DNA from: an uncultured delta proteobacterium
GTDB lineage: Bacteria; Desulfobacterota; Binatia; Binatales; Binataceae
Reading direction: 5' to 3'
Assembly: GCA_963724765.1 (NCBI GenBank)
Contig: CAVRVY010000003.1
Span: forward strand, 864,001 to 928,000
Length of the DNA stretch: 64,000 bases
In this document: positions 1-64,000 of the stretch, one piece after another
Numbering within the stretch: position 1 is the first letter of the stretch
Layout: the number at the start of each line of letters is the position of its first letter
Notes under the pieces: generated by a model
What the model was told of the DNA's origin: nothing
Database searches by the model: none
What the model saw: only the letters and a program-made list of their open reading frames with translations
Position numbers and translations under genes: made by a program

Positions 1-2076
1 TCGCAGCAGGAGCCCGAAGTCCTGCCGGCCCAGCTTCCGAACCTGCTGATCAACGGCGCCGACGGGATCGCGGTCGGGATGGCGACCAACATCCCGCCGC
101 ATAACCTGACCGAGGTTTGCGACGCGCTGCTGAAGCTGATTGAAAATCCCGCGATTACGCTCGAGCAGGTGCTCGACATCATCCCGGGCCCCGATTTTCC
201 GACCGGCGGGCTGCTGCTCGGGCGCCATGCGATTCGCCAGGCTTACCTCGCCAAGCGCGGATCGCTGACGATCCGGGCGCTCGCGGTGATTGAAACCGAC
301 AAGCGCACCGGGCGCGGCTCGATCATCGTGCGCCAGATTCCCTACCAGGTGAACAAGACCCGGCTCATCGAACGCATCGCCGAGCTGGTCAACGAAAAAC
401 GCATCGACGGCATCAGCGACCTGCGCGACGAATCCGATCGCGACGGGATGCGCATCGTGATCGAGCTCAAGCGCGACGCCGAGCCGAAAATCGTGCTCAA
501 CCAGCTCTACAAGCTGAGCCAGATGCAGCAGAGCTACGGGCTAATCATGCTCTCGATCCACGAGGGGCGCCCGCGCGAGCTCAACCTGCTCGAGATGCTC
601 CACGCCTTCCTGCTCTACCGGCGCCAGGTGCTGACCCGGCGCGCGCAGTACGAAAAGCGCCAGGCCGAGGCGCGCCTGCACATCCTCGACGGCCTGCTCA
701 TCGCGCTCAAGAACCTCGACGCGGTGATCAAGCTGATTCGCGCGTCGAAGGATGCCGAGACGGCGCGTACCGGTTTGATGAGCCAGTTCTCGCTCACCCA
801 ACTCCAGGCCCAGGCGATCCTCGACCTCACGTTGCGCCGGCTGACCTCGCTGGAGCGCGACAAGATCCTCGCCGAGCACAAGGAAACCCAGGATACGATC
901 GCGCGGCTCACCCGGCTGCTCAACGACGAACGCGAGATGAGCGCGCTCATCGCCTCGGAAATCGAAGACATCAAAAAGGAATTCGGCGACGTGCGGCGCA
1001 CCCAGATCGTAGAGGCCGAGGGTGACTTCTCGGTCGAAGACCTGATCGTCGACGAAGACGTGCTCGTCACCGTCACCCACGGCGGCTATATCAAGCGAAC
1101 GCCGCTCTCGCTCTACCGCACCCAGCGCCGCGGCGGGCGCGGCAAGATTGGCGCGACCACCAGCGAGACCGATTTCGTCGAACACCTGGTGCCGGTCGGC
1201 ACTCACGACCGCCTGATGTTCTTCACCAGCAAGGGCAAAGTCTACGAGCTCAAAGCCTACGAGGTGCCCGAGGGCGGACGCGCCGCCAAGGGGCGCTCGA
1301 TCGCCAACCTGTTGAACCTCGCCGCCGACGAACGGATGGAAGCATTCATCCCGGCGCCCAAGGACACCACCGGCAAGTATCTCTTTTTTACTACCCGCCG
1401 CGGGATGGTCAAAAAGACCGCGCTCGACGAATACTCCAACGTCCGCTCCAACGGCCTCATCGCGATCAATCTTGAAGAGGGCGACGAACTGGTCGGCGTG
1501 CGCATCACCGACGGCAACCAGCAGATCGTGCTCTCGACGCGCGAGGGCCAGGCGATTCGCTTCAAGGAAGAAGAAGTTCGCCCGATGGGCCGCGCAACCT
1601 TCGGCGTGACCGGGATGGAACTCGAATCCTACAGCGTCAAGGAAGGCAAGAACGTCACGCTGGTCAAGGACGAAATCGTTTCGATCGCGACCTCGCGCGA
1701 GGACGAAACCCTGCTGACGGTCTCCGAGCTGGGTTTTGGCAAGCGCACCGGCGCTGCCGAATACCGGCTGACCCATCGCGGCGGCAAGGGCGTGATCACG
1801 ATGAACGTCACCGACAAAACCGGCAAGGTGATAAGCGTGCGCCAGGTCGGCTCGGACGACCAGGTGGTGCTGATAACCGACGGCGGCAAGGTGATCCGGC
1901 TCGACGTAAGCACCGTGCGCATCACCGGGCGCAATGCGCAGGGCGTGCGGCTGGTGAAGCTGGATCCGGGCGAGCATGTGCGCGCAGTCGCCGGATTGGC
2001 GGAGCCCGAAGACGACGAGAACGGCCCGTCCAACGGCGCGAACGGCGCAACGTCGGACGACGAATCGGAGGAGTAA
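1..2076 (+). CDS. gyrA: DNA gyrase subunit A (5' end outside window)
   Basis: Frame is open from base 1; [14 protein letters not shown] motif, GyrA-box QRRGGRG, C-terminal pinwheel repeats, acidic tail. Confidence 0.97.
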
Positions 2077-2131
2077 GAACGCCCGTCAGTGCGGTGGACA
2101 TCCGGCGCGGCGAGGGCGTAAAGATCGCGTC

Positions 2132-3019
2132 ATGCCGCTCGATTCATCGCTGGTTGGAACCTCTTCGGAGCTGATATCGGCCGACGTCGACGTGGCCTGG
2201 ACGATGGCGTACGCGGCAGGGCTCGGCGACGCGCTGCCCTGTTACCTCGACACCACGCTTGAGTGCGGCATCGTCGCCCATCCGATGTTCCCGGTGGCAA
2301 TCGAGTGGCGCGCGATGATCCAGATAATCCAGGTGCTGAGCGAGGCCGGCTTTCCGCGCGCCGAAATGCTCCGCCGCGTGCATGCGACCGACGACGTGAT
2401 CGTGCATCGCCCGATCCGCCCGCCCGAGCGGCTGTTCACGCGCGCCACGCTCGCCGGAATCGAACGGCGCAAGGCCGGTGCTTACCAGCTCACCCGCTTC
2501 GACACTGTCGACGAAAAAGGCGCGCCGGTCTGCACCACCTGGTACGGCAATCTCTACCGCGGCGTCGAGGTCGCGGGCCCCGACAGTCCGCCACCGGATG
2601 CGCCCGCGATGCTTGCACCCTCGACCGCAGCGTCAGCGGCGCACGCGAGCTTCGCGATCCCGATTTCGCCGCTGGCCGCACATATCTACGGCGCCTGTGC
2701 GCGGCTGGGCAACCCGGTCAATATCCATACCGACATCGCGACCGCGAAGAAGGCCGGACTGCCGGGAACGATCCTGCACGGCACCGCCACGCTCGCGATG
2801 GCGGCCTCGAGGGTGATCGCGGCCGAGGCCGCTGGCGACCCGACGCGCGTCGGACGCATCCACGCGCGCTTCGGCGCGATGGTGCTGATGCCGTCGGAGA
2901 TCGAGGTGCGGATTTCCGCGCGCGAGGCGGACGCCGAGGGCAAGACAGTCTTTTTCGAGGTGCTTGGCCCCGACGGAGGGAGAGCAATTCGCGACGGCTT
3001 CGTCGTGCTGCGCGATTGA
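2132..3019 (+). CDS. Double hot-dog MaoC-like dehydratase, paralog 1
   Basis: HPMFPV, VHATDDV..HRPI, NPVNIHTD..AKKAGLPGTILHG; ATG 2132 aligns with the start of paralog 2. Confidence 0.8.
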   Translation: MPLDSSLVGTSSELISADVDVAWTMAYAAGLGDALPCYLDTTLECGIVAHPMFPVAIEWRAMIQIIQVLSEAGFPRAEMLRRVHATDDVIVHRPIRPPERLFTRATLAGIERRKAGAYQLTRFDTVDEKGAPVCTTWYGNLYRGVEVAGPDSPPPDAPAMLAPSTAASAAHASFAIPISPLAAHIYGACARLGNPVNIHTDIATAKKAGLPGTILHGTATLAMAASRVIAAEAAGDPTRVGRIHARFGAMVLMPSEIEVRISAREADAEGKTVFFEVLGPDGGRAIRDGFVVLRD

Positions 3020-3095
3020 CGGCACGTGGCGGGCTCGAGCGCAAAGCTCTGCGCCACGATGGACATTCGCCGCCCAAGCTCTGTAGAAATATCCT

Positions 3096-3977
3096 ATGCC
3101 ACTGGAATCATCTTTGGTTGGAACTAAAATCGGACCCGCTACGACCGAGATCGATGCGCGATGGGCGATGGCCTACGCGGCGGCGCTCGAGGATTACCTG
3201 CCCTGCTATCTCGATACGCGGCGCGCCGACGGTATCGTCACTCATCCGGTCTTCCCGGTCTGTATCGAATGGCCGGCGGCGATCGCTTTGCACGACAAGA
3301 TGCGCGAATCTCAACTCGCCCCGAGCGAGGCGGCGCGCGGCGTCCATGCGACCTACGACGTAACCCTGCATCGCCCGATCCGGCCGCCCGAGCGGCTGAC
3401 GACAACCCTAACGCTGGCCGCGGTAGAGCGGCTCAAGCCCGGCGCTTACGAGTTGATGCGCTTCGACACTGTTGACGCGCAAAACCGGCCGGTCTGCACG
3501 ACCTGGTACGGGACGATTTACCGCGGCGTAGAAGTTGCCGGCCCCGACCGTCCCGCGGCTGACGCGCCAGCGCTGGTGACGGCTCCCAGAGCCGGCGACA
3601 CGGCGCGCGCGGAAATTCCGCTGGCGATCCCGACAGGCGCCGCGCACGTCTATACCGAATGCGCGCGTATCTGGAACCCGGTGCATACCGATAGCGCGGT
3701 CGCCGCCGCCGCCGGCCTGCCCGCGATCATCCTGCACGGCACGGCCACGATGGCGATGGCGGTGTCGAAGATTGTCGCCGCCGAGGCCGGCTATAATCCC
3801 GAGCGCGTACGGCGCATCCACGGGCGCTTCGCCGCGATGGTGCTGATGCCGTCGATGGTCACGGTCCGAATCAATTCACGCACGCCTTCAGGCGGCGGCG
3901 AAGCGGTCTCTTTCGACGTGCTCAACGCCGACGGCGCCCGCGCGATTCGTGACGGGATGGTCCTGCTCGGGGAGTAG
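3096..3977 (+). CDS. Double hot-dog MaoC-like dehydratase, paralog 2
   Basis: WNPVHTD..AAAAGLPAIILHG; colinear with the upstream paralog over its full length. Confidence 0.82.
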   Translation: MPLESSLVGTKIGPATTEIDARWAMAYAAALEDYLPCYLDTRRADGIVTHPVFPVCIEWPAAIALHDKMRESQLAPSEAARGVHATYDVTLHRPIRPPERLTTTLTLAAVERLKPGAYELMRFDTVDAQNRPVCTTWYGTIYRGVEVAGPDRPAADAPALVTAPRAGDTARAEIPLAIPTGAAHVYTECARIWNPVHTDSAVAAAAGLPAIILHGTATMAMAVSKIVAAEAGYNPERVRRIHGRFAAMVLMPSMVTVRINSRTPSGGGEAVSFDVLNADGARAIRDGMVLLGE

Positions 3978-4055
3978 CCGTGGAGCTCAAAGTCACCGGA
4001 TCTTTTCCAGCAGCGTTCGTAAGAAAATAACGGAACAATCGCGGGAGTTACTCGC

Positions 4056-5165
4056 ATGAAGGTCAAGGCGGCTGTCGCACACAAGGCCGGCGCCCCGCTC
4101 GAGATCGAAACCGTCGATCTCGACGGACCCAGGCAGGGCGAGGTACTGGTCGAGATAAAGGCCACCGGGGTATGCCATACAGACGCCTATACGCTCTCGG
4201 GCAAGGACCCCGAGGGACTCTTCCCCGCGATCCTCGGCCATGAGGGCGCGGGCATCGTGGTCGAGGCCGGCGCGGGCGTCACTGCGGTGCGCCCCGGTGA
4301 TCACGTAATCCCGCTTTACATCCCGGAGTGCCGCCAGTGCCCGGCCTGCCTCTCCGGCAAGACCAACCTGTGCACCGCGATCCGCGAAACCCAGGGGCGG
4401 GGCGTGATGCCCGACGGCAAGAGCCGCTTCTCAACCGGCGGCGGGATGATCCATCACTACATGGGCACTTCGACGTTCGCCAACTTCACCGTGGTGCCGG
4501 AAATCGCGCTGGCCAAGGTGCGCGAAGACGCGCCCTTCGACCGCATCTGTTACATCGGATGCGGCGTCACGACCGGCGTGGGGGCGGTGATCAACACCGC
4601 GAAGGTCCAGGTTGGCGATACGGTGGTGGTTTTCGGCCTCGGCGGAATCGGGCTCAACGTGGTGCAGGGCGCGCGAATCGCCGGGGCGCGCATGATCGCG
4701 GGAGTGGACCTCAACCCGGCGCGCCGCGCGATCGCGGAGAAGTTCGGCCTTACTCATTTCGTCAACCCGGCCGAGGTGCGCGGCGACCTCGTGCCCTATC
4801 TGGTGGATCTGACGGGCGGCGGCGCCGACTTCGCGTTCGAGTGCATCGGCAACGTCAAGCTGATGCGCCAGGCGCTGGAGTGCTGCCATCGCGGATGGGG
4901 CACCTGCGTGATAATCGGCGTCGCCGGCGCGGGCGAGGAGATTTCAACCCGTCCGTTTCAGCTCGTCACTGGCCGCACCTGGAAGGGCACCGCTTTCGGC
5001 GGCGCCAGGGGACGGCGCGACGTGCCGAAGATCGTCGACTGGTACATGGATGGCAAAATAAATATCGACGATCTCATCACGCACACCATGCCGCTCAACC
5101 GCATCAACGAGGCTTTCGACCTGATGCGTCGCGGCGAGTCGATTCGCACAGTAGTGACATTCTGA
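4056..5165 (+). CDS. frmA: S-(hydroxymethyl)glutathione dehydrogenase / class III alcohol dehydrogenase
   Basis: GVCHTDAYTLSGKDPEG, GHEGAG, structural-zinc cysteines, TRPFQLVTGRTWKGTAFGG. Confidence 0.95.
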   Translation: MKVKAAVAHKAGAPLEIETVDLDGPRQGEVLVEIKATGVCHTDAYTLSGKDPEGLFPAILGHEGAGIVVEAGAGVTAVRPGDHVIPLYIPECRQCPACLSGKTNLCTAIRETQGRGVMPDGKSRFSTGGGMIHHYMGTSTFANFTVVPEIALAKVREDAPFDRICYIGCGVTTGVGAVINTAKVQVGDTVVVFGLGGIGLNVVQGARIAGARMIAGVDLNPARRAIAEKFGLTHFVNPAEVRGDLVPYLVDLTGGGADFAFECIGNVKLMRQALECCHRGWGTCVIIGVAGAGEEISTRPFQLVTGRTWKGTAFGGARGRRDVPKIVDWYMDGKINIDDLITHTMPLNRINEAFDLMRRGESIRTVVTF

Positions 5166-5419
5166 ACGTAAGGGATTCGCCGCGCTCCGCGCGTATCCCA
5201 TCCGCGTCGTGGCCGTGGCAATGCCCTCCCGAAAACCCGTCGGAATCCCCGCATGGACTTGCGGGCGGGGCCGGGTATAGTTTTTTTGAGGGCGCAAATG
5301 CGCGCCTGGGGGGGAAAGCGATAATGGCGTGGCTTCGTGCGATCTCTGAGCGGAGGGCCGAGGGGCCGCGTGGTGATTTCTGCGCCGAGGCGATGCGGCG
5401 AAACCCGCGCTTAGGCGTG

Positions 5420-5842
5420 ATGCCCAACGTGATCAAGGTCAGTCCGCGTCGTGCAATCGGCGGATTCATCGCCGTGGCGCCGCTGATCGTCTGCGCGCTT
5501 ACGCTGGGCGGGTGCTGGCCATTCAATCGCACGCCGCCGCAACAGGAATATTTCAACGCGCTCAAGATGGGCAACGCGCCGCAAGCGAGCCAGCTCTGGC
5601 TCCAGATGACCCCCGACCAACGCGCCAAGTTCGAGCGCGGCGAGGACATCCGGCCCAGCGTATCGCCCAAGGACGTGCAGAAGGCGATCGATGAGCACTA
5701 CGCCGAGCAGGACGACGACAGCTCCGCGCCCAAACAGGTCGAGTTGTCGCCGGGTACCGGCGCGGGCCTGCAGGACCTGCACTCCTATCTCAATGCCAAC
5801 AGCGCCAGCGGCGCGCCGCAACCCGCGCCGCCCGAGCAATAG
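5420..5842 (+). CDS. Hypothetical lipoprotein
   Basis: Basic N-terminus, hydrophobic stretch, lipobox-like LGGC; 3' part of ORF 4328..5842. Confidence 0.6.
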   Translation: MPNVIKVSPRRAIGGFIAVAPLIVCALTLGGCWPFNRTPPQQEYFNALKMGNAPQASQLWLQMTPDQRAKFERGEDIRPSVSPKDVQKAIDEHYAEQDDDSSAPKQVELSPGTGAGLQDLHSYLNANSASGAPQPAPPEQ

Positions 5843-5896
5843 CAATACTGTCGCGCGGGCCGTCTCGCCTCGCGCAACTGAGGACACAGACCCACG

Positions 5897-7050
5897 ATGG
5901 AGTTCGCCTTCAACCCAGACCAGGAGATGCTTCGCCGCACGCTCGCCGACTTCGCCGCCCGCGAGCTCGCCCCAGCCTACGCCGGCCGCGACAAGGATGA
6001 GGACCTGCCGCGCTCGATCGTGCTCAAGCTCGGCGAGCTCGGATTGCTCGCGCCGATGGTCGAGCAGCGCCACGGCGGCCAGGAGCTGGATTACGTCTCG
6101 CTCGGCATCGCGCACGAAGAGATCGGCCGCGCGGACTTCAACGCGGCCTACGTGCTGCTGCTCTCGGGACTGGTCGGCGCGATCGTCAACGCTCGCGGCG
6201 ACGATCGCCAGCGCGCCGAGTACCTTGCGCCGATCTGCCGCGGCGACGCGGTCGCGCGCTCGCAGTCACTGAACCCGGTGGCGGCTCGGACGCCGCGCAC
6301 ATCCGCCTGCAGGCGCGACGCGACGGCGACAGTTACCTGCTGAGCGGCGAGAAAACTTCGATCTCGCTCGGCTCATGGGCCGACACGGCGCTGGTGATGG
6401 CGCGCACGGGTACGCTCGAGCAGGGCGCGCATGGCGTGAGCGCTTTCTACGTCGATCTGCGAACGCCGGGTGTCAGCCGCGCGCGCTTTCGCGACCTTGG
6501 CACGCGCGCGATCGGTCGCGGCCAGCTCTTCTTCGACGAGGTGCGCGTGCCTGCCGCCGCGCGCATCGGCTCGGAGGGCGCCGGCTTCGTGCAGGTGATG
6601 CAGGGCTTCGACTTCAGCCGCTCGCTCATCGGCCTGATGTGCATCGGGGCGGCCCAGCAAAGCGTCGACGAAACCGTCAAGTACGTAACCGAGCGCCAGG
6701 CCTTCGGCTCCGCGCTGGCGCGCTTTGAGGGCGTGTCGTTTCCGCTGGCCGAGGCCGCGGTCAAGCTGCGCGCCGCACGCTTGCTCTGTTACGAAGCCCT
6801 ATGGTTGCGTGACCAGGGCAAGCCGCACGGATGGCTGGCGGCGGGATGTAAGTGGTGGGCGCCCGAACTGGCGGTCCAGGTCATCCATCAATGCCTGCTC
6901 CTGCACGGCCATCTCGGCTTCAGCCTCGACCTGCCCCATCAGCAGCGCCTGCGCGACGTTATCGGGCTCGAGATCGGCGACGGCACTGCGCAGATCATGA
7001 AGACGATGGTGGCGCGCGAGGTTATCGGCAAGGCCGCCCGTCCCTACTAG
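5897..7050 (+). pseudogene. Acyl-CoA dehydrogenase (cyclohexanecarboxyl-CoA dehydrogenase-like), split by a one-base frameshift at about 6251-6260
   Basis: ORFs 5897..6343 and 6394..7050 join via ALAVTEPGGGSD in the second frame; C-terminal RDVIGLEIGDGTAQIMK; may be a sequencing error. Confidence 0.85.
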
Positions 7051-7829
7051 GCGCGCCGCGCAAGAAAGCGCAGCCGCATGTAATCGGCGGTCCAGCGCCC
7101 GGCTTCATCGCACAGCACCGGCCTCAGCATCGCGATAGCCTCATCGCGTGCGCCCGTGCGCTCGATGGCTGGCAGCCGAGTGAGGAACGGCGCGGCGAAC
7201 GTGTCGAGCCATCCGGCCATATCGGTCGGCAGCGGCGTCGGCCGCGGGATCAACTCTATGTACTCGACGGTGAAGCCGCCGCGCTCCAGGCGCGCACGAT
7301 AGTCGTTGACGGTGGGGAAATACCAGGGGCTCGCCGACTTGCCGTCGACGCCGTGGCGCTCGAGCACCGCGATCAACGCGACCGTAATCGCCGCGACGCA
7401 TCCATGACCGCCCATTTCGCCGGCGAAACGGCCGCCCGGCTTGAGCGCGCGCGCCACTGCCGCGATCACTGCGTCAGGATCGTCCTTCATCCAGTGTAGC
7501 GCCGCATTGGAAAAGGCCGCGTCGAACTCACTCCTGAAATCGAGCCTCGCGCCGTCGGCCACGCGCGCGTCGAGCCCGCGTTTTTGCGCTGCCGCGACCA
7601 TGTCGGCCGAGGCGTCGACGCCCACCACCGAGGCGCCCGCGGCGACAATTTTTTCCGTCAGCACGCCGTCACCGCATCCGAGATCGAGGATATGCTCGCC
7701 GGCTTGTGGCTTGAGCAGATCGAGTACGGGCTGCCCGAGCGCCGGAACGAAATGAGCATGCTGCGCGTAGCGCTCGGCCTTCCAGCTTTGGGCGGACGGC
7801 GAAGGTTTGGCGGATTGTGAATTTCCCAT
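7047..7829 (-). CDS. Class I SAM-dependent methyltransferase (Tam-like)
   Basis: ILDLGCGDG, FDAAFSNAALHW, ADYMRLRF; likely ATG at 7829. Confidence 0.88.
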   Translation of the reverse strand: MGNSQSAKPSPSAQSWKAERYAQHAHFVPALGQPVLDLLKPQAGEHILDLGCGDGVLTEKIVAAGASVVGVDASADMVAAAQKRGLDARVADGARLDFRSEFDAAFSNAALHWMKDDPDAVIAAVARALKPGGRFAGEMGGHGCVAAITVALIAVLERHGVDGKSASPWYFPTVNDYRARLERGGFTVEYIELIPRPTPLPTDMAGWLDTFAAPFLTRLPAIERTGARDEAIAMLRPVLCDEAGRWTADYMRLRFLARRA

Positions 7830-7832
7830 CGC

Positions 7833-8492
7833 TTGAACATATACTGGGACAGGGACGAAGTGGACACACCCGAAATCATGGGAGCGCCGGACAAGCCGCG
7901 GCCGGGAGTGTCGCCCGTATGGCGAGGACTGACCTGGCTGGGCCTGGCGATCGCGCTGGTGCTCGCGCTTTTGGCGAGCAAGTACTCGGCGGCCTTGCGC
8001 TACGAGCGGATCACCGACTCCGCGGCGCGCGCGGCGCTGAGCGATCGCATCACCAGCCTCGAACATGACGTCGTCGACGCACACAACCAGGTCGCCTCAC
8101 TGCGCCAGCAACTGGAAGCGAACGGCGAGACCGTCAGCGCGGCGCTTGCGCCCGACTCGCGAATCATCCATCTTGCGCCGCTTGGCGCCGTGCCTAACGC
8201 AAGCGCCGTGGTCACCGAAAGCCCGATCAAGAACAAGGCCGTATTGCTCGTCAGCGGACTCCCGCTCGCACCGTCGGGCCAAGTCTACGAGCTATGGTGG
8301 ATCGGACCGCACGACGAAGCGATTAAAGCCGCGGCCTTCGATCTCGACCCGCAGGGCGCGGCGATCGCCAATGTAACCACGCCGCCCGCGGACGCGCACG
8401 TGGTCGCCGGCGAAGTCACGCTCCAGCCCTCGCAAGGCGACGACAAGCCGGGCGGCACGATCTACTTCAGGGGCGCGACCGAAGAACGCTGA
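7833..8492 (+). CDS. RskA-like anti-sigma factor domain membrane protein
   Basis: TM helix, coiled coil, GLPLAPSGQVYELWWI and VTLQP..G..KPGG, typical of the RskA C-terminal domain; start uncertain (7833 or 7878). Confidence 0.7.
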   Translation: MNIYWDRDEVDTPEIMGAPDKPRPGVSPVWRGLTWLGLAIALVLALLASKYSAALRYERITDSAARAALSDRITSLEHDVVDAHNQVASLRQQLEANGETVSAALAPDSRIIHLAPLGAVPNASAVVTESPIKNKAVLLVSGLPLAPSGQVYELWWIGPHDEAIKAAAFDLDPQGAAIANVTTPPADAHVVAGEVTLQPSQGDDKPGGTIYFRGATEER

Positions 8493-8513
8493 CGGCGTAT
8501 CAATCGGGAGTCG

Positions 8514-9296
8514 ATGCTCAGGGGAATTGATCACGTCGTGATCGTCGTGGCCGATTTGGATCGCGCGATTGCCGGCTTTGACACGCTGGGCTTTACGGTG
8601 GTCCGCGGCGGCCGCCATCTGGGGCTCGGCACCCACAACGCACTGATCGCTTTCGCCGACGGCGCTTATTTCGAACTCATCGCCTTCCTCGTTCCGTCTT
8701 CGACGCATCGATGGTTTGCCGCTGCGAGCAAGGGCGGCGGACTGACTGACTTTTACATGCAGACCGGCGACCTCGATGCCGACGCCGCCGCATTCAAGCG
8801 GGCCGGCGCCGTTATCAGCGAACCGTTCCCGATGGAACGCGAGCGCCCCGACGGCTATACGCTGAAATGGATGCTTGCAGTGGCGCAGCCGCCCTCGGCC
8901 GGCGCGGTACCGTTCCTCATCCGCGACACCACGCCGCGCGACGAGCGAGTTCCGCGCGCTCGCGCCCATCGTAGCGGAGCAGCCGGCATCCGCACGCTCA
9001 CTGTCGCGGTCGAAAACGCCGCGGCGGCGCGCGCGTTCTACGAACGCGTGCTCGGCGCTCGCGGCGAGGAGTTCCGGCGTGACGATCTCGGCGCTGCGGG
9101 CGTCCGCTTCGCTGTCGGGTCGGATGAATCGCAACATGAGCTGCAATTCATCGCGCCGGTCTCGGAAACCGGGGTGGTCGCCGGATGGCTTCGCGCGCGC
9201 GGGCCGTCGCCCTGCGAAGTCACCCTGCGCGGTCCCGCCACCGTGCCTTCATTACTCAACGCCGCGTGCGCACAGAACGCGCGCATTCTGCTTTAG
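8514..9296 (+). CDS. VOC/glyoxalase-like family protein
   Basis: IDHVVIVVADL, GGRH..GTHNALI.F.DG.YFEL, PFLI. Confidence 0.85.
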   Translation: MLRGIDHVVIVVADLDRAIAGFDTLGFTVVRGGRHLGLGTHNALIAFADGAYFELIAFLVPSSTHRWFAAASKGGGLTDFYMQTGDLDADAAAFKRAGAVISEPFPMERERPDGYTLKWMLAVAQPPSAGAVPFLIRDTTPRDERVPRARAHRSGAAGIRTLTVAVENAAAARAFYERVLGARGEEFRRDDLGAAGVRFAVGSDESQHELQFIAPVSETGVVAGWLRARGPSPCEVTLRGPATVPSLLNAACAQNARILL

Positions 9297-9306
9297 GACG
9301 CGGCCG

Positions 9307-10701
9307 ATGAATTCGCAGTCCATACCGCGCCTGCTGATTTCCGCGACCGGCAGCGGCGCGGGCAAGACCACCGCGACGATCGCGCTGATGGGCGCGCTGC
9401 GCGCGCGCGGGATGCGCGTCGCCTCCTTCAAATGCGGCCCCGACTATCTCGACCCGACCTACCATCGCCGCGCCGCGGGCGGATCCTCGCACAATCTCGA
9501 CGGCTGGATGATGGATCGCGCTTCGGTGCTTGCGACCTTTGTGCGCGCCGCTGCGGACGCCGACATCGCGGTGATCGAAGGGATGATGGGACTGTTCGAC
9601 GGCGCCGCGCCGACCAGCGATGAAGGCTCGTCGGCGGAGATCGCGAAGTGGCTCGCGGCTCCCGTGCTGCTGGTGGTCGACGCGTCGGGGATGGCGCGAA
9701 CGGTGGCGGCGGTCGCACACGGATTCAGCCATTTCGACCCGCGACTCAAGCTCGCCGGCCTCATCTGCAACCGTGTCGGCAGTCGCGGCCATCTCGATTT
9801 GTTGCGCACCGCGTCGGCGGAAGTGCCGGTGCTGGGCGGCTTTCCAAGCGAAGCGCGTGTTGCCTTTCCCGAGCGCCATCTTGGGCTGCTCAGCGCTGAT
9901 GACAAAAATGTCGCGCAGTCGATGTTCGAGGCGTGGGCAGACATGGCGGCGCAATGGCTCGACCTCGACGAGATCGTCGCGATCGCGCGGAGCGCTCCGA
10001 TGCTGAGCGGACTCGACGCCGCGGAGCTTTGGCCGCGAAGCGGTGCATCGGCTCCGCGATGCCGTATCGGTGTGGCTTGCGACGATGCCTTCCATTTTTA
10101 CTACGAAGATAACCTGCGCCGACTCGAAGCGGCGGGCGCCGAACTGGTGCGCTTTGCGCCGACGCGCGAGGCGCGGCTGCCCGACGCCGACGGACTTTAT
10201 TTCGGCGGCGGCTATCCGGAAGCGCTCGCCGCCGAGCTTTCCGAAAATCGCGCGATGATCGACGCGGTGCGCGGCTTCGCGCAAGCCGGCGGCCCGATTT
10301 ACGCCGAGTGCGGCGGCCTGATGTATCTCAGCGAGGGTATCCGCACGCTGGAGGGGCGCTCGTGGCCGATGGTTGGGCTCGTTGCGGGAGAAGCTGTGAT
10401 GTCCGAGCGCCTGCAGGCGCTCGGCTACGTCGAGGTCGAGACGCGCGGCGAGTCGATTCTCGGGCCGGCCGGGATGCGGATGCGGGGCCATCAGTTCCGC
10501 TACTCGACGCTAACGCCAATTCCTGAGCGAATGGAGCGCGTGTACGCGGTGCGTCCGCGATGGGGCGCGCCGTTTGTGGAGGGTTATCGCTCAGGCAGCG
10601 TGCTCGCCTCCTACGTGCATATCCATTGGGCGTCCAATCCGCAGGCCGCCGAAGGATTCGTAAACTCATGCGCGGCCTGGCGCGAGCGACGCCGCCAGTG
10701 A
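9307..10701 (+). CDS. cobB: Cobyrinate a,c-diamide synthase
   Basis: SGAGKTT, FKCGPDYLDP, EGMMGLFDG, ERHLGL, YAECGGLMYL, SYVHIH. Confidence 0.95.
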   Translation: MNSQSIPRLLISATGSGAGKTTATIALMGALRARGMRVASFKCGPDYLDPTYHRRAAGGSSHNLDGWMMDRASVLATFVRAAADADIAVIEGMMGLFDGAAPTSDEGSSAEIAKWLAAPVLLVVDASGMARTVAAVAHGFSHFDPRLKLAGLICNRVGSRGHLDLLRTASAEVPVLGGFPSEARVAFPERHLGLLSADDKNVAQSMFEAWADMAAQWLDLDEIVAIARSAPMLSGLDAAELWPRSGASAPRCRIGVACDDAFHFYYEDNLRRLEAAGAELVRFAPTREARLPDADGLYFGGGYPEALAAELSENRAMIDAVRGFAQAGGPIYAECGGLMYLSEGIRTLEGRSWPMVGLVAGEAVMSERLQALGYVEVETRGESILGPAGMRMRGHQFRYSTLTPIPERMERVYAVRPRWGAPFVEGYRSGSVLASYVHIHWASNPQAAEGFVNSCAAWRERRRQ

Positions 10702-10732
10702 CGTATCCATCGCTCCCGATGCGTTTCCCGTT

Positions 10733-12289
10733 ATGAACTCGTCGCGGACTGCTCCGGCACGCACATTGATGGTGCAGGGCACCGCGTCGTCGGTCGGCAA
10801 AAGCCTGATCGTCGCCGCGCTCTGCCGAATCTTTCATCGCGAGGGGCTGAGCGTCGCGCCGTTCAAGGCGCAGAACATGGCGCTCAACTCATTCGTCACG
10901 CCCGACGGCGGCGAGATCGGACGCGCCCAGGCGGTGCAGGCCGAGGCAGCCGGTCTTGATCCGACGGTCGAGATGAATCCGATTCTGCTGAAGCCCGAGG
11001 GCGGGATGCGCTCGCAGGTGGTCGTGCTCGGCAAGCCGCGTGACCGGATGACCTGGTCCGAATATCAACAGCTCAAGCCCGAGTTCGTCCGGATAATCGC
11101 GGACTCGCTGTCGAGGCTGCGCGCGCGGCACGATCTGATCATAATCGAGGGCGCTGGCTCGCCCGCCGAGGTCAACCTCGCCGCGCAGGATATCGTGAAC
11201 ATGCACGTCGCGGCCGAGGCGGACGCGCCGGTGCTGCTGGTCGGCGATATCGACCGCGGCGGCGTGTTCGCGCATCTCACCGGCACGATGGAATTGCTGG
11301 CGCCGTCCGATCGCGCGCGCGTCGCCGGTTTTCTGATCAACAAATTTCGCGGCGACCCCGCGCTTCTGGCGTCTGGGCTGGAATTCCTGCGCGCGCGCTT
11401 CAAGATTCCCGTGCTCGGCGTGATTCCGTACGTCGAGCGCCTGCGTATCGCCGACGAAGACTCGGTGGCGCTTGAGGATCGCCGCAAGCGGCGTGCGCCG
11501 ATATCCGGTCAGCCCAGCCAGATCGATATCGCGGTCGTAAGGCTGCCGCGCATCTCAAACTATGACGACTTTCTCGCCCTCGAGCACGAAGACGACGTGA
11601 CCGTGCGGTTCGTAGAGGAAGCCGGCGAACTGGCCGGCGCCGACCTCGCGATAATCCCGGGATCGAAAAGCACCGTCGCCGATCTCGGATGGCTTAACGA
11701 AAGCGGGTTCGCGCGCGCGATCGTCGCGCGCGCACACGAGGGCGGTCTAATTGCGGGAATTTGCGGCGGATGCCAGATGCTCGGCGAGCGAATCGAGGAT
11801 CCGTATCGGGTCGAGTCGGACGAGGGCTCGGCGCGCGGCCTCGGCCTGCTGCCGATAATCACGCGGTTCGGAAAAACCAAACTCACCGCACAAGTGAGCG
11901 CGCGGGTCGAGACTCCGTCGATTTTGAGCGGCGCGACGGTCGTCGCAGACGAAATCTCCGCCTACGAGATCCACATGGGAAACGTCGAGCGCGTCGCTGG
12001 AACCGCCCCGCCGTTTCGGATCGTCGAACGCAACGGAGCGCCGGCCGATACGCTCGACGGCGCGATCAACCGCGACGGCACGGTCGCCGGCACGATGCTT
12101 CACGGAATTTTCGAAAACGACGCGCTGCGCGCCGCCTTTCTCGACACGCTGCGCCAGCGCAAGGGACTCGCCGCGAGCGGCGAAACGCGGCCGGTCGCCT
12201 CGCGCGAGGCGGAATACGATCGCCTGGCCGCGGCAGTCGCGGGCAGCGTCGATCTGCCGATGCTGCGAAAGATAGCCAGGCTCGGCTGA
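10733..12289 (+). CDS. cobQ: Cobyric acid synthase
   Basis: QGTASSVGKS, PFKAQNMALNS, EGAGSPAEVNL, DIDRGG, GICGGCQMLG, HGIF. Confidence 0.96.
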   Translation: MNSSRTAPARTLMVQGTASSVGKSLIVAALCRIFHREGLSVAPFKAQNMALNSFVTPDGGEIGRAQAVQAEAAGLDPTVEMNPILLKPEGGMRSQVVVLGKPRDRMTWSEYQQLKPEFVRIIADSLSRLRARHDLIIIEGAGSPAEVNLAAQDIVNMHVAAEADAPVLLVGDIDRGGVFAHLTGTMELLAPSDRARVAGFLINKFRGDPALLASGLEFLRARFKIPVLGVIPYVERLRIADEDSVALEDRRKRRAPISGQPSQIDIAVVRLPRISNYDDFLALEHEDDVTVRFVEEAGELAGADLAIIPGSKSTVADLGWLNESGFARAIVARAHEGGLIAGICGGCQMLGERIEDPYRVESDEGSARGLGLLPIITRFGKTKLTAQVSARVETPSILSGATVVADEISAYEIHMGNVERVAGTAPPFRIVERNGAPADTLDGAINRDGTVAGTMLHGIFENDALRAAFLDTLRQRKGLAASGETRPVASREAEYDRLAAAVAGSVDLPMLRKIARLG

Positions 12290-12346
12290 TCCGGCGATTG
12301 CGCCCCCCTCAAGACATCCGCAGCGCGAAATCCTAGAATTGCCTTC

Positions 12347-13222
12347 ATGGGTGACGACCGTTCAAAACATCCGGACGCGCTCGAGCATAAACCGGAGGCG
12401 CTCGAGCACGAGGCGCCAAACACGCTCGAAGGCTGGAGCGTGCTGCATCAAGTGTTCCGGCTACGGCGCGAAGCGCTCGGCGCGCTCGACGCGGCGCGGC
12501 GCGAACCAATCCTGCGGGAGGCGGCCGGAGCGATCTCCGCGATGGAACGGCGCGATGATGGCGAGAGTGCGCTCTTTTCGATCCTGGGCCACAAGGGCGA
12601 TCTGCTCGCGGTGCATTTCCGCCGGAGCTTCGGCGAACTCGAGCGCGCCCAGGCCGAGGTCGCGGCGCTGGAACTTAGCGCGTTCCTCGAGCAGACCGGA
12701 TCATACGTCTCGATGGTCGAGATCGGATTGTACGAAGCGACGGTCGCGCTGAACGCTCGGCTTGCGGGCGAAGGGCTGCGTCCACATTCGCCCGAGTGGA
12801 AACGGGCGGTGGAGGAAGAGCTTGCCGCGCAGCGCGACAAAATGGGCGCACGCCTGTGGCCCAAAATTCCCGCGCGTCGCTACCTTTGCTTTTACCCGAT
12901 GAACAAGCGGCGCGCCGGCGCCGACAACTGGTATCAGCTTCCGATCGGCGAGCGCCGCCGCCTGATGCATGAACACGGGATGATCGGCCGGCGCTACGCA
13001 GGGCAGGTCACGCAGATAATCTCCGGCTCGGTCGGCTTCGATGATTGGGAGTGGGGCGTCGACCTCTTCGCCGACGATCCGCTGGTCTTCAAGAAGCTGG
13101 TCTACGAGATGCGCTTCGACGAATCGAGCGCGCGCTATGCCGAGTTCGGCCCGTTCATCGTTGCGATCCGGCTCGGCACCGACGATCTGCAAGGGCGCAT
13201 CTTTGGCCGCATCAGCGGCTGA
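12347..13222 (+). CDS. chdC: Coproheme decarboxylase (HemQ/ChdC)
   Basis: TLEGWSVLH, GHKGDL, CFYPMNKRR, EHGMIGRRY, DDWEWGVDLFADD, YEMRFDE.SARYAEFGPF. Confidence 0.88.
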   Translation: MGDDRSKHPDALEHKPEALEHEAPNTLEGWSVLHQVFRLRREALGALDAARREPILREAAGAISAMERRDDGESALFSILGHKGDLLAVHFRRSFGELERAQAEVAALELSAFLEQTGSYVSMVEIGLYEATVALNARLAGEGLRPHSPEWKRAVEEELAAQRDKMGARLWPKIPARRYLCFYPMNKRRAGADNWYQLPIGERRRLMHEHGMIGRRYAGQVTQIISGSVGFDDWEWGVDLFADDPLVFKKLVYEMRFDESSARYAEFGPFIVAIRLGTDDLQGRIFGRISG

Positions 13223-13230
13223 GCGCCGCC

Positions 13231-13279
13231 ATTTCATATTTCACTGTTTCACCTTTCACTGTTTCACGACTGTCTCACA
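13231..13279. repeat. Imperfect tandem TTTCA(C) repeats with 7-8 nt period
   Basis: tttcata tttcactg tttcacc tttcactg tttcac between chdC and the thioesterase. Confidence 0.6.
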
Positions 13280-13356
13280 TGTGCGTCTGCCCGGTGTTAT
13301 ATGCATCGCGGGCGACAGGATCGGATCGCGCGCAACACTCGAGGGAGGGCCACCAG

Positions 13357-13800
13357 ATGACACCGACGGAGTTTGCGCAGCGGCTGAACCGCCTGTACGC
13401 CGGCACCATGATGCAGGACATGGAGATGCTCCATGCGGGCGAGGGGCGCGCGCGCGGGCGGGTCGAGTTCAAGCCTCATCTGCGCCAACTCACCGGGTTG
13501 TTTCATGCTGGAGTGATTATGGGACTCGCCGACACGACGGCGACGGCGGCCGCGATGTGGGAGATTAACTCCGATCTAGCGCCCGATGGCGATTTCCGAC
13601 CGGAGCTTTTTCCGCTCTCGATCCAGGTCTCGGCCAACCTCATCCGCAACACCGGCCGCGGCGCTCTGACCGCCGATGCCGAACTGGTCCATCGCGGGAA
13701 AAGCACGATTGTCGCGGACGTTCGCGTAACCGACGATCAATCGCGGCTGATCGCCAAGGCGACCGTCACGCTGCTGGTGCCGAGATCGCCCGCGCGCTGA
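13357..13800 (+). CDS. PaaI-family thioesterase
   Basis: QLTGLFHAGVIMGLADT, VHRGKST, hot-dog fold length. Confidence 0.85.
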   Translation: MTPTEFAQRLNRLYAGTMMQDMEMLHAGEGRARGRVEFKPHLRQLTGLFHAGVIMGLADTTATAAAMWEINSDLAPDGDFRPELFPLSIQVSANLIRNTGRGALTADAELVHRGKSTIVADVRVTDDQSRLIAKATVTLLVPRSPAR

Positions 13801-13828
13801 GGCGCGGCCAAGCTAGTACGAAAATTTG

Positions 13829-14179
13829 TCAGTTGCGAAACTTGTCGGTCAGGCGCCGCAGGATACCTGCTTGTCCGCCGCCGCTTTGCTCCTTGGACGG
13901 ATCGGCGGCGGGCGTTTTGGCAGCGGACGTCTTGTCAGGAGATGTTTTGGCGGCGGGCTTGAGCGCGGCGAAAAGATCCTCGACTTCGCCGTCGACGGGA
14001 AAGCGGCCGGCCTGGGCCTTGGAAAAGATCACCTGACCGTCGACGAGCACGTCGAACTGCCCGGTTTTGCCGACCTTGATTTCGGCATTCTCGCCGAAAC
14101 GCTCATGGATCGACGCGGCCAGACTGGCCGCGCGAGGCTTGTAGCCTCAAGCGGAGCAATAGAGAATTTCGGTCGCCAT
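13829..14179 (-). CDS. Rdx-family (SelW/SelT/SelH-like) selenoprotein, 116 aa, Sec at codon 11
   Basis: ATG GCG ACC GAA ATT CTC TAT TGC TCC GCT TGA GGC TAC = MATEILYCSA-U-GYKPRA, in frame with GQFDVLVDGQVIFSK..GRFP; GGAG RBS upstream. Confidence 0.9.
14114..14132 (-). promoter_or_regulatory. Putative bacterial SECIS hairpin
   Basis: mRNA CGCGGCCA-GUC-UGGCCGCG begins 14 nt after the UGA (14147-14149); GU in the apical loop. Confidence 0.75.
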
Positions 14180-14228
14180 TCGGATCTCCGTGTCAGTCGG
14201 TCATCTTGGCAGAAGCTTGCACTCGCGA

Positions 14229-14792
14229 TCACTTGCTCTCGGGCAGGTCGACGAACACCGCCGCCGCCACCACCGAGGTCCACAACCCGTCGCGATCGCC
14301 GATCGCCGACTGCGTGGCATTGCGCGTGGTTACGATCTTGTCCGAGACGCGCCAGACGTCCTTGCGCTCGTCGTAGCTGGCGTTGGGATCGAAATCGACG
14401 CCCAGGATCGTCGCTAACATCGTCGCGGCCAGGTCTTCGGCGTAGTCGCCCGTCTTCTGATCGGTCTCGCCGAAGCTGTGATGCTCGGAGAGATAGCCGT
14501 ACTGGCTCGGGTTGGCCGGAATCGCCACGCCGACCGACGCGGCGATGAGGCGATGCGGCTCGTCGGTGGCGTTGTCACTCACCACGGCGAAAACGATCTG
14601 GCCTGGAGTGAGGCGCTTGAGCCCCTCTTGCGGCGTGATCAGTTTGCAGTAGGGCGGAAAGATCGATTGAACGCGAACGAGGTTGTATTCGGCGATGCTG
14701 GCCGAGCGCAGGGCCAGCTCAAAGGAGTTGAGTTTCTCGCGGTGCTTGCCAACCCCCTTGGTCAGAAACACCCCCTTTGGAAAAGGCCCCAT
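14229..14792 (-). CDS. pdaD: Pyruvoyl-dependent arginine decarboxylase
   Basis: SFELALR.A.I..YNLVRVQSIFPP, GYLSEHH, YAEDLAATMLATILG, WTSVVAAAV. Confidence 0.85.
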   Translation of the reverse strand: MGPFPKGVFLTKGVGKHREKLNSFELALRSASIAEYNLVRVQSIFPPYCKLITPQEGLKRLTPGQIVFAVVSDNATDEPHRLIAASVGVAIPANPSQYGYLSEHHSFGETDQKTGDYAEDLAATMLATILGVDFDPNASYDERKDVWRVSDKIVTTRNATQSAIGDRDGLWTSVVAAAVFVDLPESK

Positions 14793-14900
14793 CAACACTC
14801 TCCCTGTTGAGCCCCTTCCCGGCGCGCCGGTATGGGATCACTCAACAAGCGTAGCAGCAAGCGGGCGAGCGATACACAAGGGGGAGGCGGAGGCCGGCCG

Positions 14901-16569
14901 CTAGACCACGTTGACCGGCTGGTATTCGCCAAACACGCGGCGCATCGCGTCCGAAATTTCACCGAGCGTCGCCCAGTTGCGCACCGCGTCGATGATCGCC
15001 GGCATCAGGTTGCCGCCGTCGCGCGCCGCCGCCTCGACGCGATCCAGCACGGCGCTCGCGGCCGCTGCGTTGCGCTCGGCGCGCAGGCGGCCCAGCCGCT
15101 CGCATTGCTTGTGCTCGATCTCGGGATTGACGCGCAGGAGATCGGTCGGCGGCTGTTCGCCGCGTTGTGAACTGGTTGAGTCCGACGATGATCCGCTGTT
15201 TGGATTCGATTTCGCGCTGGTAGAGGTAGGCGGCCGACTGGATTTCGCGCTGCATGTAACCCCGCTCGATCGCCGCCACCGCGCCGCCGAGGTCGTCGAT
15301 CTTGCCCAGGTACTCAAGCGTCTTCTTTTCGAGTTCGCGCGTGAGACTCTCGACGTAGTACGAGCCGCCGAGCGGATCGACGGTATCGGCAACGTCGGAT
15401 TCGTTGGCGATGATCTGCTGGGTGCGCAGCGCCAGCAACGCCGACTGCTCGGTGGGTAGCGCCAGCGCCTCGTCGCGTGAGTTGGTATGGAGCGATTGCG
15501 CGCCGCCCAGCACCGCGGCCAGCGCCTGCAGCGTCACGCGTACCACGTTGTTGTCGACCTGTTGCGCGGTGAGCGTCGAGCCCGCGGTCTGCGCATGGAA
15601 CCGCAGCATCATCGAGCGCTCGTCGGCGGCGCCGAAGCGCTCTTTCATGATTCGCGCCCACAGCCGGCGCGCGGCGCGGAATTTGGCGATCTCCTCGAAG
15701 AAATTGTTGTGCACGTTGAAGAAGAACGAAAGACGGCTCGCGAAAGCGTCGACCTTGAGGTCGGCCTTGAGCGCCGCCTCGACGTAGGCGATGCCGTCGG
15801 CCAGCGTAAACGCCAGCTCCTGGGCCGCGGTCGAGCCGGCTTCGCGAATGTGGTAGCCGGAGATCGAGATCGTGTTCCAGTTGGGAACTTCTCTGGTCGC
15901 GAACGCGAAGATGTCGGTGATGATTCGCATCGAGCCGCGCGGCGGATAGATGTAGGTCCCGCGCGCGACGTACTCCTTGAGCACGTCGTTCTGGATCGTG
16001 CCGTTGAGCTGGTCCCAGCTCACGCCGCGCCGCTCGGCCGCCACCAGGTAAAGCGCGAGCAGGATCGACGCGGTCGCGTTGATCGTCATCGAGGTCGAAA
16101 TTTTGTCGAGCGGAAGCTGATCGAGCAGCGTCTCCATGTCGTGGAGCGCGCAGATCGAAACGCCCACGCGGCCGACCTCGCCGCGGGCCAGCAGATGGTC
16201 GGCATCACGGCCCATCTGGGTCGGCAAATCGAAGGCGACCGACAGCCCGGTCTGCCCGTGCTCGAACAGGTAGCGGTAGCGGCGGTTGGACTCCTCGGCG
16301 TTGCCGAAGCCCGCGTACTGGCGCATCGTCCACAGCCGCCCGCGATACATCGTCGGCTGCACGCCGCGGGTGAACGGATACTCGCCCGCGAAGCCGAGAT
16401 CGCGCAGATAGTCGAAGCCGTTTAAGTCAGTGGGATCGTACTCGCGCTCGGCCTCGATGCCGGAGCTGGTGGTGAAATGCTCGCGGCGCTCGCCGCCGCG
16501 CTTGAGCGCCGAAGCGACCTTGCGCTGCTCCCAGTTCTTGCGCTGGTCCCCGATACCGCCGTCGGACAT
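14901..16569 (-). CDS. Methylmalonyl-CoA mutase large (substrate-binding) subunit, frameshift at about 15162-15168
   Basis: [44 protein letters not shown]; C-terminus [17 protein letters not shown] lies in the frame of ORF 14901..15392. Confidence 0.9.
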
Positions 16570-16590
16570 GACTGTGGCCTCCGGTCCCGG

Positions 16591-17091
16591 CTACTCGATG
16601 ATCGCCAGGACCTCACCCTTCTCGACCGTCTGCCCCGCCGTCACCCGCACCTCGACCACCCGGCCGGCCTTGGGCGTTCTGATTTCGTTCTCCATCTTCA
16701 TCGCTTCGACGGTCAGCACGCCGTGCTCCGCCTCGATCTCGTCGCCCTGCTTCACCAGCACGCTGACAACCCGTCCTGGCATCATCGCCTTGAGCTCGAC
16801 GCGGCCGCTTAGCTGGCGGCCGGCGCTCGCGCGCATCGCGCGCCGTTTCTCGTCGATCAGGTTAACGCGCCATGCGCCGGCGCGCGAAGTGACGATCAGC
16901 TCTTCACCCTCGGGCGTGACGTCGAAATCAAACGAACGATTCCCGATCAGCACCGAAAACGAACCGGGGCCGACGCGCCGGAGATCCAACTCGAAGCGTT
17001 GCTCGCCAAGCCGCACGGCGCAGGCGTTCGCGTCGAGTTCCTCGAAATCGAATTCGTGCTCAGTGTCCTGCAACGTGGCCAGGTAGCGCAT
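16591..17091 (-). CDS. Biotin carboxyl carrier protein
   Basis: EAMKMENE biotinylation motif. Confidence 0.93.
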   Translation of the reverse strand: MRYLATLQDTEHEFDFEELDANACAVRLGEQRFELDLRRVGPGSFSVLIGNRSFDFDVTPEGEELIVTSRAGAWRVNLIDEKRRAMRASAGRQLSGRVELKAMMPGRVVSVLVKQGDEIEAEHGVLTVEAMKMENEIRTPKAGRVVEVRVTAGQTVEKGEVLAIIE

Positions 17092-17100
17092 CGTCCGCCT

Positions 17101-18645
17101 CTAACGCCTCAGCACGTCGAGCCGGCCGAGCGTCTTCCACGCCGAGCCGTCACGCGCCGCGCCGCGTCCTGCGCCGGCAGCCTCGGGTGCGCGACCGTTG
17201 CCAAGATTCTGCGCGGCGGCTGCGACCGCAAGCATCGCGGCGGTGAATTCCTTGTCCTCATCGCGCTTGCCGGGTTTGCCGTCCGCCGCGCCAAGCGATC
17301 TCGGGTGGTACTCCTGCTCGATGAAGTTAGTATCGTAATCGCCGCTGAGGAATACCGGATGCTTCATCAGCCAGCGATGGAAATCGAGGTTGGTGGTAAG
17401 CCCGCCGGTGATCACGAACTCGCCGAGCGCGCGGCGCATCCGTGCGATCGCCTCGGCGCGGTCGCGTCCCCATACCGCGAGTTTCGAGATCATCGGATCG
17501 TAAAAGACCGGGACTTCAGCGCCCGCGTATACGCCGGCGTCGTTGCGTACGCCGGGCCCGCTTGGCCATCGCAGCGTGTCGATCCGGCCCGGCGCGGGCA
17601 CGAACCCAGCCGCGGGATCTTCGGCATAGATGCGGCATTCGACCGCCCATCCGCGCTGGTTCAAATCCTGCTGGCTAAAGGGCAGCGGCACGCCGGCCGC
17701 GACTTCGATTTGCGCCTTGACCAGGTCCACCCCGGTAACCATCTCGGTTATCGCGTGCTCGACCTGGATGCGCGTGTTCATCTCGAGGAAATAGAAATTG
17801 CGATCGGCGTCGGCGAGGAACTCGATCGTGCCCGCGCCGCAGTAGCCGACCGCCTGCGCCGCCTTGATCGCGACCTCGCCCATCGCGCGGCGCATCGCGG
17901 GCGTGATGAAGGGCGAAGGCGACTCCTCGACCACCTTCTGATGACGACGCTGAATGGAGCATTCGCGCTCGAACACATGAACGGTTTTGCCCTTCTGGTC
18001 GGCGAAGACCTGGAACTCGATGTGACGCGGGCGGCTGAGATACTTCTCGACGTAGAGCCGCGCGTCGCCGAAAGACGATTTCGCCTCACCTCCAACCGCG
18101 CGGATCGCGGAGGCCAGTTCGGATTCCTTCTCGACGAAGCGCAGGCCCTTGCCGCCGCCGCCGGCCGCCGCCTTGAGCATGATCGGATAACCGATTTTCG
18201 CCGCGGACGCGCGCACCTCGGCCTCTCCCGCGAGCGTTCCCGGCGAGCCCGGCACCACCGGCACCCCCGCCGCCGCCATCGCCTTGCGCGCCTCGACCTT
18301 GTCGCCCATCGCTTTGATCGCCTCGGGCGACGGGCCGATAAAGACGAGGCCGGCCTCCGCGACGACGCGCGCGAAGCCGGCATTCTCGGAGAAGAAGCCA
18401 TAGCCGGGATGAACCGCCTCGGCGCCGGTCTTTTTGGCGGCGTCGAGAATCCGTTCGGTCTTGAGGTAGCTCTCGGAGGCTGGCGAAGGTCCGACGGCGA
18501 CCGCGTAGTCAGCCTCGCGCACGTGCAGCGCGGCGCGGTCGGCCTCTGAATAGATCGCGACCGACTCAACGCCCAGGTCGCGGCAGGCGCGGATCACACG
18601 CACAGCTATCTCGCCGCGATTCGCTATCAGGATGCGCTTGAACAT
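17101..18645 (-). CDS. Biotin carboxylase subunit of acyl-CoA carboxylase
   Basis: ILIANRGEIA, HPGYGFFSEN, ERECSIQRRHQK, EMNTRIQVEH, YDPMISKL. Confidence 0.95.
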   Translation of the reverse strand: MFKRILIANRGEIAVRVIRACRDLGVESVAIYSEADRAALHVREADYAVAVGPSPASESYLKTERILDAAKKTGAEAVHPGYGFFSENAGFARVVAEAGLVFIGPSPEAIKAMGDKVEARKAMAAAGVPVVPGSPGTLAGEAEVRASAAKIGYPIMLKAAAGGGGKGLRFVEKESELASAIRAVGGEAKSSFGDARLYVEKYLSRPRHIEFQVFADQKGKTVHVFERECSIQRRHQKVVEESPSPFITPAMRRAMGEVAIKAAQAVGYCGAGTIEFLADADRNFYFLEMNTRIQVEHAITEMVTGVDLVKAQIEVAAGVPLPFSQQDLNQRGWAVECRIYAEDPAAGFVPAPGRIDTLRWPSGPGVRNDAGVYAGAEVPVFYDPMISKLAVWGRDRAEAIARMRRALGEFVITGGLTTNLDFHRWLMKHPVFLSGDYDTNFIEQEYHPRSLGAADGKPGKRDEDKEFTAAMLAVAAAAQNLGNGRAPEAAGAGRGAARDGSAWKTLGRLDVLRR

Positions 18646-18781
18646 CGTCTACGCTATTAACCGACGCGCCCGCAGATCGGCGAGCGGACGGCGCTAATAA
18701 AGTTTATCGCGTTCGCCGCCGCGCAGGCGAGAGCGGATGCGGGCGGTGCCGGGGCCGCCGCTTCGACGCATCGCACCCTGT

Positions 18782-20332
18782 TCACAGCGGGATATTGCCG
18801 TGTTTGCGCGGCGGATTGCGATCGCGCTTGTTCTCGAGCGCCCTGAGCGCCGCGATCAGCCGCGGGCGCGTGTCGCGCGGCATCAGCACTTCGTCGATGT
18901 AACCCAGCTCGGCGGCCTTGAACGGGTTGGCGAAAGTTTTGCGGTACTCTTCGACCAGCCGCGCCTTCTCGGCCACGGGATCCTTGGCCTGCTCGATCTG
19001 GTTGCGGAACACGATATTGACCGCGCCGTCGGGACCCATCACCGCGATCTCGGCGGTCGGATAGGCAAAGTTGAAATCGCCGCGGATGTGCTTGGAGGAC
19101 ATCACGTCGTACGCGCCGCCGTAGGCCTTGCGCGTGATCACCGTGACCTTGGGCACCGTGGCCTCGCAGTAGGCGTAGAGCAGCTTGGCGCCGTGACGAA
19201 TGATCCCGCCGAACTCCTGGGTGGTGCCGGGCAGGAAGCCCGGGACGTCGACGAAGGTCACCAGCGGAATATTAAACGCGTCGCAAAAGCGGACGAAGCG
19301 CGCGGCCTTGACCGAAGCGTCGATGTCGAGGCATCCGGCGAGGTAGGCGGGCTGATTGGCGACCACACCCACCGAAGCGCCGCCGAGGCGCGCGAAACCG
19401 ATCACGATGTTTTGCGCGAAATCCTTTTGCAGCTCCATGAGCTGACCGCCGTCGACCACGCGATGGATTATGTCGCGGATATCGTAAGGCTTGTTCGCGT
19501 TCTCGGGGACGATCGAATCGAGCGCCTCGTCGCGTCGATCACCCGGGTCGGGGGTGGCCGCGAACGGCGCATCCTCGGCGTTGTTAAGCGGCATGTAGGC
19601 GAGCAGATCGCGGACCGCGAGCAGCGCTCCCTGGTCGTCAGCCGCTTCCAGATGGCAAACGCCCGAGCGCATCGAATGCGTGTCGGCGCCGCCCAAGTCC
19701 TGCATCGAGACTTCCTCGTGCGTGGTCGCCTTGATGACGTCGGGGCCGGTGATGAACATGTACGAGGTGTCACGCACCATCACGACGAAGTCGGTCATCG
19801 CGGGCGAATACACCGCGCCGCCGGCGCAGGGGCCCATGATGCAGGAAATCTGCGGCACGACGCCCGAGGCCATCACGTTGCGCAAGAAGATGTCGGCATA
19901 GCCGGCCAGCGACACCACGCCCTCCTGGATGCGCGCGCCGCCCGAATCGTTAAGCCCGATCACCGGGCATCCGGTCTTCATCGCCAGGTCCATCACCTTG
20001 CAGACCTTCTCGGCGAACGCGCCCGAGAGGCTACCGCCGAAAACCGTGAAGTCCTGTGAGAAGACGCAGACCTGGCGCCCCTCGACAGTGCCGTAACCGG
20101 TGACCACGCCGTCGCCCGGGATGCGCCGCTGGTCCATCCCGAAATCATCGCAGCGATGGGTCTTGAACTTGTCGAGTTCGACGAAGGAGCCGCGGTCGAG
20201 CAAGAATTCGACGCGCTCGCGCGCGGTCAGGCGTCCCGACTCGCGCTGGCGGCGCTGCCGATCCTCGCCGCCGCCCAGCTCCGCTTGGCGCGAAAGCTCG
20301 CGCATCCGTTCGAGATTTTCCTTAACGCTCAT
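18782..20332 (-). CDS. pccB: Propionyl-CoA carboxylase beta (carboxyltransferase) subunit
   Basis: [53 protein letters not shown]. Confidence 0.92.
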
Positions 20333-20558
20333 CACCAAATCCCGGCCAAATTCCGCGCGAACCAACACTATCAATCTCGCGCAAGCGAGCATGATATGGT
20401 GCGCTGGCCGCGGCGCGCAAGCGGATTTGGCGCGTCTTCAGCGGCGGCCCGCGGTCGTGCGGGGACGCAAGCGGCGTCTTTGCGGCCTCGCGCGCGCGTA
20501 TCATAATGAGGCGACTTTCAGCGGGAAAAGGGCGGGCGCAGCAGTGATTGACGACACG

Positions 20559-20900
20559 ATGGCGGAGCGGATGGTGGCGTGCGGATGGATCGCGGCGGGC
20601 GCCGCGAGCGTGTTCATGGTCGCCCTCGGATTCATGGTTGGAGGCGGCCCGATAATGTGGGTGTATCTCGGCGGCGCCGCCATTCTGTTTGCGCTCGCCT
20701 ACGGGATTTACCGGCGGAGCCGCGTCTGCGCGGTGCTTGTGTTGGTCAACCATTTTTTGGGAGTCGCAGGCCTCTTTGCTCGCGTGCGCGAGGTACCGCC
20801 AATCGAGATAGCGGTTACCCTCGTGCTCGGCGTGCTCTACGTGCTTGGTGTGATCGGCACGTTCGTGCATCATGCGCGCCGACGCCCCGCGGCGGCGTAG
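20559..20900 (+). CDS. Hypothetical membrane protein (about 4 TM)
   Basis: Four hydrophobic segments, LAYGIYRRSRVCAV. Confidence 0.65.
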   Translation: MAERMVACGWIAAGAASVFMVALGFMVGGGPIMWVYLGGAAILFALAYGIYRRSRVCAVLVLVNHFLGVAGLFARVREVPPIEIAVTLVLGVLYVLGVIGTFVHHARRRPAAA

Positions 20901-20910
20901 CCCGCGGCGC

Positions 20911-21399
20911 TTATTGGCTGGTGTGCGGCTCGAACCCGACGAAGCTCAGCTTGTCGCCCGCGCGCACGCCGTGGCGCGCGCAGAATCCGCCGTTGACCTC
21001 GAGTACGTAGAGCGCCGACGCGTCGGGGCCGACCGGGCGCTCCGAGTAAGGCGTGGCGTTGGCCACGATACCCACCACGACGCCTGACGGGTCGGCGAAA
21101 ATCATATCCAGTGGGATCTCCGTATGCTTCATCCAGAATTTCAGCGGTTCGGCGGCGGGAAAAATGAACAGCATACCGGCATTCTCGTCCAGGTGCTCGC
21201 GGTACATCAGGCCGAATGTGCGCTGTCCCGGCGTGACCGCCAACTCGACGCGTACCGCGGCGCGCTCGGCTCCGTCGGACGCGCTGATTACCACCTTTGG
21301 AGTCTCAACGGCTCCCAGAGCGGACGCGGCCAGCGCGAACAGGATGAGGCAACACGCCAGCGCCGCGCGGCGTGTGGCTCGCCTTAAGCGTTCAAGCAT
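20911..21399 (-). CDS. DUF192 family protein
   Basis: VELA.TP..R..GLMYR, GMLFIF, FWMKHT.IPLDMIF, YVLEVNGG. Confidence 0.92.
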   Translation of the reverse strand: MLERLRRATRRAALACCLILFALAASALGAVETPKVVISASDGAERAAVRVELAVTPGQRTFGLMYREHLDENAGMLFIFPAAEPLKFWMKHTEIPLDMIFADPSGVVVGIVANATPYSERPVGPDASALYVLEVNGGFCARHGVRAGDKLSFVGFEPHTSQ

Positions 21400-21443
21400 C
21401 GCTGTTTGCCATGAGATCCGGACTTCGTTTCGAAGCGCACCGC

Positions 21444-22649
21444 CTAGCTGACCTCGAGCGGCAGCGAGGCGAGTCCGCGCAGGAAGAACGACCCCTTGTA
21501 CGCAAGCGGCGCCTCGGGCGCGGCGGGCCGGATTCGCTTGTAACGTGCGAGCAGCGAGCCGATCGCGATCGCACCTTCCATCCGGGCGAGCGGCGCACCG
21601 ATACAGAAGTGGATCCCCTCGCCGAAGGCCAGATGGTCGTTCGGCGTGCGCGCGATATCGAACGTCTCGGGCTCGCTGAATTGCGCCGGGTCGCGATTGG
21701 CCGCCGCCAGCAGCACGAAGATGAGCGAGCCGGCAGCCACCGTCGCGCCGGCAATTTCGGTGTCGTGGCGGATGTACCGCATCGTCGCCTGCACTGGACC
21801 GTCGTAACGCAGCATCTCTTCTATCGCCGACGGTATCAGCTCGGGTGAGCCGCCCAGCCGCTCGAGTTGCCCGGGATTGCGCGTCAGCGCGAGCATCCCG
21901 TTGCCGATGAGATTGGTGGTGGTCTCGTTGCCGGCGAGCAGCAGGAGGACGACGAAGGCAACCAGTTCAGCTTCGCTTAGCACCTCGTCGGAGCCCTCGC
22001 GCGCGGCGACCAGCACGCTTACAAGGTCGTCGCCCGGATTGCGCCGGCGCTTTTCGATCTCGGCGATAAAGTATTCGCGCAGCGCCGTGAACGCGTCGCG
22101 CACGTTTTGCGGCAGCGGCATCCCGGGCGGCGTGTTGTCCGATTCGATAACGGTGTCGGACCACTGCTTGAACATCGAGTAGTGCTCGTGCGGCACGCCC
22201 AGCATGTGCGAGATGACCATCACGGGCAGCGGATTGGCGAGATCCGCCATCACGTCGATTCCGCCTTTGCCGGCGGCGCGGTCGAGCAGCAGGTCGGTGA
22301 ACTCGCGAATTTTGGGCTCGAGCTCACGGATGCGCCGCGGCGTGAAGGCGCGGCTCACCAGCCGGCGGAGCCTGGTGTGAACCGGCGGATCGGAGAACAC
22401 CACGCGCGGCGCGTCGCCGAAGACGCTGATGCGCTCTTCGAGGAACCGCGAGCGCGGCGGCACGCTGGAGAAATGTTCATGGTCGCGCAGCACGGCGGCG
22501 CAATCGGCATAGCGCGCCACCAGCGCCATCGGCAGGAAAACGTTGAGCAGCCGCGGCGGCCCCGTCATCAGGGGCTTGTAATACGGGTAAGGGTTGGCGC
22601 GAAACGCTTCGTCCCACGGGTTGAAATAGATCTGCTCGGCTTCGGTCAT
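21444..22649 (-). CDS. Cytochrome P450
   Basis: DPPVHTRLRR, AGNETT, EEMLR, FGEGIHFCIG heme cysteine. Confidence 0.96.
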   Translation of the reverse strand: MTEAEQIYFNPWDEAFRANPYPYYKPLMTGPPRLLNVFLPMALVARYADCAAVLRDHEHFSSVPPRSRFLEERISVFGDAPRVVFSDPPVHTRLRRLVSRAFTPRRIRELEPKIREFTDLLLDRAAGKGGIDVMADLANPLPVMVISHMLGVPHEHYSMFKQWSDTVIESDNTPPGMPLPQNVRDAFTALREYFIAEIEKRRRNPGDDLVSVLVAAREGSDEVLSEAELVAFVVLLLLAGNETTTNLIGNGMLALTRNPGQLERLGGSPELIPSAIEEMLRYDGPVQATMRYIRHDTEIAGATVAAGSLIFVLLAAANRDPAQFSEPETFDIARTPNDHLAFGEGIHFCIGAPLARMEGAIAIGSLLARYKRIRPAAPEAPLAYKGSFFLRGLASLPLEVS

Positions 22650-22740
22650 GCGGCGTCACGGCCTCCGCGCCCGCGACGGGCGCATCGGCCATTGTAGCGT
22701 GGCGGCGGGCGCCGAAAACAGCGGCGTTCTTGAACGATTC

Positions 22741-23556
22741 TCAGCGGCCGGCGAAGCGCGGCTGACGCTTTTCCATGAATGCGCGCACGCCCTCGCGGTA
22801 GTCCTCGCTATCGAAGCAGCGCGAGACCATCTCGGCGATCGTCTTGAGGTCGCGCTCGGCGCCATCCTTGAGCCCCTCGCGGATCGTGGCCTTCGCCGTC
22901 GCCATCGTAAGCGGTGCGTTGGACGCCATCCGGGTCGCATACCGGCGGACGTGATCCTCCAGTTCCGAGGGCTCGACCAGCTTGTTCAGCAGGCCCATCG
23001 CATTGGCTTCCTCGGCGTCGAATATGCGCGCCGACATCAGGATGTCGCGCGCGTTGGCGGGGCCGCATACGCTCACCAGCGACATCACGCCGTCCAGCGG
23101 GTAGGCCAATCCCAGACGTGCCGCAGGAACTCCCAGGCGCGTCCCGCGCGCCCCGATGCGGATGTCGCAGGCGAGCGCGACCTGCAAGCCGCCGCCGATA
23201 CAGATGCCCGCGATCATCGCGATGACCGGCTTGGGACAGTTGGTGATCGCGCTGGTCGCGTTGCCCGGCGCCTCGCGGTAGATGCGCGCCTGCTCGGCGT
23301 TGGCGCGCAGGCTCGGAAACTCCGAAATGTCGGCGCCGGAGATGAAGGCCTCGGGCGTGGCGCCGCGCATGATGATCACGCGCACGTCGGGGTCGTCGTT
23401 GAGCTCGGCGACGCCCTTGACGATGAGCTGCCAGGTGCGCAGGTTGAGCGCGTTGCGCACCTGCGGACGGTTAAGTATGAGCCATCCGAGCGGCGCCTCA
23501 TGGCGCACCAGCAGCGGCTCGGGCTCGCCGGAAGCGGTCTTTAGCTGCTCGCTCAT
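22741..23556 (-). CDS. Enoyl-CoA hydratase/isomerase
   Basis: AFISGADI, CIGGG, DYREGVRAFMEKRQPRF. Confidence 0.92.
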   Translation of the reverse strand: MSEQLKTASGEPEPLLVRHEAPLGWLILNRPQVRNALNLRTWQLIVKGVAELNDDPDVRVIIMRGATPEAFISGADISEFPSLRANAEQARIYREAPGNATSAITNCPKPVIAMIAGICIGGGLQVALACDIRIGARGTRLGVPAARLGLAYPLDGVMSLVSVCGPANARDILMSARIFDAEEANAMGLLNKLVEPSELEDHVRRYATRMASNAPLTMATAKATIREGLKDGAERDLKTIAEMVSRCFDSEDYREGVRAFMEKRQPRFAGR

Positions 23557-23730
23557 CGTGATGCGTGCCTTGTTTTTCGTGCTTCAGACATATTGTTGCG
23601 CGAACTTTCTCAATAGTTCAGCTACTCCGTTGTAGCCCAGCTTGCGCGCCGAGGTAAACCGCACGCCGCGATACGCTCGATCCCACGCACGAGCGCGGCT
23701 TGTCCGCTGCGCGCGACAGGATTAAGTACA

Positions 23731-24612
23731 ATGGTCATGGATATCGGCAAATATGGCGTTTGGTTCTTCTATGACGGGATGACTGCGGCGCAGAGCGCGG
23801 AGTTCGCGCGCACGGTCGAAAAGCACGGCTATGGAGCGCTCTGGATTCCCGAGGCAGTCGGGCGCGAGCCGTTCGCACATGCGGCCTACCTCGCGGCGCG
23901 CACGGAGCGGCTCGCCTTCGCCACCGGCATCGCGAACATCTATGCGCGCGACCCGCTGACGATGGCGGCGGCGGCCAAGACCGTCGCCGAGCTCTCGGGC
24001 GGCCGCTTCCTGCTCGGGATTGGCGTCAGCCACAAGCCGCTGGTGGCCAACCTGCGCGGCCATAGCTACGACAAACCCTACAGCTACATGCGCGAGTACC
24101 TGCCCAAGATGAAAAGCGCGCTCTACCGCGCGCCCGAGCCCAAGGAGCGGGTGCCGGTGGTGCTCGCCGCGTTGCATCCCAAAATGCTCGCACTGTGCGC
24201 GGCGGAGGCCGACGGCACGCATACCTACTTTGTGCCGCCCGAGCATACCGCGATGGCGCGCGCCGCGATCGGCCCCAAGCCGCTGATCTGCGTTGAGCAG
24301 GCGGTGGTTCTCGATACCGACGCGGCCAAGGCGCGAGCGACCGCGCGCGAGTACATGAAGACCTACGTGCCGCGCCTGCCCAATTACACCAACGCACTGA
24401 AGGCGCTGGGCTGGGCCGACAAGGAATTCGAGAACGGATGCAGTGACCGGCTGGTCGACACCATCGTGGCCTGGGGCACCGAGACCCAGATTCGCGACCG
24501 CGTCGAGGCGCAACTGAAGGCCGGCGCCAATCACGTGTGCATCCAACCGCTCAATACCGCGAATCCCCTGATGCCCGACGAGCGAGCGTTGCAGGCGCTG
24601 GCCCCGAAATAG
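23731..24612 (+). CDS. LLM-class (probably F420-dependent) oxidoreductase
   Basis: ALWIPE, ATGIANIYARDP, GRFLLGIGVSH, AAL.PKML. Confidence 0.85.
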   Translation: MVMDIGKYGVWFFYDGMTAAQSAEFARTVEKHGYGALWIPEAVGREPFAHAAYLAARTERLAFATGIANIYARDPLTMAAAAKTVAELSGGRFLLGIGVSHKPLVANLRGHSYDKPYSYMREYLPKMKSALYRAPEPKERVPVVLAALHPKMLALCAAEADGTHTYFVPPEHTAMARAAIGPKPLICVEQAVVLDTDAAKARATAREYMKTYVPRLPNYTNALKALGWADKEFENGCSDRLVDTIVAWGTETQIRDRVEAQLKAGANHVCIQPLNTANPLMPDERALQALAPK

Positions 24613-24617
24613 GCGCG

Positions 24618-24929
24618 ATGCGCGCGCGCGGGGTCAGGCTTGCCGGCGCGGCCGCGGTGATCGCGCTCGCGGCGTTGATGGCGAGCGGATGCGGGCCGTC
24701 GGCCGAAGAAAGCGCGGAGCGGGCAGAGGCGGCCGCCGCGCAGGCCCAGGCCGCCTCGGCCCGCGCGCAGGCCAAGGCTGCGCTCGCGAAGGAGGAGGCG
24801 GCCGACGCGCAGCGCCGCGCGGACCATGCCGCCCAGCTCTTCGAGGCCGCGACGGCCGAGTTCAACGATGCGGCCAACCGGCTCGACAGGTACCGGCGCG
24901 AGCAACAGGAGCAGGACCATGATCGGTAA
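24618..24929 (+). CDS. Ala-rich coiled-coil lipoprotein
   Basis: Signal peptide ending ASGC, then an Ala/Glu helix. Confidence 0.6.
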   Translation: MRARGVRLAGAAAVIALAALMASGCGPSAEESAERAEAAAAQAQAASARAQAKAALAKEEAADAQRRADHAAQLFEAATAEFNDAANRLDRYRREQQEQDHDR

Positions 24930-24948
24930 GTCAGTTCGGTAAGTCAGT
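24923..24948. repeat. Perfect 13-bp tandem repeat TCGGTAAGTCAGT x2
   Basis: Read directly; a further GTAAGT follows at about 24962. Confidence 0.8.
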
Positions 24949-25078
24949 AAGGATTCCGTGAGTAAGTTGGAATGATGATCAGGAACTGATGCCCGTCGCG
25001 CTCGACAGGCAGCGGCTTGCCCGGCTCGTGACGCTCTGAGATAAGCGGAAAGGGTCGGAAAAAGATAAGGGTGCAAAA

Positions 25079-25723
25079 ATGAAGCTCTACAATATGAATC
25101 TCTCGAATTTTGCCACCAAGTCGCGGATTGCGATCTACGACAAGGGGCTTGATATCGAGATTGCCGCAATTCCTGGCAACAACCTCAAGTCGCCCGAATA
25201 CCTCAAGATTAATCCGCTCGGCAAAACCCCGGCGCTCGACGCCGACGGGATGGTCGTCGCTGAATCCGAGATCATCAACGAATACCTCGAAGACAAGTTT
25301 CCCAGCCCGCCGCTGCTGCCAAAAACCCCCGAGGGACGCGCGCGGGTGCGGATGTTTACCCGCTTTCACGACCTCTACCTGGAGCCCCCGCTGCGCGCGC
25401 TGTTCGGCCAACTCAATCCCAAAAGCCGTGACGAGAAAATCGTCAACGAACGGCTGACCGAGTTCAACCAACGCCTGGACCAGCTCGAAGCGATGCTCCC
25501 GCCCAGCGGATTCGCGGCCGGAGCGGAGTTCACGCTGGCCGACTGCGCAATCGCGCCAACGATGTTCTTCGCGACCAACATGCTGGCGGGCTTTGGCGCC
25601 AAACCGGCGCTGGAGGGGCGTCCCAAGCTGGAGGCGTGGTGGACGCACGTGCAGACACGGCCGTCGGTGACGAAGGCGCTGGCTGAGATGGGCGAGGCAC
25701 TGGCGGCCATGATGAAGCGTTAG
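25079..25723 (+). CDS. Glutathione S-transferase
   Basis: YLKINPLGKTPAL, ESEIINEYLED, FTLADC. Confidence 0.93.
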   Translation: MKLYNMNLSNFATKSRIAIYDKGLDIEIAAIPGNNLKSPEYLKINPLGKTPALDADGMVVAESEIINEYLEDKFPSPPLLPKTPEGRARVRMFTRFHDLYLEPPLRALFGQLNPKSRDEKIVNERLTEFNQRLDQLEAMLPPSGFAAGAEFTLADCAIAPTMFFATNMLAGFGAKPALEGRPKLEAWWTHVQTRPSVTKALAEMGEALAAMMKR

Positions 25724-25882
25724 CGTTTCGCCAACCCTCGCCGCGCGCCTCCGATGACGCCGCTTGGGCCGCCGCTGACCGCATCGTTAGCTGACTTGCG
25801 CGATTTCATTGAGCGCTGTCCCGCGCGCTAGCGTGAAGCCGGTTTGCTCGCCACGCGCAAGCGCCCGCATAAAGGAAAATCA

Positions 25883-26905
25883 GTGTTGAAGCTGTCGGTC
25901 ATCGACCAGTCGCCAGTGTCCGCCGGCTCGAGTCCGGCCGACGCGCTGCGCAACTCGATCGAACTTGCTCGCCTGGCCGACCGGCTGGGCTACGAGCGCT
26001 ATTGGATCGCCGAGCATCACGCCATCACGGCCCTGGCCAGTCCTGCGCCCGAAATACTGATGACGCGGATCGCCGCCGAAACCTCCGGCATCCGGGTCGG
26101 CTCGGGTGGCGTGATGCTGCCGCACTACAGCCCGCTCAAGGTCGCGGAAACTTTCCGCATGCTCCACGCCTTGTATCCGGGCCGCATCGACCTCGGCGTC
26201 GGACGCGCGCCCGGAGGCACTCCGCTCGATACTTTCGCGCTCCAGCGCTATCGCGGCCAGCAATTGTCGAGCGACGATTTTCCGCAACAACTGCTGGAGC
26301 TGTTGGCCTTCCTGAACCGCGACTTCCCGGCCAAGCATCCGTTCGGCCGCCTCACCGTCTCTCCCGACATGCCGGGCTGTCCCGAGATCTGGCTGCTCGG
26401 TTCCAGCATGTGGAGCGCCGCGGCGGCGGCGCAATTCGGATTGCGCTACGCCTTCGCCCATTTCATCGATTCCAATCCAACCCGCGCCGCGCTGGAGCAT
26501 TATTTCTCGCACTTCACCGCGTCCAAAGAATTGTCGGCGCCGTACGCGATGGTCGCGCCGGGCGTGCTTTGCGCCGACACGGAAGCTGAAGCCGAGCGCC
26601 TGCTCACCAGCGCGCGGCTTTTCCGCCGCCGTATCCGGCAGGGCGACGTGCGCCCGATTCCGACCCCCGAAGACGCGATCGCGGAGCTGGGCCCATCGCC
26701 GGAAACGCCACCCAACGAGCTTGGCGATTGGCCGCGCTACTTCGCCGGTACGCCCGAGCGGGTTCGCGACCAGCTAATCGATATGGCGAGCGTGCTCCAC
26801 GTCGACGAGCTGATGATAGTCACGATCGTGCACGACCATCGCGCACGCATGCGCTCCTACGAGCTCCTCGCCAAAGCCTTCAATCTCACTCCACGTTCCA
26901 CATAG
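25883..26905 (+). CDS. Luciferase-like (LLM) flavin monooxygenase
   Basis: RYWIAEHH, RVGSGGVMLPHYSPLKVAE, GRIDLGVGRAPG. Confidence 0.92.
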   Translation: MLKLSVIDQSPVSAGSSPADALRNSIELARLADRLGYERYWIAEHHAITALASPAPEILMTRIAAETSGIRVGSGGVMLPHYSPLKVAETFRMLHALYPGRIDLGVGRAPGGTPLDTFALQRYRGQQLSSDDFPQQLLELLAFLNRDFPAKHPFGRLTVSPDMPGCPEIWLLGSSMWSAAAAAQFGLRYAFAHFIDSNPTRAALEHYFSHFTASKELSAPYAMVAPGVLCADTEAEAERLLTSARLFRRRIRQGDVRPIPTPEDAIAELGPSPETPPNELGDWPRYFAGTPERVRDQLIDMASVLHVDELMIVTIVHDHRARMRSYELLAKAFNLTPRST

Positions 26906-26979
26906 AGGCAGACGCGCGTATTCGCCAGGCGGTTATGCCGGGATGAGAAAACTCGTTTCCAGCAGAGAGGAATTGATAC

Positions 26980-27738
26980 ATGGACTCAGCGGGCAAGGTC
27001 GCAATCGTCACCGGCGCGGGCACCGGAATAGGCAAGCAGGCCGCGCTGGCCCTGCTGCACGATGGTTACTCGGTGGTGCTGGCGGGGCGCCGCCGGGAGC
27101 CGTTGGAGGCGACCGCGCTGGAAGGACAATCCTCCGGCGCGCGAGCGCTGGTGGTACCCGCTGACGTAGGCGATCCCGCCTCCGTAAAATCGCTGTTCGC
27201 CAGGACCAAAGAGACTTTCGGCCGGCTCGACCTGCTATTCAACAATGCGGGCGTCGGCGCACCCGGCATTCCGCTAGAAGACCTCACTTATGAGCAATGG
27301 AAGTCGGTAGTGGATATCAATTTGACCGGCGCGTTCCTCTGTACGCAGGAAGCGTTCCGAATCATGAAGAGCCAGGATCCCCGCGGCGGACGTATCATCA
27401 ACAACGGCTCGATCTCCGCCCACGCGCCGCGGCCAAACTCCGCTCCATACACGGCCACCAAACACGCGATGACCGGACTGACCAAGGCGACCTCGCTCGA
27501 CGGCCGCAAGTACGATATCGCCTGCGGCCAGATCGATATCGGCAACGCCGCCACCGAGATGACCGCGCGGATGAAACGCGGCGTCCCGCAGGCCAACGGC
27601 GCGCTCGAAATCGAGCCGACGTTCGATGCTCAGCAGGTCGCGCGCGGTGTGGTCTACATGGCCAGTCTGCCACTGGAAGCCAACGTGCTCTTCATGACGG
27701 TGATGGCGACCAAGATGCCGCTGGTCGGCCGCGGTTAG
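26980..27738 (+). CDS. SDR oxidoreductase
   Basis: [17 protein letters not shown]. Confidence 0.94.
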
Positions 27739-27774
27739 AATGGGACGGGCGGGCCTGAGACGAGACTGACAAGA

Positions 27775-27963
27775 TGAGCCTACCTCGCTCTCCAGGCTCA
27801 GCGCGTCGCGGCTCTTTTTGAGAGCGCGTTCCGGATAGCCCAATTCCCATAAAAGGCAGGCGGCCAAACAGCGGGACGCAACCCCGGCGTCGAAACCATA
27901 GACGAAAGCCTGAGAGCGATGTTGCCGCGCATCATAGAGGGCGATGGCTCGCTCACAATGCTC
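27775..27963 (-). pseudogene. Fragment of the TPR region of a cyclase/ATPase/TPR gene
   Basis: EHCERAIALYDARQHRSQAFVYGFDAGVASRCLAACLLWELGYPERAL aligns by eye with EHLDYVIANHD...TLWIQGYPDQAL of 29483..32806. Confidence 0.75.
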
Positions 27964-28044
27964 ACTCCTGGCCGTGCTATGAAGCGCCTCGCTCGCTCGT
28001 AAGCGAGCCGACTCTGGTTGCGATGCGAACCAGACCCGGATTTT

Positions 28045-28914
28045 TCATTTCTTCGAGAGCCTCATTAGGCAGTATTGAAGACCTCCGTCCGCTAAAGCCT
28101 GCTGCATCAGCGCATGCGCCCGTATGGACGAATGGCATCGCACCCCTCCGTCCGGCGCCGGGCTCTTCTCACGTATCTCCGCTTCAATCAGCTCTTTCGT
28201 CGTGGCCCAGAAGTGCTTCGTCCGTTGAGAGATATCGTGAACCGAATCTACTTGGAAATCTGCTTGCTCCGCGAAGTCAAAATACTCCGGTATCGTGCCT
28301 ATTCGTGTGTGCCAGTAACTGTTGAACGCAGTCTCGTATTCCGGACGACCAAGAAAGCAGTCGGCAATCAACACATGACCTTTGGCTCGTAACAGTGAAG
28401 CGAGTCGCACGAACCATTTCCTACGCTCGAGGTGGCACGAGCTATCTATTGCCACAGCAGCATCGAAGCGGTCTTCACCCGGTACCGCGAGCGCGTCACA
28501 AAGAAGTGGCCGTATTCGCGAAGCAACCCCGGCCTGTGCCGCGAAACGCACTACCCAATCCACATGGGATGCAACACAGGTGTTCGCAGTTACACGTGCG
28601 CCGAACTGTTCTGCCCAAAAAATTGCGCCCCCGCCAAATCCACAGCCAACATCCAGCACTTCACCCGTGAGAGTCGGCGATGCATCCCAAGCATCTACTG
28701 CACAGTAGAGCAGACGCTCCTGTGCAGCGACAAGTCTTCGTCTCAAGTCGAGACGTGACAATTCGGGTGGGGGAGCATCATCCATCAGACCAGTGTGGTA
28801 GTGCACGCGCGGCCCCGGACCGTAGCGCTCGAGGATCGACTTGGTCTTAGAATGATAGTAACTTGTGACGTCTTGAAGGCTTGGAGTATAAGTCTCCATA
28901 TAACGCTGCATCAA
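28045..28914 (-). CDS. SAM-dependent methyltransferase (GPP-/sterol-/tocopherol C-methyltransferase-like)
   Basis: YY..K....RYGPGPRVHYHTG, VLDVGCGFGGG, FDAAVAIDSSCHL; start uncertain (28914, 28911 or 28899). Confidence 0.8.
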   Translation of the reverse strand: MMQRYMETYTPSLQDVTSYYHSKTKSILERYGPGPRVHYHTGLMDDAPPPELSRLDLRRRLVAAQERLLYCAVDAWDASPTLTGEVLDVGCGFGGGAIFWAEQFGARVTANTCVASHVDWVVRFAAQAGVASRIRPLLCDALAVPGEDRFDAAVAIDSSCHLERRKWFVRLASLLRAKGHVLIADCFLGRPEYETAFNSYWHTRIGTIPEYFDFAEQADFQVDSVHDISQRTKHFWATTKELIEAEIREKSPAPDGGVRCHSSIRAHALMQQALADGGLQYCLMRLSKK

Positions 28915-29043
28915 GGCTGAGATCTTAGGTCGAAGCCAATCTCAGCATGCCTTAGTGTTGGGCAATAACTGGAGAGCGCAAGATCTTTTAACCAACACTA
29001 TTCAGAAGCCGCTTTTTTAAAGAATGCTGAAGCCCCGCATTGA

Positions 29044-29439
29044 CTATAGACTATCTGATCCCCACAAGAAGAGCAGTTTCCAACTTCCTGATGCTTTCGT
29101 AAACAAGAAGAAATACCTGATCGTGTCTGAGCCGTTGTCGTCCGACCAGTTGGCAAGGCCACAAACTGATCCGAGGTTCTCATCGATAGTTTCGGCCTGT
29201 GGCAGAGGATTAAATATAGGATTATCCTTGACCTCTTGCCGAAGAAAATCCATGACATTACTTATTCCTAAGACCAACTCTTTAGAGTCTGGATGACTAA
29301 CCCTTTTGAGAACGACATAATGATCAAGCAAAGATTCGACGTTGTCCCAGTCACGCTCGTTGAAGTAAAGTCGTGCCAAATCAAAAGTTTGCTTCAGAGT
29401 GGTGCTGCCCTCCAAATGCATTTGCCATTTAGAATCCAT
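29044..29439 (-). CDS. Hypothetical protein, NTF2/SnoaL-like pattern
   Basis: Strong AGGAGG RBS; FNERDWDNVESLL...G...V..FL and terminal YFFLFTK.SGSWKL strands. Confidence 0.7.
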   Translation of the reverse strand: MDSKWQMHLEGSTTLKQTFDLARLYFNERDWDNVESLLDHYVVLKRVSHPDSKELVLGISNVMDFLRQEVKDNPIFNPLPQAETIDENLGSVCGLANWSDDNGSDTIRYFFLFTKASGSWKLLFLWGSDSL

Positions 29440-29482
29440 TGTTCCCTCCTTGAGCTTCTCTTAGAAAGGTTTTCCAAACCGC

Positions 29483-32400
29483 TCAACGGAACTCAAGTGA
29501 TGACGACTCCATCAACATCTTACTTTCCATCAGATCCGGCGTATGAAACCCTTCTGTAAAAGACCGGTAGATCTCAGCCATTTTTCGCTGAGCTTCAGCA
29601 CCCCTGCCCTGCTTTTCATGGAATCGGCAAAGGCTAAGTGCAGCCCGCAACTCCAGGGACTTGGCGTTTTGGCGAGATGCAATACTAATGGCCTGATTAA
29701 AAAGAGCTTCGGCCTGTTCCTGTCTCTCGGACCTTGCGGGTTGATCCTCGGATAAGCCGATGATTAGTTCTGCTTTGAGTCGACACATCTCGGATTCCCA
29801 CCAACGCTCTTGAGTTCGGGCTACGATTTTTTGAGCCTCGGCTAACGCGACCAATCCCTGTTCAGCTTGGCCTGCTCTTCCGTGGGCCTCCGACGCGAGC
29901 GCAAGAAAATAGGGGACCATAACCTCGGCACCTGTGGCGCGGAAAGCGAACAAGCCTTTTCGAACTTGCTCAATACCGTCGTCGAGGATTCCTCGTTGAG
30001 TCAGCGCCCAACCCCGCATCACCAATCCCCAAGATCGCCAGTACTCAAACTCGTTCTCCGTCGATATTTTGATCGCGGCTTCGGCATGTTCTTGGGTTGC
30101 TGGGGCGTCTCGGCACAGCTGAAGGACCATTGCTCCAAAGCTCAAGGCTGCCGCCAAGCTGTAGGGGTGAGATAGCTTTCGCGCGAGCGCGACAGCCTGC
30201 GCGCTCTTATCGAGCGCCTGATCCGGGTAGCCTTGTATCCATAAAGTCCAAGCGGCTTGTGAAAGACACACTACTTTCGGGTCCTGGCCGAAGGCCAGCG
30301 AACCACACTGCGAAGAGTCGTGGTTTGCGATCACATAGTCGAGATGCTCCATGGCCGGAACAAACTCCGCGAGAGCTGTCAATGTAACTCCAAGTGCATG
30401 ATGCGCCTCCACTAGGAAAAAAGGGTCCTGAGCTGATTTAGCCAGGCTAAGGCACTCGTCAGCCAGCTCGCGAGCGGTTCCGTGTTCCGCCCTCGCGGTA
30501 TAAAAGACCCACAATCCCCACAACACGGGAAAAAGCTGAGGCGCCTGTCCCAACTGCTGACAAAGCTCGCGCGCTCGACCATAAGCTCTACCAACTTCAG
30601 GAGAGGCAAACCCCTTAATAGCTATTACGGGTGTACCTAGCACTAATTGAAGTGCGAGTTCTTGCTGTAGCCGTTCCGGCCTTTCAGGAAGAGCCTTGAT
30701 TAGCTCCAGGCCCTTGGCGAGATGACTTACCGCCTCAGCATTTGCGGATCTTTGAATAGCTTTTTCACCAGCTAGTTTCCAGTAAGGTATCGCATCTTCG
30801 GCGAGATCGGCTTCGGTGTAATGATGAGCGAGAAGCTGAGGCTGGCCTTCTACCAGCGCCGAGTAGTGCGTCCTTAGTTCGACGGCAATCCGCCGGTGAT
30901 AGGTTCGCCGTTTGCTCCGCAATAGGGATTCATAGGCAGCTTCTTGGATCAGCGTATGTCTGAATCTGTAGCTCGCTTCTGGGGGAATCCCCTGTTCGAG
31001 CAGCAGTTCGGCATTCGCTAGTCTGCTTAGCGCTGAATCGAGCTGTTGCTCCTCGACTTCAGCGATCGCACTGAGCAGTTCCCAAGAGAACTCATGCCCT
31101 ATTACGGAGGCTATCTGCGCGATTTCTCTCGCTTCTCCCAGGCGATCCAATCGTGCCATCAATGAGTCACGTAACGTTGCCGGAATCTCGTGCAATGCCG
31201 GGCTCGCGTCGCCCCCCTCGACCATAGTTCGGATCAATTCTTCGACGAACAGCGGCACCCCGCCGCTGCGTTCGATGACAGCTTCGATCGTGTCAGCCGG
31301 CAGCGAAGTGTTTGCTGTCATCAAAGTCGCCATGTCGCGCGCATTACGTGCGTTCAGACGATTCAGGGTCAGTTGGGCATGATGTGCTCGCATGGGCCAA
31401 GGCGGACGAAATTCCGGGCGAGCGGTGCAGATCAGAAGCAGTGGGGCCATCGCGTTCTGCTCAACTAACAGCTGGACAGCTTCCAGCGTAGAGGGGTCGG
31501 CCCAATGGAGGTCCTCGACTTCGATCACCAACGGTTGAATTCGTGCGGTCCCGATCGCCCAACTCGCGATTGTTGCCAGCAATCGCTTGCGCTGTTGTTC
31601 TGGTGGCTTTTGCGGCGGGGTGTATGTCGATGGAACCGCAATGTTCATGAGCGGCGCAATCAGCGGAACTGCCTCGTCGAGCTTGACGCCCGCTAATTTG
31701 AGCGATGCCTCGAGACCGGAGATTCGTTCTTCGGCCGTTTGCTGGCCTCGCCATCGAAACGCCTGCTGCAGCATATCCTCGATCGTATAGAAGGGAGTGT
31801 TCTGATGTAGCGATACTGCAGCAGATTCAACCCAAGTATGTCGGGTATTTGCAATCAGCTCGCGGAAGCGCTGAACCAGGCGTGACTTTCCGATTCCCGC
31901 TTCGCCTACGATCAGTACAGTTTGTCCTTCTCCTTCACGGGCCTGCTCCCAGCGATTCATTAGGAGACGCAATTCGTCTTCGCGCCCGATAAATGGTGTT
32001 AGACCGTGTTCCGCTGCGGCCGCGAGTCGGCCCCGCACTCCACTTGGCTGGACAACTCGGTACAAATGCAACGGATGATCGATGCCCTTTAGTAGCTTTG
32101 CTCCCTGATCTTCGACAACGAACAGACCAGAGATAAGACGGTGGACAGTTGCAGTTATAAGGACCGTATTTGGTGCGGCGGCATTCTGCACTCGCGATGC
32201 CGTATTGGGCACCTCGCCAAATACGTTCGCCCCCTTGCTGTTGGTATCGTCTACGACAACGGAACCAGTGTCTATTCCGATCCGTGCCGCGAGTCTGGGA
32301 TAGGACTTGTTCGCAAGCTGTCCATTCAGAGCAGAGACGGCATCCAGGATCGCGAGCCCGGCAAGCACCGCACGTTGCGCATCCTCGTCATGCGCCTGCG

Positions 32401-32806
32401 GATATCCGAAAAAGGCCAGTAAGCCGTCGCCGAGATATTGCGCGACGTATCCTCCGAACCTCGCTACTGATTCCGTCACGCTTCGGTGATAAAAGGTCAG
32501 GACTTCGCGCCAGTCCTCTGGGTCGAGCTTCGCCGCAATCTCGGTCGAGCCGACCAGGTCGCAGAACAGGACCGACAAATGACGCCGCTCGCCCTTGGTC
32601 CTCTGTGGGTAAGGGCTTAAAGGAAGTTCCGGCCCGCCTGCGGGCCGCGGTTGGGCATCGAGCTGAACCCCGCATTCCTCACAGTATTTGGCAGTGGTCC
32701 GATTGGCAGCCCTGCAGGCGGTGCATAGCAATAAAAGAGAAGTCGCGCATTCTACGCAGAACTTCGCATTTTCACGGTTCTCGGAACCACAAGCTGAACA
32801 ACGCAA
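29483..32806 (-). CDS. Double zinc ribbon - class III nucleotide cyclase - AAA ATPase - TPR protein
   Basis: Four CxxC pairs, FCDLVGST and GDG metal aspartates, NTASR, Walker A GEAGIGKS, Walker B EDLHWAD, GVPLFVEE, helical repeats. Confidence 0.92.
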   Translation of the reverse strand: MRCSACGSENRENAKFCVECATSLLLLCTACRAANRTTAKYCEECGVQLDAQPRPAGGPELPLSPYPQRTKGERRHLSVLFCDLVGSTEIAAKLDPEDWREVLTFYHRSVTESVARFGGYVAQYLGDGLLAFFGYPQAHDEDAQRAVLAGLAILDAVSALNGQLANKSYPRLAARIGIDTGSVVVDDTNSKGANVFGEVPNTASRVQNAAAPNTVLITATVHRLISGLFVVEDQGAKLLKGIDHPLHLYRVVQPSGVRGRLAAAAEHGLTPFIGREDELRLLMNRWEQAREGEGQTVLIVGEAGIGKSRLVQRFRELIANTRHTWVESAAVSLHQNTPFYTIEDMLQQAFRWRGQQTAEERISGLEASLKLAGVKLDEAVPLIAPLMNIAVPSTYTPPQKPPEQQRKRLLATIASWAIGTARIQPLVIEVEDLHWADPSTLEAVQLLVEQNAMAPLLLICTARPEFRPPWPMRAHHAQLTLNRLNARNARDMATLMTANTSLPADTIEAVIERSGGVPLFVEELIRTMVEGGDASPALHEIPATLRDSLMARLDRLGEAREIAQIASVIGHEFSWELLSAIAEVEEQQLDSALSRLANAELLLEQGIPPEASYRFRHTLIQEAAYESLLRSKRRTYHRRIAVELRTHYSALVEGQPQLLAHHYTEADLAEDAIPYWKLAGEKAIQRSANAEAVSHLAKGLELIKALPERPERLQQELALQLVLGTPVIAIKGFASPEVGRAYGRARELCQQLGQAPQLFPVLWGLWVFYTARAEHGTARELADECLSLAKSAQDPFFLVEAHHALGVTLTALAEFVPAMEHLDYVIANHDSSQCGSLAFGQDPKVVCLSQAAWTLWIQGYPDQALDKSAQAVALARKLSHPYSLAAALSFGAMVLQLCRDAPATQEHAEAAIKISTENEFEYWRSWGLVMRGWALTQRGILDDGIEQVRKGLFAFRATGAEVMVPYFLALASEAHGRAGQAEQGLVALAEAQKIVARTQERWWESEMCRLKAELIIGLSEDQPARSERQEQAEALFNQAISIASRQNAKSLELRAALSLCRFHEKQGRGAEAQRKMAEIYRSFTEGFHTPDLMESKMLMESSSLEFR

Positions 32807-32827
32807 AGTAGATGCCCTCTCTGCAAC

Positions 32828-32871
32828 TCAGCCGCTGTGTACCATCTTTGCAGGTTAACGGCTATCGCGAG
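32828..32871 (-). promoter_or_regulatory. Conserved bipartite motif, copy 1 (CTCRCGATAGC-N16/17-TGGTACACA)
   Basis: 37/44 identical to 43913..43956; about 20 nt upstream of the cyclase start. Confidence 0.7.
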
Positions 32872-32888
32872 ATGAAGGAGTCTTGCAG

Positions 32889-33080
32889 ATGGACCTAGCA
32901 AAATCGCGGGCGGATAGTCTTGCCGTATTCCCCCGATTTAGCGCGGCCGGAGCCGCTCTCCGGGTCCGTGCGCAATCGAAAATCGCGCCCACACGCGCGC
33001 TTTTCGAACGATTATCCGGTAAGTACCAAAACTGACGGACTGGGTGGTGGATGAGGCAGTCTTGGGCGAACCCTTCTCTG
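32889..33080. repeat. tRNA-end-associated repeat, copy 1, with tRNA-3'-like remnant
   Basis: 28 bp ATGGACCTAGCAAAATCGCGGGCGGATA identical to 44215..44242, then patchy similarity; the minus strand ends in GGTTCG...CCACCA. Confidence 0.7.
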
Positions 33081-33223
33081 GCTATTTTGGCAATTTTGGC
33101 AGAGGAAAACGGCTTCTCGGTGCATACGCAGAACAATGTTTGATAACTTTCGGCGCGCAGATGGGCGCGGTAAGAACGAAGACTGACCGATGCTTCCCGA
33201 CGACGCCCCAGCTTCTTGCGAAA

Positions 33224-33640
33224 CTAGCCCGCATTGCGCGCGACCCAGGCGACGAAGTCGCCCTCGGTTAGGATGCCGACCAAGCGGCCGTCCTTGATTA
33301 CCGGAAGACAACCGATTTTGCGTTCCATCAGCACACGCGCAGCTTCCGCAAGTGGAGTGTCTGGAGTGGTCGTAAGCACGTCGGTGGCCATCACGTCCTT
33401 CACGAACAGTGTGTCCAGCAGTTTGCGTCGGGCGTGCTGCCCATACCCAAGCGCCTGAGCCAGCGCTCCGCGAAAGAGATCGCGCTGGCTCACGATTCCG
33501 ACTACTTCTTTGCCATCATCGTCCAAAACCGGGAGATGCCGGATCCGTCCGAGATTCATCACGTCGTCGGCGAGCGTCAGTTTCTCGTTGCGCTGCAGCG
33601 TGGTCACATCCGGTGTCATCACATCTTTGACTCGTGTCAC
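33224..33640 (-). CDS. CBS-domain pair protein
   Basis: VKDVM..., IRHLPV, VGIVSQRD, IGCLPV, LVGILTEGD. Confidence 0.92.
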   Translation of the reverse strand: MTRVKDVMTPDVTTLQRNEKLTLADDVMNLGRIRHLPVLDDDGKEVVGIVSQRDLFRGALAQALGYGQHARRKLLDTLFVKDVMATDVLTTTPDTPLAEAARVLMERKIGCLPVIKDGRLVGILTEGDFVAWVARNAG

Positions 33641-33989
33641 TTCTTTCGCCCTCGGCTCCGTGCAGTAGCAGATAATTTCGATTGCGATGTAAGCTTATCG
33701 CGCTTGAGAACGAGATTCGCACTGCCCCGATCATGTTCCGGTCCGCGTCGTGCTCGGAGCGGATGCGTCATTCGCTCCTTCTACCTCTACCGCAGTGAGT
33801 CCGCCTTGGTGATTTAGAGATTCCGGTTTAGCGCGGCCTTGACCTGAACCCACTATAGGTCATATACGCGCCTAGAATAAGAGCAATAGCGAAGTACCAG
33901 TAGAAAAGCTGTTCGAACTGAATCGCCCTGAAGAGCCCGACGACAGTGATTGGAGACAGAAGCAGGAGGAGCAGACCGCACGGATCAGC

Positions 33990-34250
33990 ATCGACCACCT
34001 TACGAACTCGGCCTCCGCGTGTCGCCGCGCACGATCCGGAAATATTTGCCAAAGTTGCTGGCGGCACCACAATCATCCTTGGGGCCCGGCCTGCCCGATC
34101 CGCCCCTGATTTTCTGCATTTGCAACGCCAGAGGCATCGCTTCGACCGATCAAGCCGATTGTGGCGCAGTCCGTCCTCAACGGATTTCACCACGAATATA
34201 GCCTCCTGGCCCGCGCTGCATGAGTGTCGTAGAGTTTTTGCGGACGACAG
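33990..34250. mobile_element. Transposase remnant
   Basis: + strand ELGLRVSPRTIRKYLPK resembles the HTH of integrase-core transposases; no complete ORF. Confidence 0.4.
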
Positions 34251-34292
34251 TTGAGCTCCAAGTTCTGACCAGCGCCAGCGCAATACGCGATT

Positions 34293-35126
34293 TCAACACT
34301 TTGGCGGTCCATCGCGGATCAAACCACGAACTATTTCGAGAGGGCATTGCGAGAGGCCGAACGTCTCTACCCACCAAGTTGCCCCCGCTGTGGCGTACGC
34401 GGTCACGATTTCGTGGCTTCTTTGCGAGCCTGCGATGCTCCCTAGTTGAACGACGTCGAAGGGCGACTCAGTCGTTCTTAATCGCTTTATGTAGTTGGAC
34501 AGCTCAGCAAGCTGACTGGGAGTAATCGAATGAGCAAAATCACCCGCCACGGGAACGACTCCATCGAAACGAGCGGCTCGCTGCAAGGGAAGTTTTCTTG
34601 GCCACGTTCCAGCTACCCAAATTGGAATTCGAGGAGACTGGAAGGTTCTCGGCATGAATTGCGCCCCATTCACACGGTAGTACTGGCCAACGAATGAAAA
34701 CGTCTCTCCGGTCCATAAGCCGGTAAGTACGGCAAGGCCCTCGTCCAACATCTGCGCTCGGACCCTGTCCTCAAGCGGACCGCCGAAGGTGGTGATTTCT
34801 CCGAAAACATCGCTTCCAGAGCCGACCCCTAAAATGAATCGTCCCTGCGACAAGTGGTCGAGCGTAACGGTCTCCCGTGCGAGCTTCCATGGATTGCGGC
34901 GGAACAGCGGTGTAACAAGTGTTCCGAAACGGATTCGTGTCGTAGTCAACGCGATCGCCGCTAGGACTATCCAAGGATCGGCGGTTGGCGCTGCCTGCTC
35001 AAATTGTAAATGGTCCCAAACGAAGCAACCGTCCCAGCCAGCGTTTTCGGCTTCCCGCGCGAGTTCCGCGAGAAGACGCGGATCGCTATATTGACCGGAT
35101 AACGGAAAATCGATCGCGAACTGCAT
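34293..35126 (-). CDS. LLM-class flavin-dependent oxidoreductase
   Basis: AENAGWDGCFVWDH, DPWIVLAAIA, TLDHLSQGRFILGVGSG. Confidence 0.9.
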   Translation of the reverse strand: MQFAIDFPLSGQYSDPRLLAELAREAENAGWDGCFVWDHLQFEQAAPTADPWIVLAAIALTTTRIRFGTLVTPLFRRNPWKLARETVTLDHLSQGRFILGVGSGSDVFGEITTFGGPLEDRVRAQMLDEGLAVLTGLWTGETFSFVGQYYRVNGAQFMPRTFQSPRIPIWVAGTWPRKLPLQRAARFDGVVPVAGDFAHSITPSQLAELSNYIKRLRTTESPFDVVQLGSIAGSQRSHEIVTAYATAGATWWVETFGLSQCPLEIVRGLIRDGPPKC

Positions 35127-35301
35127 TTCGCCCAGATTCCGTCTAACCTATCGTCAGACATCTCCCATAGCGTTTCGCTCGATCCAAACGCAGCTATGTC
35201 CAATTACACATTCAAGCTATACCGCCAGAGCAAGATTATCATAAACGAAGTACCTCACTGCTCTTGGCGATATTTAACTCACAGTCTATTTGCATTATTT
35301 T

Positions 35302-36645
35302 TCAGATCGCAGGCGCTATGTTTTGGTTAACCTTGAAGAAATTGTCGGGATCGAAGGTACCCTTGATCTTCGATAGCCGATGATATTTATCTCCATAGGC
35401 GGCGCGCACTCGATCCTCGCCCTCATTTTCCAGGTCATTCACATATACCGCACCGGTTGATAGAGGTTCGATCGCGCTAAAGAATCTCTCGACCCACGTC
35501 CACGAGCTCTCACGCTCGTTGGCTTTTCGCCAATAGGAATGGATCCAGAATTCAAATCCGGTGCGTCGAAAACCAAATGCATTGTCGTGAGGCTTAGCGC
35601 ACCACGGTCCATGCCAGTACATCATAGTGATACCGCTCGCTTCGTGGGGCGCATTCGAAGCATGATCTGTGATGACATCGATAATACTTTCGGTAATCCT
35701 TTTGAAGTGACCCGCACGCCGATGACTAGAGTACTCGCCCTCTGGCACGTCGTAGCCGCCTCTCTGCTCATCGAGATAGGCTTTCTGTTTTATCGTATCC
35801 TCAAATGGTCGCAAGTAAGTGCGAAGGGGGTGTAGCAATCGTTCCCCTTTTTCCTTTTTGCCCATCCACACGACTTTGACGTCCAGCATCCGCTCGCCGG
35901 GGTGCGGCAGCACAGCTGCAATCAGGAATAACTCGGATGGAATTGTTGGTGCGAAGGCGTTGAGAAAACGCAGGACCTTTTTGGCCTGCCGAATCGGATA
36001 TCTAAGGCTGCCTGACAAAACAGTTTTGATGGGATGTAGCTGGAATTCGAGCAAAGTAGCGATACCGATATTCGCTCCTGCGCCACGCATCGCCCAGAAC
36101 AAATCGGGATTCGTCTTTGCTGTGGCCGTTAAGACCTTCCCATCCGAGGTCACCACTTCGAGACCGACGATGCTATCGCATGCATAGCCGAACTTCGGCG
36201 TGAGGGAACTTTCACCTCCGCCTAGGGAATACCCTGCCACGCCAACGGTCGGACATGAGCCGAGTGGTATTGCCATTTCGAACGACTGCGTAAGACAATC
36301 CAGCTCGCCCGCGAGGATCCCCGGCTCAATAACAATTGTCCCGTAAGCGGGATCGATCCGCACGCGCTTCATAGGCGATAGATCGATGACCATTCCATCA
36401 TCGCATACACCGTGCCCCGCGAAACTGTGGCCACCTGATCGAACCGCGGTGAGCAGAGTTTTTTCACGAGCAAATTCAACAGCTAGTTGGACGTCTTTCC
36501 GGTTAGCACATCTCACAATGATCGCAGGCCGTTTGTTGACCGCGCGATTCTTGACCTGGCGTAGGTGGACGTACTTCCTGTCGCGCGGCAGGACTAGCTC
36601 GCCGGTTAGGGACTTCGCAAAGCTAGTGATGGCGGAAATGGTCAT
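35302..36645 (-). CDS. FAD-linked oxidase, berberine-bridge-enzyme-like
   Basis: VRSGGHS, GSCPTVGVAG..LGGG, DLFWAMRGAG, YVND, DPDNFF. Confidence 0.9.
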   Translation of the reverse strand: MTISAITSFAKSLTGELVLPRDRKYVHLRQVKNRAVNKRPAIIVRCANRKDVQLAVEFAREKTLLTAVRSGGHSFAGHGVCDDGMVIDLSPMKRVRIDPAYGTIVIEPGILAGELDCLTQSFEMAIPLGSCPTVGVAGYSLGGGESSLTPKFGYACDSIVGLEVVTSDGKVLTATAKTNPDLFWAMRGAGANIGIATLLEFQLHPIKTVLSGSLRYPIRQAKKVLRFLNAFAPTIPSELFLIAAVLPHPGERMLDVKVVWMGKKEKGERLLHPLRTYLRPFEDTIKQKAYLDEQRGGYDVPEGEYSSHRRAGHFKRITESIIDVITDHASNAPHEASGITMMYWHGPWCAKPHDNAFGFRRTGFEFWIHSYWRKANERESSWTWVERFFSAIEPLSTGAVYVNDLENEGEDRVRAAYGDKYHRLSKIKGTFDPDNFFKVNQNIAPAI

Positions 36646-37039
36646 CGAACACCTACTGGCATCGCGCTTCGAGTTTCGGGAAGTCTGCTCATCGACAAGA
36701 GACGCTCATTGCTGAAGAGTTAGCGGCAGGATATCTCCTTCAGCGGTCTGTGCAGTTTTCCTACCCTCTCTCCTCATCTGCTTCTGAATGTCCGATTTTG
36801 TCGCGCACCTTCACAATCGCGTCACGCCGGACGAGTTCCTAACAGCCAAACTAATCGACGCTAACGAGCGACGAGCCTCATTGCGCGCTCGCGTTTCCTC
36901 ACTTAACATCAATCCATCGAGCTAAGCGAGGCGTTCGATGCGAGCTTTGAAAAGAGACGCAAATTTACCGCAGCACGCTCCCGTCTGCGTGCTCGGAGAA
37001 TCATACTGACCGGAGCTGAAAGCGTGGCTGAGGACGACG

Positions 37040-37345
37040 CTAGTTTCGGAGCCGTGCTGTGGGACGCGCCCTGACGTAGAGCCCGACAGCCAGGTACAAA
37101 ATTTCCTGCGCAGACCAATTTCCAAGACTCGTTCTTGAAGAATTCCGGGAGTTTTCGCGCGATGGAATGACGGCAACAGGCTGAATCTGCGGATTTTCGG
37201 TTGTGGGAACTGTCTTCGCCGTCTTGTAGTTCTCGGCTTCTCTCATTCGCAAGAGCGCATAGCTGAACGGCTCATTTGGGATTGTGACGGCACTCTGGTA
37301 AGGATGCGCCCATACTAGAATCGCAAGAATCGTTACTCCCAGCAT
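37040..37345 (-). CDS. Hypothetical protein with hydrophobic N-terminus
   Basis: ORF only; starts just outside the IS3 end. Confidence 0.3.
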   Translation of the reverse strand: MLGVTILAILVWAHPYQSAVTIPNEPFSYALLRMREAENYKTAKTVPTTENPQIQPVAVIPSRENSRNSSRTSLGNWSAQEILYLAVGLYVRARPTARLRN

Positions 37346-37442
37346 GATAGAAAGAAAACGCGCACATCGCCGCCTGCTGGCGTGCGCCCCTAAAACTCAG
37401 CCAATTTTGAGGTAGAGTCCGTCGACTGAAAAGAGACGGGCG

Positions 37443-37709
37443 ATGAAAGGAAGCCGGTTCAGCGAGGAGCAAATCATCGGGGTGTTGCGTGAGCACGAGG
37501 CAGGGGCGAAGACCGAAGAGGTATGCCGGCGCCACGGGATCTCAAGCGCGACACTTTACAAGTGGAAATCGAAGTACGGTGGGCTTGAGGTATCGGAGGC
37601 ACGCCGCCTCAAGGCTCTGGAGGACGAAAACCGGTGCTTAAAGCGGCTGCTGGCCGAATCGATGCTGGACAATGCGGCGCTCAAGGACCTACTCGGAAAA
37701 AACGTCTGA
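37443..37709 (+). CDS. IS3-family transposase OrfA
   Basis: SRFSEEQIIGVLREHEAG, CRRHGIS.AT.YKWKSKYGG. Confidence 0.92.
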   Translation: MKGSRFSEEQIIGVLREHEAGAKTEEVCRRHGISSATLYKWKSKYGGLEVSEARRLKALEDENRCLKRLLAESMLDNAALKDLLGKNV

Positions 37710-38444
37710 AGCCTGCGGCGCAAAGACTGGCGGTGAACAAAGTGACGGAGCGCCACGGGCTGGAGTCAGCGACACGCCTGCCGACTGGCAGGGATGGATC
37801 GTTCGACCCGACGCTACCAAGGCAAGCGACCGGACGACTCGGCGCTTCGACAGCGGCTGCGAGAGCTCGCCGCGGAGCGCCGCCGATTCGGGTATCGGCG
37901 CTTAGGCTGGATGCTGCTCGCGAAGGTCATGTGATGAACCACAAGCGCCTCTACCGGCTGTACCGCGAAGAGCGGCTCATGGTGCGCAGGCGCGGCCGGC
38001 GCAAACGAGCGTTGGGAACCCGGGCACCGATACTGTTGCCGCACGCGATCAACCAACGCTGGTCGCTCAACTTCGTGTCCGACACGCTGCGTGATAGGCG
38101 ACGCTTCCGCATCCTGGGTGGTGGACGACTTCAGCCGCGAGTGCCTGGCAACCGTGGTCGATACGTCGCTAGGAGGAGTGCGGGTGGTGCGCGCGAGCTG
38201 GAACGGCTGGCGACCGAGCGCGCGGTGCCCCAAGAGATGATTAGCGATAACGGAACCGAACTCACCACGTGTTGCTCAGTCTCACCGAGGCAGCCAGATC
38301 ATCGAAGCGTGGCGCTACGACTACAATCACCTCCGCCCGCACGGCAGCCTCGGAGCCTTGACCCCAAACGAGTTCGCGGTGCTTAAAGGACAGGAAACAC
38401 AACCGCCCCAGGAGGGCGAAATTAACCGCGGTCTCTACTTATGA
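37710..38444 (+). pseudogene. IS3-family OrfB remnant
   Basis: RRFGYRRL, NHKRLYRLYREE, NQRWSLNFVSD and SDNGTE in shifting frames. Confidence 0.85.
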
Positions 38445-38724
38445 ACGGCGGGAAGTTGGGGTGCACGCCACAGCGACTCTAAATCAAACTTAGCAACGCC
38501 AGTTTAGTTGCATGACTTGAGGTGGTAATTCCTGCCGACACCTATCGCCCGAATTACTTTCAAGAGGTTTAGGGTTTCGCCTACTACAAAAAAGCCCAGT
38601 TCCAAAGGATTATCGCACCGCAGGGTCTAAGTTTTGTATCGTAACAGGCGCAATCACTAGATGCGCGACGCGCGTTGTAGCGAAAGCGTTCCGCGACTTC
38701 TTCAGCCGCGGACTATTTTCATCA

Positions 38725-38934
38725 TTAGGAGTTCCTACGCTTCCTACGCTGGTCTCCTGTCATGGGTCTGTCATCTTCTTCGGGCTTGCCTCCTGTCTTA
38801 GCGATTTCGACTTCGTCCTGAGCGATTTCTTGCGCCGGCTGATTGGTCTTGATGGCAACCCGGACCACTCGTCCAGCTTTTTCTTCACGATCATTCGCTT
38901 TCGCGCGGCCGGGAGCTTTCACTCTATTAGTCAT
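38725..38934 (-). CDS. Small charged hypothetical protein
   Basis: AAGGAG RBS upstream of ATG; 69 aa. Confidence 0.5.
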   Translation of the reverse strand: MTNRVKAPGRAKANDREEKAGRVVRVAIKTNQPAQEIAQDEVEIAKTGGKPEEDDRPMTGDQRRKRRNS

Positions 38935-39035
38935 GTACTAGTACTCCTTCTGCTCGCTAGATTTGCAATCCAGTTCTTAGCGTTGAACCGCTTCGGTACG
39001 TAAACAGATTCTATCGCGAGCCGAAGCAGCTGTAT

Positions 39036-39182
39036 TTACAGACGTCCGCTGAGGAGCATAACGATCAGAACGATTAGGATGATTCCGCCAATCCCAATTC
39101 CTCCATAGGGTCCATACGCATAATAACCACCCCCTCCGCCAAAGAGAAGAAGCAAGATTAGAATCAGTACCAAAGGTGACAT
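39036..39182 (-). CDS. DUF3309-like small membrane protein (48 aa, absent from the ORF track)
   Basis: MSPLVLILILLLLFGGGGGYYAYGPYGGIGIGGIILIVLIVMLLSGRL; GGGAG RBS. Confidence 0.8.
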   Translation of the reverse strand: MSPLVLILILLLLFGGGGGYYAYGPYGGIGIGGIILIVLIVMLLSGRL

Positions 39183-39481
39183 AACAGTCTCCCTATAAAG
39201 CTCGACAAATTGGAGAAACGTTCTGCATCAAACGCACCGTCTCGGCCTTATACTCTTCCGAGAACCTCCACCGTCTGCCGCCTCGCCCTTGCTCCATTGC
39301 TCACTTCTATCGCCCCTACTTTCGCGCTTTCGGAATGTCCTTCAAACCGGGGGGCATGGCCCTCTACCCGTTCATCCTCTTAACCGCACCGGAATTCAGC
39401 TATGGCGATAGTCTATTTCCTTGTCGCGCAGTATACCGTAGAGCAACCCGAATGCCGGGACGAGACTGCTATGATCGAGAC

Positions 39482-40654
39482 TCACGCTTGTTTCAGTTGT
39501 TCGTGCACGCGAGGCAAGACGCGCTTCCCATAGAATTCGATCACCCGCCTTTGATCGGACTGGCCGGAATGGACGTTTACGATAGTCGCACCGGCGTTGA
39601 ATAGGTCGACCAGCGCTTTTACATGAACATCAGGATCAGTGCTTACTGGCCATTTGCTGTAAATCTGTTGCAGCGGAAGCTCGGAGGCCGCTCGCTTTTC
39701 AATCTCTTGCTGGTCGCGAATGTTAAAGTAACTTCTGAAGGCTTTAGGTAAGAATCGCCATAGTTTGGCCGAAGTCTCCGCATCCTTCTCGTCGCCCACC
39801 ACCACAAACTGCTCTACCAGCACCGGCATTTGCCGAGAGTCTTTGCCTGCAGCTTTCGCGCCGTTCTCGAAGTCCGCCTTGTGCTGCTTCCAAGTATCCG
39901 GATCGGTGATAAGTCCGTCGCCATACTGCCCGGAACGACGCATCGCTTTCGGCCCTACATTCGCCGCCATCAGGAGAGGAATTTGTTCTGCAGGCGGATC
40001 GTATAATTTCGCATTGACGTCGTAATACTTGCCGCGGTGAATCACCTGCTCTCCGGTCCACATCCGGCGTATGACTTCTGATGCTTCAACCAGCCGCTCT
40101 GAGCGTTCGGGCCATTTTGGCCACGATCCTGTCGCTGCTTGCTCATTCAATGCCTCACCCGAGCCGATACCCAGAAATATTCGTCCCGGATAAAGCAAAC
40201 TCAATGAGGCAAAAGCTTCAGCAACAACGGCAGGATTGTAGCGGAGGGTCGGGCAAGTCACCGTCGGTCCAATCCAGACGCGGCGGGTACGTTGGCCGAG
40301 CGCGCTCATAGTAACCCAGGCTTGTCCCGCGTGGCGCTCGTTAGATTGCCAGGGTTGAAGATGATCGCTGGTAGCTAGGAGATCGAACCCAGCCTGCTCA
40401 GCGGCCACTCCTAACTCTACAAGGTCAGTAACGGGAAATTGCTCGTGAGCTAGCATGAAGCCCACCATACTTTTATTTATGGCACAAGTGGTGCCTCGGG
40501 GTCCGGATGAGAGGGACGAACCAGTAGACATATTTGAAGCAAATGCCGGCGTTGTGGACGCGAGCGCTGAGGTACCGGCGATTAGGCCGGCAGCTTTCAG
40601 CAGAGTGCGTCGAGTTGGGTCGCCTAAACTCCTTTCAGTTTTGGACAATTTCAT
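39482..40654 (-). CDS. Fgd-like F420-dependent dehydrogenase with Tat signal
   Basis: AHEQF, SDHLQPW, VTCPTLRYNPA, GSGEALNE; N-terminal TRRTLLK..AFA. Confidence 0.85.
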   Translation of the reverse strand: MKLSKTERSLGDPTRRTLLKAAGLIAGTSALASTTPAFASNMSTGSSLSSGPRGTTCAINKSMVGFMLAHEQFPVTDLVELGVAAEQAGFDLLATSDHLQPWQSNERHAGQAWVTMSALGQRTRRVWIGPTVTCPTLRYNPAVVAEAFASLSLLYPGRIFLGIGSGEALNEQAATGSWPKWPERSERLVEASEVIRRMWTGEQVIHRGKYYDVNAKLYDPPAEQIPLLMAANVGPKAMRRSGQYGDGLITDPDTWKQHKADFENGAKAAGKDSRQMPVLVEQFVVVGDEKDAETSAKLWRFLPKAFRSYFNIRDQQEIEKRAASELPLQQIYSKWPVSTDPDVHVKALVDLFNAGATIVNVHSGQSDQRRVIEFYGKRVLPRVHEQLKQA

Positions 40655-40739
40655 TTGATCGCCTTTATACGCGCTGCTTACAGATATTTTCTCTGAAGCC
40701 CGATTTAAGGTGCGGGAATTTGCACGAGCTCCTTCGCCT

Positions 40740-40950
40740 GTGGGGGACTGATCGGTATGAATCGTGGCGAGGGGACGAGGTGGATCGTTGTCACTGTCGG
40801 GTCCAGTGTTCACGTTGAGTGTCACGAGCTGCGCGAGCCTGACCTGGGGTCCACGACCTTGACGTTAAACTCCAGCGCCACGTTGGGGGGCACCAGAATG
40901 TGCTTAGCGACGAGAATCTTGCCGCCGGGCTACCATCCAAGGCGCGATCT
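40740..40950 (-). pseudogene. Possible multicopper-oxidase domain fragment
   Basis: Frameshifted ALDG.P...HILVPP...EF...AQLVTLNVNTGPDSDNDPPRPLATI, recognised by eye. Confidence 0.35.
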
Positions 40951-41453
40951 TAGCGGCGATAATTACAGTCGCTCCAGGAGGCTATTTTTGGCAGGCGGCG
41001 CGGCGGCAGCCATAATGACGTTCGTAAAGCCAATTTTGTGCCATGGCTACAGCTTTTGATGACCAGGGTTGAACGTTCTTAAATGCTCCAAGGCATGAAA
41101 AAATGCTTGTCCAAGCCCTCTGGTTATCACGCGACATGGAGGGTCTTACAATGACCTCTGTAATCATTCCATCGGCCGTACCTGTCGAACAATCGATATG
41201 TAGCAGCAAATGATGTACGTCTCTTTAACGACGAGAGCCTGAGGTTGCCACTACAAAGGCAACTCTGTTTCCGGGCTCGCACTAAAGACTGCTAAAGCAG
41301 ACAGGTCTGCACGGTGTGAGGCGATTGTTGAAGGCCGCCAGCCCCTGGATTTGACCGTCATAGCCCTCACCCGACGGATCGATCTTCCGCTACTCTGGAG
41401 CGCGCAGGAACAGGCGCTCGGTCTCCGCTAGTCACGCCCGTTAGGATCGAGAT

Positions 41454-41750
41454 CTACGTCCGCTCTGAAGCGATTTTCTGAAGCAACGCGGCGAGAGCCT
41501 CCGGCGCCGTGACATGAGGCGAATGGCTGGCGTCGATCTCGTAGTAGCGCCAGCCAGGCTCGTGCCTGGCGCGTTCGGCAAATTGGCGGAAAGGGTCTCC
41601 GGGCGCGACGCGTGTGCAATAGACGAAGCTGCGCGGCAGGACCAGCTCACCGTTGCGCAGCCGCAGCGGCGTCTCGGCGCACTTGACCGATTGTGGCAGA
41701 CGACGAGGCAGAATCCATTTCAGATCCGCCTCGGAGGTGTCCGGCGGGCC
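41454..41750 (-). pseudogene. C-terminal fragment of an alpha/beta hydrolase
   Basis: LPRSFVYCT, GWRYYEIDASHSPHVTAPEALAALL; the nucleophile-containing N-terminal half is missing. Confidence 0.7.
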
Positions 41751-41770
41751 ACCTCTATCTGAACCTTTCT

Positions 41771-41806
41771 CTGTGTACCACTTTGCGACCTGCCTGCTAT
41801 CGTGAG
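41771..41806 (-). promoter_or_regulatory. Conserved bipartite motif, copy 3
   Basis: + strand ctgtgtacca-ctttgcgacctgcct-gctatcgtgag matches both boxes with a spacer 1 nt shorter. Confidence 0.6.
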
Positions 41807-42365
41807 CAACCGGTTTAGCCGCGCCGTACAACGGATCATGCAAGGTCACCGGGATTTCGCGGCCCGTGAGCCTCGCATCGCCACGCTGAACACCGCCCGC
41901 GTAAACTCCTCGATGAACATTGTTTCTCCACCGTGCGCTCGATTACCGCCGCGACGTGCGGCATACGCTTTGCGAATAAAGCGTCCCCGCGGAAGTCATC
42001 CCGCTAACCGGGTTAGTTATCAGCCTGTTCTGCGTCTGGACCACCGGCTATGGTCGGTGCGCGGCCCATGAGGAAGCGGCGCGCCCTCTGATGATCAATG
42101 CTTTGGCGCATCGACTCTTTGGAGCGCGCTCCCGGTTCTGAAGCCCGCTATTCGGCGCAAAATCGAGCGGATACCTGGCAACGCCGCAGCACACCAACCG
42201 ATCGCGGCGCAATTTACGCTATTAAATGGAATTTCCTTCGAATAACAGGAACCGCTTTCAACTTCATTCGATAGCTAGCCTAGGCGATCACGTTCGCACC
42301 TTCCAGCGCGGTTCAAGCTTTGATAAGCTGCCGCGGCACGATATCAAGAAGAGACGACGTCGAGG

Positions 42366-43094
42366 TCACATAGCGTTCTGAAGGATTGGGTCAATTGTCA
42401 TAAGTACCGCCTGAAGTGACCGCAGATGTTCTCCGCGCACTACCTGCGCGGCTTTCTTCCCCCAAAATACGATATCTCGTCTATCTCCCTCCGACATGCT
42501 GGTGTACCGCGGGTCAAAAGAATGGATGTCTTTCGCTATATGTGCCGCTATCCCCGCGTTCATGCCTATTGTTGCCGCTTGATCAGCTAGTTTCGTGCCA
42601 CACCACATGATCTGAAAGTACGCAGACCATTGGCGACCGGTAATACCCTCCGCAACCTCACGGAACAATGCCGCCGTCCAGTGTTTGGTACGCAGTTCAA
42701 CGTGTTGCGGGCCAACGGCTTCGATCAAGTCTTTGACAACTACCGATATTGTCTCTCTCGGAAGATCCGCTCTCAAGAGAGCATGAAAGAACAGGTTCTG
42801 AAGAATGAGCTGCGTACAGGGTCCAAGCCGATTGGGATCGGGAAGATATGTGCATTCGCTATCGCTGAGGTCATCGCACAGGTTGCCAGCACAGAAATTG
42901 AAATAACTAGCCACCGACCGTGCCAATATCGTCTCGGGCGGGAGCCCAGCATCTGCGCCCATTTCATAAAGAACCTCAAGTGGTCCCGGTCTTCCTGCTT
43001 CGAGAGCAGCGAGAAGGTCCGCTTGGCTAACCTCGGGCAGAGACTGTCGAGCCAATATGCGCAGCGCCTCTTGAAAGACCGCTCCTCCACTCAT
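42366..43094 (-). CDS. Class I isoprenoid-synthase-fold protein (ComQ-like prenyltransferase candidate)
   Basis: NLCDDLSDSE (DDxxD), GPQHVEL (GQ..D/E-like), degenerate second motif GIAAHIAKDIHS; all-helical pattern. Confidence 0.65.
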   Translation of the reverse strand: MSGGAVFQEALRILARQSLPEVSQADLLAALEAGRPGPLEVLYEMGADAGLPPETILARSVASYFNFCAGNLCDDLSDSECTYLPDPNRLGPCTQLILQNLFFHALLRADLPRETISVVVKDLIEAVGPQHVELRTKHWTAALFREVAEGITGRQWSAYFQIMWCGTKLADQAATIGMNAGIAAHIAKDIHSFDPRYTSMSEGDRRDIVFWGKKAAQVVRGEHLRSLQAVLMTIDPILQNAM

Positions 43095-43129
43095 AGCCTG
43101 TCACCTGCTCAAAAGGCTTAGATCGCCAT

Positions 43130-43438
43130 TTAACCCTCCATAACAATATTATGAGGGTGACCTGCATTAATGGAATTGATCGCCTTTATAGAGAGCTGCT
43201 CAGTTTGCTGCAAAGCTGCCACGTTAGCCGCATGTCCAGCTGCGATGGTCAGCGTTCCCGGTACATTTCCTTTCACACTGCCTCCGCTTAGTACGTGATA
43301 TACAGCGTCAAACAAAAGTCTCACCGTGGGGTTGACAGCCCTGTCACCCACAGGTCCTTGTAAAAGACCCGAAGCAAGTAGCTGTTGCAGATACGCGATA
43401 CTATCTGCCGAAACTTTGACATCGACCACATTAAACAT
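43130..43438 (-). CDS. Hypothetical 102-aa protein
   Basis: Strong GGGAGG RBS; 35 nt upstream of the DDxxD gene. Confidence 0.75.
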   Translation of the reverse strand: MFNVVDVKVSADSIAYLQQLLASGLLQGPVGDRAVNPTVRLLFDAVYHVLSGGSVKGNVPGTLTIAAGHAANVAALQQTEQLSIKAINSINAGHPHNIVMEG

Positions 43439-43576
43439 GACTATTCCTCCCTTGGTTCCCTAGTATTCAAGGCATTTTGCTAGGCCTACTATAGGCTGAA
43501 GTTCACGCTCGTTGACTGGTTGTACTCGTTTTGTGGTACCACTGCTATCTCATCGGATAGTCTTCATAGAGTTATC

Positions 43577-43900
43577 TTAGTGACGATTCTCAACATCGAG
43601 ATTTGCAGCTATCCTCGTCGAGCCTACTAGATCACGGAACAGGACAGATAAATCACCCTCGGTAGTCTGAGAGTCGAGCGCGGCTGAGCTGTTTGGCTCT
43701 GGAGAAGCATGCCGCCTGTTTGCTCGGCTTAGCGGTGCCGCACCGAGCGGAACGACGCAGTCGTCGCAGGACGTGGCGGTCATCCGAATCGCTGCCGCGC
43801 AGCCAGGACACCGCACTAGGAGGGAACCTGAGCACTTAGCACAAAACTTCGCCGTCTCGTGATTCTCAGAACCAAAACCCGCGCAACGCACCGTATACAT
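43577..43900 (-). pseudogene. Truncated zinc ribbon - cyclase gene, paralog of 29483..32806
   Basis: RCAGFGSENHETAKFCAKC...LSVLFRDLVGSTRIAANLD then stop; one cysteine lost. Confidence 0.85.
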
Positions 43901-43912
43901 GCGTCCGTCTAA

Positions 43913-43956
43913 TCAGCCGTTGTGTACCATGTTTACGACCTAACGGCTATCGCGAG
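43913..43956 (-). promoter_or_regulatory. Conserved bipartite motif, copy 2
   Basis: 37/44 identical to 32828..32871; same position relative to the cyclase start. Confidence 0.7.
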
Positions 43957-44214
43957 GGATAGAAGTGACGCCGCAGCCGCAGACAACTCTTAGCCGGAGC
44001 TGACCAGCGATCTCCTGCGTGGCCCGCCAATCGAGCCCCCCTGTTTTCAGCGCCATAGGCGAGCCCCGTTCTCTATAGCCCTCTACCCCCCCCCCACTGT
44101 TCCTCTCCAAAGTTCCCAAGAATTCCCCCGCGCTAGGCGTGTGGATCTCGGGTAGATCCTGCATGCGTGGAATCCGATCGACGGGCAAGGAATGCGACGT
44201 TCGAGCGAATCTCC

Positions 44215-44374
44215 ATGGACCTAGCAAAATCGCGGGCGGATAACTTTCGCTTTATTCCAGCGGAATGGCGCCGTAAGAGGCGTTCTCCGGGTCCCCTCCC
44301 GATCGCAAATCGCGCGCACACGAGCGGATTTCGATCGATTCTCTGACATGTCCGAAATCCTGGAGACTGGAGTG
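44215..44374. repeat. tRNA-end-associated repeat, copy 2
   Basis: 28 bp identical to 32889..32916, with similarity continuing to the tRNA 3' end. Confidence 0.7.
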
Positions 44375-44447
44375 TGGAGCAGAAGGGATTTGAACCCTCG
44401 ACCCCCACGTTGCGAACGTGGTGCTCTCCCAGCTGAGCTACTGCCCC
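44375..44447 (-). tRNA. tRNA-Ala(CGC)
   Basis: GGGGCAGTAGCTCAGCTGGGAGAGCACCACGTTCGCAACGTGGGGGTCGAGGGTTCAAATCCCTTCTGCTCCA; G3:U70 pair, anticodon CGC, CCA not encoded. Confidence 0.96.
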
Positions 44448-44463
44448 ACCGCAGAAGGGAATT

Positions 44464-45330
44464 CTACGCCGAAATCACTGTTTTCAAATAGGCCCGCAAC
44501 CTATCAGCGAGATCCGGCCGTTTCAAGCCGAAGCCAATCTGCGCGGTGATCAGACCCAGACGGTCGCCCAGGTCATAGCGCGTACCGGTGAACTCATAGC
44601 CGTACATCGGACGGTGCCGGCAGAGCGCGAGCAGGCCGTCGGTGAGTTGGATCTCACCACCGGCGCCGGGCTTGCCCTCGGCGAGCAGGCTGAAAATCTC
44701 TGGCGTGAGGACGTAGCGGCCGACGATCGCAAAATCGCTCGGCGCCTTCGACGGCTCCGGCTTCTCCACCATCCCGGTCAACCGATGCAACCGCTCGCCG
44801 GCGGACGAAGCTTCGACAATCCCGTATTTCGAGATGTCCTGTGGCGCAACGCGCATCAGCGCGACCACTGGCGCCTCGCGCGCCTCGGCGATGTCGAGCA
44901 GTTGGCGCAGGCAGGGCGGCTCGGAGTCAAAAATATCGTCGGGCAAAAGCACCGCGAATGGCTCGGCGCCTATCGCCTCGCGCGCCTGCAGGACAGCGTG
45001 GCCGAGGCCCATCGGCCGAATCTGCTCGGCGCGCGTAATAAGCGCCATCGTGGCGATCGAACGGACCGTGTCGAGAAGATCGCGCTTGCCGCGCTCTTCG
45101 AGGTGACGCTCCAAATCGGGGACCGGCCCGAAATGGTCGAGCACCAGCGAGCGCCCGGGCGCGACCACGATGACGATTTCCTCGATCCCGGAAGCAATCG
45201 CCTCTTCGACCACGACCTGGATCGCAGGGCGGTCAACGACCGGCAAAATTTCCTTGGGGACAACGCGGGTGGCAGGCAACATGCGCGTGCCAAGCCCGGC
45301 CGCCACCACCACGGCCTTGCGAACTTTCAT
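44464..45330 (-). CDS. galU: UTP--glucose-1-phosphate uridylyltransferase
   Basis: AAGLGTRMLPAT..PKEILP, GLGHAV, VEKP, GEIQLTD. Confidence 0.93.
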   Translation of the reverse strand: MKVRKAVVVAAGLGTRMLPATRVVPKEILPVVDRPAIQVVVEEAIASGIEEIVIVVAPGRSLVLDHFGPVPDLERHLEERGKRDLLDTVRSIATMALITRAEQIRPMGLGHAVLQAREAIGAEPFAVLLPDDIFDSEPPCLRQLLDIAEAREAPVVALMRVAPQDISKYGIVEASSAGERLHRLTGMVEKPEPSKAPSDFAIVGRYVLTPEIFSLLAEGKPGAGGEIQLTDGLLALCRHRPMYGYEFTGTRYDLGDRLGLITAQIGFGLKRPDLADRLRAYLKTVISA

Positions 45331-45416
45331 AGGATGCCTCGGGAGTCGGAATGCCTGCGGGAATGCCTGGGGATGTGCAGGGGTGGTCTGTCAGTGGGCT
45401 TGCGACGAGGCCGGAT

Positions 45417-45785
45417 TTAGCGGGCGGAACCTTGACGCTCGCGCGCTTCCTGTGCCGACTTACAGGTGATGCAGAGCGTGGTCACCGGGCGCGCCTTGAG
45501 CCGTTCAATCCCGATTTGCCCTCCGCATTCGTCGCATTGGCCATAGACGCCGCCGTCGATTCGGGCAAAGGCCTCGTCAATCTTGCTCAAAAGCTTGCGC
45601 TCGCGGTCGCGCATACGCAGCAAAAAGGCCCGGTCGGACTCCAGCGACGCGCGATCCGAGGGATCTGCGCAGGCTTCCTGAGCTTTGGTGTTAAGGGTGC
45701 CGAGCGCGCGCTCGGCTTCCTCCAGAATCTCGCTTCTGCGGTCCTCGAGCAGGCGGCGGAAGAAATTCAGATCCCTTTGCCTCAT
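45417..45785 (-). CDS. dksA: RNA polymerase-binding protein DksA
   Basis: DPSDRA coiled-coil tip; C4 zinc finger CDEC...RLKARPVTTLCITC. Confidence 0.88.
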   Translation of the reverse strand: MRQRDLNFFRRLLEDRRSEILEEAERALGTLNTKAQEACADPSDRASLESDRAFLLRMRDRERKLLSKIDEAFARIDGGVYGQCDECGGQIGIERLKARPVTTLCITCKSAQEARERQGSAR

Positions 45786-45901
45786 AATAACGGGGCGCGA
45801 GAAAGACCTTCAGATTCTACTTACGCCCTACTGTCATGTAAACAGGGCGCGGCATAAACTCGAATTCGGCCCTCCGCTCTTTTATATCTATATCTGGATA
45901 T

Positions 45902-47083
45902 ATGAAATCAGCTTTTCTCGACGCGTTTTCCGGGCTGAGCGGTGACATGATCGTGGGCGCGATGCTGGACGCGGGCGCAGGCTTCGATGAGTTGCGGGCG
46001 GCGCTCGCGTCGTTACCGCTCGACGGCTATCGCCTGGCCGCGCGGCGTAAGCTCGTAAGCGGCATTTCGGCCCTGAAATTTGACGTGGAAGTCAGCGCGA
46101 CGCAGCCCGAGCGCCACCTCAAGGACATACGCGAGATCGTCCGACACGCCTCGACGCTCTCCAGTATCGTCAAGGATCGCGCGATGGCGATTTTCGGCGT
46201 GCTGGCCGAGGCCGAAGCGAAAATCCATCATACGACTCCCGAGGAAGTTCATTTCCACGAGGTCGGCGCGGTCGACTCGATTATCGACATCGTGGCCGCG
46301 GCCTGGGGCTTCGAGCGGCTCGAACTGGGTGAAATGATAGTCTCGCCGCTGCCGGCGGGTAGCGGTTTCGTCCGATCGCAACACGGCATCATCCCGGTTC
46401 CCGCGCCCGCGACGGCGGAACTGCTGGCCGGTTTTCCGATGCGCATGGGCGATGGCTCGTCCGAGATGGTTACGCCGACCGGCGCCGCAATTCTGCGCGC
46501 GCTCGCCACACCGGCGCCGCCCGCGATGGGCTTTCGCGTCGAGCGCGTCGGCTATGGCGCGGGCACCAGGGATTTCGCCGATCGGCCCAACGTGCTGCGC
46601 CTGATGGTCGGCGAACGCACGCAAACCTACGAAACTGACGAACTCGTCGAGATCGCGGCTAACATCGACGACCTCAATCCGCAAATCTACGACCACGTGG
46701 TCGAGCGGCTGTTCGAGACCGGCGCGCGTGACGTAACACTGACGCCTACCATCATGAAAAAAGGCCGCCCCGCGGTGACCATCTCCGTGCTCGCCGAGCC
46801 GTCGGCGCGGGAGCAGATCGCCGCGGTGCTCTTCGCCGAAACTTCGACTATCGGACTGCGATATCATCCGGTCGCCCGCCTCAAGCTAGCGCGTGAAATC
46901 AGGGAGATAGACACGCGGTGGGGCCGCGTGCGAGTGAAGCTCTCGCGCGGTGGCGATACGGTGACCGTGTCGCCAGAGTACGAAGACTGCAAGCGTATCG
47001 CGCACGAACATCAGGTCGCGCTCCGGCTGGTTCTCGAACAGGCGCTGGCCGCCGCGCGCCGGCAGATATCCGGAGATGACTGA
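45902..47083 (+). CDS. larC: Nickel pincer cofactor biosynthesis protein LarC
   Basis: SGLSGDM, HFHEVGAVDSIID, HG.IPVPAPAT, NIDD, MKKGRP, PEYEDC. Confidence 0.93.
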   Translation: MKSAFLDAFSGLSGDMIVGAMLDAGAGFDELRAALASLPLDGYRLAARRKLVSGISALKFDVEVSATQPERHLKDIREIVRHASTLSSIVKDRAMAIFGVLAEAEAKIHHTTPEEVHFHEVGAVDSIIDIVAAAWGFERLELGEMIVSPLPAGSGFVRSQHGIIPVPAPATAELLAGFPMRMGDGSSEMVTPTGAAILRALATPAPPAMGFRVERVGYGAGTRDFADRPNVLRLMVGERTQTYETDELVEIAANIDDLNPQIYDHVVERLFETGARDVTLTPTIMKKGRPAVTISVLAEPSAREQIAAVLFAETSTIGLRYHPVARLKLAREIREIDTRWGRVRVKLSRGGDTVTVSPEYEDCKRIAHEHQVALRLVLEQALAAARRQISGDD

Positions 47084-47729
47084 GGACCGGCTGCGCATCA
47101 ACGAGATCTTTTTCAGCATCCAGGGCGAATCGACCTGGGCGGGGCGTCCTTGCGCCTTCGTGCGGCTCACCGGATGCGATTTGCGCTGCTCGTGGTGCGA
47201 CACCGAGTACGCATTTCATGAGGGGCGCTCGATGGCGGTCGAGGAGGTCGCCGCGCAGCTCCAGGGCTACGGATGCGATCTGGTCGAGGTGACCGGCGGC
47301 GAGCCGCTCTTGCAGGCTGCCGTTCATCCGCTCATCGCGCGCCTGCTGGAGGCCGGCATCACGGTGCTGGTGGAAACTTCGGGCGCCAGCGACGTGAGTC
47401 GGCTGGATGCGCGTGCGATCAAAGTGATGGATGTGAAATGCCCGGGCAGTGGGGAAGCGGCGCGCAATTTGTGGAGCAACCTCGAGCATCTGACGCCGCG
47501 TGACGAAGTGAAGTTCGTGATTGCCGATCGCGCCGACTACGAATGGGCGCGCGACGTGGCCCGGCGCAACAACCTCGCGGCGCGCGTCAACGCGGTGCTG
47601 ATGAGCTGCGCGTTCGGGCGGTTGGAGCCGGCGCTGCTGGCCGGATGGATCCTGGCCGATCGTTTGCCGGTACGGATGCAACTCCAGATGCACAAGCATA
47701 TCTGGGCGCCCGACGCGCGCGGCGTTTGA
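47076..47729 (+). CDS. queE: 7-carboxy-7-deazaguanine synthase (radical SAM)
   Basis: EIFFSIQGE, CDLRCSWCD, TGGEP, QMHKHIW. Confidence 0.88.
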   Translation: MTEDRLRINEIFFSIQGESTWAGRPCAFVRLTGCDLRCSWCDTEYAFHEGRSMAVEEVAAQLQGYGCDLVEVTGGEPLLQAAVHPLIARLLEAGITVLVETSGASDVSRLDARAIKVMDVKCPGSGEAARNLWSNLEHLTPRDEVKFVIADRADYEWARDVARRNNLAARVNAVLMSCAFGRLEPALLAGWILADRLPVRMQLQMHKHIWAPDARGV

Positions 47730-47948
47730 ACCAAGGCCGTGGCGATTCCAACGCCGAGGCCGCGTTTTCGAGAATCCGCCAAATCCGGAAAGTCCGGATC
47801 GGACTGATGCTCTCCGCCGCGCTTTTCGCCTCTGGTGTTTTCATTTTTCCACCCAATGTCCGGCTGCGCCGCAAGTCTGCACGACCTCGACGAGCCACGC
47901 GGATAACGCCCCCTTCCTGAGCACGCTCGAGGCGTCGAGCGCGGAGAG

Positions 47949-49598
47949 CTACGCCGTCACGAAGGCTCCGCGCACGCGGTCGATCAAGCCCGTGGAATCG
48001 TCCGGCGGCCTGTCGCCACGCCAGGCCACATGCTGATCGGGGCGCGAGAGGACCAGCTTGCGCGGATAGAGCGAGGCAGCCTCGTCAGCCTCTACGTCGA
48101 GCACTACCATCGGTACGCCACGCTGCGCCGCTGCCGCTACGAGGCCGCCTGCCTCGACGGCAGGATCGAAACGGAGCAACGTGAAGTCGGGACCCAACGC
48201 GTCGTACAGCGATCTCCCGTCGCGCAACCATAGATGTGGCGTGCGGCATCCGGGGACCGTGGACTGGCTGAAGTCATATATCGTGTATCCGGGCGGCTGC
48301 TCGCCGTCATAGGCGATTATCGGAGAGGCGTCGTAAAAATAGCCGAAGTTGAGCCCGCCGCAGCAGAACTGGCCGAGGTTGATTTCGTAGGCTTGGCGGC
48401 CGATGCGCTCCCGGGCTGTATCGCCCAGCGCACCGGGCGCTTCGATCTCCTCGGGGATCGCGCCGCGCTGCGAGGCTAGCGCCAGTGCGGTGTCCATCGC
48501 GTAGCGCGAGACCTGCTCGGTGATGGGCTGGCGCTCGAGCGGGGAGGCGTCGAGCAGCGCCGCCGCGCCCCATCCTCTGATTACGCCGGCCAGCATCCAC
48601 GACAGGTTCATCGCATCGGCAATCCCGGCATTCATGCCGTAACCGGCGTTCGGCACCCAGATATGGGCCGAGTCGCCGCACAAAAAAACGCGCCGGTCGC
48701 GGAAGCGATCGGCGATCATGCGCCGGCCGATCCACTCTTCGCGGCCGAGAATCTCGATCCAGAACGAATCCTCCACACCCAGGATCTGGCGCAGACAGCG
48801 CTCGCCGTCGACGTCCGCGAAGCGCTCGGCCGGGCGAAGATAGTTGTGCACGAGCCAGCGCTCGCGACCGTCGATCGCGAACATGTTGCCGCAGCGGCGC
48901 GGATTGAGCGAAGTGTTCCCCCATGCCGGCCGCGACATCATCCCCAGCAGTCCCGGCGCGCGAATATAGAACGACTGGGTCGGCATCACTACCGCGTCGC
49001 CACTTAAGGTGGCGCCGATCGCGCGGCGGACTTCGGAATGAGCGCCGTCACAGCCGACCAGGTACCGGGCGAAGATCTCCCGTACTTCGCCGGTGGCGAA
49101 ATCCTCGGCGGTTGCCACCACCCCGGTTTCGTTCTGCTCGAGGCCGACGACTCGCGTACGGCTCAGGATGCGCAATCCAGGCATCGCAGCGGCGTGCGAG
49201 AACAGTATGGGCTCGAGGTAAATCTGGTTGATACGATGCGGCGGTTCGGGAGTCGGCCACCAGGTGTCAGGCCCGCCACTGGCCGTGTAGCGCTCTGCGC
49301 GGCATGGAATTGGGGTACGCGCGAGCTCGATCCCGGTCGCCGCCGTGCGGAAGGCGACGTCGTTTGGATAGTCGGCCGGCAGACCAGCGTCGCGCACCGC
49401 GCTGACGACGCCGAGCCGGCGGAAGATCTCCATAGTGCGCGCGGCAACGTGGTTGCATCTCACGCTGGGTGGTTCACCGGCCGCGCGTGTTTCGGCGATC
49501 GTTACTTCGACGCCCCTGCGGGCGAGGTCCATCGCCAATGTCAGCCCGACGGGCCCAGCGCCGACAATCAGCACCTGAGCATTGATGACCGTCGACAT
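47949..49598 (-). CDS. FAD-dependent monooxygenase (PheA/TfdB-like)
   Basis: GAGPVG, GCDG, GDSAH..P..GYGMN.G, RPDQHVAWR. Confidence 0.92.
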   Translation of the reverse strand: MSTVINAQVLIVGAGPVGLTLAMDLARRGVEVTIAETRAAGEPPSVRCNHVAARTMEIFRRLGVVSAVRDAGLPADYPNDVAFRTAATGIELARTPIPCRAERYTASGGPDTWWPTPEPPHRINQIYLEPILFSHAAAMPGLRILSRTRVVGLEQNETGVVATAEDFATGEVREIFARYLVGCDGAHSEVRRAIGATLSGDAVVMPTQSFYIRAPGLLGMMSRPAWGNTSLNPRRCGNMFAIDGRERWLVHNYLRPAERFADVDGERCLRQILGVEDSFWIEILGREEWIGRRMIADRFRDRRVFLCGDSAHIWVPNAGYGMNAGIADAMNLSWMLAGVIRGWGAAALLDASPLERQPITEQVSRYAMDTALALASQRGAIPEEIEAPGALGDTARERIGRQAYEINLGQFCCGGLNFGYFYDASPIIAYDGEQPPGYTIYDFSQSTVPGCRTPHLWLRDGRSLYDALGPDFTLLRFDPAVEAGGLVAAAAQRGVPMVVLDVEADEAASLYPRKLVLSRPDQHVAWRGDRPPDDSTGLIDRVRGAFVTA

Positions 49599-49702
49599 TA
49601 CCTACCCATACGCCATCGCACCTGTTGCTCGCGAGGGAGGCCGTGCATCGTTGGTAAGAAAACTTTGATCCGGGAACGGCTTGCGGCTAGGCTCTAGACG
49701 CG

Positions 49703-50020
49703 ATGCCTGGACCGCTGCTTAGCGAAGTCTTGCCCGACCTGGTTGAGGAGATGGCATTCCTGCTCCGCGAGCGCGGCGCGGAGCCGCTTTGCGATCAGTT
49801 GCGTGCGCTGCAGATCGAATCGATATGCGACTGCGGCGACGACAATTGCGCGAGCTTCGCCACCGCGTCCGAGGTCAAGGTCGCTAGCACCGTCGAGTTG
49901 CAGGCGATGGAAGGGTTCCTGATCGTCGATCTGAACGCCAGCGGCCAAATCTGCTTCATCGAGGTGCTCCATCGTCCCGACGTGAAATACCTGCTCGAAG
50001 AACATTACGCGACCGAGTAA
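49703..50020 (+). CDS. Hypothetical acidic protein with CxCxxxxC motif
   Basis: CDCGDDNCASF; fills the intergenic gap. Confidence 0.6.
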   Translation: MPGPLLSEVLPDLVEEMAFLLRERGAEPLCDQLRALQIESICDCGDDNCASFATASEVKVASTVELQAMEGFLIVDLNASGQICFIEVLHRPDVKYLLEEHYATE

Positions 50021-50049
50021 CAAGACGCGGCAAGTAAGGCGGTGCTCGA

Positions 50050-50793
50050 GTGGTAAAGAGAATTTTTCTGGCAGGGGCGACAGGTGCTGTCGGGCGGCGG
50101 ATGCTGCCACTATTGCGCGAGGCCGGTTACGCAGTGGCCGGCACCACGCGCGTCGCGTCCAAAGCTGAAGAGTTGCGCGCGGCCGGAATCATACCGGTCG
50201 TAGTTGACGTCTTCGACGCGGCCGCGCTCAGCGCCGCGATGCTTGCGGCGCGGCCCGACGTGGTCGTCCATCAGCTCACCGACCTGCCGCATGGCCTCAA
50301 GGCGGAACTGATGGCCGAGGGACTGATGCGCAACGCGCGCGTGCGTATCGAGGGCACGCGCAATCTGGTCGAGGCGGCGATGCGCGCGGGCGCGCGCCGA
50401 TTCATCGCCCAGAGTATCGCGTTCGTCTATGCGCCCGGGCGCGAGCCGCACGACGAAAGCGATCCGCTCATCTCGCCGGCCGAAGAGCCGTGGCGCTCTA
50501 CGATGGAAGGGGTCATGACGCTGGAGCGGCTGACGACCTCAGGCACGGGATTCGACGGCCTGGTCCTGCGCTATGGCATGTTCTACGGCCCCGGCACCGG
50601 GTTCGAGCTTGCGCCAGGCAAGCCGGCGGTGCATGTCGACGCGGCGGCGCAGGCGGCGATGCTCGCGATAGTGAGCGGGGCGCCGGGAATCTACAACGTC
50701 GCCGAGGACGACGGCGGGGTATCGGCCGCCAAAGCGCACCGCGAGCTGGGATGGGATCAGAACTTCAGGCTGAAAAATCCCACTCTCCGCTGA
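50050..50793 (+). CDS. NAD-dependent epimerase/dehydratase family protein
   Basis: AGATGAVG, VVHQLTDL, LRYGMFYGPG. Confidence 0.88.
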   Translation: MVKRIFLAGATGAVGRRMLPLLREAGYAVAGTTRVASKAEELRAAGIIPVVVDVFDAAALSAAMLAARPDVVVHQLTDLPHGLKAELMAEGLMRNARVRIEGTRNLVEAAMRAGARRFIAQSIAFVYAPGREPHDESDPLISPAEEPWRSTMEGVMTLERLTTSGTGFDGLVLRYGMFYGPGTGFELAPGKPAVHVDAAAQAAMLAIVSGAPGIYNVAEDDGGVSAAKAHRELGWDQNFRLKNPTLR

Positions 50794-50850
50794 TTCGCGC
50801 GAAACAATCTGGGCGCCTGCGCTTGTGCCGATGCGCGGGGGACATTGAGA

Positions 50851-51675
50851 TCAGCCCATCGCGCTCGCAGGTTCGGCGCTGCGCAGGGCGCTGACGAAAT
50901 CGATCACCTCGGAAGTCACGCGCTCCTTTTCGCTGTCGACCGTGATCACGTGGAAGCTCTCCTCCAGGATAACGGCGCGCTTTTGCGCGCTGCCTAGGCG
51001 TCTCAGCACGAACTCGACGTTGCGGCGCATCGGACAGGTATGGTCGCGCCGGCTATGAATGACGAGCGCGGGCTGGACGACGCGGCTAAGGCGCGGGCGC
51101 ACCGCTGCCGACAACTTCAGCAGCTCGAGCACGGCGCTGAGCGGCATCAGATTCGCCGATGGATGTGCGCCGCGGGCGGCGGCGTCATGGATGTCCGAGC
51201 CTTTGCCGCGCAAGTAGATGCGGTCGGCAAGCGGGCCGAGCACGCGTAGCGTCTTGAGCGGCCCGCGCACCCATAGCGGCAGAAAGAACGCCGGCGACAG
51301 CATCACCACTCCGGCCACCGCCTCGCCCTGATCGGCGGCCAGGCGCGCCGCCAGCAGCGCTCCCATTGAGAGCCCTATTACGGCCACCGGATCGCCATAG
51401 CGATGCAGCCGCTCGAAGCCCTCGACCACACTTTCGTACCATTGCGCGTGGGTTGTGGCGCCCAGTTCCTCGGATGCGCCCGCGTGACCTGCCAGGCGCA
51501 CGCCGCATACGCGCACACCAGAGGCGGCCAACCGCTCGCCCAGGTAGCGCATCTCGAACGGCGTGCCGCTCAGTCCGTGGATCAGCAGCGCGCTCACTCC
51601 AGCGCCGGGAAAGAAGAACTCGTTGGTGTCTATGACTGGCTTAGCTGGGTGGGGATCGTCGTCTGACGAACTCAT
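50851..51675 (-). CDS. Carboxylesterase (alpha/beta hydrolase)
   Basis: IHGLSG, GLSMG nucleophile, D..H triad (RDHT, SFHVIT). Confidence 0.88.
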   Translation of the reverse strand: MSSSDDDPHPAKPVIDTNEFFFPGAGVSALLIHGLSGTPFEMRYLGERLAASGVRVCGVRLAGHAGASEELGATTHAQWYESVVEGFERLHRYGDPVAVIGLSMGALLAARLAADQGEAVAGVVMLSPAFFLPLWVRGPLKTLRVLGPLADRIYLRGKGSDIHDAAARGAHPSANLMPLSAVLELLKLSAAVRPRLSRVVQPALVIHSRRDHTCPMRRNVEFVLRRLGSAQKRAVILEESFHVITVDSEKERVTSEVIDFVSALRSAEPASAMG

Positions 51676-51741
51676 TCGTTACTCCGCCTTTAAGGCTGCC
51701 CCTGTTTGCATTTTGGGTATCGAGCCTGGCGCCGGCCAATA

Positions 51742-53658
51742 CTACATCGAGGTGTCGGACCCTTGCTCCCCGGCAACCTCGGGACGCACAAAGATCTGGC
51801 CGCGCGCACGCAGATCCTGAACAAAGTTCTCCCAGGCCTGGGCCTGGCGCTGTTTGAGTACCCGATCTTTGAACGCGGCCTTCGCCGCCTTCCATTGATC
51901 GTCAGTGGGCGGCGTGCGGCCGGTGACCTCGAAGACATAGGCGTTGCCGTCGAGGCTGAGCGGGTGGTTGATGACCGCCGGTGTACGGGGTAGCAAGGAT
52001 GCCGCCTGCACCGCCTCGTGGAACTCGCCGATGCCGGGGATCGAGCTATCGGCGCGCGAGAAATCGCCCGTGGTATGTACCGCGAGCTTGGCCGCGGCGG
52101 CCGCCGCGGCGAACCCGGCGGAATCCTTGACCTGCTTGAGGAAACCGGTGGCCTGCACCAGCGCCTTGGCCTCGGCCATCTGGCGCACCAGTGCGCCGCG
52201 AACTTTAGCCTCGACATCGGTAAGCTTGGGCAGATAACTCGGCTTGCGCTCGACCAGCTTCACGATGTACTGCGCGTCGTGGCCGTTGATGACACGCACG
52301 TCGTTGGGGTTGAGTTTGAAAGCCTCCTGCACCAGGGTTGGGTCGGTAACCTCGGGCGTGCGCTCGCCGGCGGCCAGCAGCGGAGTCTTCACGAGGTCGA
52401 GGCCGCGCTTATCCGCCAGTCGCTGGAGTTGTTTGCCGTCTAACGCCTCGCCGAGATCCTGGTCGATCGCCTGATGGGCCTGCTCGATGCCGGCACGATG
52501 GCGCAGCGCCTCGATGATCCGCGGGCGCGCCTCCTGCAACGTATCGACATGGGCGAGCTTATGATCCTCGACCTGGATGACGTGGTAGCCGAACTGGGTC
52601 TGGACCACCGTCATCTCGCCGGCCTTCATCCGGAAGGCCGCATCGGCAAACGGCTTCACCATCTCGGCCTGCCCGAAATAGCCAAGCTCACCTCCACTGT
52701 TTTTCGTCCCGGGGTCATCGGAGAACTGCTTGGCGAGTTTGGCGAAGTCACCCCCGGCCTTGATCTGTTTCAAGAGATCGTCGGCCTTGGCCTTGGCGGC
52801 GGCCTTTTGCGCGGGCGTGGCGTCAGGCGCCACCGCGATCAGAATGTGACGGGCGCGAACTTGTTCAGGATGGGTTAGGGCGGAGTCGCGCTGGCGATTG
52901 TAGTAATTCTGGATCTCCTTGTCGGAGGGATTGACCTTGACCGCGAGCCTGTCGGGGTCGTAGCGGATGAAGTCGAGCGAGATGCGTTCGGGCTCGCGGA
53001 ATTGTTCGCGATGGCTCTGGAAGAAGTCCGCGATTTGCTTATCAGTGGGGCTGATAGTCGATTCAAAGCTTTTGTAGGATATTTCGACGTAAGTCATCGC
53101 GAGCTTCAGGTTGAGCAAGTCGTAGATCTGGCGTAGTTCCGCATCGCTGATCTCGACCGTCTGGGTGACCATCCGCTGCATCAGTTGCTGGAGCATCTCG
53201 AGCCGCACTTCGGACTCGAAGTCTGCCGGCCGCATATTCTGGCTGCGCAGGGCCGTCTGATAGATAGCCACGTCGAAATGGCCGTCGACCTGGAAGGCGG
53301 TTTGCGCCTCGATCATCTGCTCCAAGGCGGCATCGCTTATCCTAAGTCCCAAACGATTGGCTTCATCGAGCACAAGTTGTTGATCGATGAGCTGCTCGAG
53401 GGCCTGCTCGCGGACGTTGTAACGCGCCATCGCCGCGGCGGCCTCGGGTCCATAGACCTGTTCCAGTCGCTGGCGTAACTGTTCGGTTTGCTGGTCAACG
53501 TCCTTGGCCAGGATTTGATGGCCGTTGACCGTGGCCATCGGCTTTATTCGGGTAAACATGCCGGTGCTGACACCCCAAAAGGCGAACACCCCAATGAGCA
53601 CGATGACAACCGCACGGGTCAGCCACGAGTACGCGTGCTTGCGCATCAGTTCGAGCAT
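51742..53658 (-). CDS. ppiD: PpiD-like chaperone / parvulin PPIase
   Basis: N-terminal TM, SurA-like domain, VRARHIL, FAKLAKQFSDD, GGELG, TQFGYHVI. Confidence 0.85.
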   Translation of the reverse strand: MLELMRKHAYSWLTRAVVIVLIGVFAFWGVSTGMFTRIKPMATVNGHQILAKDVDQQTEQLRQRLEQVYGPEAAAAMARYNVREQALEQLIDQQLVLDEANRLGLRISDAALEQMIEAQTAFQVDGHFDVAIYQTALRSQNMRPADFESEVRLEMLQQLMQRMVTQTVEISDAELRQIYDLLNLKLAMTYVEISYKSFESTISPTDKQIADFFQSHREQFREPERISLDFIRYDPDRLAVKVNPSDKEIQNYYNRQRDSALTHPEQVRARHILIAVAPDATPAQKAAAKAKADDLLKQIKAGGDFAKLAKQFSDDPGTKNSGGELGYFGQAEMVKPFADAAFRMKAGEMTVVQTQFGYHVIQVEDHKLAHVDTLQEARPRIIEALRHRAGIEQAHQAIDQDLGEALDGKQLQRLADKRGLDLVKTPLLAAGERTPEVTDPTLVQEAFKLNPNDVRVINGHDAQYIVKLVERKPSYLPKLTDVEAKVRGALVRQMAEAKALVQATGFLKQVKDSAGFAAAAAAAKLAVHTTGDFSRADSSIPGIGEFHEAVQAASLLPRTPAVINHPLSLDGNAYVFEVTGRTPPTDDQWKAAKAAFKDRVLKQRQAQAWENFVQDLRARGQIFVRPEVAGEQGSDTSM

Positions 53659-53706
53659 GGTGCGTTCATCATATTTTGCGGCTTTTGATCGCGCAAATCG
53701 CGCTAG

Positions 53707-54885
<1,179 letters not shown>

Positions 54886-54931
54886 ATCATCCTGCCGATG
54901 ACGCCCTGAGGCATCGCCGAAGCACAAAGCG

Positions 54932-55783
54932 GTGAAAAACTACTTTCTGTGGCGTAATCGCGTTCCAATCACGGGCGCGGTTCTGCTGCTCATTTCCGCT
55001 CATTTTCTGTGGAGTGGAGTGCGCCCCGACCAGCGGGTCGCCAGGCCGCGCGGCCTGGTGATGGAGGGGTTGGCCCCGGTGCAGATTGCGGTCGCCCGCC
55101 TGGCCGACGGCGGGGCCGGCATCATTAACGACTACTTCGACCTGGTCGGCGTGCAGCGGGAGAACACGCGGCTGCGGGCCGAGCTCGCGCGCGAGGAAAC
55201 CCAACGCGCACGGCTGGCCGAGCTGGAGGCCGAGAACCTCCATCTGAGCGACATGCTCGAGCTCAAGCAAGCGCTGGCGCTGAAATCGGCGGCGGCCAAC
55301 GTGATCGGCGCCGACGCCTCGGGCCTCGCCCGCACACTGGTGTTGGAGGGCGGCTCCGATCAGAGTTTCGAGGCCGGGATGGCAGTGCTGTCGACCGAGG
55401 GTGTGGTCGGCAAGCTCATCGCGGTGGGTCCGAGTTCTTCGCGCGTGCTGCTGATCAACGACCATAACTCGGCGCTCGACGCCTTCGACCAGCGCTCGCG
55501 TGTGCGCGGCATCGTGGCCGGCGTGGTCGACGACGGTCTGGTGTTGAAATACGTCGACCGCTCGGAGGATGTGAAGAGCGGGGATACAGTAGTTACCTCG
55601 GGCCTGGACGGGATTTTCCCGCGCGGGCTGCTGGTGGGCGAAGTCACGTCGGTGGTGCGCGAGGGGCCCGGGTTGTTCCTGACCGTCAATGTCGCGCCGG
55701 CGGCCGACTTTCGCCGCCTCGAACAGGTGCTGGTCGTGACCCAGCGGATTCCCCAACCGCCACCGGCGGAGCCGAAGGGCTAA
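54932..55783 (+). CDS. mreC: MreC
   Basis: TM, coiled coil, VVTSGLDGIFPRG; operon position. Confidence 0.93.
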   Translation: MKNYFLWRNRVPITGAVLLLISAHFLWSGVRPDQRVARPRGLVMEGLAPVQIAVARLADGGAGIINDYFDLVGVQRENTRLRAELAREETQRARLAELEAENLHLSDMLELKQALALKSAAANVIGADASGLARTLVLEGGSDQSFEAGMAVLSTEGVVGKLIAVGPSSSRVLLINDHNSALDAFDQRSRVRGIVAGVVDDGLVLKYVDRSEDVKSGDTVVTSGLDGIFPRGLLVGEVTSVVREGPGLFLTVNVAPAADFRRLEQVLVVTQRIPQPPPAEPKG

Positions 55784-55790
55784 GAGGTTC

Positions 55791-56318
55791 GTGCGCTTGG
55801 TCGCGTTGTTCGCCGTTTTAACCCTGATTGCCCTGGCGATTCAGACCACGGCCTCGCGCTGGCTGCCACTGGGTGCGCTGGTTCCCGACCTGGTGCTGGT
55901 GCTGGCGGTCGATCTTGGATTGCGGCATCGGCGCGCGCTTGCGCCTATAATGGCGTTCGCGATGGGCTACGCGATGGACTCTTTTTCCGGCTCGCAGCTC
56001 GGGGTCAACACCTTTGCCGTGACCCTGACTTACCTGCTCGCATATGAAGTCGGGGCTCATACCTCCGCCACCGGGCTGGAGGCCGGCGCTGTGCTGGCTT
56101 TCGTTGCGGTATTGATCCAGAGCCTGGGTGGCTTTCTCCTGAGCACGCAGTTTCGCGCCCCCGACCAGCTCTGGTCGCTGTTGCCGGCCGCGCTGTTGCA
56201 GGCGACGGTGACCGCGGTCATCGCGCCGCCGATATTCGGATTGACCGCGGCCCTCAGGCGAATGTTGGGGCTGAGCCAGGAACGCCGCACGCGCGGCTGG
56301 GTCTCGCGAGGAGCCTGA
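55791..56318 (+). CDS. mreD: MreD
   Basis: Polytopic membrane protein, PDLVL; lies between mreC and mrdA. Confidence 0.85.
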   Translation: MRLVALFAVLTLIALAIQTTASRWLPLGALVPDLVLVLAVDLGLRHRRALAPIMAFAMGYAMDSFSGSQLGVNTFAVTLTYLLAYEVGAHTSATGLEAGAVLAFVAVLIQSLGGFLLSTQFRAPDQLWSLLPAALLQATVTAVIAPPIFGLTAALRRMLGLSQERRTRGWVSRGA

Positions 56319-56320
56319 AC

Positions 56321-58264
56321 GTGGCGCGCTGGCGTTATTACAACAGCAGCAAACAGTCGCGCGCGATTCCCCGCATCGAGCCGCGCCTCGCCATTCTTTC
56401 CGTACTGATCGCCATGGTATTGGCCGTGGTCACGGTGCGCCTCTACTACCTGCAGATCATCCGGCACAAGGAATTCGTCGAACTCGCCGACCGCAACCGC
56501 ATCCGCATTCATCGCCAGCCGGCGCTGCGCGGCCTGGTCTTCGACGTTCATCATCGCCCGCTGGTCGACACCCGGCCGTCATTCGACGCGGTGATGGTGC
56601 CCGAGGACGTGCGCAACATTAAACAGACGGTCGTACGCCTGGAGGACCTTCTCGGCCAGGACAACGTCGCCGCCAAGCTGAGCGAGGCCGAGGATGAGGG
56701 ACGGCCGCCGTTTGACCCGGTCACGGTCGAGGAACACCTGGGCTGGCAACAGGTGGTCTCGCTGGAGACCCATCAGCTCCAGCTACCGGGCGTCAGTCTC
56801 GAGGTGATGCCGCAGCGCCATTACATCTACGGATCGCTGGCGGCGCATCTGCTCGGCTACGTGGGCGAGGTCGCCGAGGGCGATCTGCGCCACGCCAATG
56901 ACTATCGGATGGGCGACGAGATCGGAAAATTCGGGCTGGAGCGCGTGTTCGAGAGCCAATTGCGCGGCCAGGCCGGAGGCCAGGAGATCGAGGTCGATTC
57001 GGTCGGCCGCAGGCTCAAGCTGCTCCGCGAGATTCCCGAGATTCCTGGCCAGAGCGTGGTGCTCAGCCTCGACCTCGACCTCCAGCAGGCGGCCGAAAAG
57101 GCGATGGGTAACTGGTCCGGCGCGCTGGTCGCGATCGATCCCAATACCGGCTACATCCTCGCGATGGTCTCGCATCCGACCTTCGACCCCAACATCTTCG
57201 CCAACGGCATCACCTCGGTGCAGTGGCACGGGCTGACCACCGACCCCGCGCATCCGCTGGCCAACCGCGCCATCGCAGGCACCTATCCGCCGGGCTCGAC
57301 CTTCAAGCTGATCGACGCGATCGCCGGGCTGGAAGACCGCACGCTCACTCCTGAAACCACCTACTTCTGCCCCGGCGGGCTGTACTACGGCAATCGCGAA
57401 TATCATTGCTGGCGCAAGCAGGGCCACGGCACGCTCTCGGTGCATCGCGCGATCGTCGGCTCGTGCGACGTCTTCTTCTACCAGGTCGGCATCCATCTCG
57501 GCATCGATCGCCTGTCGCAGTGGGCGCACATGCTCGGCCTGGGCGAGAAGAGCGGGATCGATCTCGAGAACGAACGGCCGGGCGTGATGCCCTCGTCGCT
57601 CTGGAAGGAGAAGCGCTTCCATCAGCGATGGTACCCGGCGGAGACGCTGTCGGTCGCGATCGGACAGGGCTACGTCGCGGCGACCCCGCTGCAGATGGCG
57701 ATGGTCGCGGCCGAGATCGCCAACGGTGGCACCCGCTACAAGCCGCAGTTCGTCAAAGAGGAAGAAGCGCTCGACGGCTCCGTGGTCAAGCGATTTCCGC
57801 CGATCGTCGAACGCCGCATCCCGTTCGACCCGGTCGTGCTCGACGTCGTGCGCAGCGCCATGTGCGACGTGGTCAACGGCGCGGGCGGCACCGGCCATGC
57901 GGCCCACCTCGACAACATCACCGTGTGCGGCAAGACCGGCACTTCGCAGGTGGTGAAGGAAGCCGGCAACGCGCGCATCCCGGAGGACAAGGAACCGCTG
58001 AAATACCGCGACCACGGATGGTTCGTGGCGTACGCGCCGAGCGACCATCCGCAAATCGCCATCGCCGCCGTGACCGAGCACGGCGGGCACGGCGGAAGTT
58101 CGGCCGGGCCGGTCGTGCACGACGTGCTGCAGAAGTTCTTCGAGCTCTATCCGCCGCCAGGCAGCAAGCCGGCCGTGCTGGGAACCGGTGCGCCGCAGGC
58201 GGCCCCGCCGAGCCCGGCTCCCGTAAGCCCGCCCGAGGGCTCGGTCGCCGAGCGCGGCGACTGA
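56321..58264 (+). CDS. mrdA: Penicillin-binding protein 2
   Basis: STFK, SCD and KTG motifs. Confidence 0.96.
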   Translation: MARWRYYNSSKQSRAIPRIEPRLAILSVLIAMVLAVVTVRLYYLQIIRHKEFVELADRNRIRIHRQPALRGLVFDVHHRPLVDTRPSFDAVMVPEDVRNIKQTVVRLEDLLGQDNVAAKLSEAEDEGRPPFDPVTVEEHLGWQQVVSLETHQLQLPGVSLEVMPQRHYIYGSLAAHLLGYVGEVAEGDLRHANDYRMGDEIGKFGLERVFESQLRGQAGGQEIEVDSVGRRLKLLREIPEIPGQSVVLSLDLDLQQAAEKAMGNWSGALVAIDPNTGYILAMVSHPTFDPNIFANGITSVQWHGLTTDPAHPLANRAIAGTYPPGSTFKLIDAIAGLEDRTLTPETTYFCPGGLYYGNREYHCWRKQGHGTLSVHRAIVGSCDVFFYQVGIHLGIDRLSQWAHMLGLGEKSGIDLENERPGVMPSSLWKEKRFHQRWYPAETLSVAIGQGYVAATPLQMAMVAAEIANGGTRYKPQFVKEEEALDGSVVKRFPPIVERRIPFDPVVLDVVRSAMCDVVNGAGGTGHAAHLDNITVCGKTGTSQVVKEAGNARIPEDKEPLKYRDHGWFVAYAPSDHPQIAIAAVTEHGGHGGSSAGPVVHDVLQKFFELYPPPGSKPAVLGTGAPQAAPPSPAPVSPPEGSVAERGD

Positions 58265-58275
58265 GCGGCATCGCG

Positions 58276-59379
58276 ATGGCGCTGGACCGGCGGCTCGTTT
58301 ATCACTTCGACTGGACCCTGTTCATGATGACGCTTGGGCTGGCGGGCGTCGGCCTGTTGAGCGTGCTGAGCGCGTCGTGGGGCGGTCCCAAGCATGTGCT
58401 TGACCCTCTGGTGGTGCGTCAGTTGGTCTGGATCGGGGTGGGCACGGCGCTGATGGCGGCGGCGGCGTTTTTTGATTACCGCGCGCTCGCGACCTACGCC
58501 TACCCGCTCTATGCGATGACGGTCGGGCTGCTGGCCGCGGTGATGGTGGCAGGGCACGTGACCGGCGGCTCGCGCCGCTGGCTCAATCTCGGTGTGCTCC
58601 GGCTGGAGCCGTCGGAACTGGCCAAGCTCGCGCTGGTGCTGGTGATGGTGCGTTACCTGCGCGAGGAACCACCGCGCGGCGGATGGAGCTTTCGTCAGAT
58701 GATCATCCCGGCGGTGCTGCTGGGCGTGCCGATGGCGTTGGTGCTAAAGCAGCCCGACCTCGGCACCGGGATCATCCTGGCCATGGTGACCGCGACGCTG
58801 GTGTTCGCCGGCGGACTCAACGGACGCGTGCTGCTGATCGCGATGTTGGCGGCGGCGCTGGCCGCTCCCGCCGGTTGGCATTACCTCAAGCCCTACCAGA
58901 AGCAGCGTCTGGTGAGTTTCATCAATCCGGAATCCGACCCGCTCGGCGCCGGCTACCATGTCATCCAGTCCGAAATCGCGATTGGCGCGGGCGGCGCGTG
59001 GGGCAAGGGTTTTCTTAAGGGCACCCAGGCGCGGCTGAATTTTCTTCCCGAGCAGACCACCGACTTCATCTTTTCGGTTTTTGCCGAGGAGTTCGGCTTC
59101 GCGGGATCGATCCTGCTGATGGCGCTGTATGCGGGAGTGATCGCGCGCGGGCTCTGGATCGCGCGCCACGCTCGCGACCGCTTCGGCCAACTGCTCGCGG
59201 TGGGACTTACCGCAATCGTGTTCTGGCAGGTCGCAATCAACATCGGGATGGCGAGCGGGGTGCTACCGGTGGTAGGAATCCCGCTGCCGCTGGTGAGCTA
59301 TGGAGGTTCGTCGCTGATCGCGATGATGGCGGCGATGGGCGTGATGATCAGCATCAACACCCGCCGCTACCTCTTCTAA
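58276..59379 (+). CDS. rodA: Rod shape-determining protein RodA
   Basis: RRWL, EPSELAK, KQPDLGT, PEQTTDFIF, PLPLVSYGGSS. Confidence 0.96.
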   Translation: MALDRRLVYHFDWTLFMMTLGLAGVGLLSVLSASWGGPKHVLDPLVVRQLVWIGVGTALMAAAAFFDYRALATYAYPLYAMTVGLLAAVMVAGHVTGGSRRWLNLGVLRLEPSELAKLALVLVMVRYLREEPPRGGWSFRQMIIPAVLLGVPMALVLKQPDLGTGIILAMVTATLVFAGGLNGRVLLIAMLAAALAAPAGWHYLKPYQKQRLVSFINPESDPLGAGYHVIQSEIAIGAGGAWGKGFLKGTQARLNFLPEQTTDFIFSVFAEEFGFAGSILLMALYAGVIARGLWIARHARDRFGQLLAVGLTAIVFWQVAINIGMASGVLPVVGIPLPLVSYGGSSLIAMMAAMGVMISINTRRYLF

Positions 59380-59380
59380 G

Positions 59381-59614
59381 ATGAAGGCGCTGGGACTGAT
59401 GGCGCGCGTGGTCGTGGCAGTGCTGCTCGCGGTGGCACTCACGGCGGCGACGACCAAGGGATGCAACCTGGTCTCCGCGCCTAACTCGTCGCGCGTGCTG
59501 CTCGGGCTGGTGATCCTCGCGGTCTCATGGGCGATCGCGATCGCCTACATCACCTGGCTCTATATCGTGATCGCAAGTTGGGCCAATCGGATGAAATGGG
59601 AGAGGCTTAAATGA
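59381..59614 (+). CDS. Small two-TM hypothetical protein
   Basis: Starts 1 nt after the rodA stop; its stop overlaps the next ATG (ATGA). Confidence 0.6.
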   Translation: MKALGLMARVVVAVLLAVALTAATTKGCNLVSAPNSSRVLLGLVILAVSWAIAIAYITWLYIVIASWANRMKWERLK

Positions 59615-60501
59615 AGCTGAGGCGCGCGACCCTTTTTGTCCTGTGCGCCGCCGCTCTGGCCGCGGCGGGATGCACCAAGGTCGAACCGGGCTACGCCGGC
59701 ATTCGGGTCAATCTCTACGGCAGCCAGCGCGGCGTCAGCAGCCTGCCGCTGGTGACCGGCCGCGTCTGGTACAACCCGCTGACCGAGGAAATCTACCAGT
59801 TCCCGACTTACATGCAGAACGTGGTGTGGACCCGCACCGCCAGCGAAGGGCGCCCATTTGACGAGAGCTTCACCGCCAACTCGCGCGAGGGCGTGCCGTT
59901 CAACTTCGACGTCGGCGTAAGCTACCAGATCGAAGCCGACAAGGTGCCGTCGATCTTTCTCAAGTTCCGCGAGGACGCCCACACTCTTACCACCGTCTAC
60001 ATCCGTAACCAGGTGCGCGACGCCTTCAGCATCGAGGCAAGCAAGATGGCGATCATGGACATCGTCGGTCCCGGCAAGCCGCATCTGCTCAACGCCGTGC
60101 AGCACGATCTCGAAGCCAAGCTCGGCCCCGACGGCATCCACTTCGACAACGTATCGATCATCGGCAAGACCCGCCTGCCCGAACAAGTCGAATCGTCGAT
60201 CAACTCCGTGATTGAGGCCACTCAGCGCGCGCAGGAGGCGCAGAACAAGGTCGCCCAGAGCAGGGCCGAAGCCGAACAGCGCGTCGCCGAGGCCAACGGT
60301 ATCGCCCAGTCGGTGCTGATCAAGGCCAAGGCGCAGGCCGATGCGAATCGCATCCTGAACGAATCGCTGACCCCGATGCTCATCCAGTACGAGGGCCTGC
60401 AGCGATGGAACGGGACACTGCCGCTGATGACCGGCGGCGCAATTCCGATGGTTCAGTTGCCGGCCTTCAATACGACCAAGGAGCCGTCAGGATCACAATG
60501 A
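59611..60501 (+). CDS. SPFH/band-7 domain lipoprotein
   Basis: Lipobox-like AAGC, KVEPGYAGIRV, AQEAQNK..AEAE coiled coil, WNGTLP. Confidence 0.88.
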   Translation: MKLRRATLFVLCAAALAAAGCTKVEPGYAGIRVNLYGSQRGVSSLPLVTGRVWYNPLTEEIYQFPTYMQNVVWTRTASEGRPFDESFTANSREGVPFNFDVGVSYQIEADKVPSIFLKFREDAHTLTTVYIRNQVRDAFSIEASKMAIMDIVGPGKPHLLNAVQHDLEAKLGPDGIHFDNVSIIGKTRLPEQVESSINSVIEATQRAQEAQNKVAQSRAEAEQRVAEANGIAQSVLIKAKAQADANRILNESLTPMLIQYEGLQRWNGTLPLMTGGAIPMVQLPAFNTTKEPSGSQ

Positions 60502-60603
60502 GCGCGCTCTCGGAGCACAGAGCCGCCGGGCTTCTCTTGCAAATGGTGGAGTAGTATTCGGGCGTTATTGCTTCGTCCGGCAAACTATCGAGCAAATACC
60601 TCA

Positions 60604-62673
60604 ATGGCGGCTCCCCCTGAGACGAATGCGGCGGCTCCCAAGCGCGAGCTGGCTGCGATCATGTTCAGTGACATCGCGGGCTACACCGCGATGATGGGGC
60701 GCGACGAGCAGGAGGGGCTGGAAGCGCGCAACAGCCATCGCGAACTGCTGCGCACCATCTTGCCGAGGTTCAATGGACGCCTGTTGGGTGACTTGGGCGA
60801 CGGCGCGCTTTCGAGTTTCCACAGCGCGGTCGATGCGGTCAATTGCGCGCTTGCGTTCCAAGCCGCAAGTGGAAACAACCCTCAGTTCAAAATTCGTGTC
60901 GGAATACACGTCGGCGATGTGTTGTTCTCGGACAACACCGTACTTGGGGATGGCGTAAATGTCGCGTCGCGAATTGTTGCGCTGGCTGATCCCGGCAGAA
61001 TCTGCATCTCGGAAAGAGTTTACGAGGAGATCCGCAATCAGCGTGGAATGGCCGTCAAGAGCTTGGGCCAGAAGCAGCTCAAGAATGTAAGCCGGCCGAT
61101 CGGCGTGTACGTTCTCGCGGAGAGTCCGGATTCCTCCGCTGCCGCAGAGTATTCAGCCCGGACGGGCGGCACGAAAAACCGCGTCGCGCTGGCGGGCGTC
61201 GGAGCGATTGGCATTGCGGTGCTCGCCTATGTCGCGGTGACTCGGCATGCTCCCGCGCCGAACCCCGTAATTACCAATAGTCCTCACGTCATCCGATCGA
61301 TTGCCGTGCTTCCGCTCGATAATTACTCGGGCGATCCGAAGCAGGAATATTTCGCCGACGGGATGACCGATGAATTGACGACCGACCTTGCTACCATCAG
61401 CCAGCTTCGCGTGATCTCGCGCGGCTCAGTAATGCAGTTCAAGGGGGAGCATCGGCCGCCGACTCCGCAGATCGCCAGGATGCTCAACGTCGATGCGGTC
61501 GTGGAAGGTTCGGTGCTTCGAGTCGGCGACAAAGTGCGGATCACCGCCCAACTAATCGACGCGCCGGCGGACAAGCATCTGTGGGCCAAGAGTTTCGAGG
61601 GCGGCTCGCGCGATGTGCTCGCGCTCCAGGACGAATTGGCATCGGCGATCGCAAAAGAGATCAACGTTCAACTGACACCCAACGAGCAGGCGCGGCTGAC
61701 TAGCGCCCCCAGCGTGAATCCCGCGGCGCACGACGCTTACTTGAAGGGCCGCTACTTCATTAACCGCCCGAGTGACGAAAATCTCAAGAAGGCGATCGCG
61801 CAATTCCAAGAGGCGGTCAAATTGGATCCGAACTTTGCGCCCGCGTACTCAGGACTGTCTGATGCCTATCTATGGGCCGGCTTCAACGAAGGAGTCTTTA
61901 CCGCCGCGGAAGCGATGCCCAAGGCCAAGGCGACGGCAGAGAAAGCTGTCCAACTGGACGATAATTCGGCCGAGTCTCACACCTCGCTCGCCGTATTCAA
62001 ACTTTTCTACGAATTTGATTGGGCAGGCTGCGAGACCGAATTTCACCGCGCCTTCGCACTCAATCCAAACTATGCGTTCGCTCATGATCAGTTCGGTGTA
62101 GGGCTTGCCCTCCAGGGCCGGCTCGACGAATCGTTGGCCGAAGGCAAGCGCGCGATCGAACTAGACCCCCTGTCTCCCGAAATCACGCTTGACGCCGCCT
62201 CTGCGCTTGCCTGGCAAGGCAATTACGAAGCGGCCAAACAGCAGGCTCGCAAGGCCGGCGACCTGGATCCGACATTCTTCGCTCCTGATTTTATGGCCGG
62301 GTGGGTCGACATCGAAGCAGGAAAAATCAGCGACGCCATCCCGGAACTGCAGAAGGCCAACGCGATGGATTCTCCAGCGGAGGTTGCTGCGTGGCTCGGA
62401 TACGCCTATGGGGCGTCGGGCGATCGCACCCACGCGATGGCGGAGATCGAAGAGCTGAACAAGAGGTCATTGCATGGGTACGTTCAGCCGTTTCACCTGG
62501 CGATCATTTATCTGGGTTTGGGTGATCGCGCGCGCGCGTTGGATGGCCTGGAAAAAGCCTACGCAGCCCATTCGCAATCGATGGGCTGGCTTAAGATGGA
62601 CAGGATTTTCGATCCGCTGCGCGCGCAGCCGCGCTTCATCGCGTTGATGAAGAAGCTGAACTTCCAAAAGTGA
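60604..62673 (+). CDS. Class III cyclase - TM - TolB-N-like - TPR protein
   Basis: FSDIAGYT, GDG, GDGVNVASR, SIAVLPLDN, YFADGMTDE, TPR repeats. Confidence 0.88.
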   Translation: MAAPPETNAAAPKRELAAIMFSDIAGYTAMMGRDEQEGLEARNSHRELLRTILPRFNGRLLGDLGDGALSSFHSAVDAVNCALAFQAASGNNPQFKIRVGIHVGDVLFSDNTVLGDGVNVASRIVALADPGRICISERVYEEIRNQRGMAVKSLGQKQLKNVSRPIGVYVLAESPDSSAAAEYSARTGGTKNRVALAGVGAIGIAVLAYVAVTRHAPAPNPVITNSPHVIRSIAVLPLDNYSGDPKQEYFADGMTDELTTDLATISQLRVISRGSVMQFKGEHRPPTPQIARMLNVDAVVEGSVLRVGDKVRITAQLIDAPADKHLWAKSFEGGSRDVLALQDELASAIAKEINVQLTPNEQARLTSAPSVNPAAHDAYLKGRYFINRPSDENLKKAIAQFQEAVKLDPNFAPAYSGLSDAYLWAGFNEGVFTAAEAMPKAKATAEKAVQLDDNSAESHTSLAVFKLFYEFDWAGCETEFHRAFALNPNYAFAHDQFGVGLALQGRLDESLAEGKRAIELDPLSPEITLDAASALAWQGNYEAAKQQARKAGDLDPTFFAPDFMAGWVDIEAGKISDAIPELQKANAMDSPAEVAAWLGYAYGASGDRTHAMAEIEELNKRSLHGYVQPFHLAIIYLGLGDRARALDGLEKAYAAHSQSMGWLKMDRIFDPLRAQPRFIALMKKLNFQK

Positions 62674-62813
62674 CCGGGGACTTGATCTGCTGGTCCGGGC
62701 GCGCTCGATCGGCCGCATGGCGGCGAGCGCCGGTTCGCCGCCTCACGCGCGAGGCTGATATACTTTTGCGCCGGCGCGCGCGGCGCGCCCAATCCATACC
62801 GGGTGCATCAACG

Positions 62814-63080
62814 ATGGCTACCAAGGGCAGCAAATTCGACCAGCCCAATCCGTTTACGGACCTCGTCGACCGCGAAATCTACGAGGTCCATCGCCGCTTC
62901 GTCGAGGTGATGGAGGCCGACCGTCTTGCCACCATCAGCGCCGGGACTAAGGAGCAATACCTGCGCATCATGCAGTCGCTCGCCGAGAAACTCGCCGTGC
63001 CGAGCAAGCCGCTCTCGGAAATCGTCGGCGAGGTCATGTCGGAGGCGGCGCCGTTGCTGTTCGCGGCGATGCAGCGCTAA
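62814..63080 (+). CDS. Hypothetical protein
   Basis: MATKGSKFDQ...; host-like codon usage. Confidence 0.6.
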   Translation: MATKGSKFDQPNPFTDLVDREIYEVHRRFVEVMEADRLATISAGTKEQYLRIMQSLAEKLAVPSKPLSEIVGEVMSEAAPLLFAAMQR

Positions 63081-63139
63081 AGCCCGTGCGCGACAGCGCA
63101 CACCAGCCTCGGCGATTTCCTCAGCGAATTTGACTCGGC

Positions 63140-64000
63140 CTACGCGCCCAAATCGTAGGCGTTCTCTTCATGCTCGCTCAAGTCGAGCCCGATGCGTTCG
63201 GCTTCATCGCTCGCCCGCAATCCCACAAGCGCGTCAGTCACTCCGAGCAGGATGAGACTGCCGACAAAGGCGAACGAGATGCTGGTCGCGACCGCGACCA
63301 CCTGGATCAGGAACTGCAGCGGGTTGCCGAAGAACAGCCCATCGGCGCCGGCCGCGTTGACCGCGACGCTGGCGAAAAGCCCGGTCGCAAGCGCGCCCCA
63401 GATGCCGCCCACCGCATGTACGCCAACCACGTCGAGCGCGTCGTCGTAGCCGAAGCGTGCCTTCATCCGCACCGCGAAAAAGCACAACACGCCCGCGCAC
63501 AAACCGATCACCATCGCCGAGATCGGCCCGACGTAGCCCGAAGCCGGCGTTATCGCGACCAGCCCGGCGACCACGCCGCTGGCGACGCCGAGCGTGGTCG
63601 GCTTGCCGAGCACGATCCATTCTGCGAACACCCATCCCAGCGCAGCCCCGGCCGCGCCGATATGCGTCGCGACGAAGGCCGAGGTCGCAAGCCCGTTGGC
63701 GGCGAGCGCGCTGCCGGCGTTAAAGCCGAACCATCCGAACCACAACAGCCCCGCGCCGGTCAGCGTCAGCGTCAGGTTGTGCGGCGGCATCGGCTCGCGC
63801 AAAAAGCCGCGCCGCGGCCCGATGACCAGCACGGCGGCGAGCGCCGAGGTCCCCGAGGAAATATGCACCACCGTGCCGCCCGCGAAATCCAGCGCGCCCA
63901 GCCGATGCAGCCATCCATCGACGCCCCATACCCAGTGCGCTAGCGGATCGTAGATCAACGTCATCCAGAGCAGGCTGAAAACCAGAAAGCCCTTGAACGA
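63140..64000 (-). CDS. amtB: Ammonium transporter (5' end outside window)
   Basis: DFAGGTVVH, WFGWFGFNAGS, AGLVAITP, DDALDV.GVH. Confidence 0.96.
   Translation of the reverse strand, partial: SFKGFLVFSLLWMTLIYDPLAHWVWGVDGWLHRLGALDFAGGTVVHISSGTSALAAVLVIGPRRGFLREPMPPHNLTLTLTGAGLLWFGWFGFNAGSALAANGLATSAFVATHIGAAGAALGWVFAEWIVLGKPTTLGVASGVVAGLVAITPASGYVGPISAMVIGLCAGVLCFFAVRMKARFGYDDALDVVGVHAVGGIWGALATGLFASVAVNAAGADGLFFGNPLQFLIQVVAVATSISFAFVGSLILLGVTDALVGLRASDEAERIGLDLSEHEENAYDLGA

Follow-up and report, generated by a model that had tools for sequence, protein, structure and literature searches.

A modular cyclase–cargo–methyltransferase operon family, found on a partly decayed genomic island, with a possible role in lipid or lipopeptide signalling

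The window analysed here is a stretch of 64,000 nucleotides from an uncultured delta proteobacterium of the Binataceae (GenBank assembly GCA_963724765.1, contig CAVRVY010000003.1, positions 864,001 to 928,000). Its minus strand carries two gene cassettes, A and B, of similar layout, and the question they raise is why a large nucleotide cyclase fused to an ATPase should lead genes that resemble isoprenoid-modifying enzymes. The original prediction saw halves or variants of a mobile module, coupling a (methyl)prenylated product to a cyclic-nucleotide receptor for signalling or conflict. All the elements that it listed are present at the coordinates it gave, and its interpretation was borne out in part.

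The two cassettes and the island that carries them

The first gene of cassette A (29483..32806, minus strand) is intact and encodes a protein of 1107 aa. Pfam matches identify a double zinc ribbon (DZR, E 2e-8), a class III nucleotide cyclase (Guanylate_cyc, 1.1e-18, 67.9 bits) and a STAND-type ATPase (AAA_16, 1.4e-24), ahead of a helical-repeat C-terminus; these first three domains had been named correctly, but the TPR label fared less well, with TPR_12 falling under its cut-off (E 0.0064, 17 bits). The cyclase looks competent from its sequence, which keeps both metal-binding Asp residues together with the Asn and Arg; at the purine-specifying position it has Gln in place of Lys, as does Rv0386, and we take Rv0386-type mycobacterial cyclases to be cyclase–ATPase relatives of this protein. 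As a cyclase it would make a cyclic nucleotide, and the description of it as a cyclic-nucleotide receptor has to be dropped. The sensor family is a generic one, and two further cyclase paralogs in the genome have unrelated neighbours. In combining a class III cyclase, an AAA_16 ATPase and a long helical C-terminus the protein resembles TIGR03903, the ‘TOMM system kinase/cyclase fusion protein’, with residues 62–1059 aligning to the cyclase/ATPase/C-terminal part of that model (positions 273–1264). However, the score of 542 bits does not reach the family cut-off of 705.75, there is no kinase or DNA-binding domain, the N-terminus is instead the double zinc ribbon, and the linked genes encode isoprenoid enzymes, not cyclodehydratases. 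In Burkholderia, large proteins of this kind accompany ribosomal-peptide clusters (PMC2887384).

The middle gene (29044..29439, minus strand) encodes an NTF2/SnoaL-like protein of 131 aa, which itself has no Pfam match. Members of the HMM family seeded by it (29 in all) reach the DUF4440 or SnoaL_2 cut-offs, and an Atlas feature search places it among ketosteroid-isomerase/SnoaL-like clusters (0.96), in keeping with the label it was first given. This ‘cargo’ gene diverges much faster than its neighbours (27–40% versus 53–69% identity).

The last gene (28045..28914, minus strand, 289 aa) encodes a class I SAM methyltransferase (Pfam Methyltransf_25 and CMAS). In a phmmer search of the PDB it matched, over nearly the full length, both BezA (7fbh, E 6.4e-52) and C6-FPP-MT (9tb4, E 6.8e-51), and the family profile scored the BezA/C6 type at 4.8e-85 and 9.2e-84, versus 1e-18 to 2e-20 for GPP 2-C-methyltransferases. 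Judged by sequence, it belongs with the prenyl-diphosphate C-methyltransferases, among which it is of BezA/C6 and not of GPP 2-C type, so that the earlier ‘GPP-type’ assignment was right about the class of enzyme but not about its nearest relatives. Like the two characterised enzymes it keeps the SAM motif and a Phe-Trp pair: F235-W236 is invariant in 16/16 aligned sequences, and corresponds to the substrate-stacking pair described in PMC12929941, which we count as support for the identification. There are also differences. The catalytic Glu165 of C6-FPP-MT is matched here by Asp157, although myxobacterial homologs keep Glu, and at the chain-length gate our own reading of the phmmer alignment places Phe197 opposite Trp210 of BezA and Ile205 of C6-FPP-MT; the effect of W210A is described in PMC10881772. 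BezA is a GPP C6-methyltransferase of the benzastatin pathway, and C6-FPP-MT acts in C16 homosesquiterpene pathways. The neighbours differ as well, being here a cyclase/ATPase protein and either an NTF2-like protein or the X and Q proteins described below, and not a canonical terpene cyclase, P450 or aromatic prenyltransferase.

Cassette B opens with a truncated cyclase gene (43577..43900, minus strand) of 107 codons, covering the zinc ribbon (DZR, E 1.1e-6) and the first cyclase strand. Its product is 49% identical to residues 1–98 of the 1107-aa protein (E 1e-22), as expected of the truncated paralog originally proposed, and no more cyclase-like sequence was found downstream of it. Two genes follow on the same strand, for a small protein, X (43130..43438, 102 aa), and for the DDxxD protein, Q (42366..43094, 242 aa); both retain every family-invariant residue in homolog alignments, and no methyltransferase remnant was found after Q. 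Cassette B is a decayed cyclase–X–Q–methyltransferase operon that has lost the methyltransferase and all but 107 codons of the cyclase gene. A remnant of a third cyclase/ATPase/repeat gene, also anticipated, lies at the island's left edge (27790..27990, minus strand): a piece of the C-terminal repeats some 67 codons long, with 44% identity over 57 aa to residues 820–874 of the 1107-aa protein (E 1.6e-5), and the mark of a third operon copy. As they stand in the window, cassette B is without a sensor and methyltransferase and cassette A without a prenyltransferase, which weighs against the signalling reading set out below.

The shared upstream motif proposed for the cassettes is real. It spans 44 nt, 22 nt upstream of the start codon in cassette A (32828..32871) and 13 nt upstream in cassette B (43913..43956); the two copies are identical at 37/44 positions, and the 5.4-Mb genome contains no other copies at up to 10 substitutions. 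The cassette A copy includes an inverted repeat (AGCCGTT / AGCGGCT), for which the predicted hairpin was not significant (z −1.8). A perfect 28-mer nearby (32889–32916 and 44215–44242) is of a different kind, being part of a dispersed repeat of ∼130–280 nt (window copies at 32889..33016 and 44215..44343), pieces of which BLAST located in at least five other places in the genome; it is therefore not specific to the cassette genes.

The region from 27.8 to 44.4 kb is a genomic island that was acquired horizontally and has decayed in part. A tRNA-Ala(CGC) gene (44374..44447, minus strand; Rfam 66.9 bits, and ARAGORN) forms its right boundary. Its GC content is 51–57%, versus ∼65% in the flanks. 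Q was not found in any of the 60 related genomes searched (16 of the same genus, 20 of the same family and 24 of the same class), and the island genes were not found in four stretches around the conserved flanks from three same-genus genomes, among which G001 alone has both flanks on one stretch, ∼7 kb apart. A search of the island for an integrase and an att repeat found neither. Pfam and NCBIfam place several genes between the cassettes: a CBS pair (33224–33640), an LLM oxidoreductase (34293–35126), an FAD/BBE oxidase (35302–36645), a second LLM oxidoreductase (39482–40825) and an ORF without family match (41454–41849), all on the minus strand, and an IS3 transposase remnant on the plus strand (37634–38386). 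The genes in 33224..41849 are counted here as intervening island genes, outside the cassettes.

Recurrence and modularity of the operon

The gene order of cassette A is found again elsewhere in the genome, and also in relatives' genomes and soil metagenomes. Within the genome itself, a second cyclase–NTF2–methyltransferase set has 69, 34 and 64% identity to the respective genes of cassette A. In a metagenome sample of 53 methyltransferase loci (at least 34% identity), 18 had the cyclase upstream and co-directional and five had it elsewhere, the NTF2-like gene was directly upstream in 24 and elsewhere in three, and Q was upstream in six. Nineteen loci showed no partner gene; six of these have less than 300 nt of upstream sequence, and the other 13 carry more distant methyltransferases (34–50% identical). 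Among the class-level genome loci, the cyclase was within 1.5 kb of the methyltransferase in 12/12, accompanied by the NTF2-like gene in 8/12 and by Q in 2/12.

Starting from Q, a methyltransferase homolog was found directly downstream in 36/74 genome loci, seven of the 74 having less than 900 nt of downstream sequence. The expected association of the two enzymes with each other and with the cyclase–ATPase genes is therefore present. An X-like ORF accompanies Q in 67/74 loci. In 13 loci X is at most 450 nt upstream; in 49 it lies at a distance of 1.3–2.1 kb upstream, and all but one of these 49 have a HATPase_c gene in between, encoding a polytopic membrane histidine kinase. A cyclase homolog occurs at seven of the 74 loci, co-directional and directly upstream in four and divergent in three. 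The loci come from Myxococcota, ‘Deltaproteobacteria’ MAGs and some Actinomycetota, and the kinase-containing version is widely conserved in the chromosomes of Myxococcaceae and Archangiaceae.

In the methyltransferase tree, a single group of 32 rows (SH-aLRT 94) takes in every cyclase-linked row, whichever cargo it has. The X–Q cargo appears in at least two places within it, and L132 pairs with the NTF2-type L130 at 100. Enzyme families, the recurring gene orders, the folds and the homology to enzymes already characterised are matters of observation. The cassette type is a modular operon, patchy in soil bacteria, of a cyclase/ATPase protein, a variable cargo and a BezA-type methyltransferase. 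The middle genes do vary, as was predicted, and the cassettes represent two cargo variants (NTF2-like, or X plus Q); they are not halves of one module, cassette B being a decayed copy.

The fold of Q, the tail of X and known prenylation systems

Q has no Pfam or NCBIfam match, including the polyprenyl_synt and ComQ families, its homologs fall in 99 clusters, every one unnamed, and its profile gave a single match among PDB sequences, at E 1.1. At the level of sequence, Q falls outside the known families. Its AlphaFold2 model (pLDDT 96.7) gave FPP/GGPP synthases and MoeN5 as top matches in Foldseek (TM 0.59–0.77, probability 1.0), so that the predicted fold is that of an isoprenoid synthase (trans-IDS), consistent with the relationship to isoprenoid enzymes first suggested. 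Structurally, Q comes closest to chain-elongating synthases rather than to peptide transferases. D74-D75-x-x-D78 is invariant in 37/37 aligned homologs, and the second aspartate-rich motif is degenerate (DxxxxD).

X likewise has no Pfam or NCBIfam match, nor does it register there as an NHLP or Nif11 leader; its homologs form 157 unnamed clusters. The AlphaFold2 model (pLDDT 85) matched nothing in the PDB at E 0.001 or better, nor anything in the Atlas. An alpha/beta domain of ∼90 aa (entropy 1.93 bits) is followed by a more variable tail (2.62 bits), which is predicted to be disordered (pLDDT below 66). With this combination of conserved domain and variable, disordered tail, X looks like a precursor, and is a candidate prenyl acceptor for Q, itself a candidate peptide prenyltransferase. 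The tails mostly read G-[FY]YLTATL, CTLSTTV or VVVTAV, and Trp is present in one of 67.

The closest parallels are ComQXPA of Bacillus and PalPXQ of Paenibacillus alvei, each of which comprises a kinase, a precursor and an isoprenoid-fold peptide prenyltransferase, with PalP (kinase), PalX (precursor) and PalQ (prenyltransferase) in one cluster (PMC10853753, section 2.1). What the Q loci have in common with those systems is an operon that combines a membrane histidine kinase, a trans-IDS-like prenyltransferase fold and a small precursor whose C-terminal end varies (PMC10853753, section 2.1; PMC13290415, section 2.4), with the order X–kinase–Q in the 48 loci above. Q also resembles ComQ and PalQ in keeping the first aspartate-rich motif with a degenerate second, which in ComQ/PalQ-type transferases is repurposed (PMC13290415, section 2.4). 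However, neither Q nor X shows detectable similarity in sequence to the known families, and Q lacks the glutamine preceding the second motif that is common to characterised trans-IDS-like peptide prenyltransferases. All of those enzymes act on tryptophan (PMC13290415, section 2.4), which the X tails, with one exception, do not contain. Further differences are the attached BezA-type methyltransferase, the soluble cyclase/ATPase protein that stands in the kinase's place in the window lineage, and the hosts, ComQXPA and PalPXQ belonging to Bacillota. The original claim that no system with this layout has been described thus needs qualifying, as these relatives have been, but we found no description of the present operons in the literature.

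Signalling and its alternatives

We infer the substrates, the product, the acceptor, what the sensor detects and the biological role as follows. The methyltransferase would convert GPP or FPP to a C-methylated prenyl diphosphate. In the X–Q variant, Q would move a prenyl or methylprenyl group onto the variable C-terminal tail of X, giving a lipidated peptide like ComX or PalX; the small protein of the NTF2 variant would bind or convert the methylated prenyl compound. Through its repeats, the cyclase protein may detect this product, or the small protein loaded with it, and oligomerise. The cyclase depends on dimerisation, and oligomerisation would activate it and yield cyclic nucleotide. In myxobacteria, the polytopic histidine kinase of the same operon would act in place of the cyclase protein. 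Against this scheme, none of the genes looked for by similarity stood out as a recurring transporter, leader protease, response regulator or cyclic-nucleotide-binding protein. That a modular cyclase–cargo–methyltransferase operon on a partly decayed island serves lipid or lipopeptide signalling in this way is the reading we favour, tentatively.

The same genes could instead form small operons that do no more than make non-canonical (C-methylated) terpenoids. Q would then be a minimal terpene synthase or an enzyme that converts prenyl diphosphates, and the methylated prenyl diphosphate would be the substrate of the NTF2-like protein, working as a cyclase, isomerase or hydrolase; X would be an accessory protein or chaperone, and the cyclase/ATPase protein a mere pathway regulator answering an unrelated cue. 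BezA and C6-FPP-MT do serve small-molecule terpenoid pathways (PMC10881772, PMC12929941), four loci have a CrtC/Lipocalin_9 hydratase-like gene lodged between those for the NTF2-like protein and the methyltransferase, the structures nearest Q are prenyl diphosphate synthases and MoeN5, and X generally lacks the only acceptor known for this type of enzyme. Against it stand the regular company of X and Q, the conserved-domain-plus-variable-tail pattern of X, and the sensor kinase placed between the two as in PalPXQ. In addition, by our own reading of the alignment, the second metal-binding motif of terpene synthases is not recognisable in Q. We regard this explanation as possible but rather unlikely.

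We think it improbable that the cassettes are a conflict or anti-phage module. In such a module the STAND protein would sense an invader through its repeats and, in the manner of the cyclases of Pycsar, an anti-phage system that signals by cyclic pyrimidines, produce a cyclic nucleotide; the enzymes encoded downstream would be effectors or makers of a toxic or protective lipid. The cyclase domain is indeed homologous to the PADLOC PycC models, but the best match (62.7 bits) is not above the generic Pfam cyclase match; here the cyclase is fused to a STAND ATPase, its partners are biosynthetic enzymes of secondary-metabolite families, and no cyclic-nucleotide-dependent effector was seen beside the cassettes. 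The STAND-type ATPase itself, the tRNA-linked island, the patchy distribution, the tandem and decayed copies and the rapidly diverging middle gene would all suit a defence role. Against it, the NTF2-like protein, Q and X have no PADLOC match, the methyltransferase has one only to the methyltransferase domain of mad2 (E 3.8e-10), and the kinase-containing version is widely kept in myxobacterial chromosomes. Least probable in our view is that the window genes are leftovers of rearrangement in a decaying island, without joint function here, for all that the truncated cyclase gene, the 67-codon remnant, the IS3 fragment, the 28-mer from a dispersed repeat, and the failure to find an integrase, an att repeat or a methyltransferase remnant after Q fit that account. 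Cassette A is intact, with a three-gene order matching many independent loci, X and Q keep their invariant residues and remain behind the conserved 44-nt motif and start region, and the decay of cassette B has no bearing on the reality of the operon family.

Returning to the signalling reading, related operons in soil bacteria point to a system, so far undescribed, that would signal by a lipid or lipopeptide. If Q prenylates X, the acceptor residue would lie outside those known for trans-IDS-like peptide prenyltransferases.

A lower-GC island beside a tRNA-Ala gene

All of the elements named in the original prediction are present, as judged by an ORF listing and family scans. Downstream of a tRNA-Ala(CGC) gene on the minus strand (44447-44374; Rfam and ARAGORN), and on the same strand, cassette B consists of a 107-codon ORF with a double zinc ribbon (43900-43577; 49% identity to residues 1-98 of the long cyclase gene), the 102-aa protein X (43438-43130) and the 242-aa protein Q (43094-42366), which carries D74-D75-x-x-D78; neither X nor Q has a family assignment. 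The intervening genes, from about 41.8 to 33.2 kb, encode two luciferase-like oxidoreductases, an FAD/BBE oxidase, a CBS-pair protein and an IS3 transposase remnant, with ORF-poor stretches. Cassette A, again on the minus strand, comprises the 1107-aa gene (32806-29483; DZR, Guanylate_cyc and AAA_16 domains and a long helical C-terminus), a middle gene for the 131-aa NTF2-like protein (29439-29044) and, last, a SAM methyltransferase of 289 aa (28914-28045). Beyond it lies a 67-codon piece (27990-27790, minus strand) with 44% identity to residues 820-874 of the long gene. The stand-alone CBS-pair gene (33224-33640) shares the strand of cassette A and sits immediately 5′ of its promoter region; beside a cyclase, tblastn detected no homolog of this gene in 74 genome loci or 53 metagenome loci.

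From 28 to 44 kb the window carries an island that was acquired and is decaying. Its GC content is 51-57%, compared with about 65% outside, and the flanking SDR and GalU/DksA genes are found at 77-90% DNA identity in 16 of 16 same-genus genomes. None of the island genes was found in the four stretches fetched around those flanks from three same-genus genomes, G001 being the only one in which a single fetched stretch spanned both flanks, there about 7 kb from each other, and Q was found in none of 60 related genomes. Cassette B has lost about 1000 codons of its cyclase gene and the entire methyltransferase, no remnant of which was found 3′ of Q. Neither an integrase nor an att repeat was found, and a search of the island for a repeat of the tRNA 3′ half gave none. 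Three same-genus genomes (G002, G004 and G006) have partial direct repeats of the tRNA-Ala(CGC) 3′ half at distances of 3.5, 8.4 and 40 kb from that gene; this gives the site the look of an integration hotspot and suggests that different islands were inserted there across the genus. Sequence near-identical to cassette A also occurs in soil, peat and sediment metagenomes from several studies.

Both cassettes are preceded by a 44-nt motif (37 of 44 positions identical), which lies 22 nt (A) and 13 nt (B) 5′ of the start codons. At up to 10 substitutions, just these two copies occur in the 5.4-Mb genome, and the same search found none in the other loci then fetched. The motif contains a 7-bp inverted repeat, in which a U-G to U-A change between the copies preserves pairing; a hairpin is predicted in both copies, no better than in shuffled sequences (z -1.8 and -0.9). 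No Rfam family matched near the motif at E 1 or better, the tRNA was the only RNA family to reach gathering score across the window, and promoter and terminator scans gave chance-level results. A perfect 28-mer farther 5′ was considered as a cassette-specific signal and rejected, because it belongs to a dispersed repeat of ~130-280 nt with several other genomic copies away from cyclase genes (window 32889-33016 and 44215-44343; contigs C1 and C3 of the same genome at C1:602684-602958, C1:607121, C1:610241-610424, C3:80248-80356 and C3:139705-139787). Within this repeat family, which has no Rfam match, the 28-mer is nearly invariant.

Proteins of the two cassettes

The methyltransferase had only two strong sequence matches in the PDB, both over nearly its full length: BezA (7fbh, E 6.4e-52, query residues 14-286) and C6-FPP-MT (9tb4, E 6.8e-51, residues 16-268). 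With a profile built from 16 family members these rose to E 4.8e-85 and 9.2e-84, compared with 1e-18 to 2e-20 for the GPP 2-C-methyltransferases. The original prediction of a 'GPP-type methyltransferase' was thus right as to the kind of enzyme, but on these values the BezA/C6 type is the better label. BezA makes 6-methyl-GPP (PMC10881772), and C6-FPP-MT methylates FPP at C6, with Glu165 as the base and Phe243 and Trp244 stacking on the substrate double bond (PMC12929941). The stacking pair is retained, F235 and W236 being invariant in 16 of 16 aligned sequences. At the position of Glu165, the window protein and those nearest to it have an aspartate (Asp157) and the myxobacterial homologs a glutamate, so that an acidic residue, albeit a shorter one, persists at the base position of the window enzyme. 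At the chain-length gate, our reading of the PDB alignments places Phe197 of the window protein at the position of Trp210 in BezA and Ile205 in C6-FPP-MT. The protein is a homolog of the BezA/C6-type prenyl-diphosphate methyltransferases, and its sequence predicts activity at C6 of GPP or FPP.

The long gene retains, in alignment with CyaB (3r5g), both metal-binding aspartates and the class III Asn and Arg of the cyclase domain, and has Gln at the position of the purine-specifying Lys of adenylate cyclases. Its TPR label derives from a sub-threshold TPR_12 match and from the way it aligns with the C-terminal region of TIGR03903 (TOMM system kinase/cyclase fusion protein). The match to that model reached 542.5 bits against a cut-off of 705.75 and covered only model positions 273-1264; whereas TIGR03903 proteins have an N-terminal kinase, the long gene has a zinc ribbon instead. 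Of the Pycsar models, only the PycC domain was matched, and the other five island proteins scanned matched none.

Related genes occur elsewhere in the same genome. Two more zinc-ribbon/cyclase/ATPase paralogs lie on contig C4 (C4:531814-535149 and C4:544120-547424), with 32-35% identity and host-like GC3; one is broken into two ORFs, and both have neighbours that bear no relation to the cassettes. About 220 kb away from the island, another lower-GC stretch contains a second cyclase-NTF2-methyltransferase set (C3:669-672 kb; L115:5032-8282 in the fetched locus). Its cyclase is 69% identical, with an in-frame internal deletion that fuses residue ~445 to the last ~50 residues and leaves 523 aa; its NTF2-like gene and methyltransferase are 34% and 64% identical to their cassette A counterparts, and this second methyltransferase is without its last ~17 residues. 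Fragments resembling the island's FAD/BBE oxidase are found ~2.5 kb beyond this set.

The 131-aa protein itself has no Pfam match; by Atlas features it groups with ketosteroid-isomerase/SnoaL-like clusters (0.96), and relatives from two other loci score above cut-off, one with DUF4440 (L121, 32 bits against 25.2) and one with SnoaL_2 (L119, 30.3 against 27). The NTF2-like gene is conserved at 27-40% identity, always well under the 53-69% of its two neighbours. Four metagenome cassettes have a CrtC/Lipocalin_9 (carotenoid hydratase-like) gene between the NTF2-like gene and the methyltransferase (L127:1959-2990, L128:2896-4011, L130:1193-2311 and L135:2910-3980).

Q has 99 homolog clusters, almost all of 242 aa, unnamed and without a Pfam domain. 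An AlphaFold (AF2) model from an alignment of 37 homologs had a pLDDT of 96.7 and a pTM of 0.92, and it has the isoprenoid synthase alpha-helical fold: the best 49 of 99 Foldseek matches (E ≤ 0.001), with TM values of 0.59-0.77 and probability 1.0, are synthases of farnesyl and geranylgeranyl diphosphate, an isoprenoid synthase from an archaeon and the prenyltransferase MoeN5. In the alignment, D74, D75 and D78 of the first aspartate-rich motif are invariant, the second region reads D189-x4-D194-P-R196, and no Gln stands just before it. Q thus has the conserved first motif and repurposed second motif of trans-IDS-like peptide prenyltransferases. Neither polyprenyl_synt, ComQ nor any other Pfam or NCBIfam model matched Q at E 0.01 or better, and its profile found a single entry among PDB sequences (4lfe, E 1.1).

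An HMM seeded with X found an X-like ORF in 67 of the 74 genome loci that have a Q homolog (61 in the first round): less than 450 nt 5′ of Q in 13, 1.3-2.1 kb 5′ in 49 and elsewhere in 5, while in 4 of the 7 loci where it was not found the upstream sequence is too short for its usual position. In 48 of the 49 loci with a distant X, the gene in between encodes a 450-aa HATPase_c protein with at least four hydrophobic segments in its first 190 residues. All 157 homolog clusters of X are 'hypothetical', and Foldseek against the PDB gave nothing at E 0.001 or better, nor the Atlas a usable match. When X was aligned with 36 of 57 near-full-length matches, a conserved domain of ~90 aa was apparent, followed by 6-10 tail residues that vary more (entropy 1.93 and 2.62 bits, respectively); AlphaFold models the domain as alpha/beta and the tail as disordered. 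Q is therefore accompanied, in those 67 loci, by a precursor-like gene with a variable C-terminus. The tails are mainly G-[FY]YLTATL, CTLSTTV, DILSATV or VVVTAV. A prediction of the Q-X complex from the two alignments scored 0.11 against a mark of 0.32, which counts neither for nor against binding.

The ComQ/PalQ-type enzymes have tryptophan as their only acceptor, and all have a Gln before the second motif (PMC13290415). Q differs in having no such Gln, and the X tails in having no Trp, with the exception of 1 of 67. We therefore do not count Q as a member of the trans-IDS-like peptide prenyltransferases; it may nevertheless work as these enzymes do.

Gene linkage and exchange of cargo

Neighbours were located by tblastn and HMM searches for chosen genes. 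On the Q side, a methyltransferase homolog is found directly 3′ of Q on the same strand in 36 of the 74 genome loci (7 of the 74 have less than 900 nt of downstream sequence), and this adjacency bears out the co-occurrence that the original prediction had proposed as a check. Seven of the 74 loci contain a homolog of the long cyclase, which is co-directional and directly 5′ of X-Q in L019, L023, L073 and L079 and divergent from it in L021, L022 and L074. The metagenome scan covered 80 loci, and 27 with distant methyltransferases only (25-31% identity) and no partners were left out of the counts. In the remaining 53 (34-66% identity), a cyclase lies upstream on the same strand in 18 and elsewhere in 5, and an NTF2-like gene, sought with an HMM seeded with the 131-aa protein, is directly upstream in 24 and elsewhere in 3. 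Q is upstream in 6 (alongside cyclase and X in 2, alongside X and the kinase in 3, cut in 1), and 19 have no partner, 6 of these with less than 300 nt of upstream sequence and the other 13 being more distant methyltransferases. Among 300 other species-representative genomes from the class of the host, the methyltransferase was found in 13, one unpublished genome included; all 12 of the class-level loci examined have a cyclase homolog within 1.5 kb, 8 an NTF2-like gene and 2 Q. Cyclase-NTF2-methyltransferase also occurs at other chromosomal places in two same-genus genomes.

A quick maximum-likelihood tree was made of 82 methyltransferases (all matches of 230 aa or longer, leaving aside nine shorter metagenome fragments), and all its supports are provisional. 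All cyclase-linked rows, with either cargo, fall into one 32-row group (SH-aLRT 94, provisional), whose sister is a 28-row Myxococcaceae/Archangiaceae clade with X-kinase-Q-methyltransferase (99, and 98 for the join, both provisional). Within the cyclase-linked group, X-Q cargo occupies at least two separate places, and the X-Q locus L132 pairs with the NTF2-type locus L130 at 100 (provisional).

The two cassettes in the window are cargo variants built on a single operon frame rather than halves of one module. The original prediction had offered 'halves or variants of a mobile module'; the variants stand, the halves do not. We also rejected an insertion that split a Q-methyltransferase pair into both cassettes, because the order cyclase-NTF2-methyltransferase is conserved in its own right. 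Cassette A, with its cyclase, NTF2-like gene and methyltransferase, is intact. Cassette B matches the cyclase-X-Q-methyltransferase variant of L019, L120, L132 and L201, and the 27790-27990 remnant fits the tandem arrays of L023, L073, L123 and L126.

In many Myxococcus, Corallococcus, Pyxidicoccus, Hyalangium, Archangium and Vitiosangium genomes (loci among L024-L092, e.g. L025:8158-11604), X shares an operon that looks like ComQXP with a polytopic histidine kinase, with Q and, often, with the methyltransferase. Sorangium (L052) and Actinomycetota MAG loci L080, L082, L084 and L090 have the X-Q pair only, and L079 has a cyclase gene upstream. Two records are probably mislabelled or contaminated: L021, titled 'MAG: Klebsiella pneumoniae', groups with 'Deltaproteobacteria' MAGs, and L026 ('Comamonas sp. 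KCTC 72670') with Myxococcus.

Possible function and significance

What the analysis shows is gene linkage, folds and enzyme homology. We tentatively favour, at somewhat short of even confidence, a scheme of four steps: supply of a methylated prenyl group, its transfer to X, handling by the NTF2-like protein, and sensing. The methyltransferase would provide a C-methylated prenyl diphosphate, and Q would move the methylprenyl group, or an ordinary prenyl group, onto the tail of X; in the NTF2 variant, the NTF2-like protein would bind or convert the methylated compound. The result would be sensed by the cyclase protein or, in myxobacteria, by the kinase. A more specific proposal, which we regard as possible but doubtful, is that the cyclase/STAND protein is the receptor for a self-made lipid signal: X or the NTF2-like protein, carrying a C-methylated prenyl group supplied by the last gene, would be the ligand of the repeat domain and switch on cyclic-nucleotide synthesis, the myxobacterial kinase doing the same job for a secreted, non-tryptophan prenylated peptide.

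The cassettes could instead be plain non-canonical terpenoid operons with an unrelated regulator, and the methyltransferase family, the CrtC-like insert and the nearest structures of Q all agree with this; it leaves unexplained, however, the tight pairing of X with Q and the kinase wedged between both, and we consider it rather unlikely. A defence module would account for the island setting, patchiness, decay and fast-evolving middle gene, but the PycC matches are generic cyclase homology and an effector is absent, which makes defence improbable. Least probable of all is pure debris, which may apply to cassette B in this genome and does not apply to the operon family.

The closest described systems are ComQXPA and PalPXQ, in which a kinase, a precursor peptide and a prenyltransferase of isoprenoid fold share one cluster (PMC10853753 and PMC13290415). 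Prenylation of peptides by this fold has so far been described solely on tryptophan, in a handful of Bacillota, a Chloroflexus homolog and the P domain of ChrPC. We found no description in the literature of the X or Q families, though the PalQ paper's supplementary isoprenoid-synthase networks and cluster lists could include Q. Nor did we find an account of this methyltransferase clade beside cyclase/ATPase genes, or of a ComQXP-like system in Myxococcota.

The X-Q pairs are a sizeable unnamed family (99 Q and 157 X clusters), tryptophan-less and in many cases linked to a C6-type methyltransferase; should Q prenylate X, the acceptor chemistry would be new and the peptide would carry a methyl-branched lipid. 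Where this methyltransferase clade has NTF2-like and CrtC-like genes beside it, it marks non-canonical terpenoid chemistry that is likely unexplored. Through the cyclase-led version, the cyclase-ATPase-repeat proteins, a very common class that is poorly understood, gain a concrete candidate for their ligand, and the kinase-containing version is present in many Myxococcus, Archangium, Hyalangium and Sorangium genomes. Myxobacterial cell-cell signalling is a long-standing question, and genetics is possible in some of these bacteria. If the more specific receptor proposal is true, the kinase-containing version would amount to a pheromone system of the ComX kind among social Gram-negative bacteria, and both versions together would make up a new class of signalling modules that are based on isoprenoids and can exchange their cargo.
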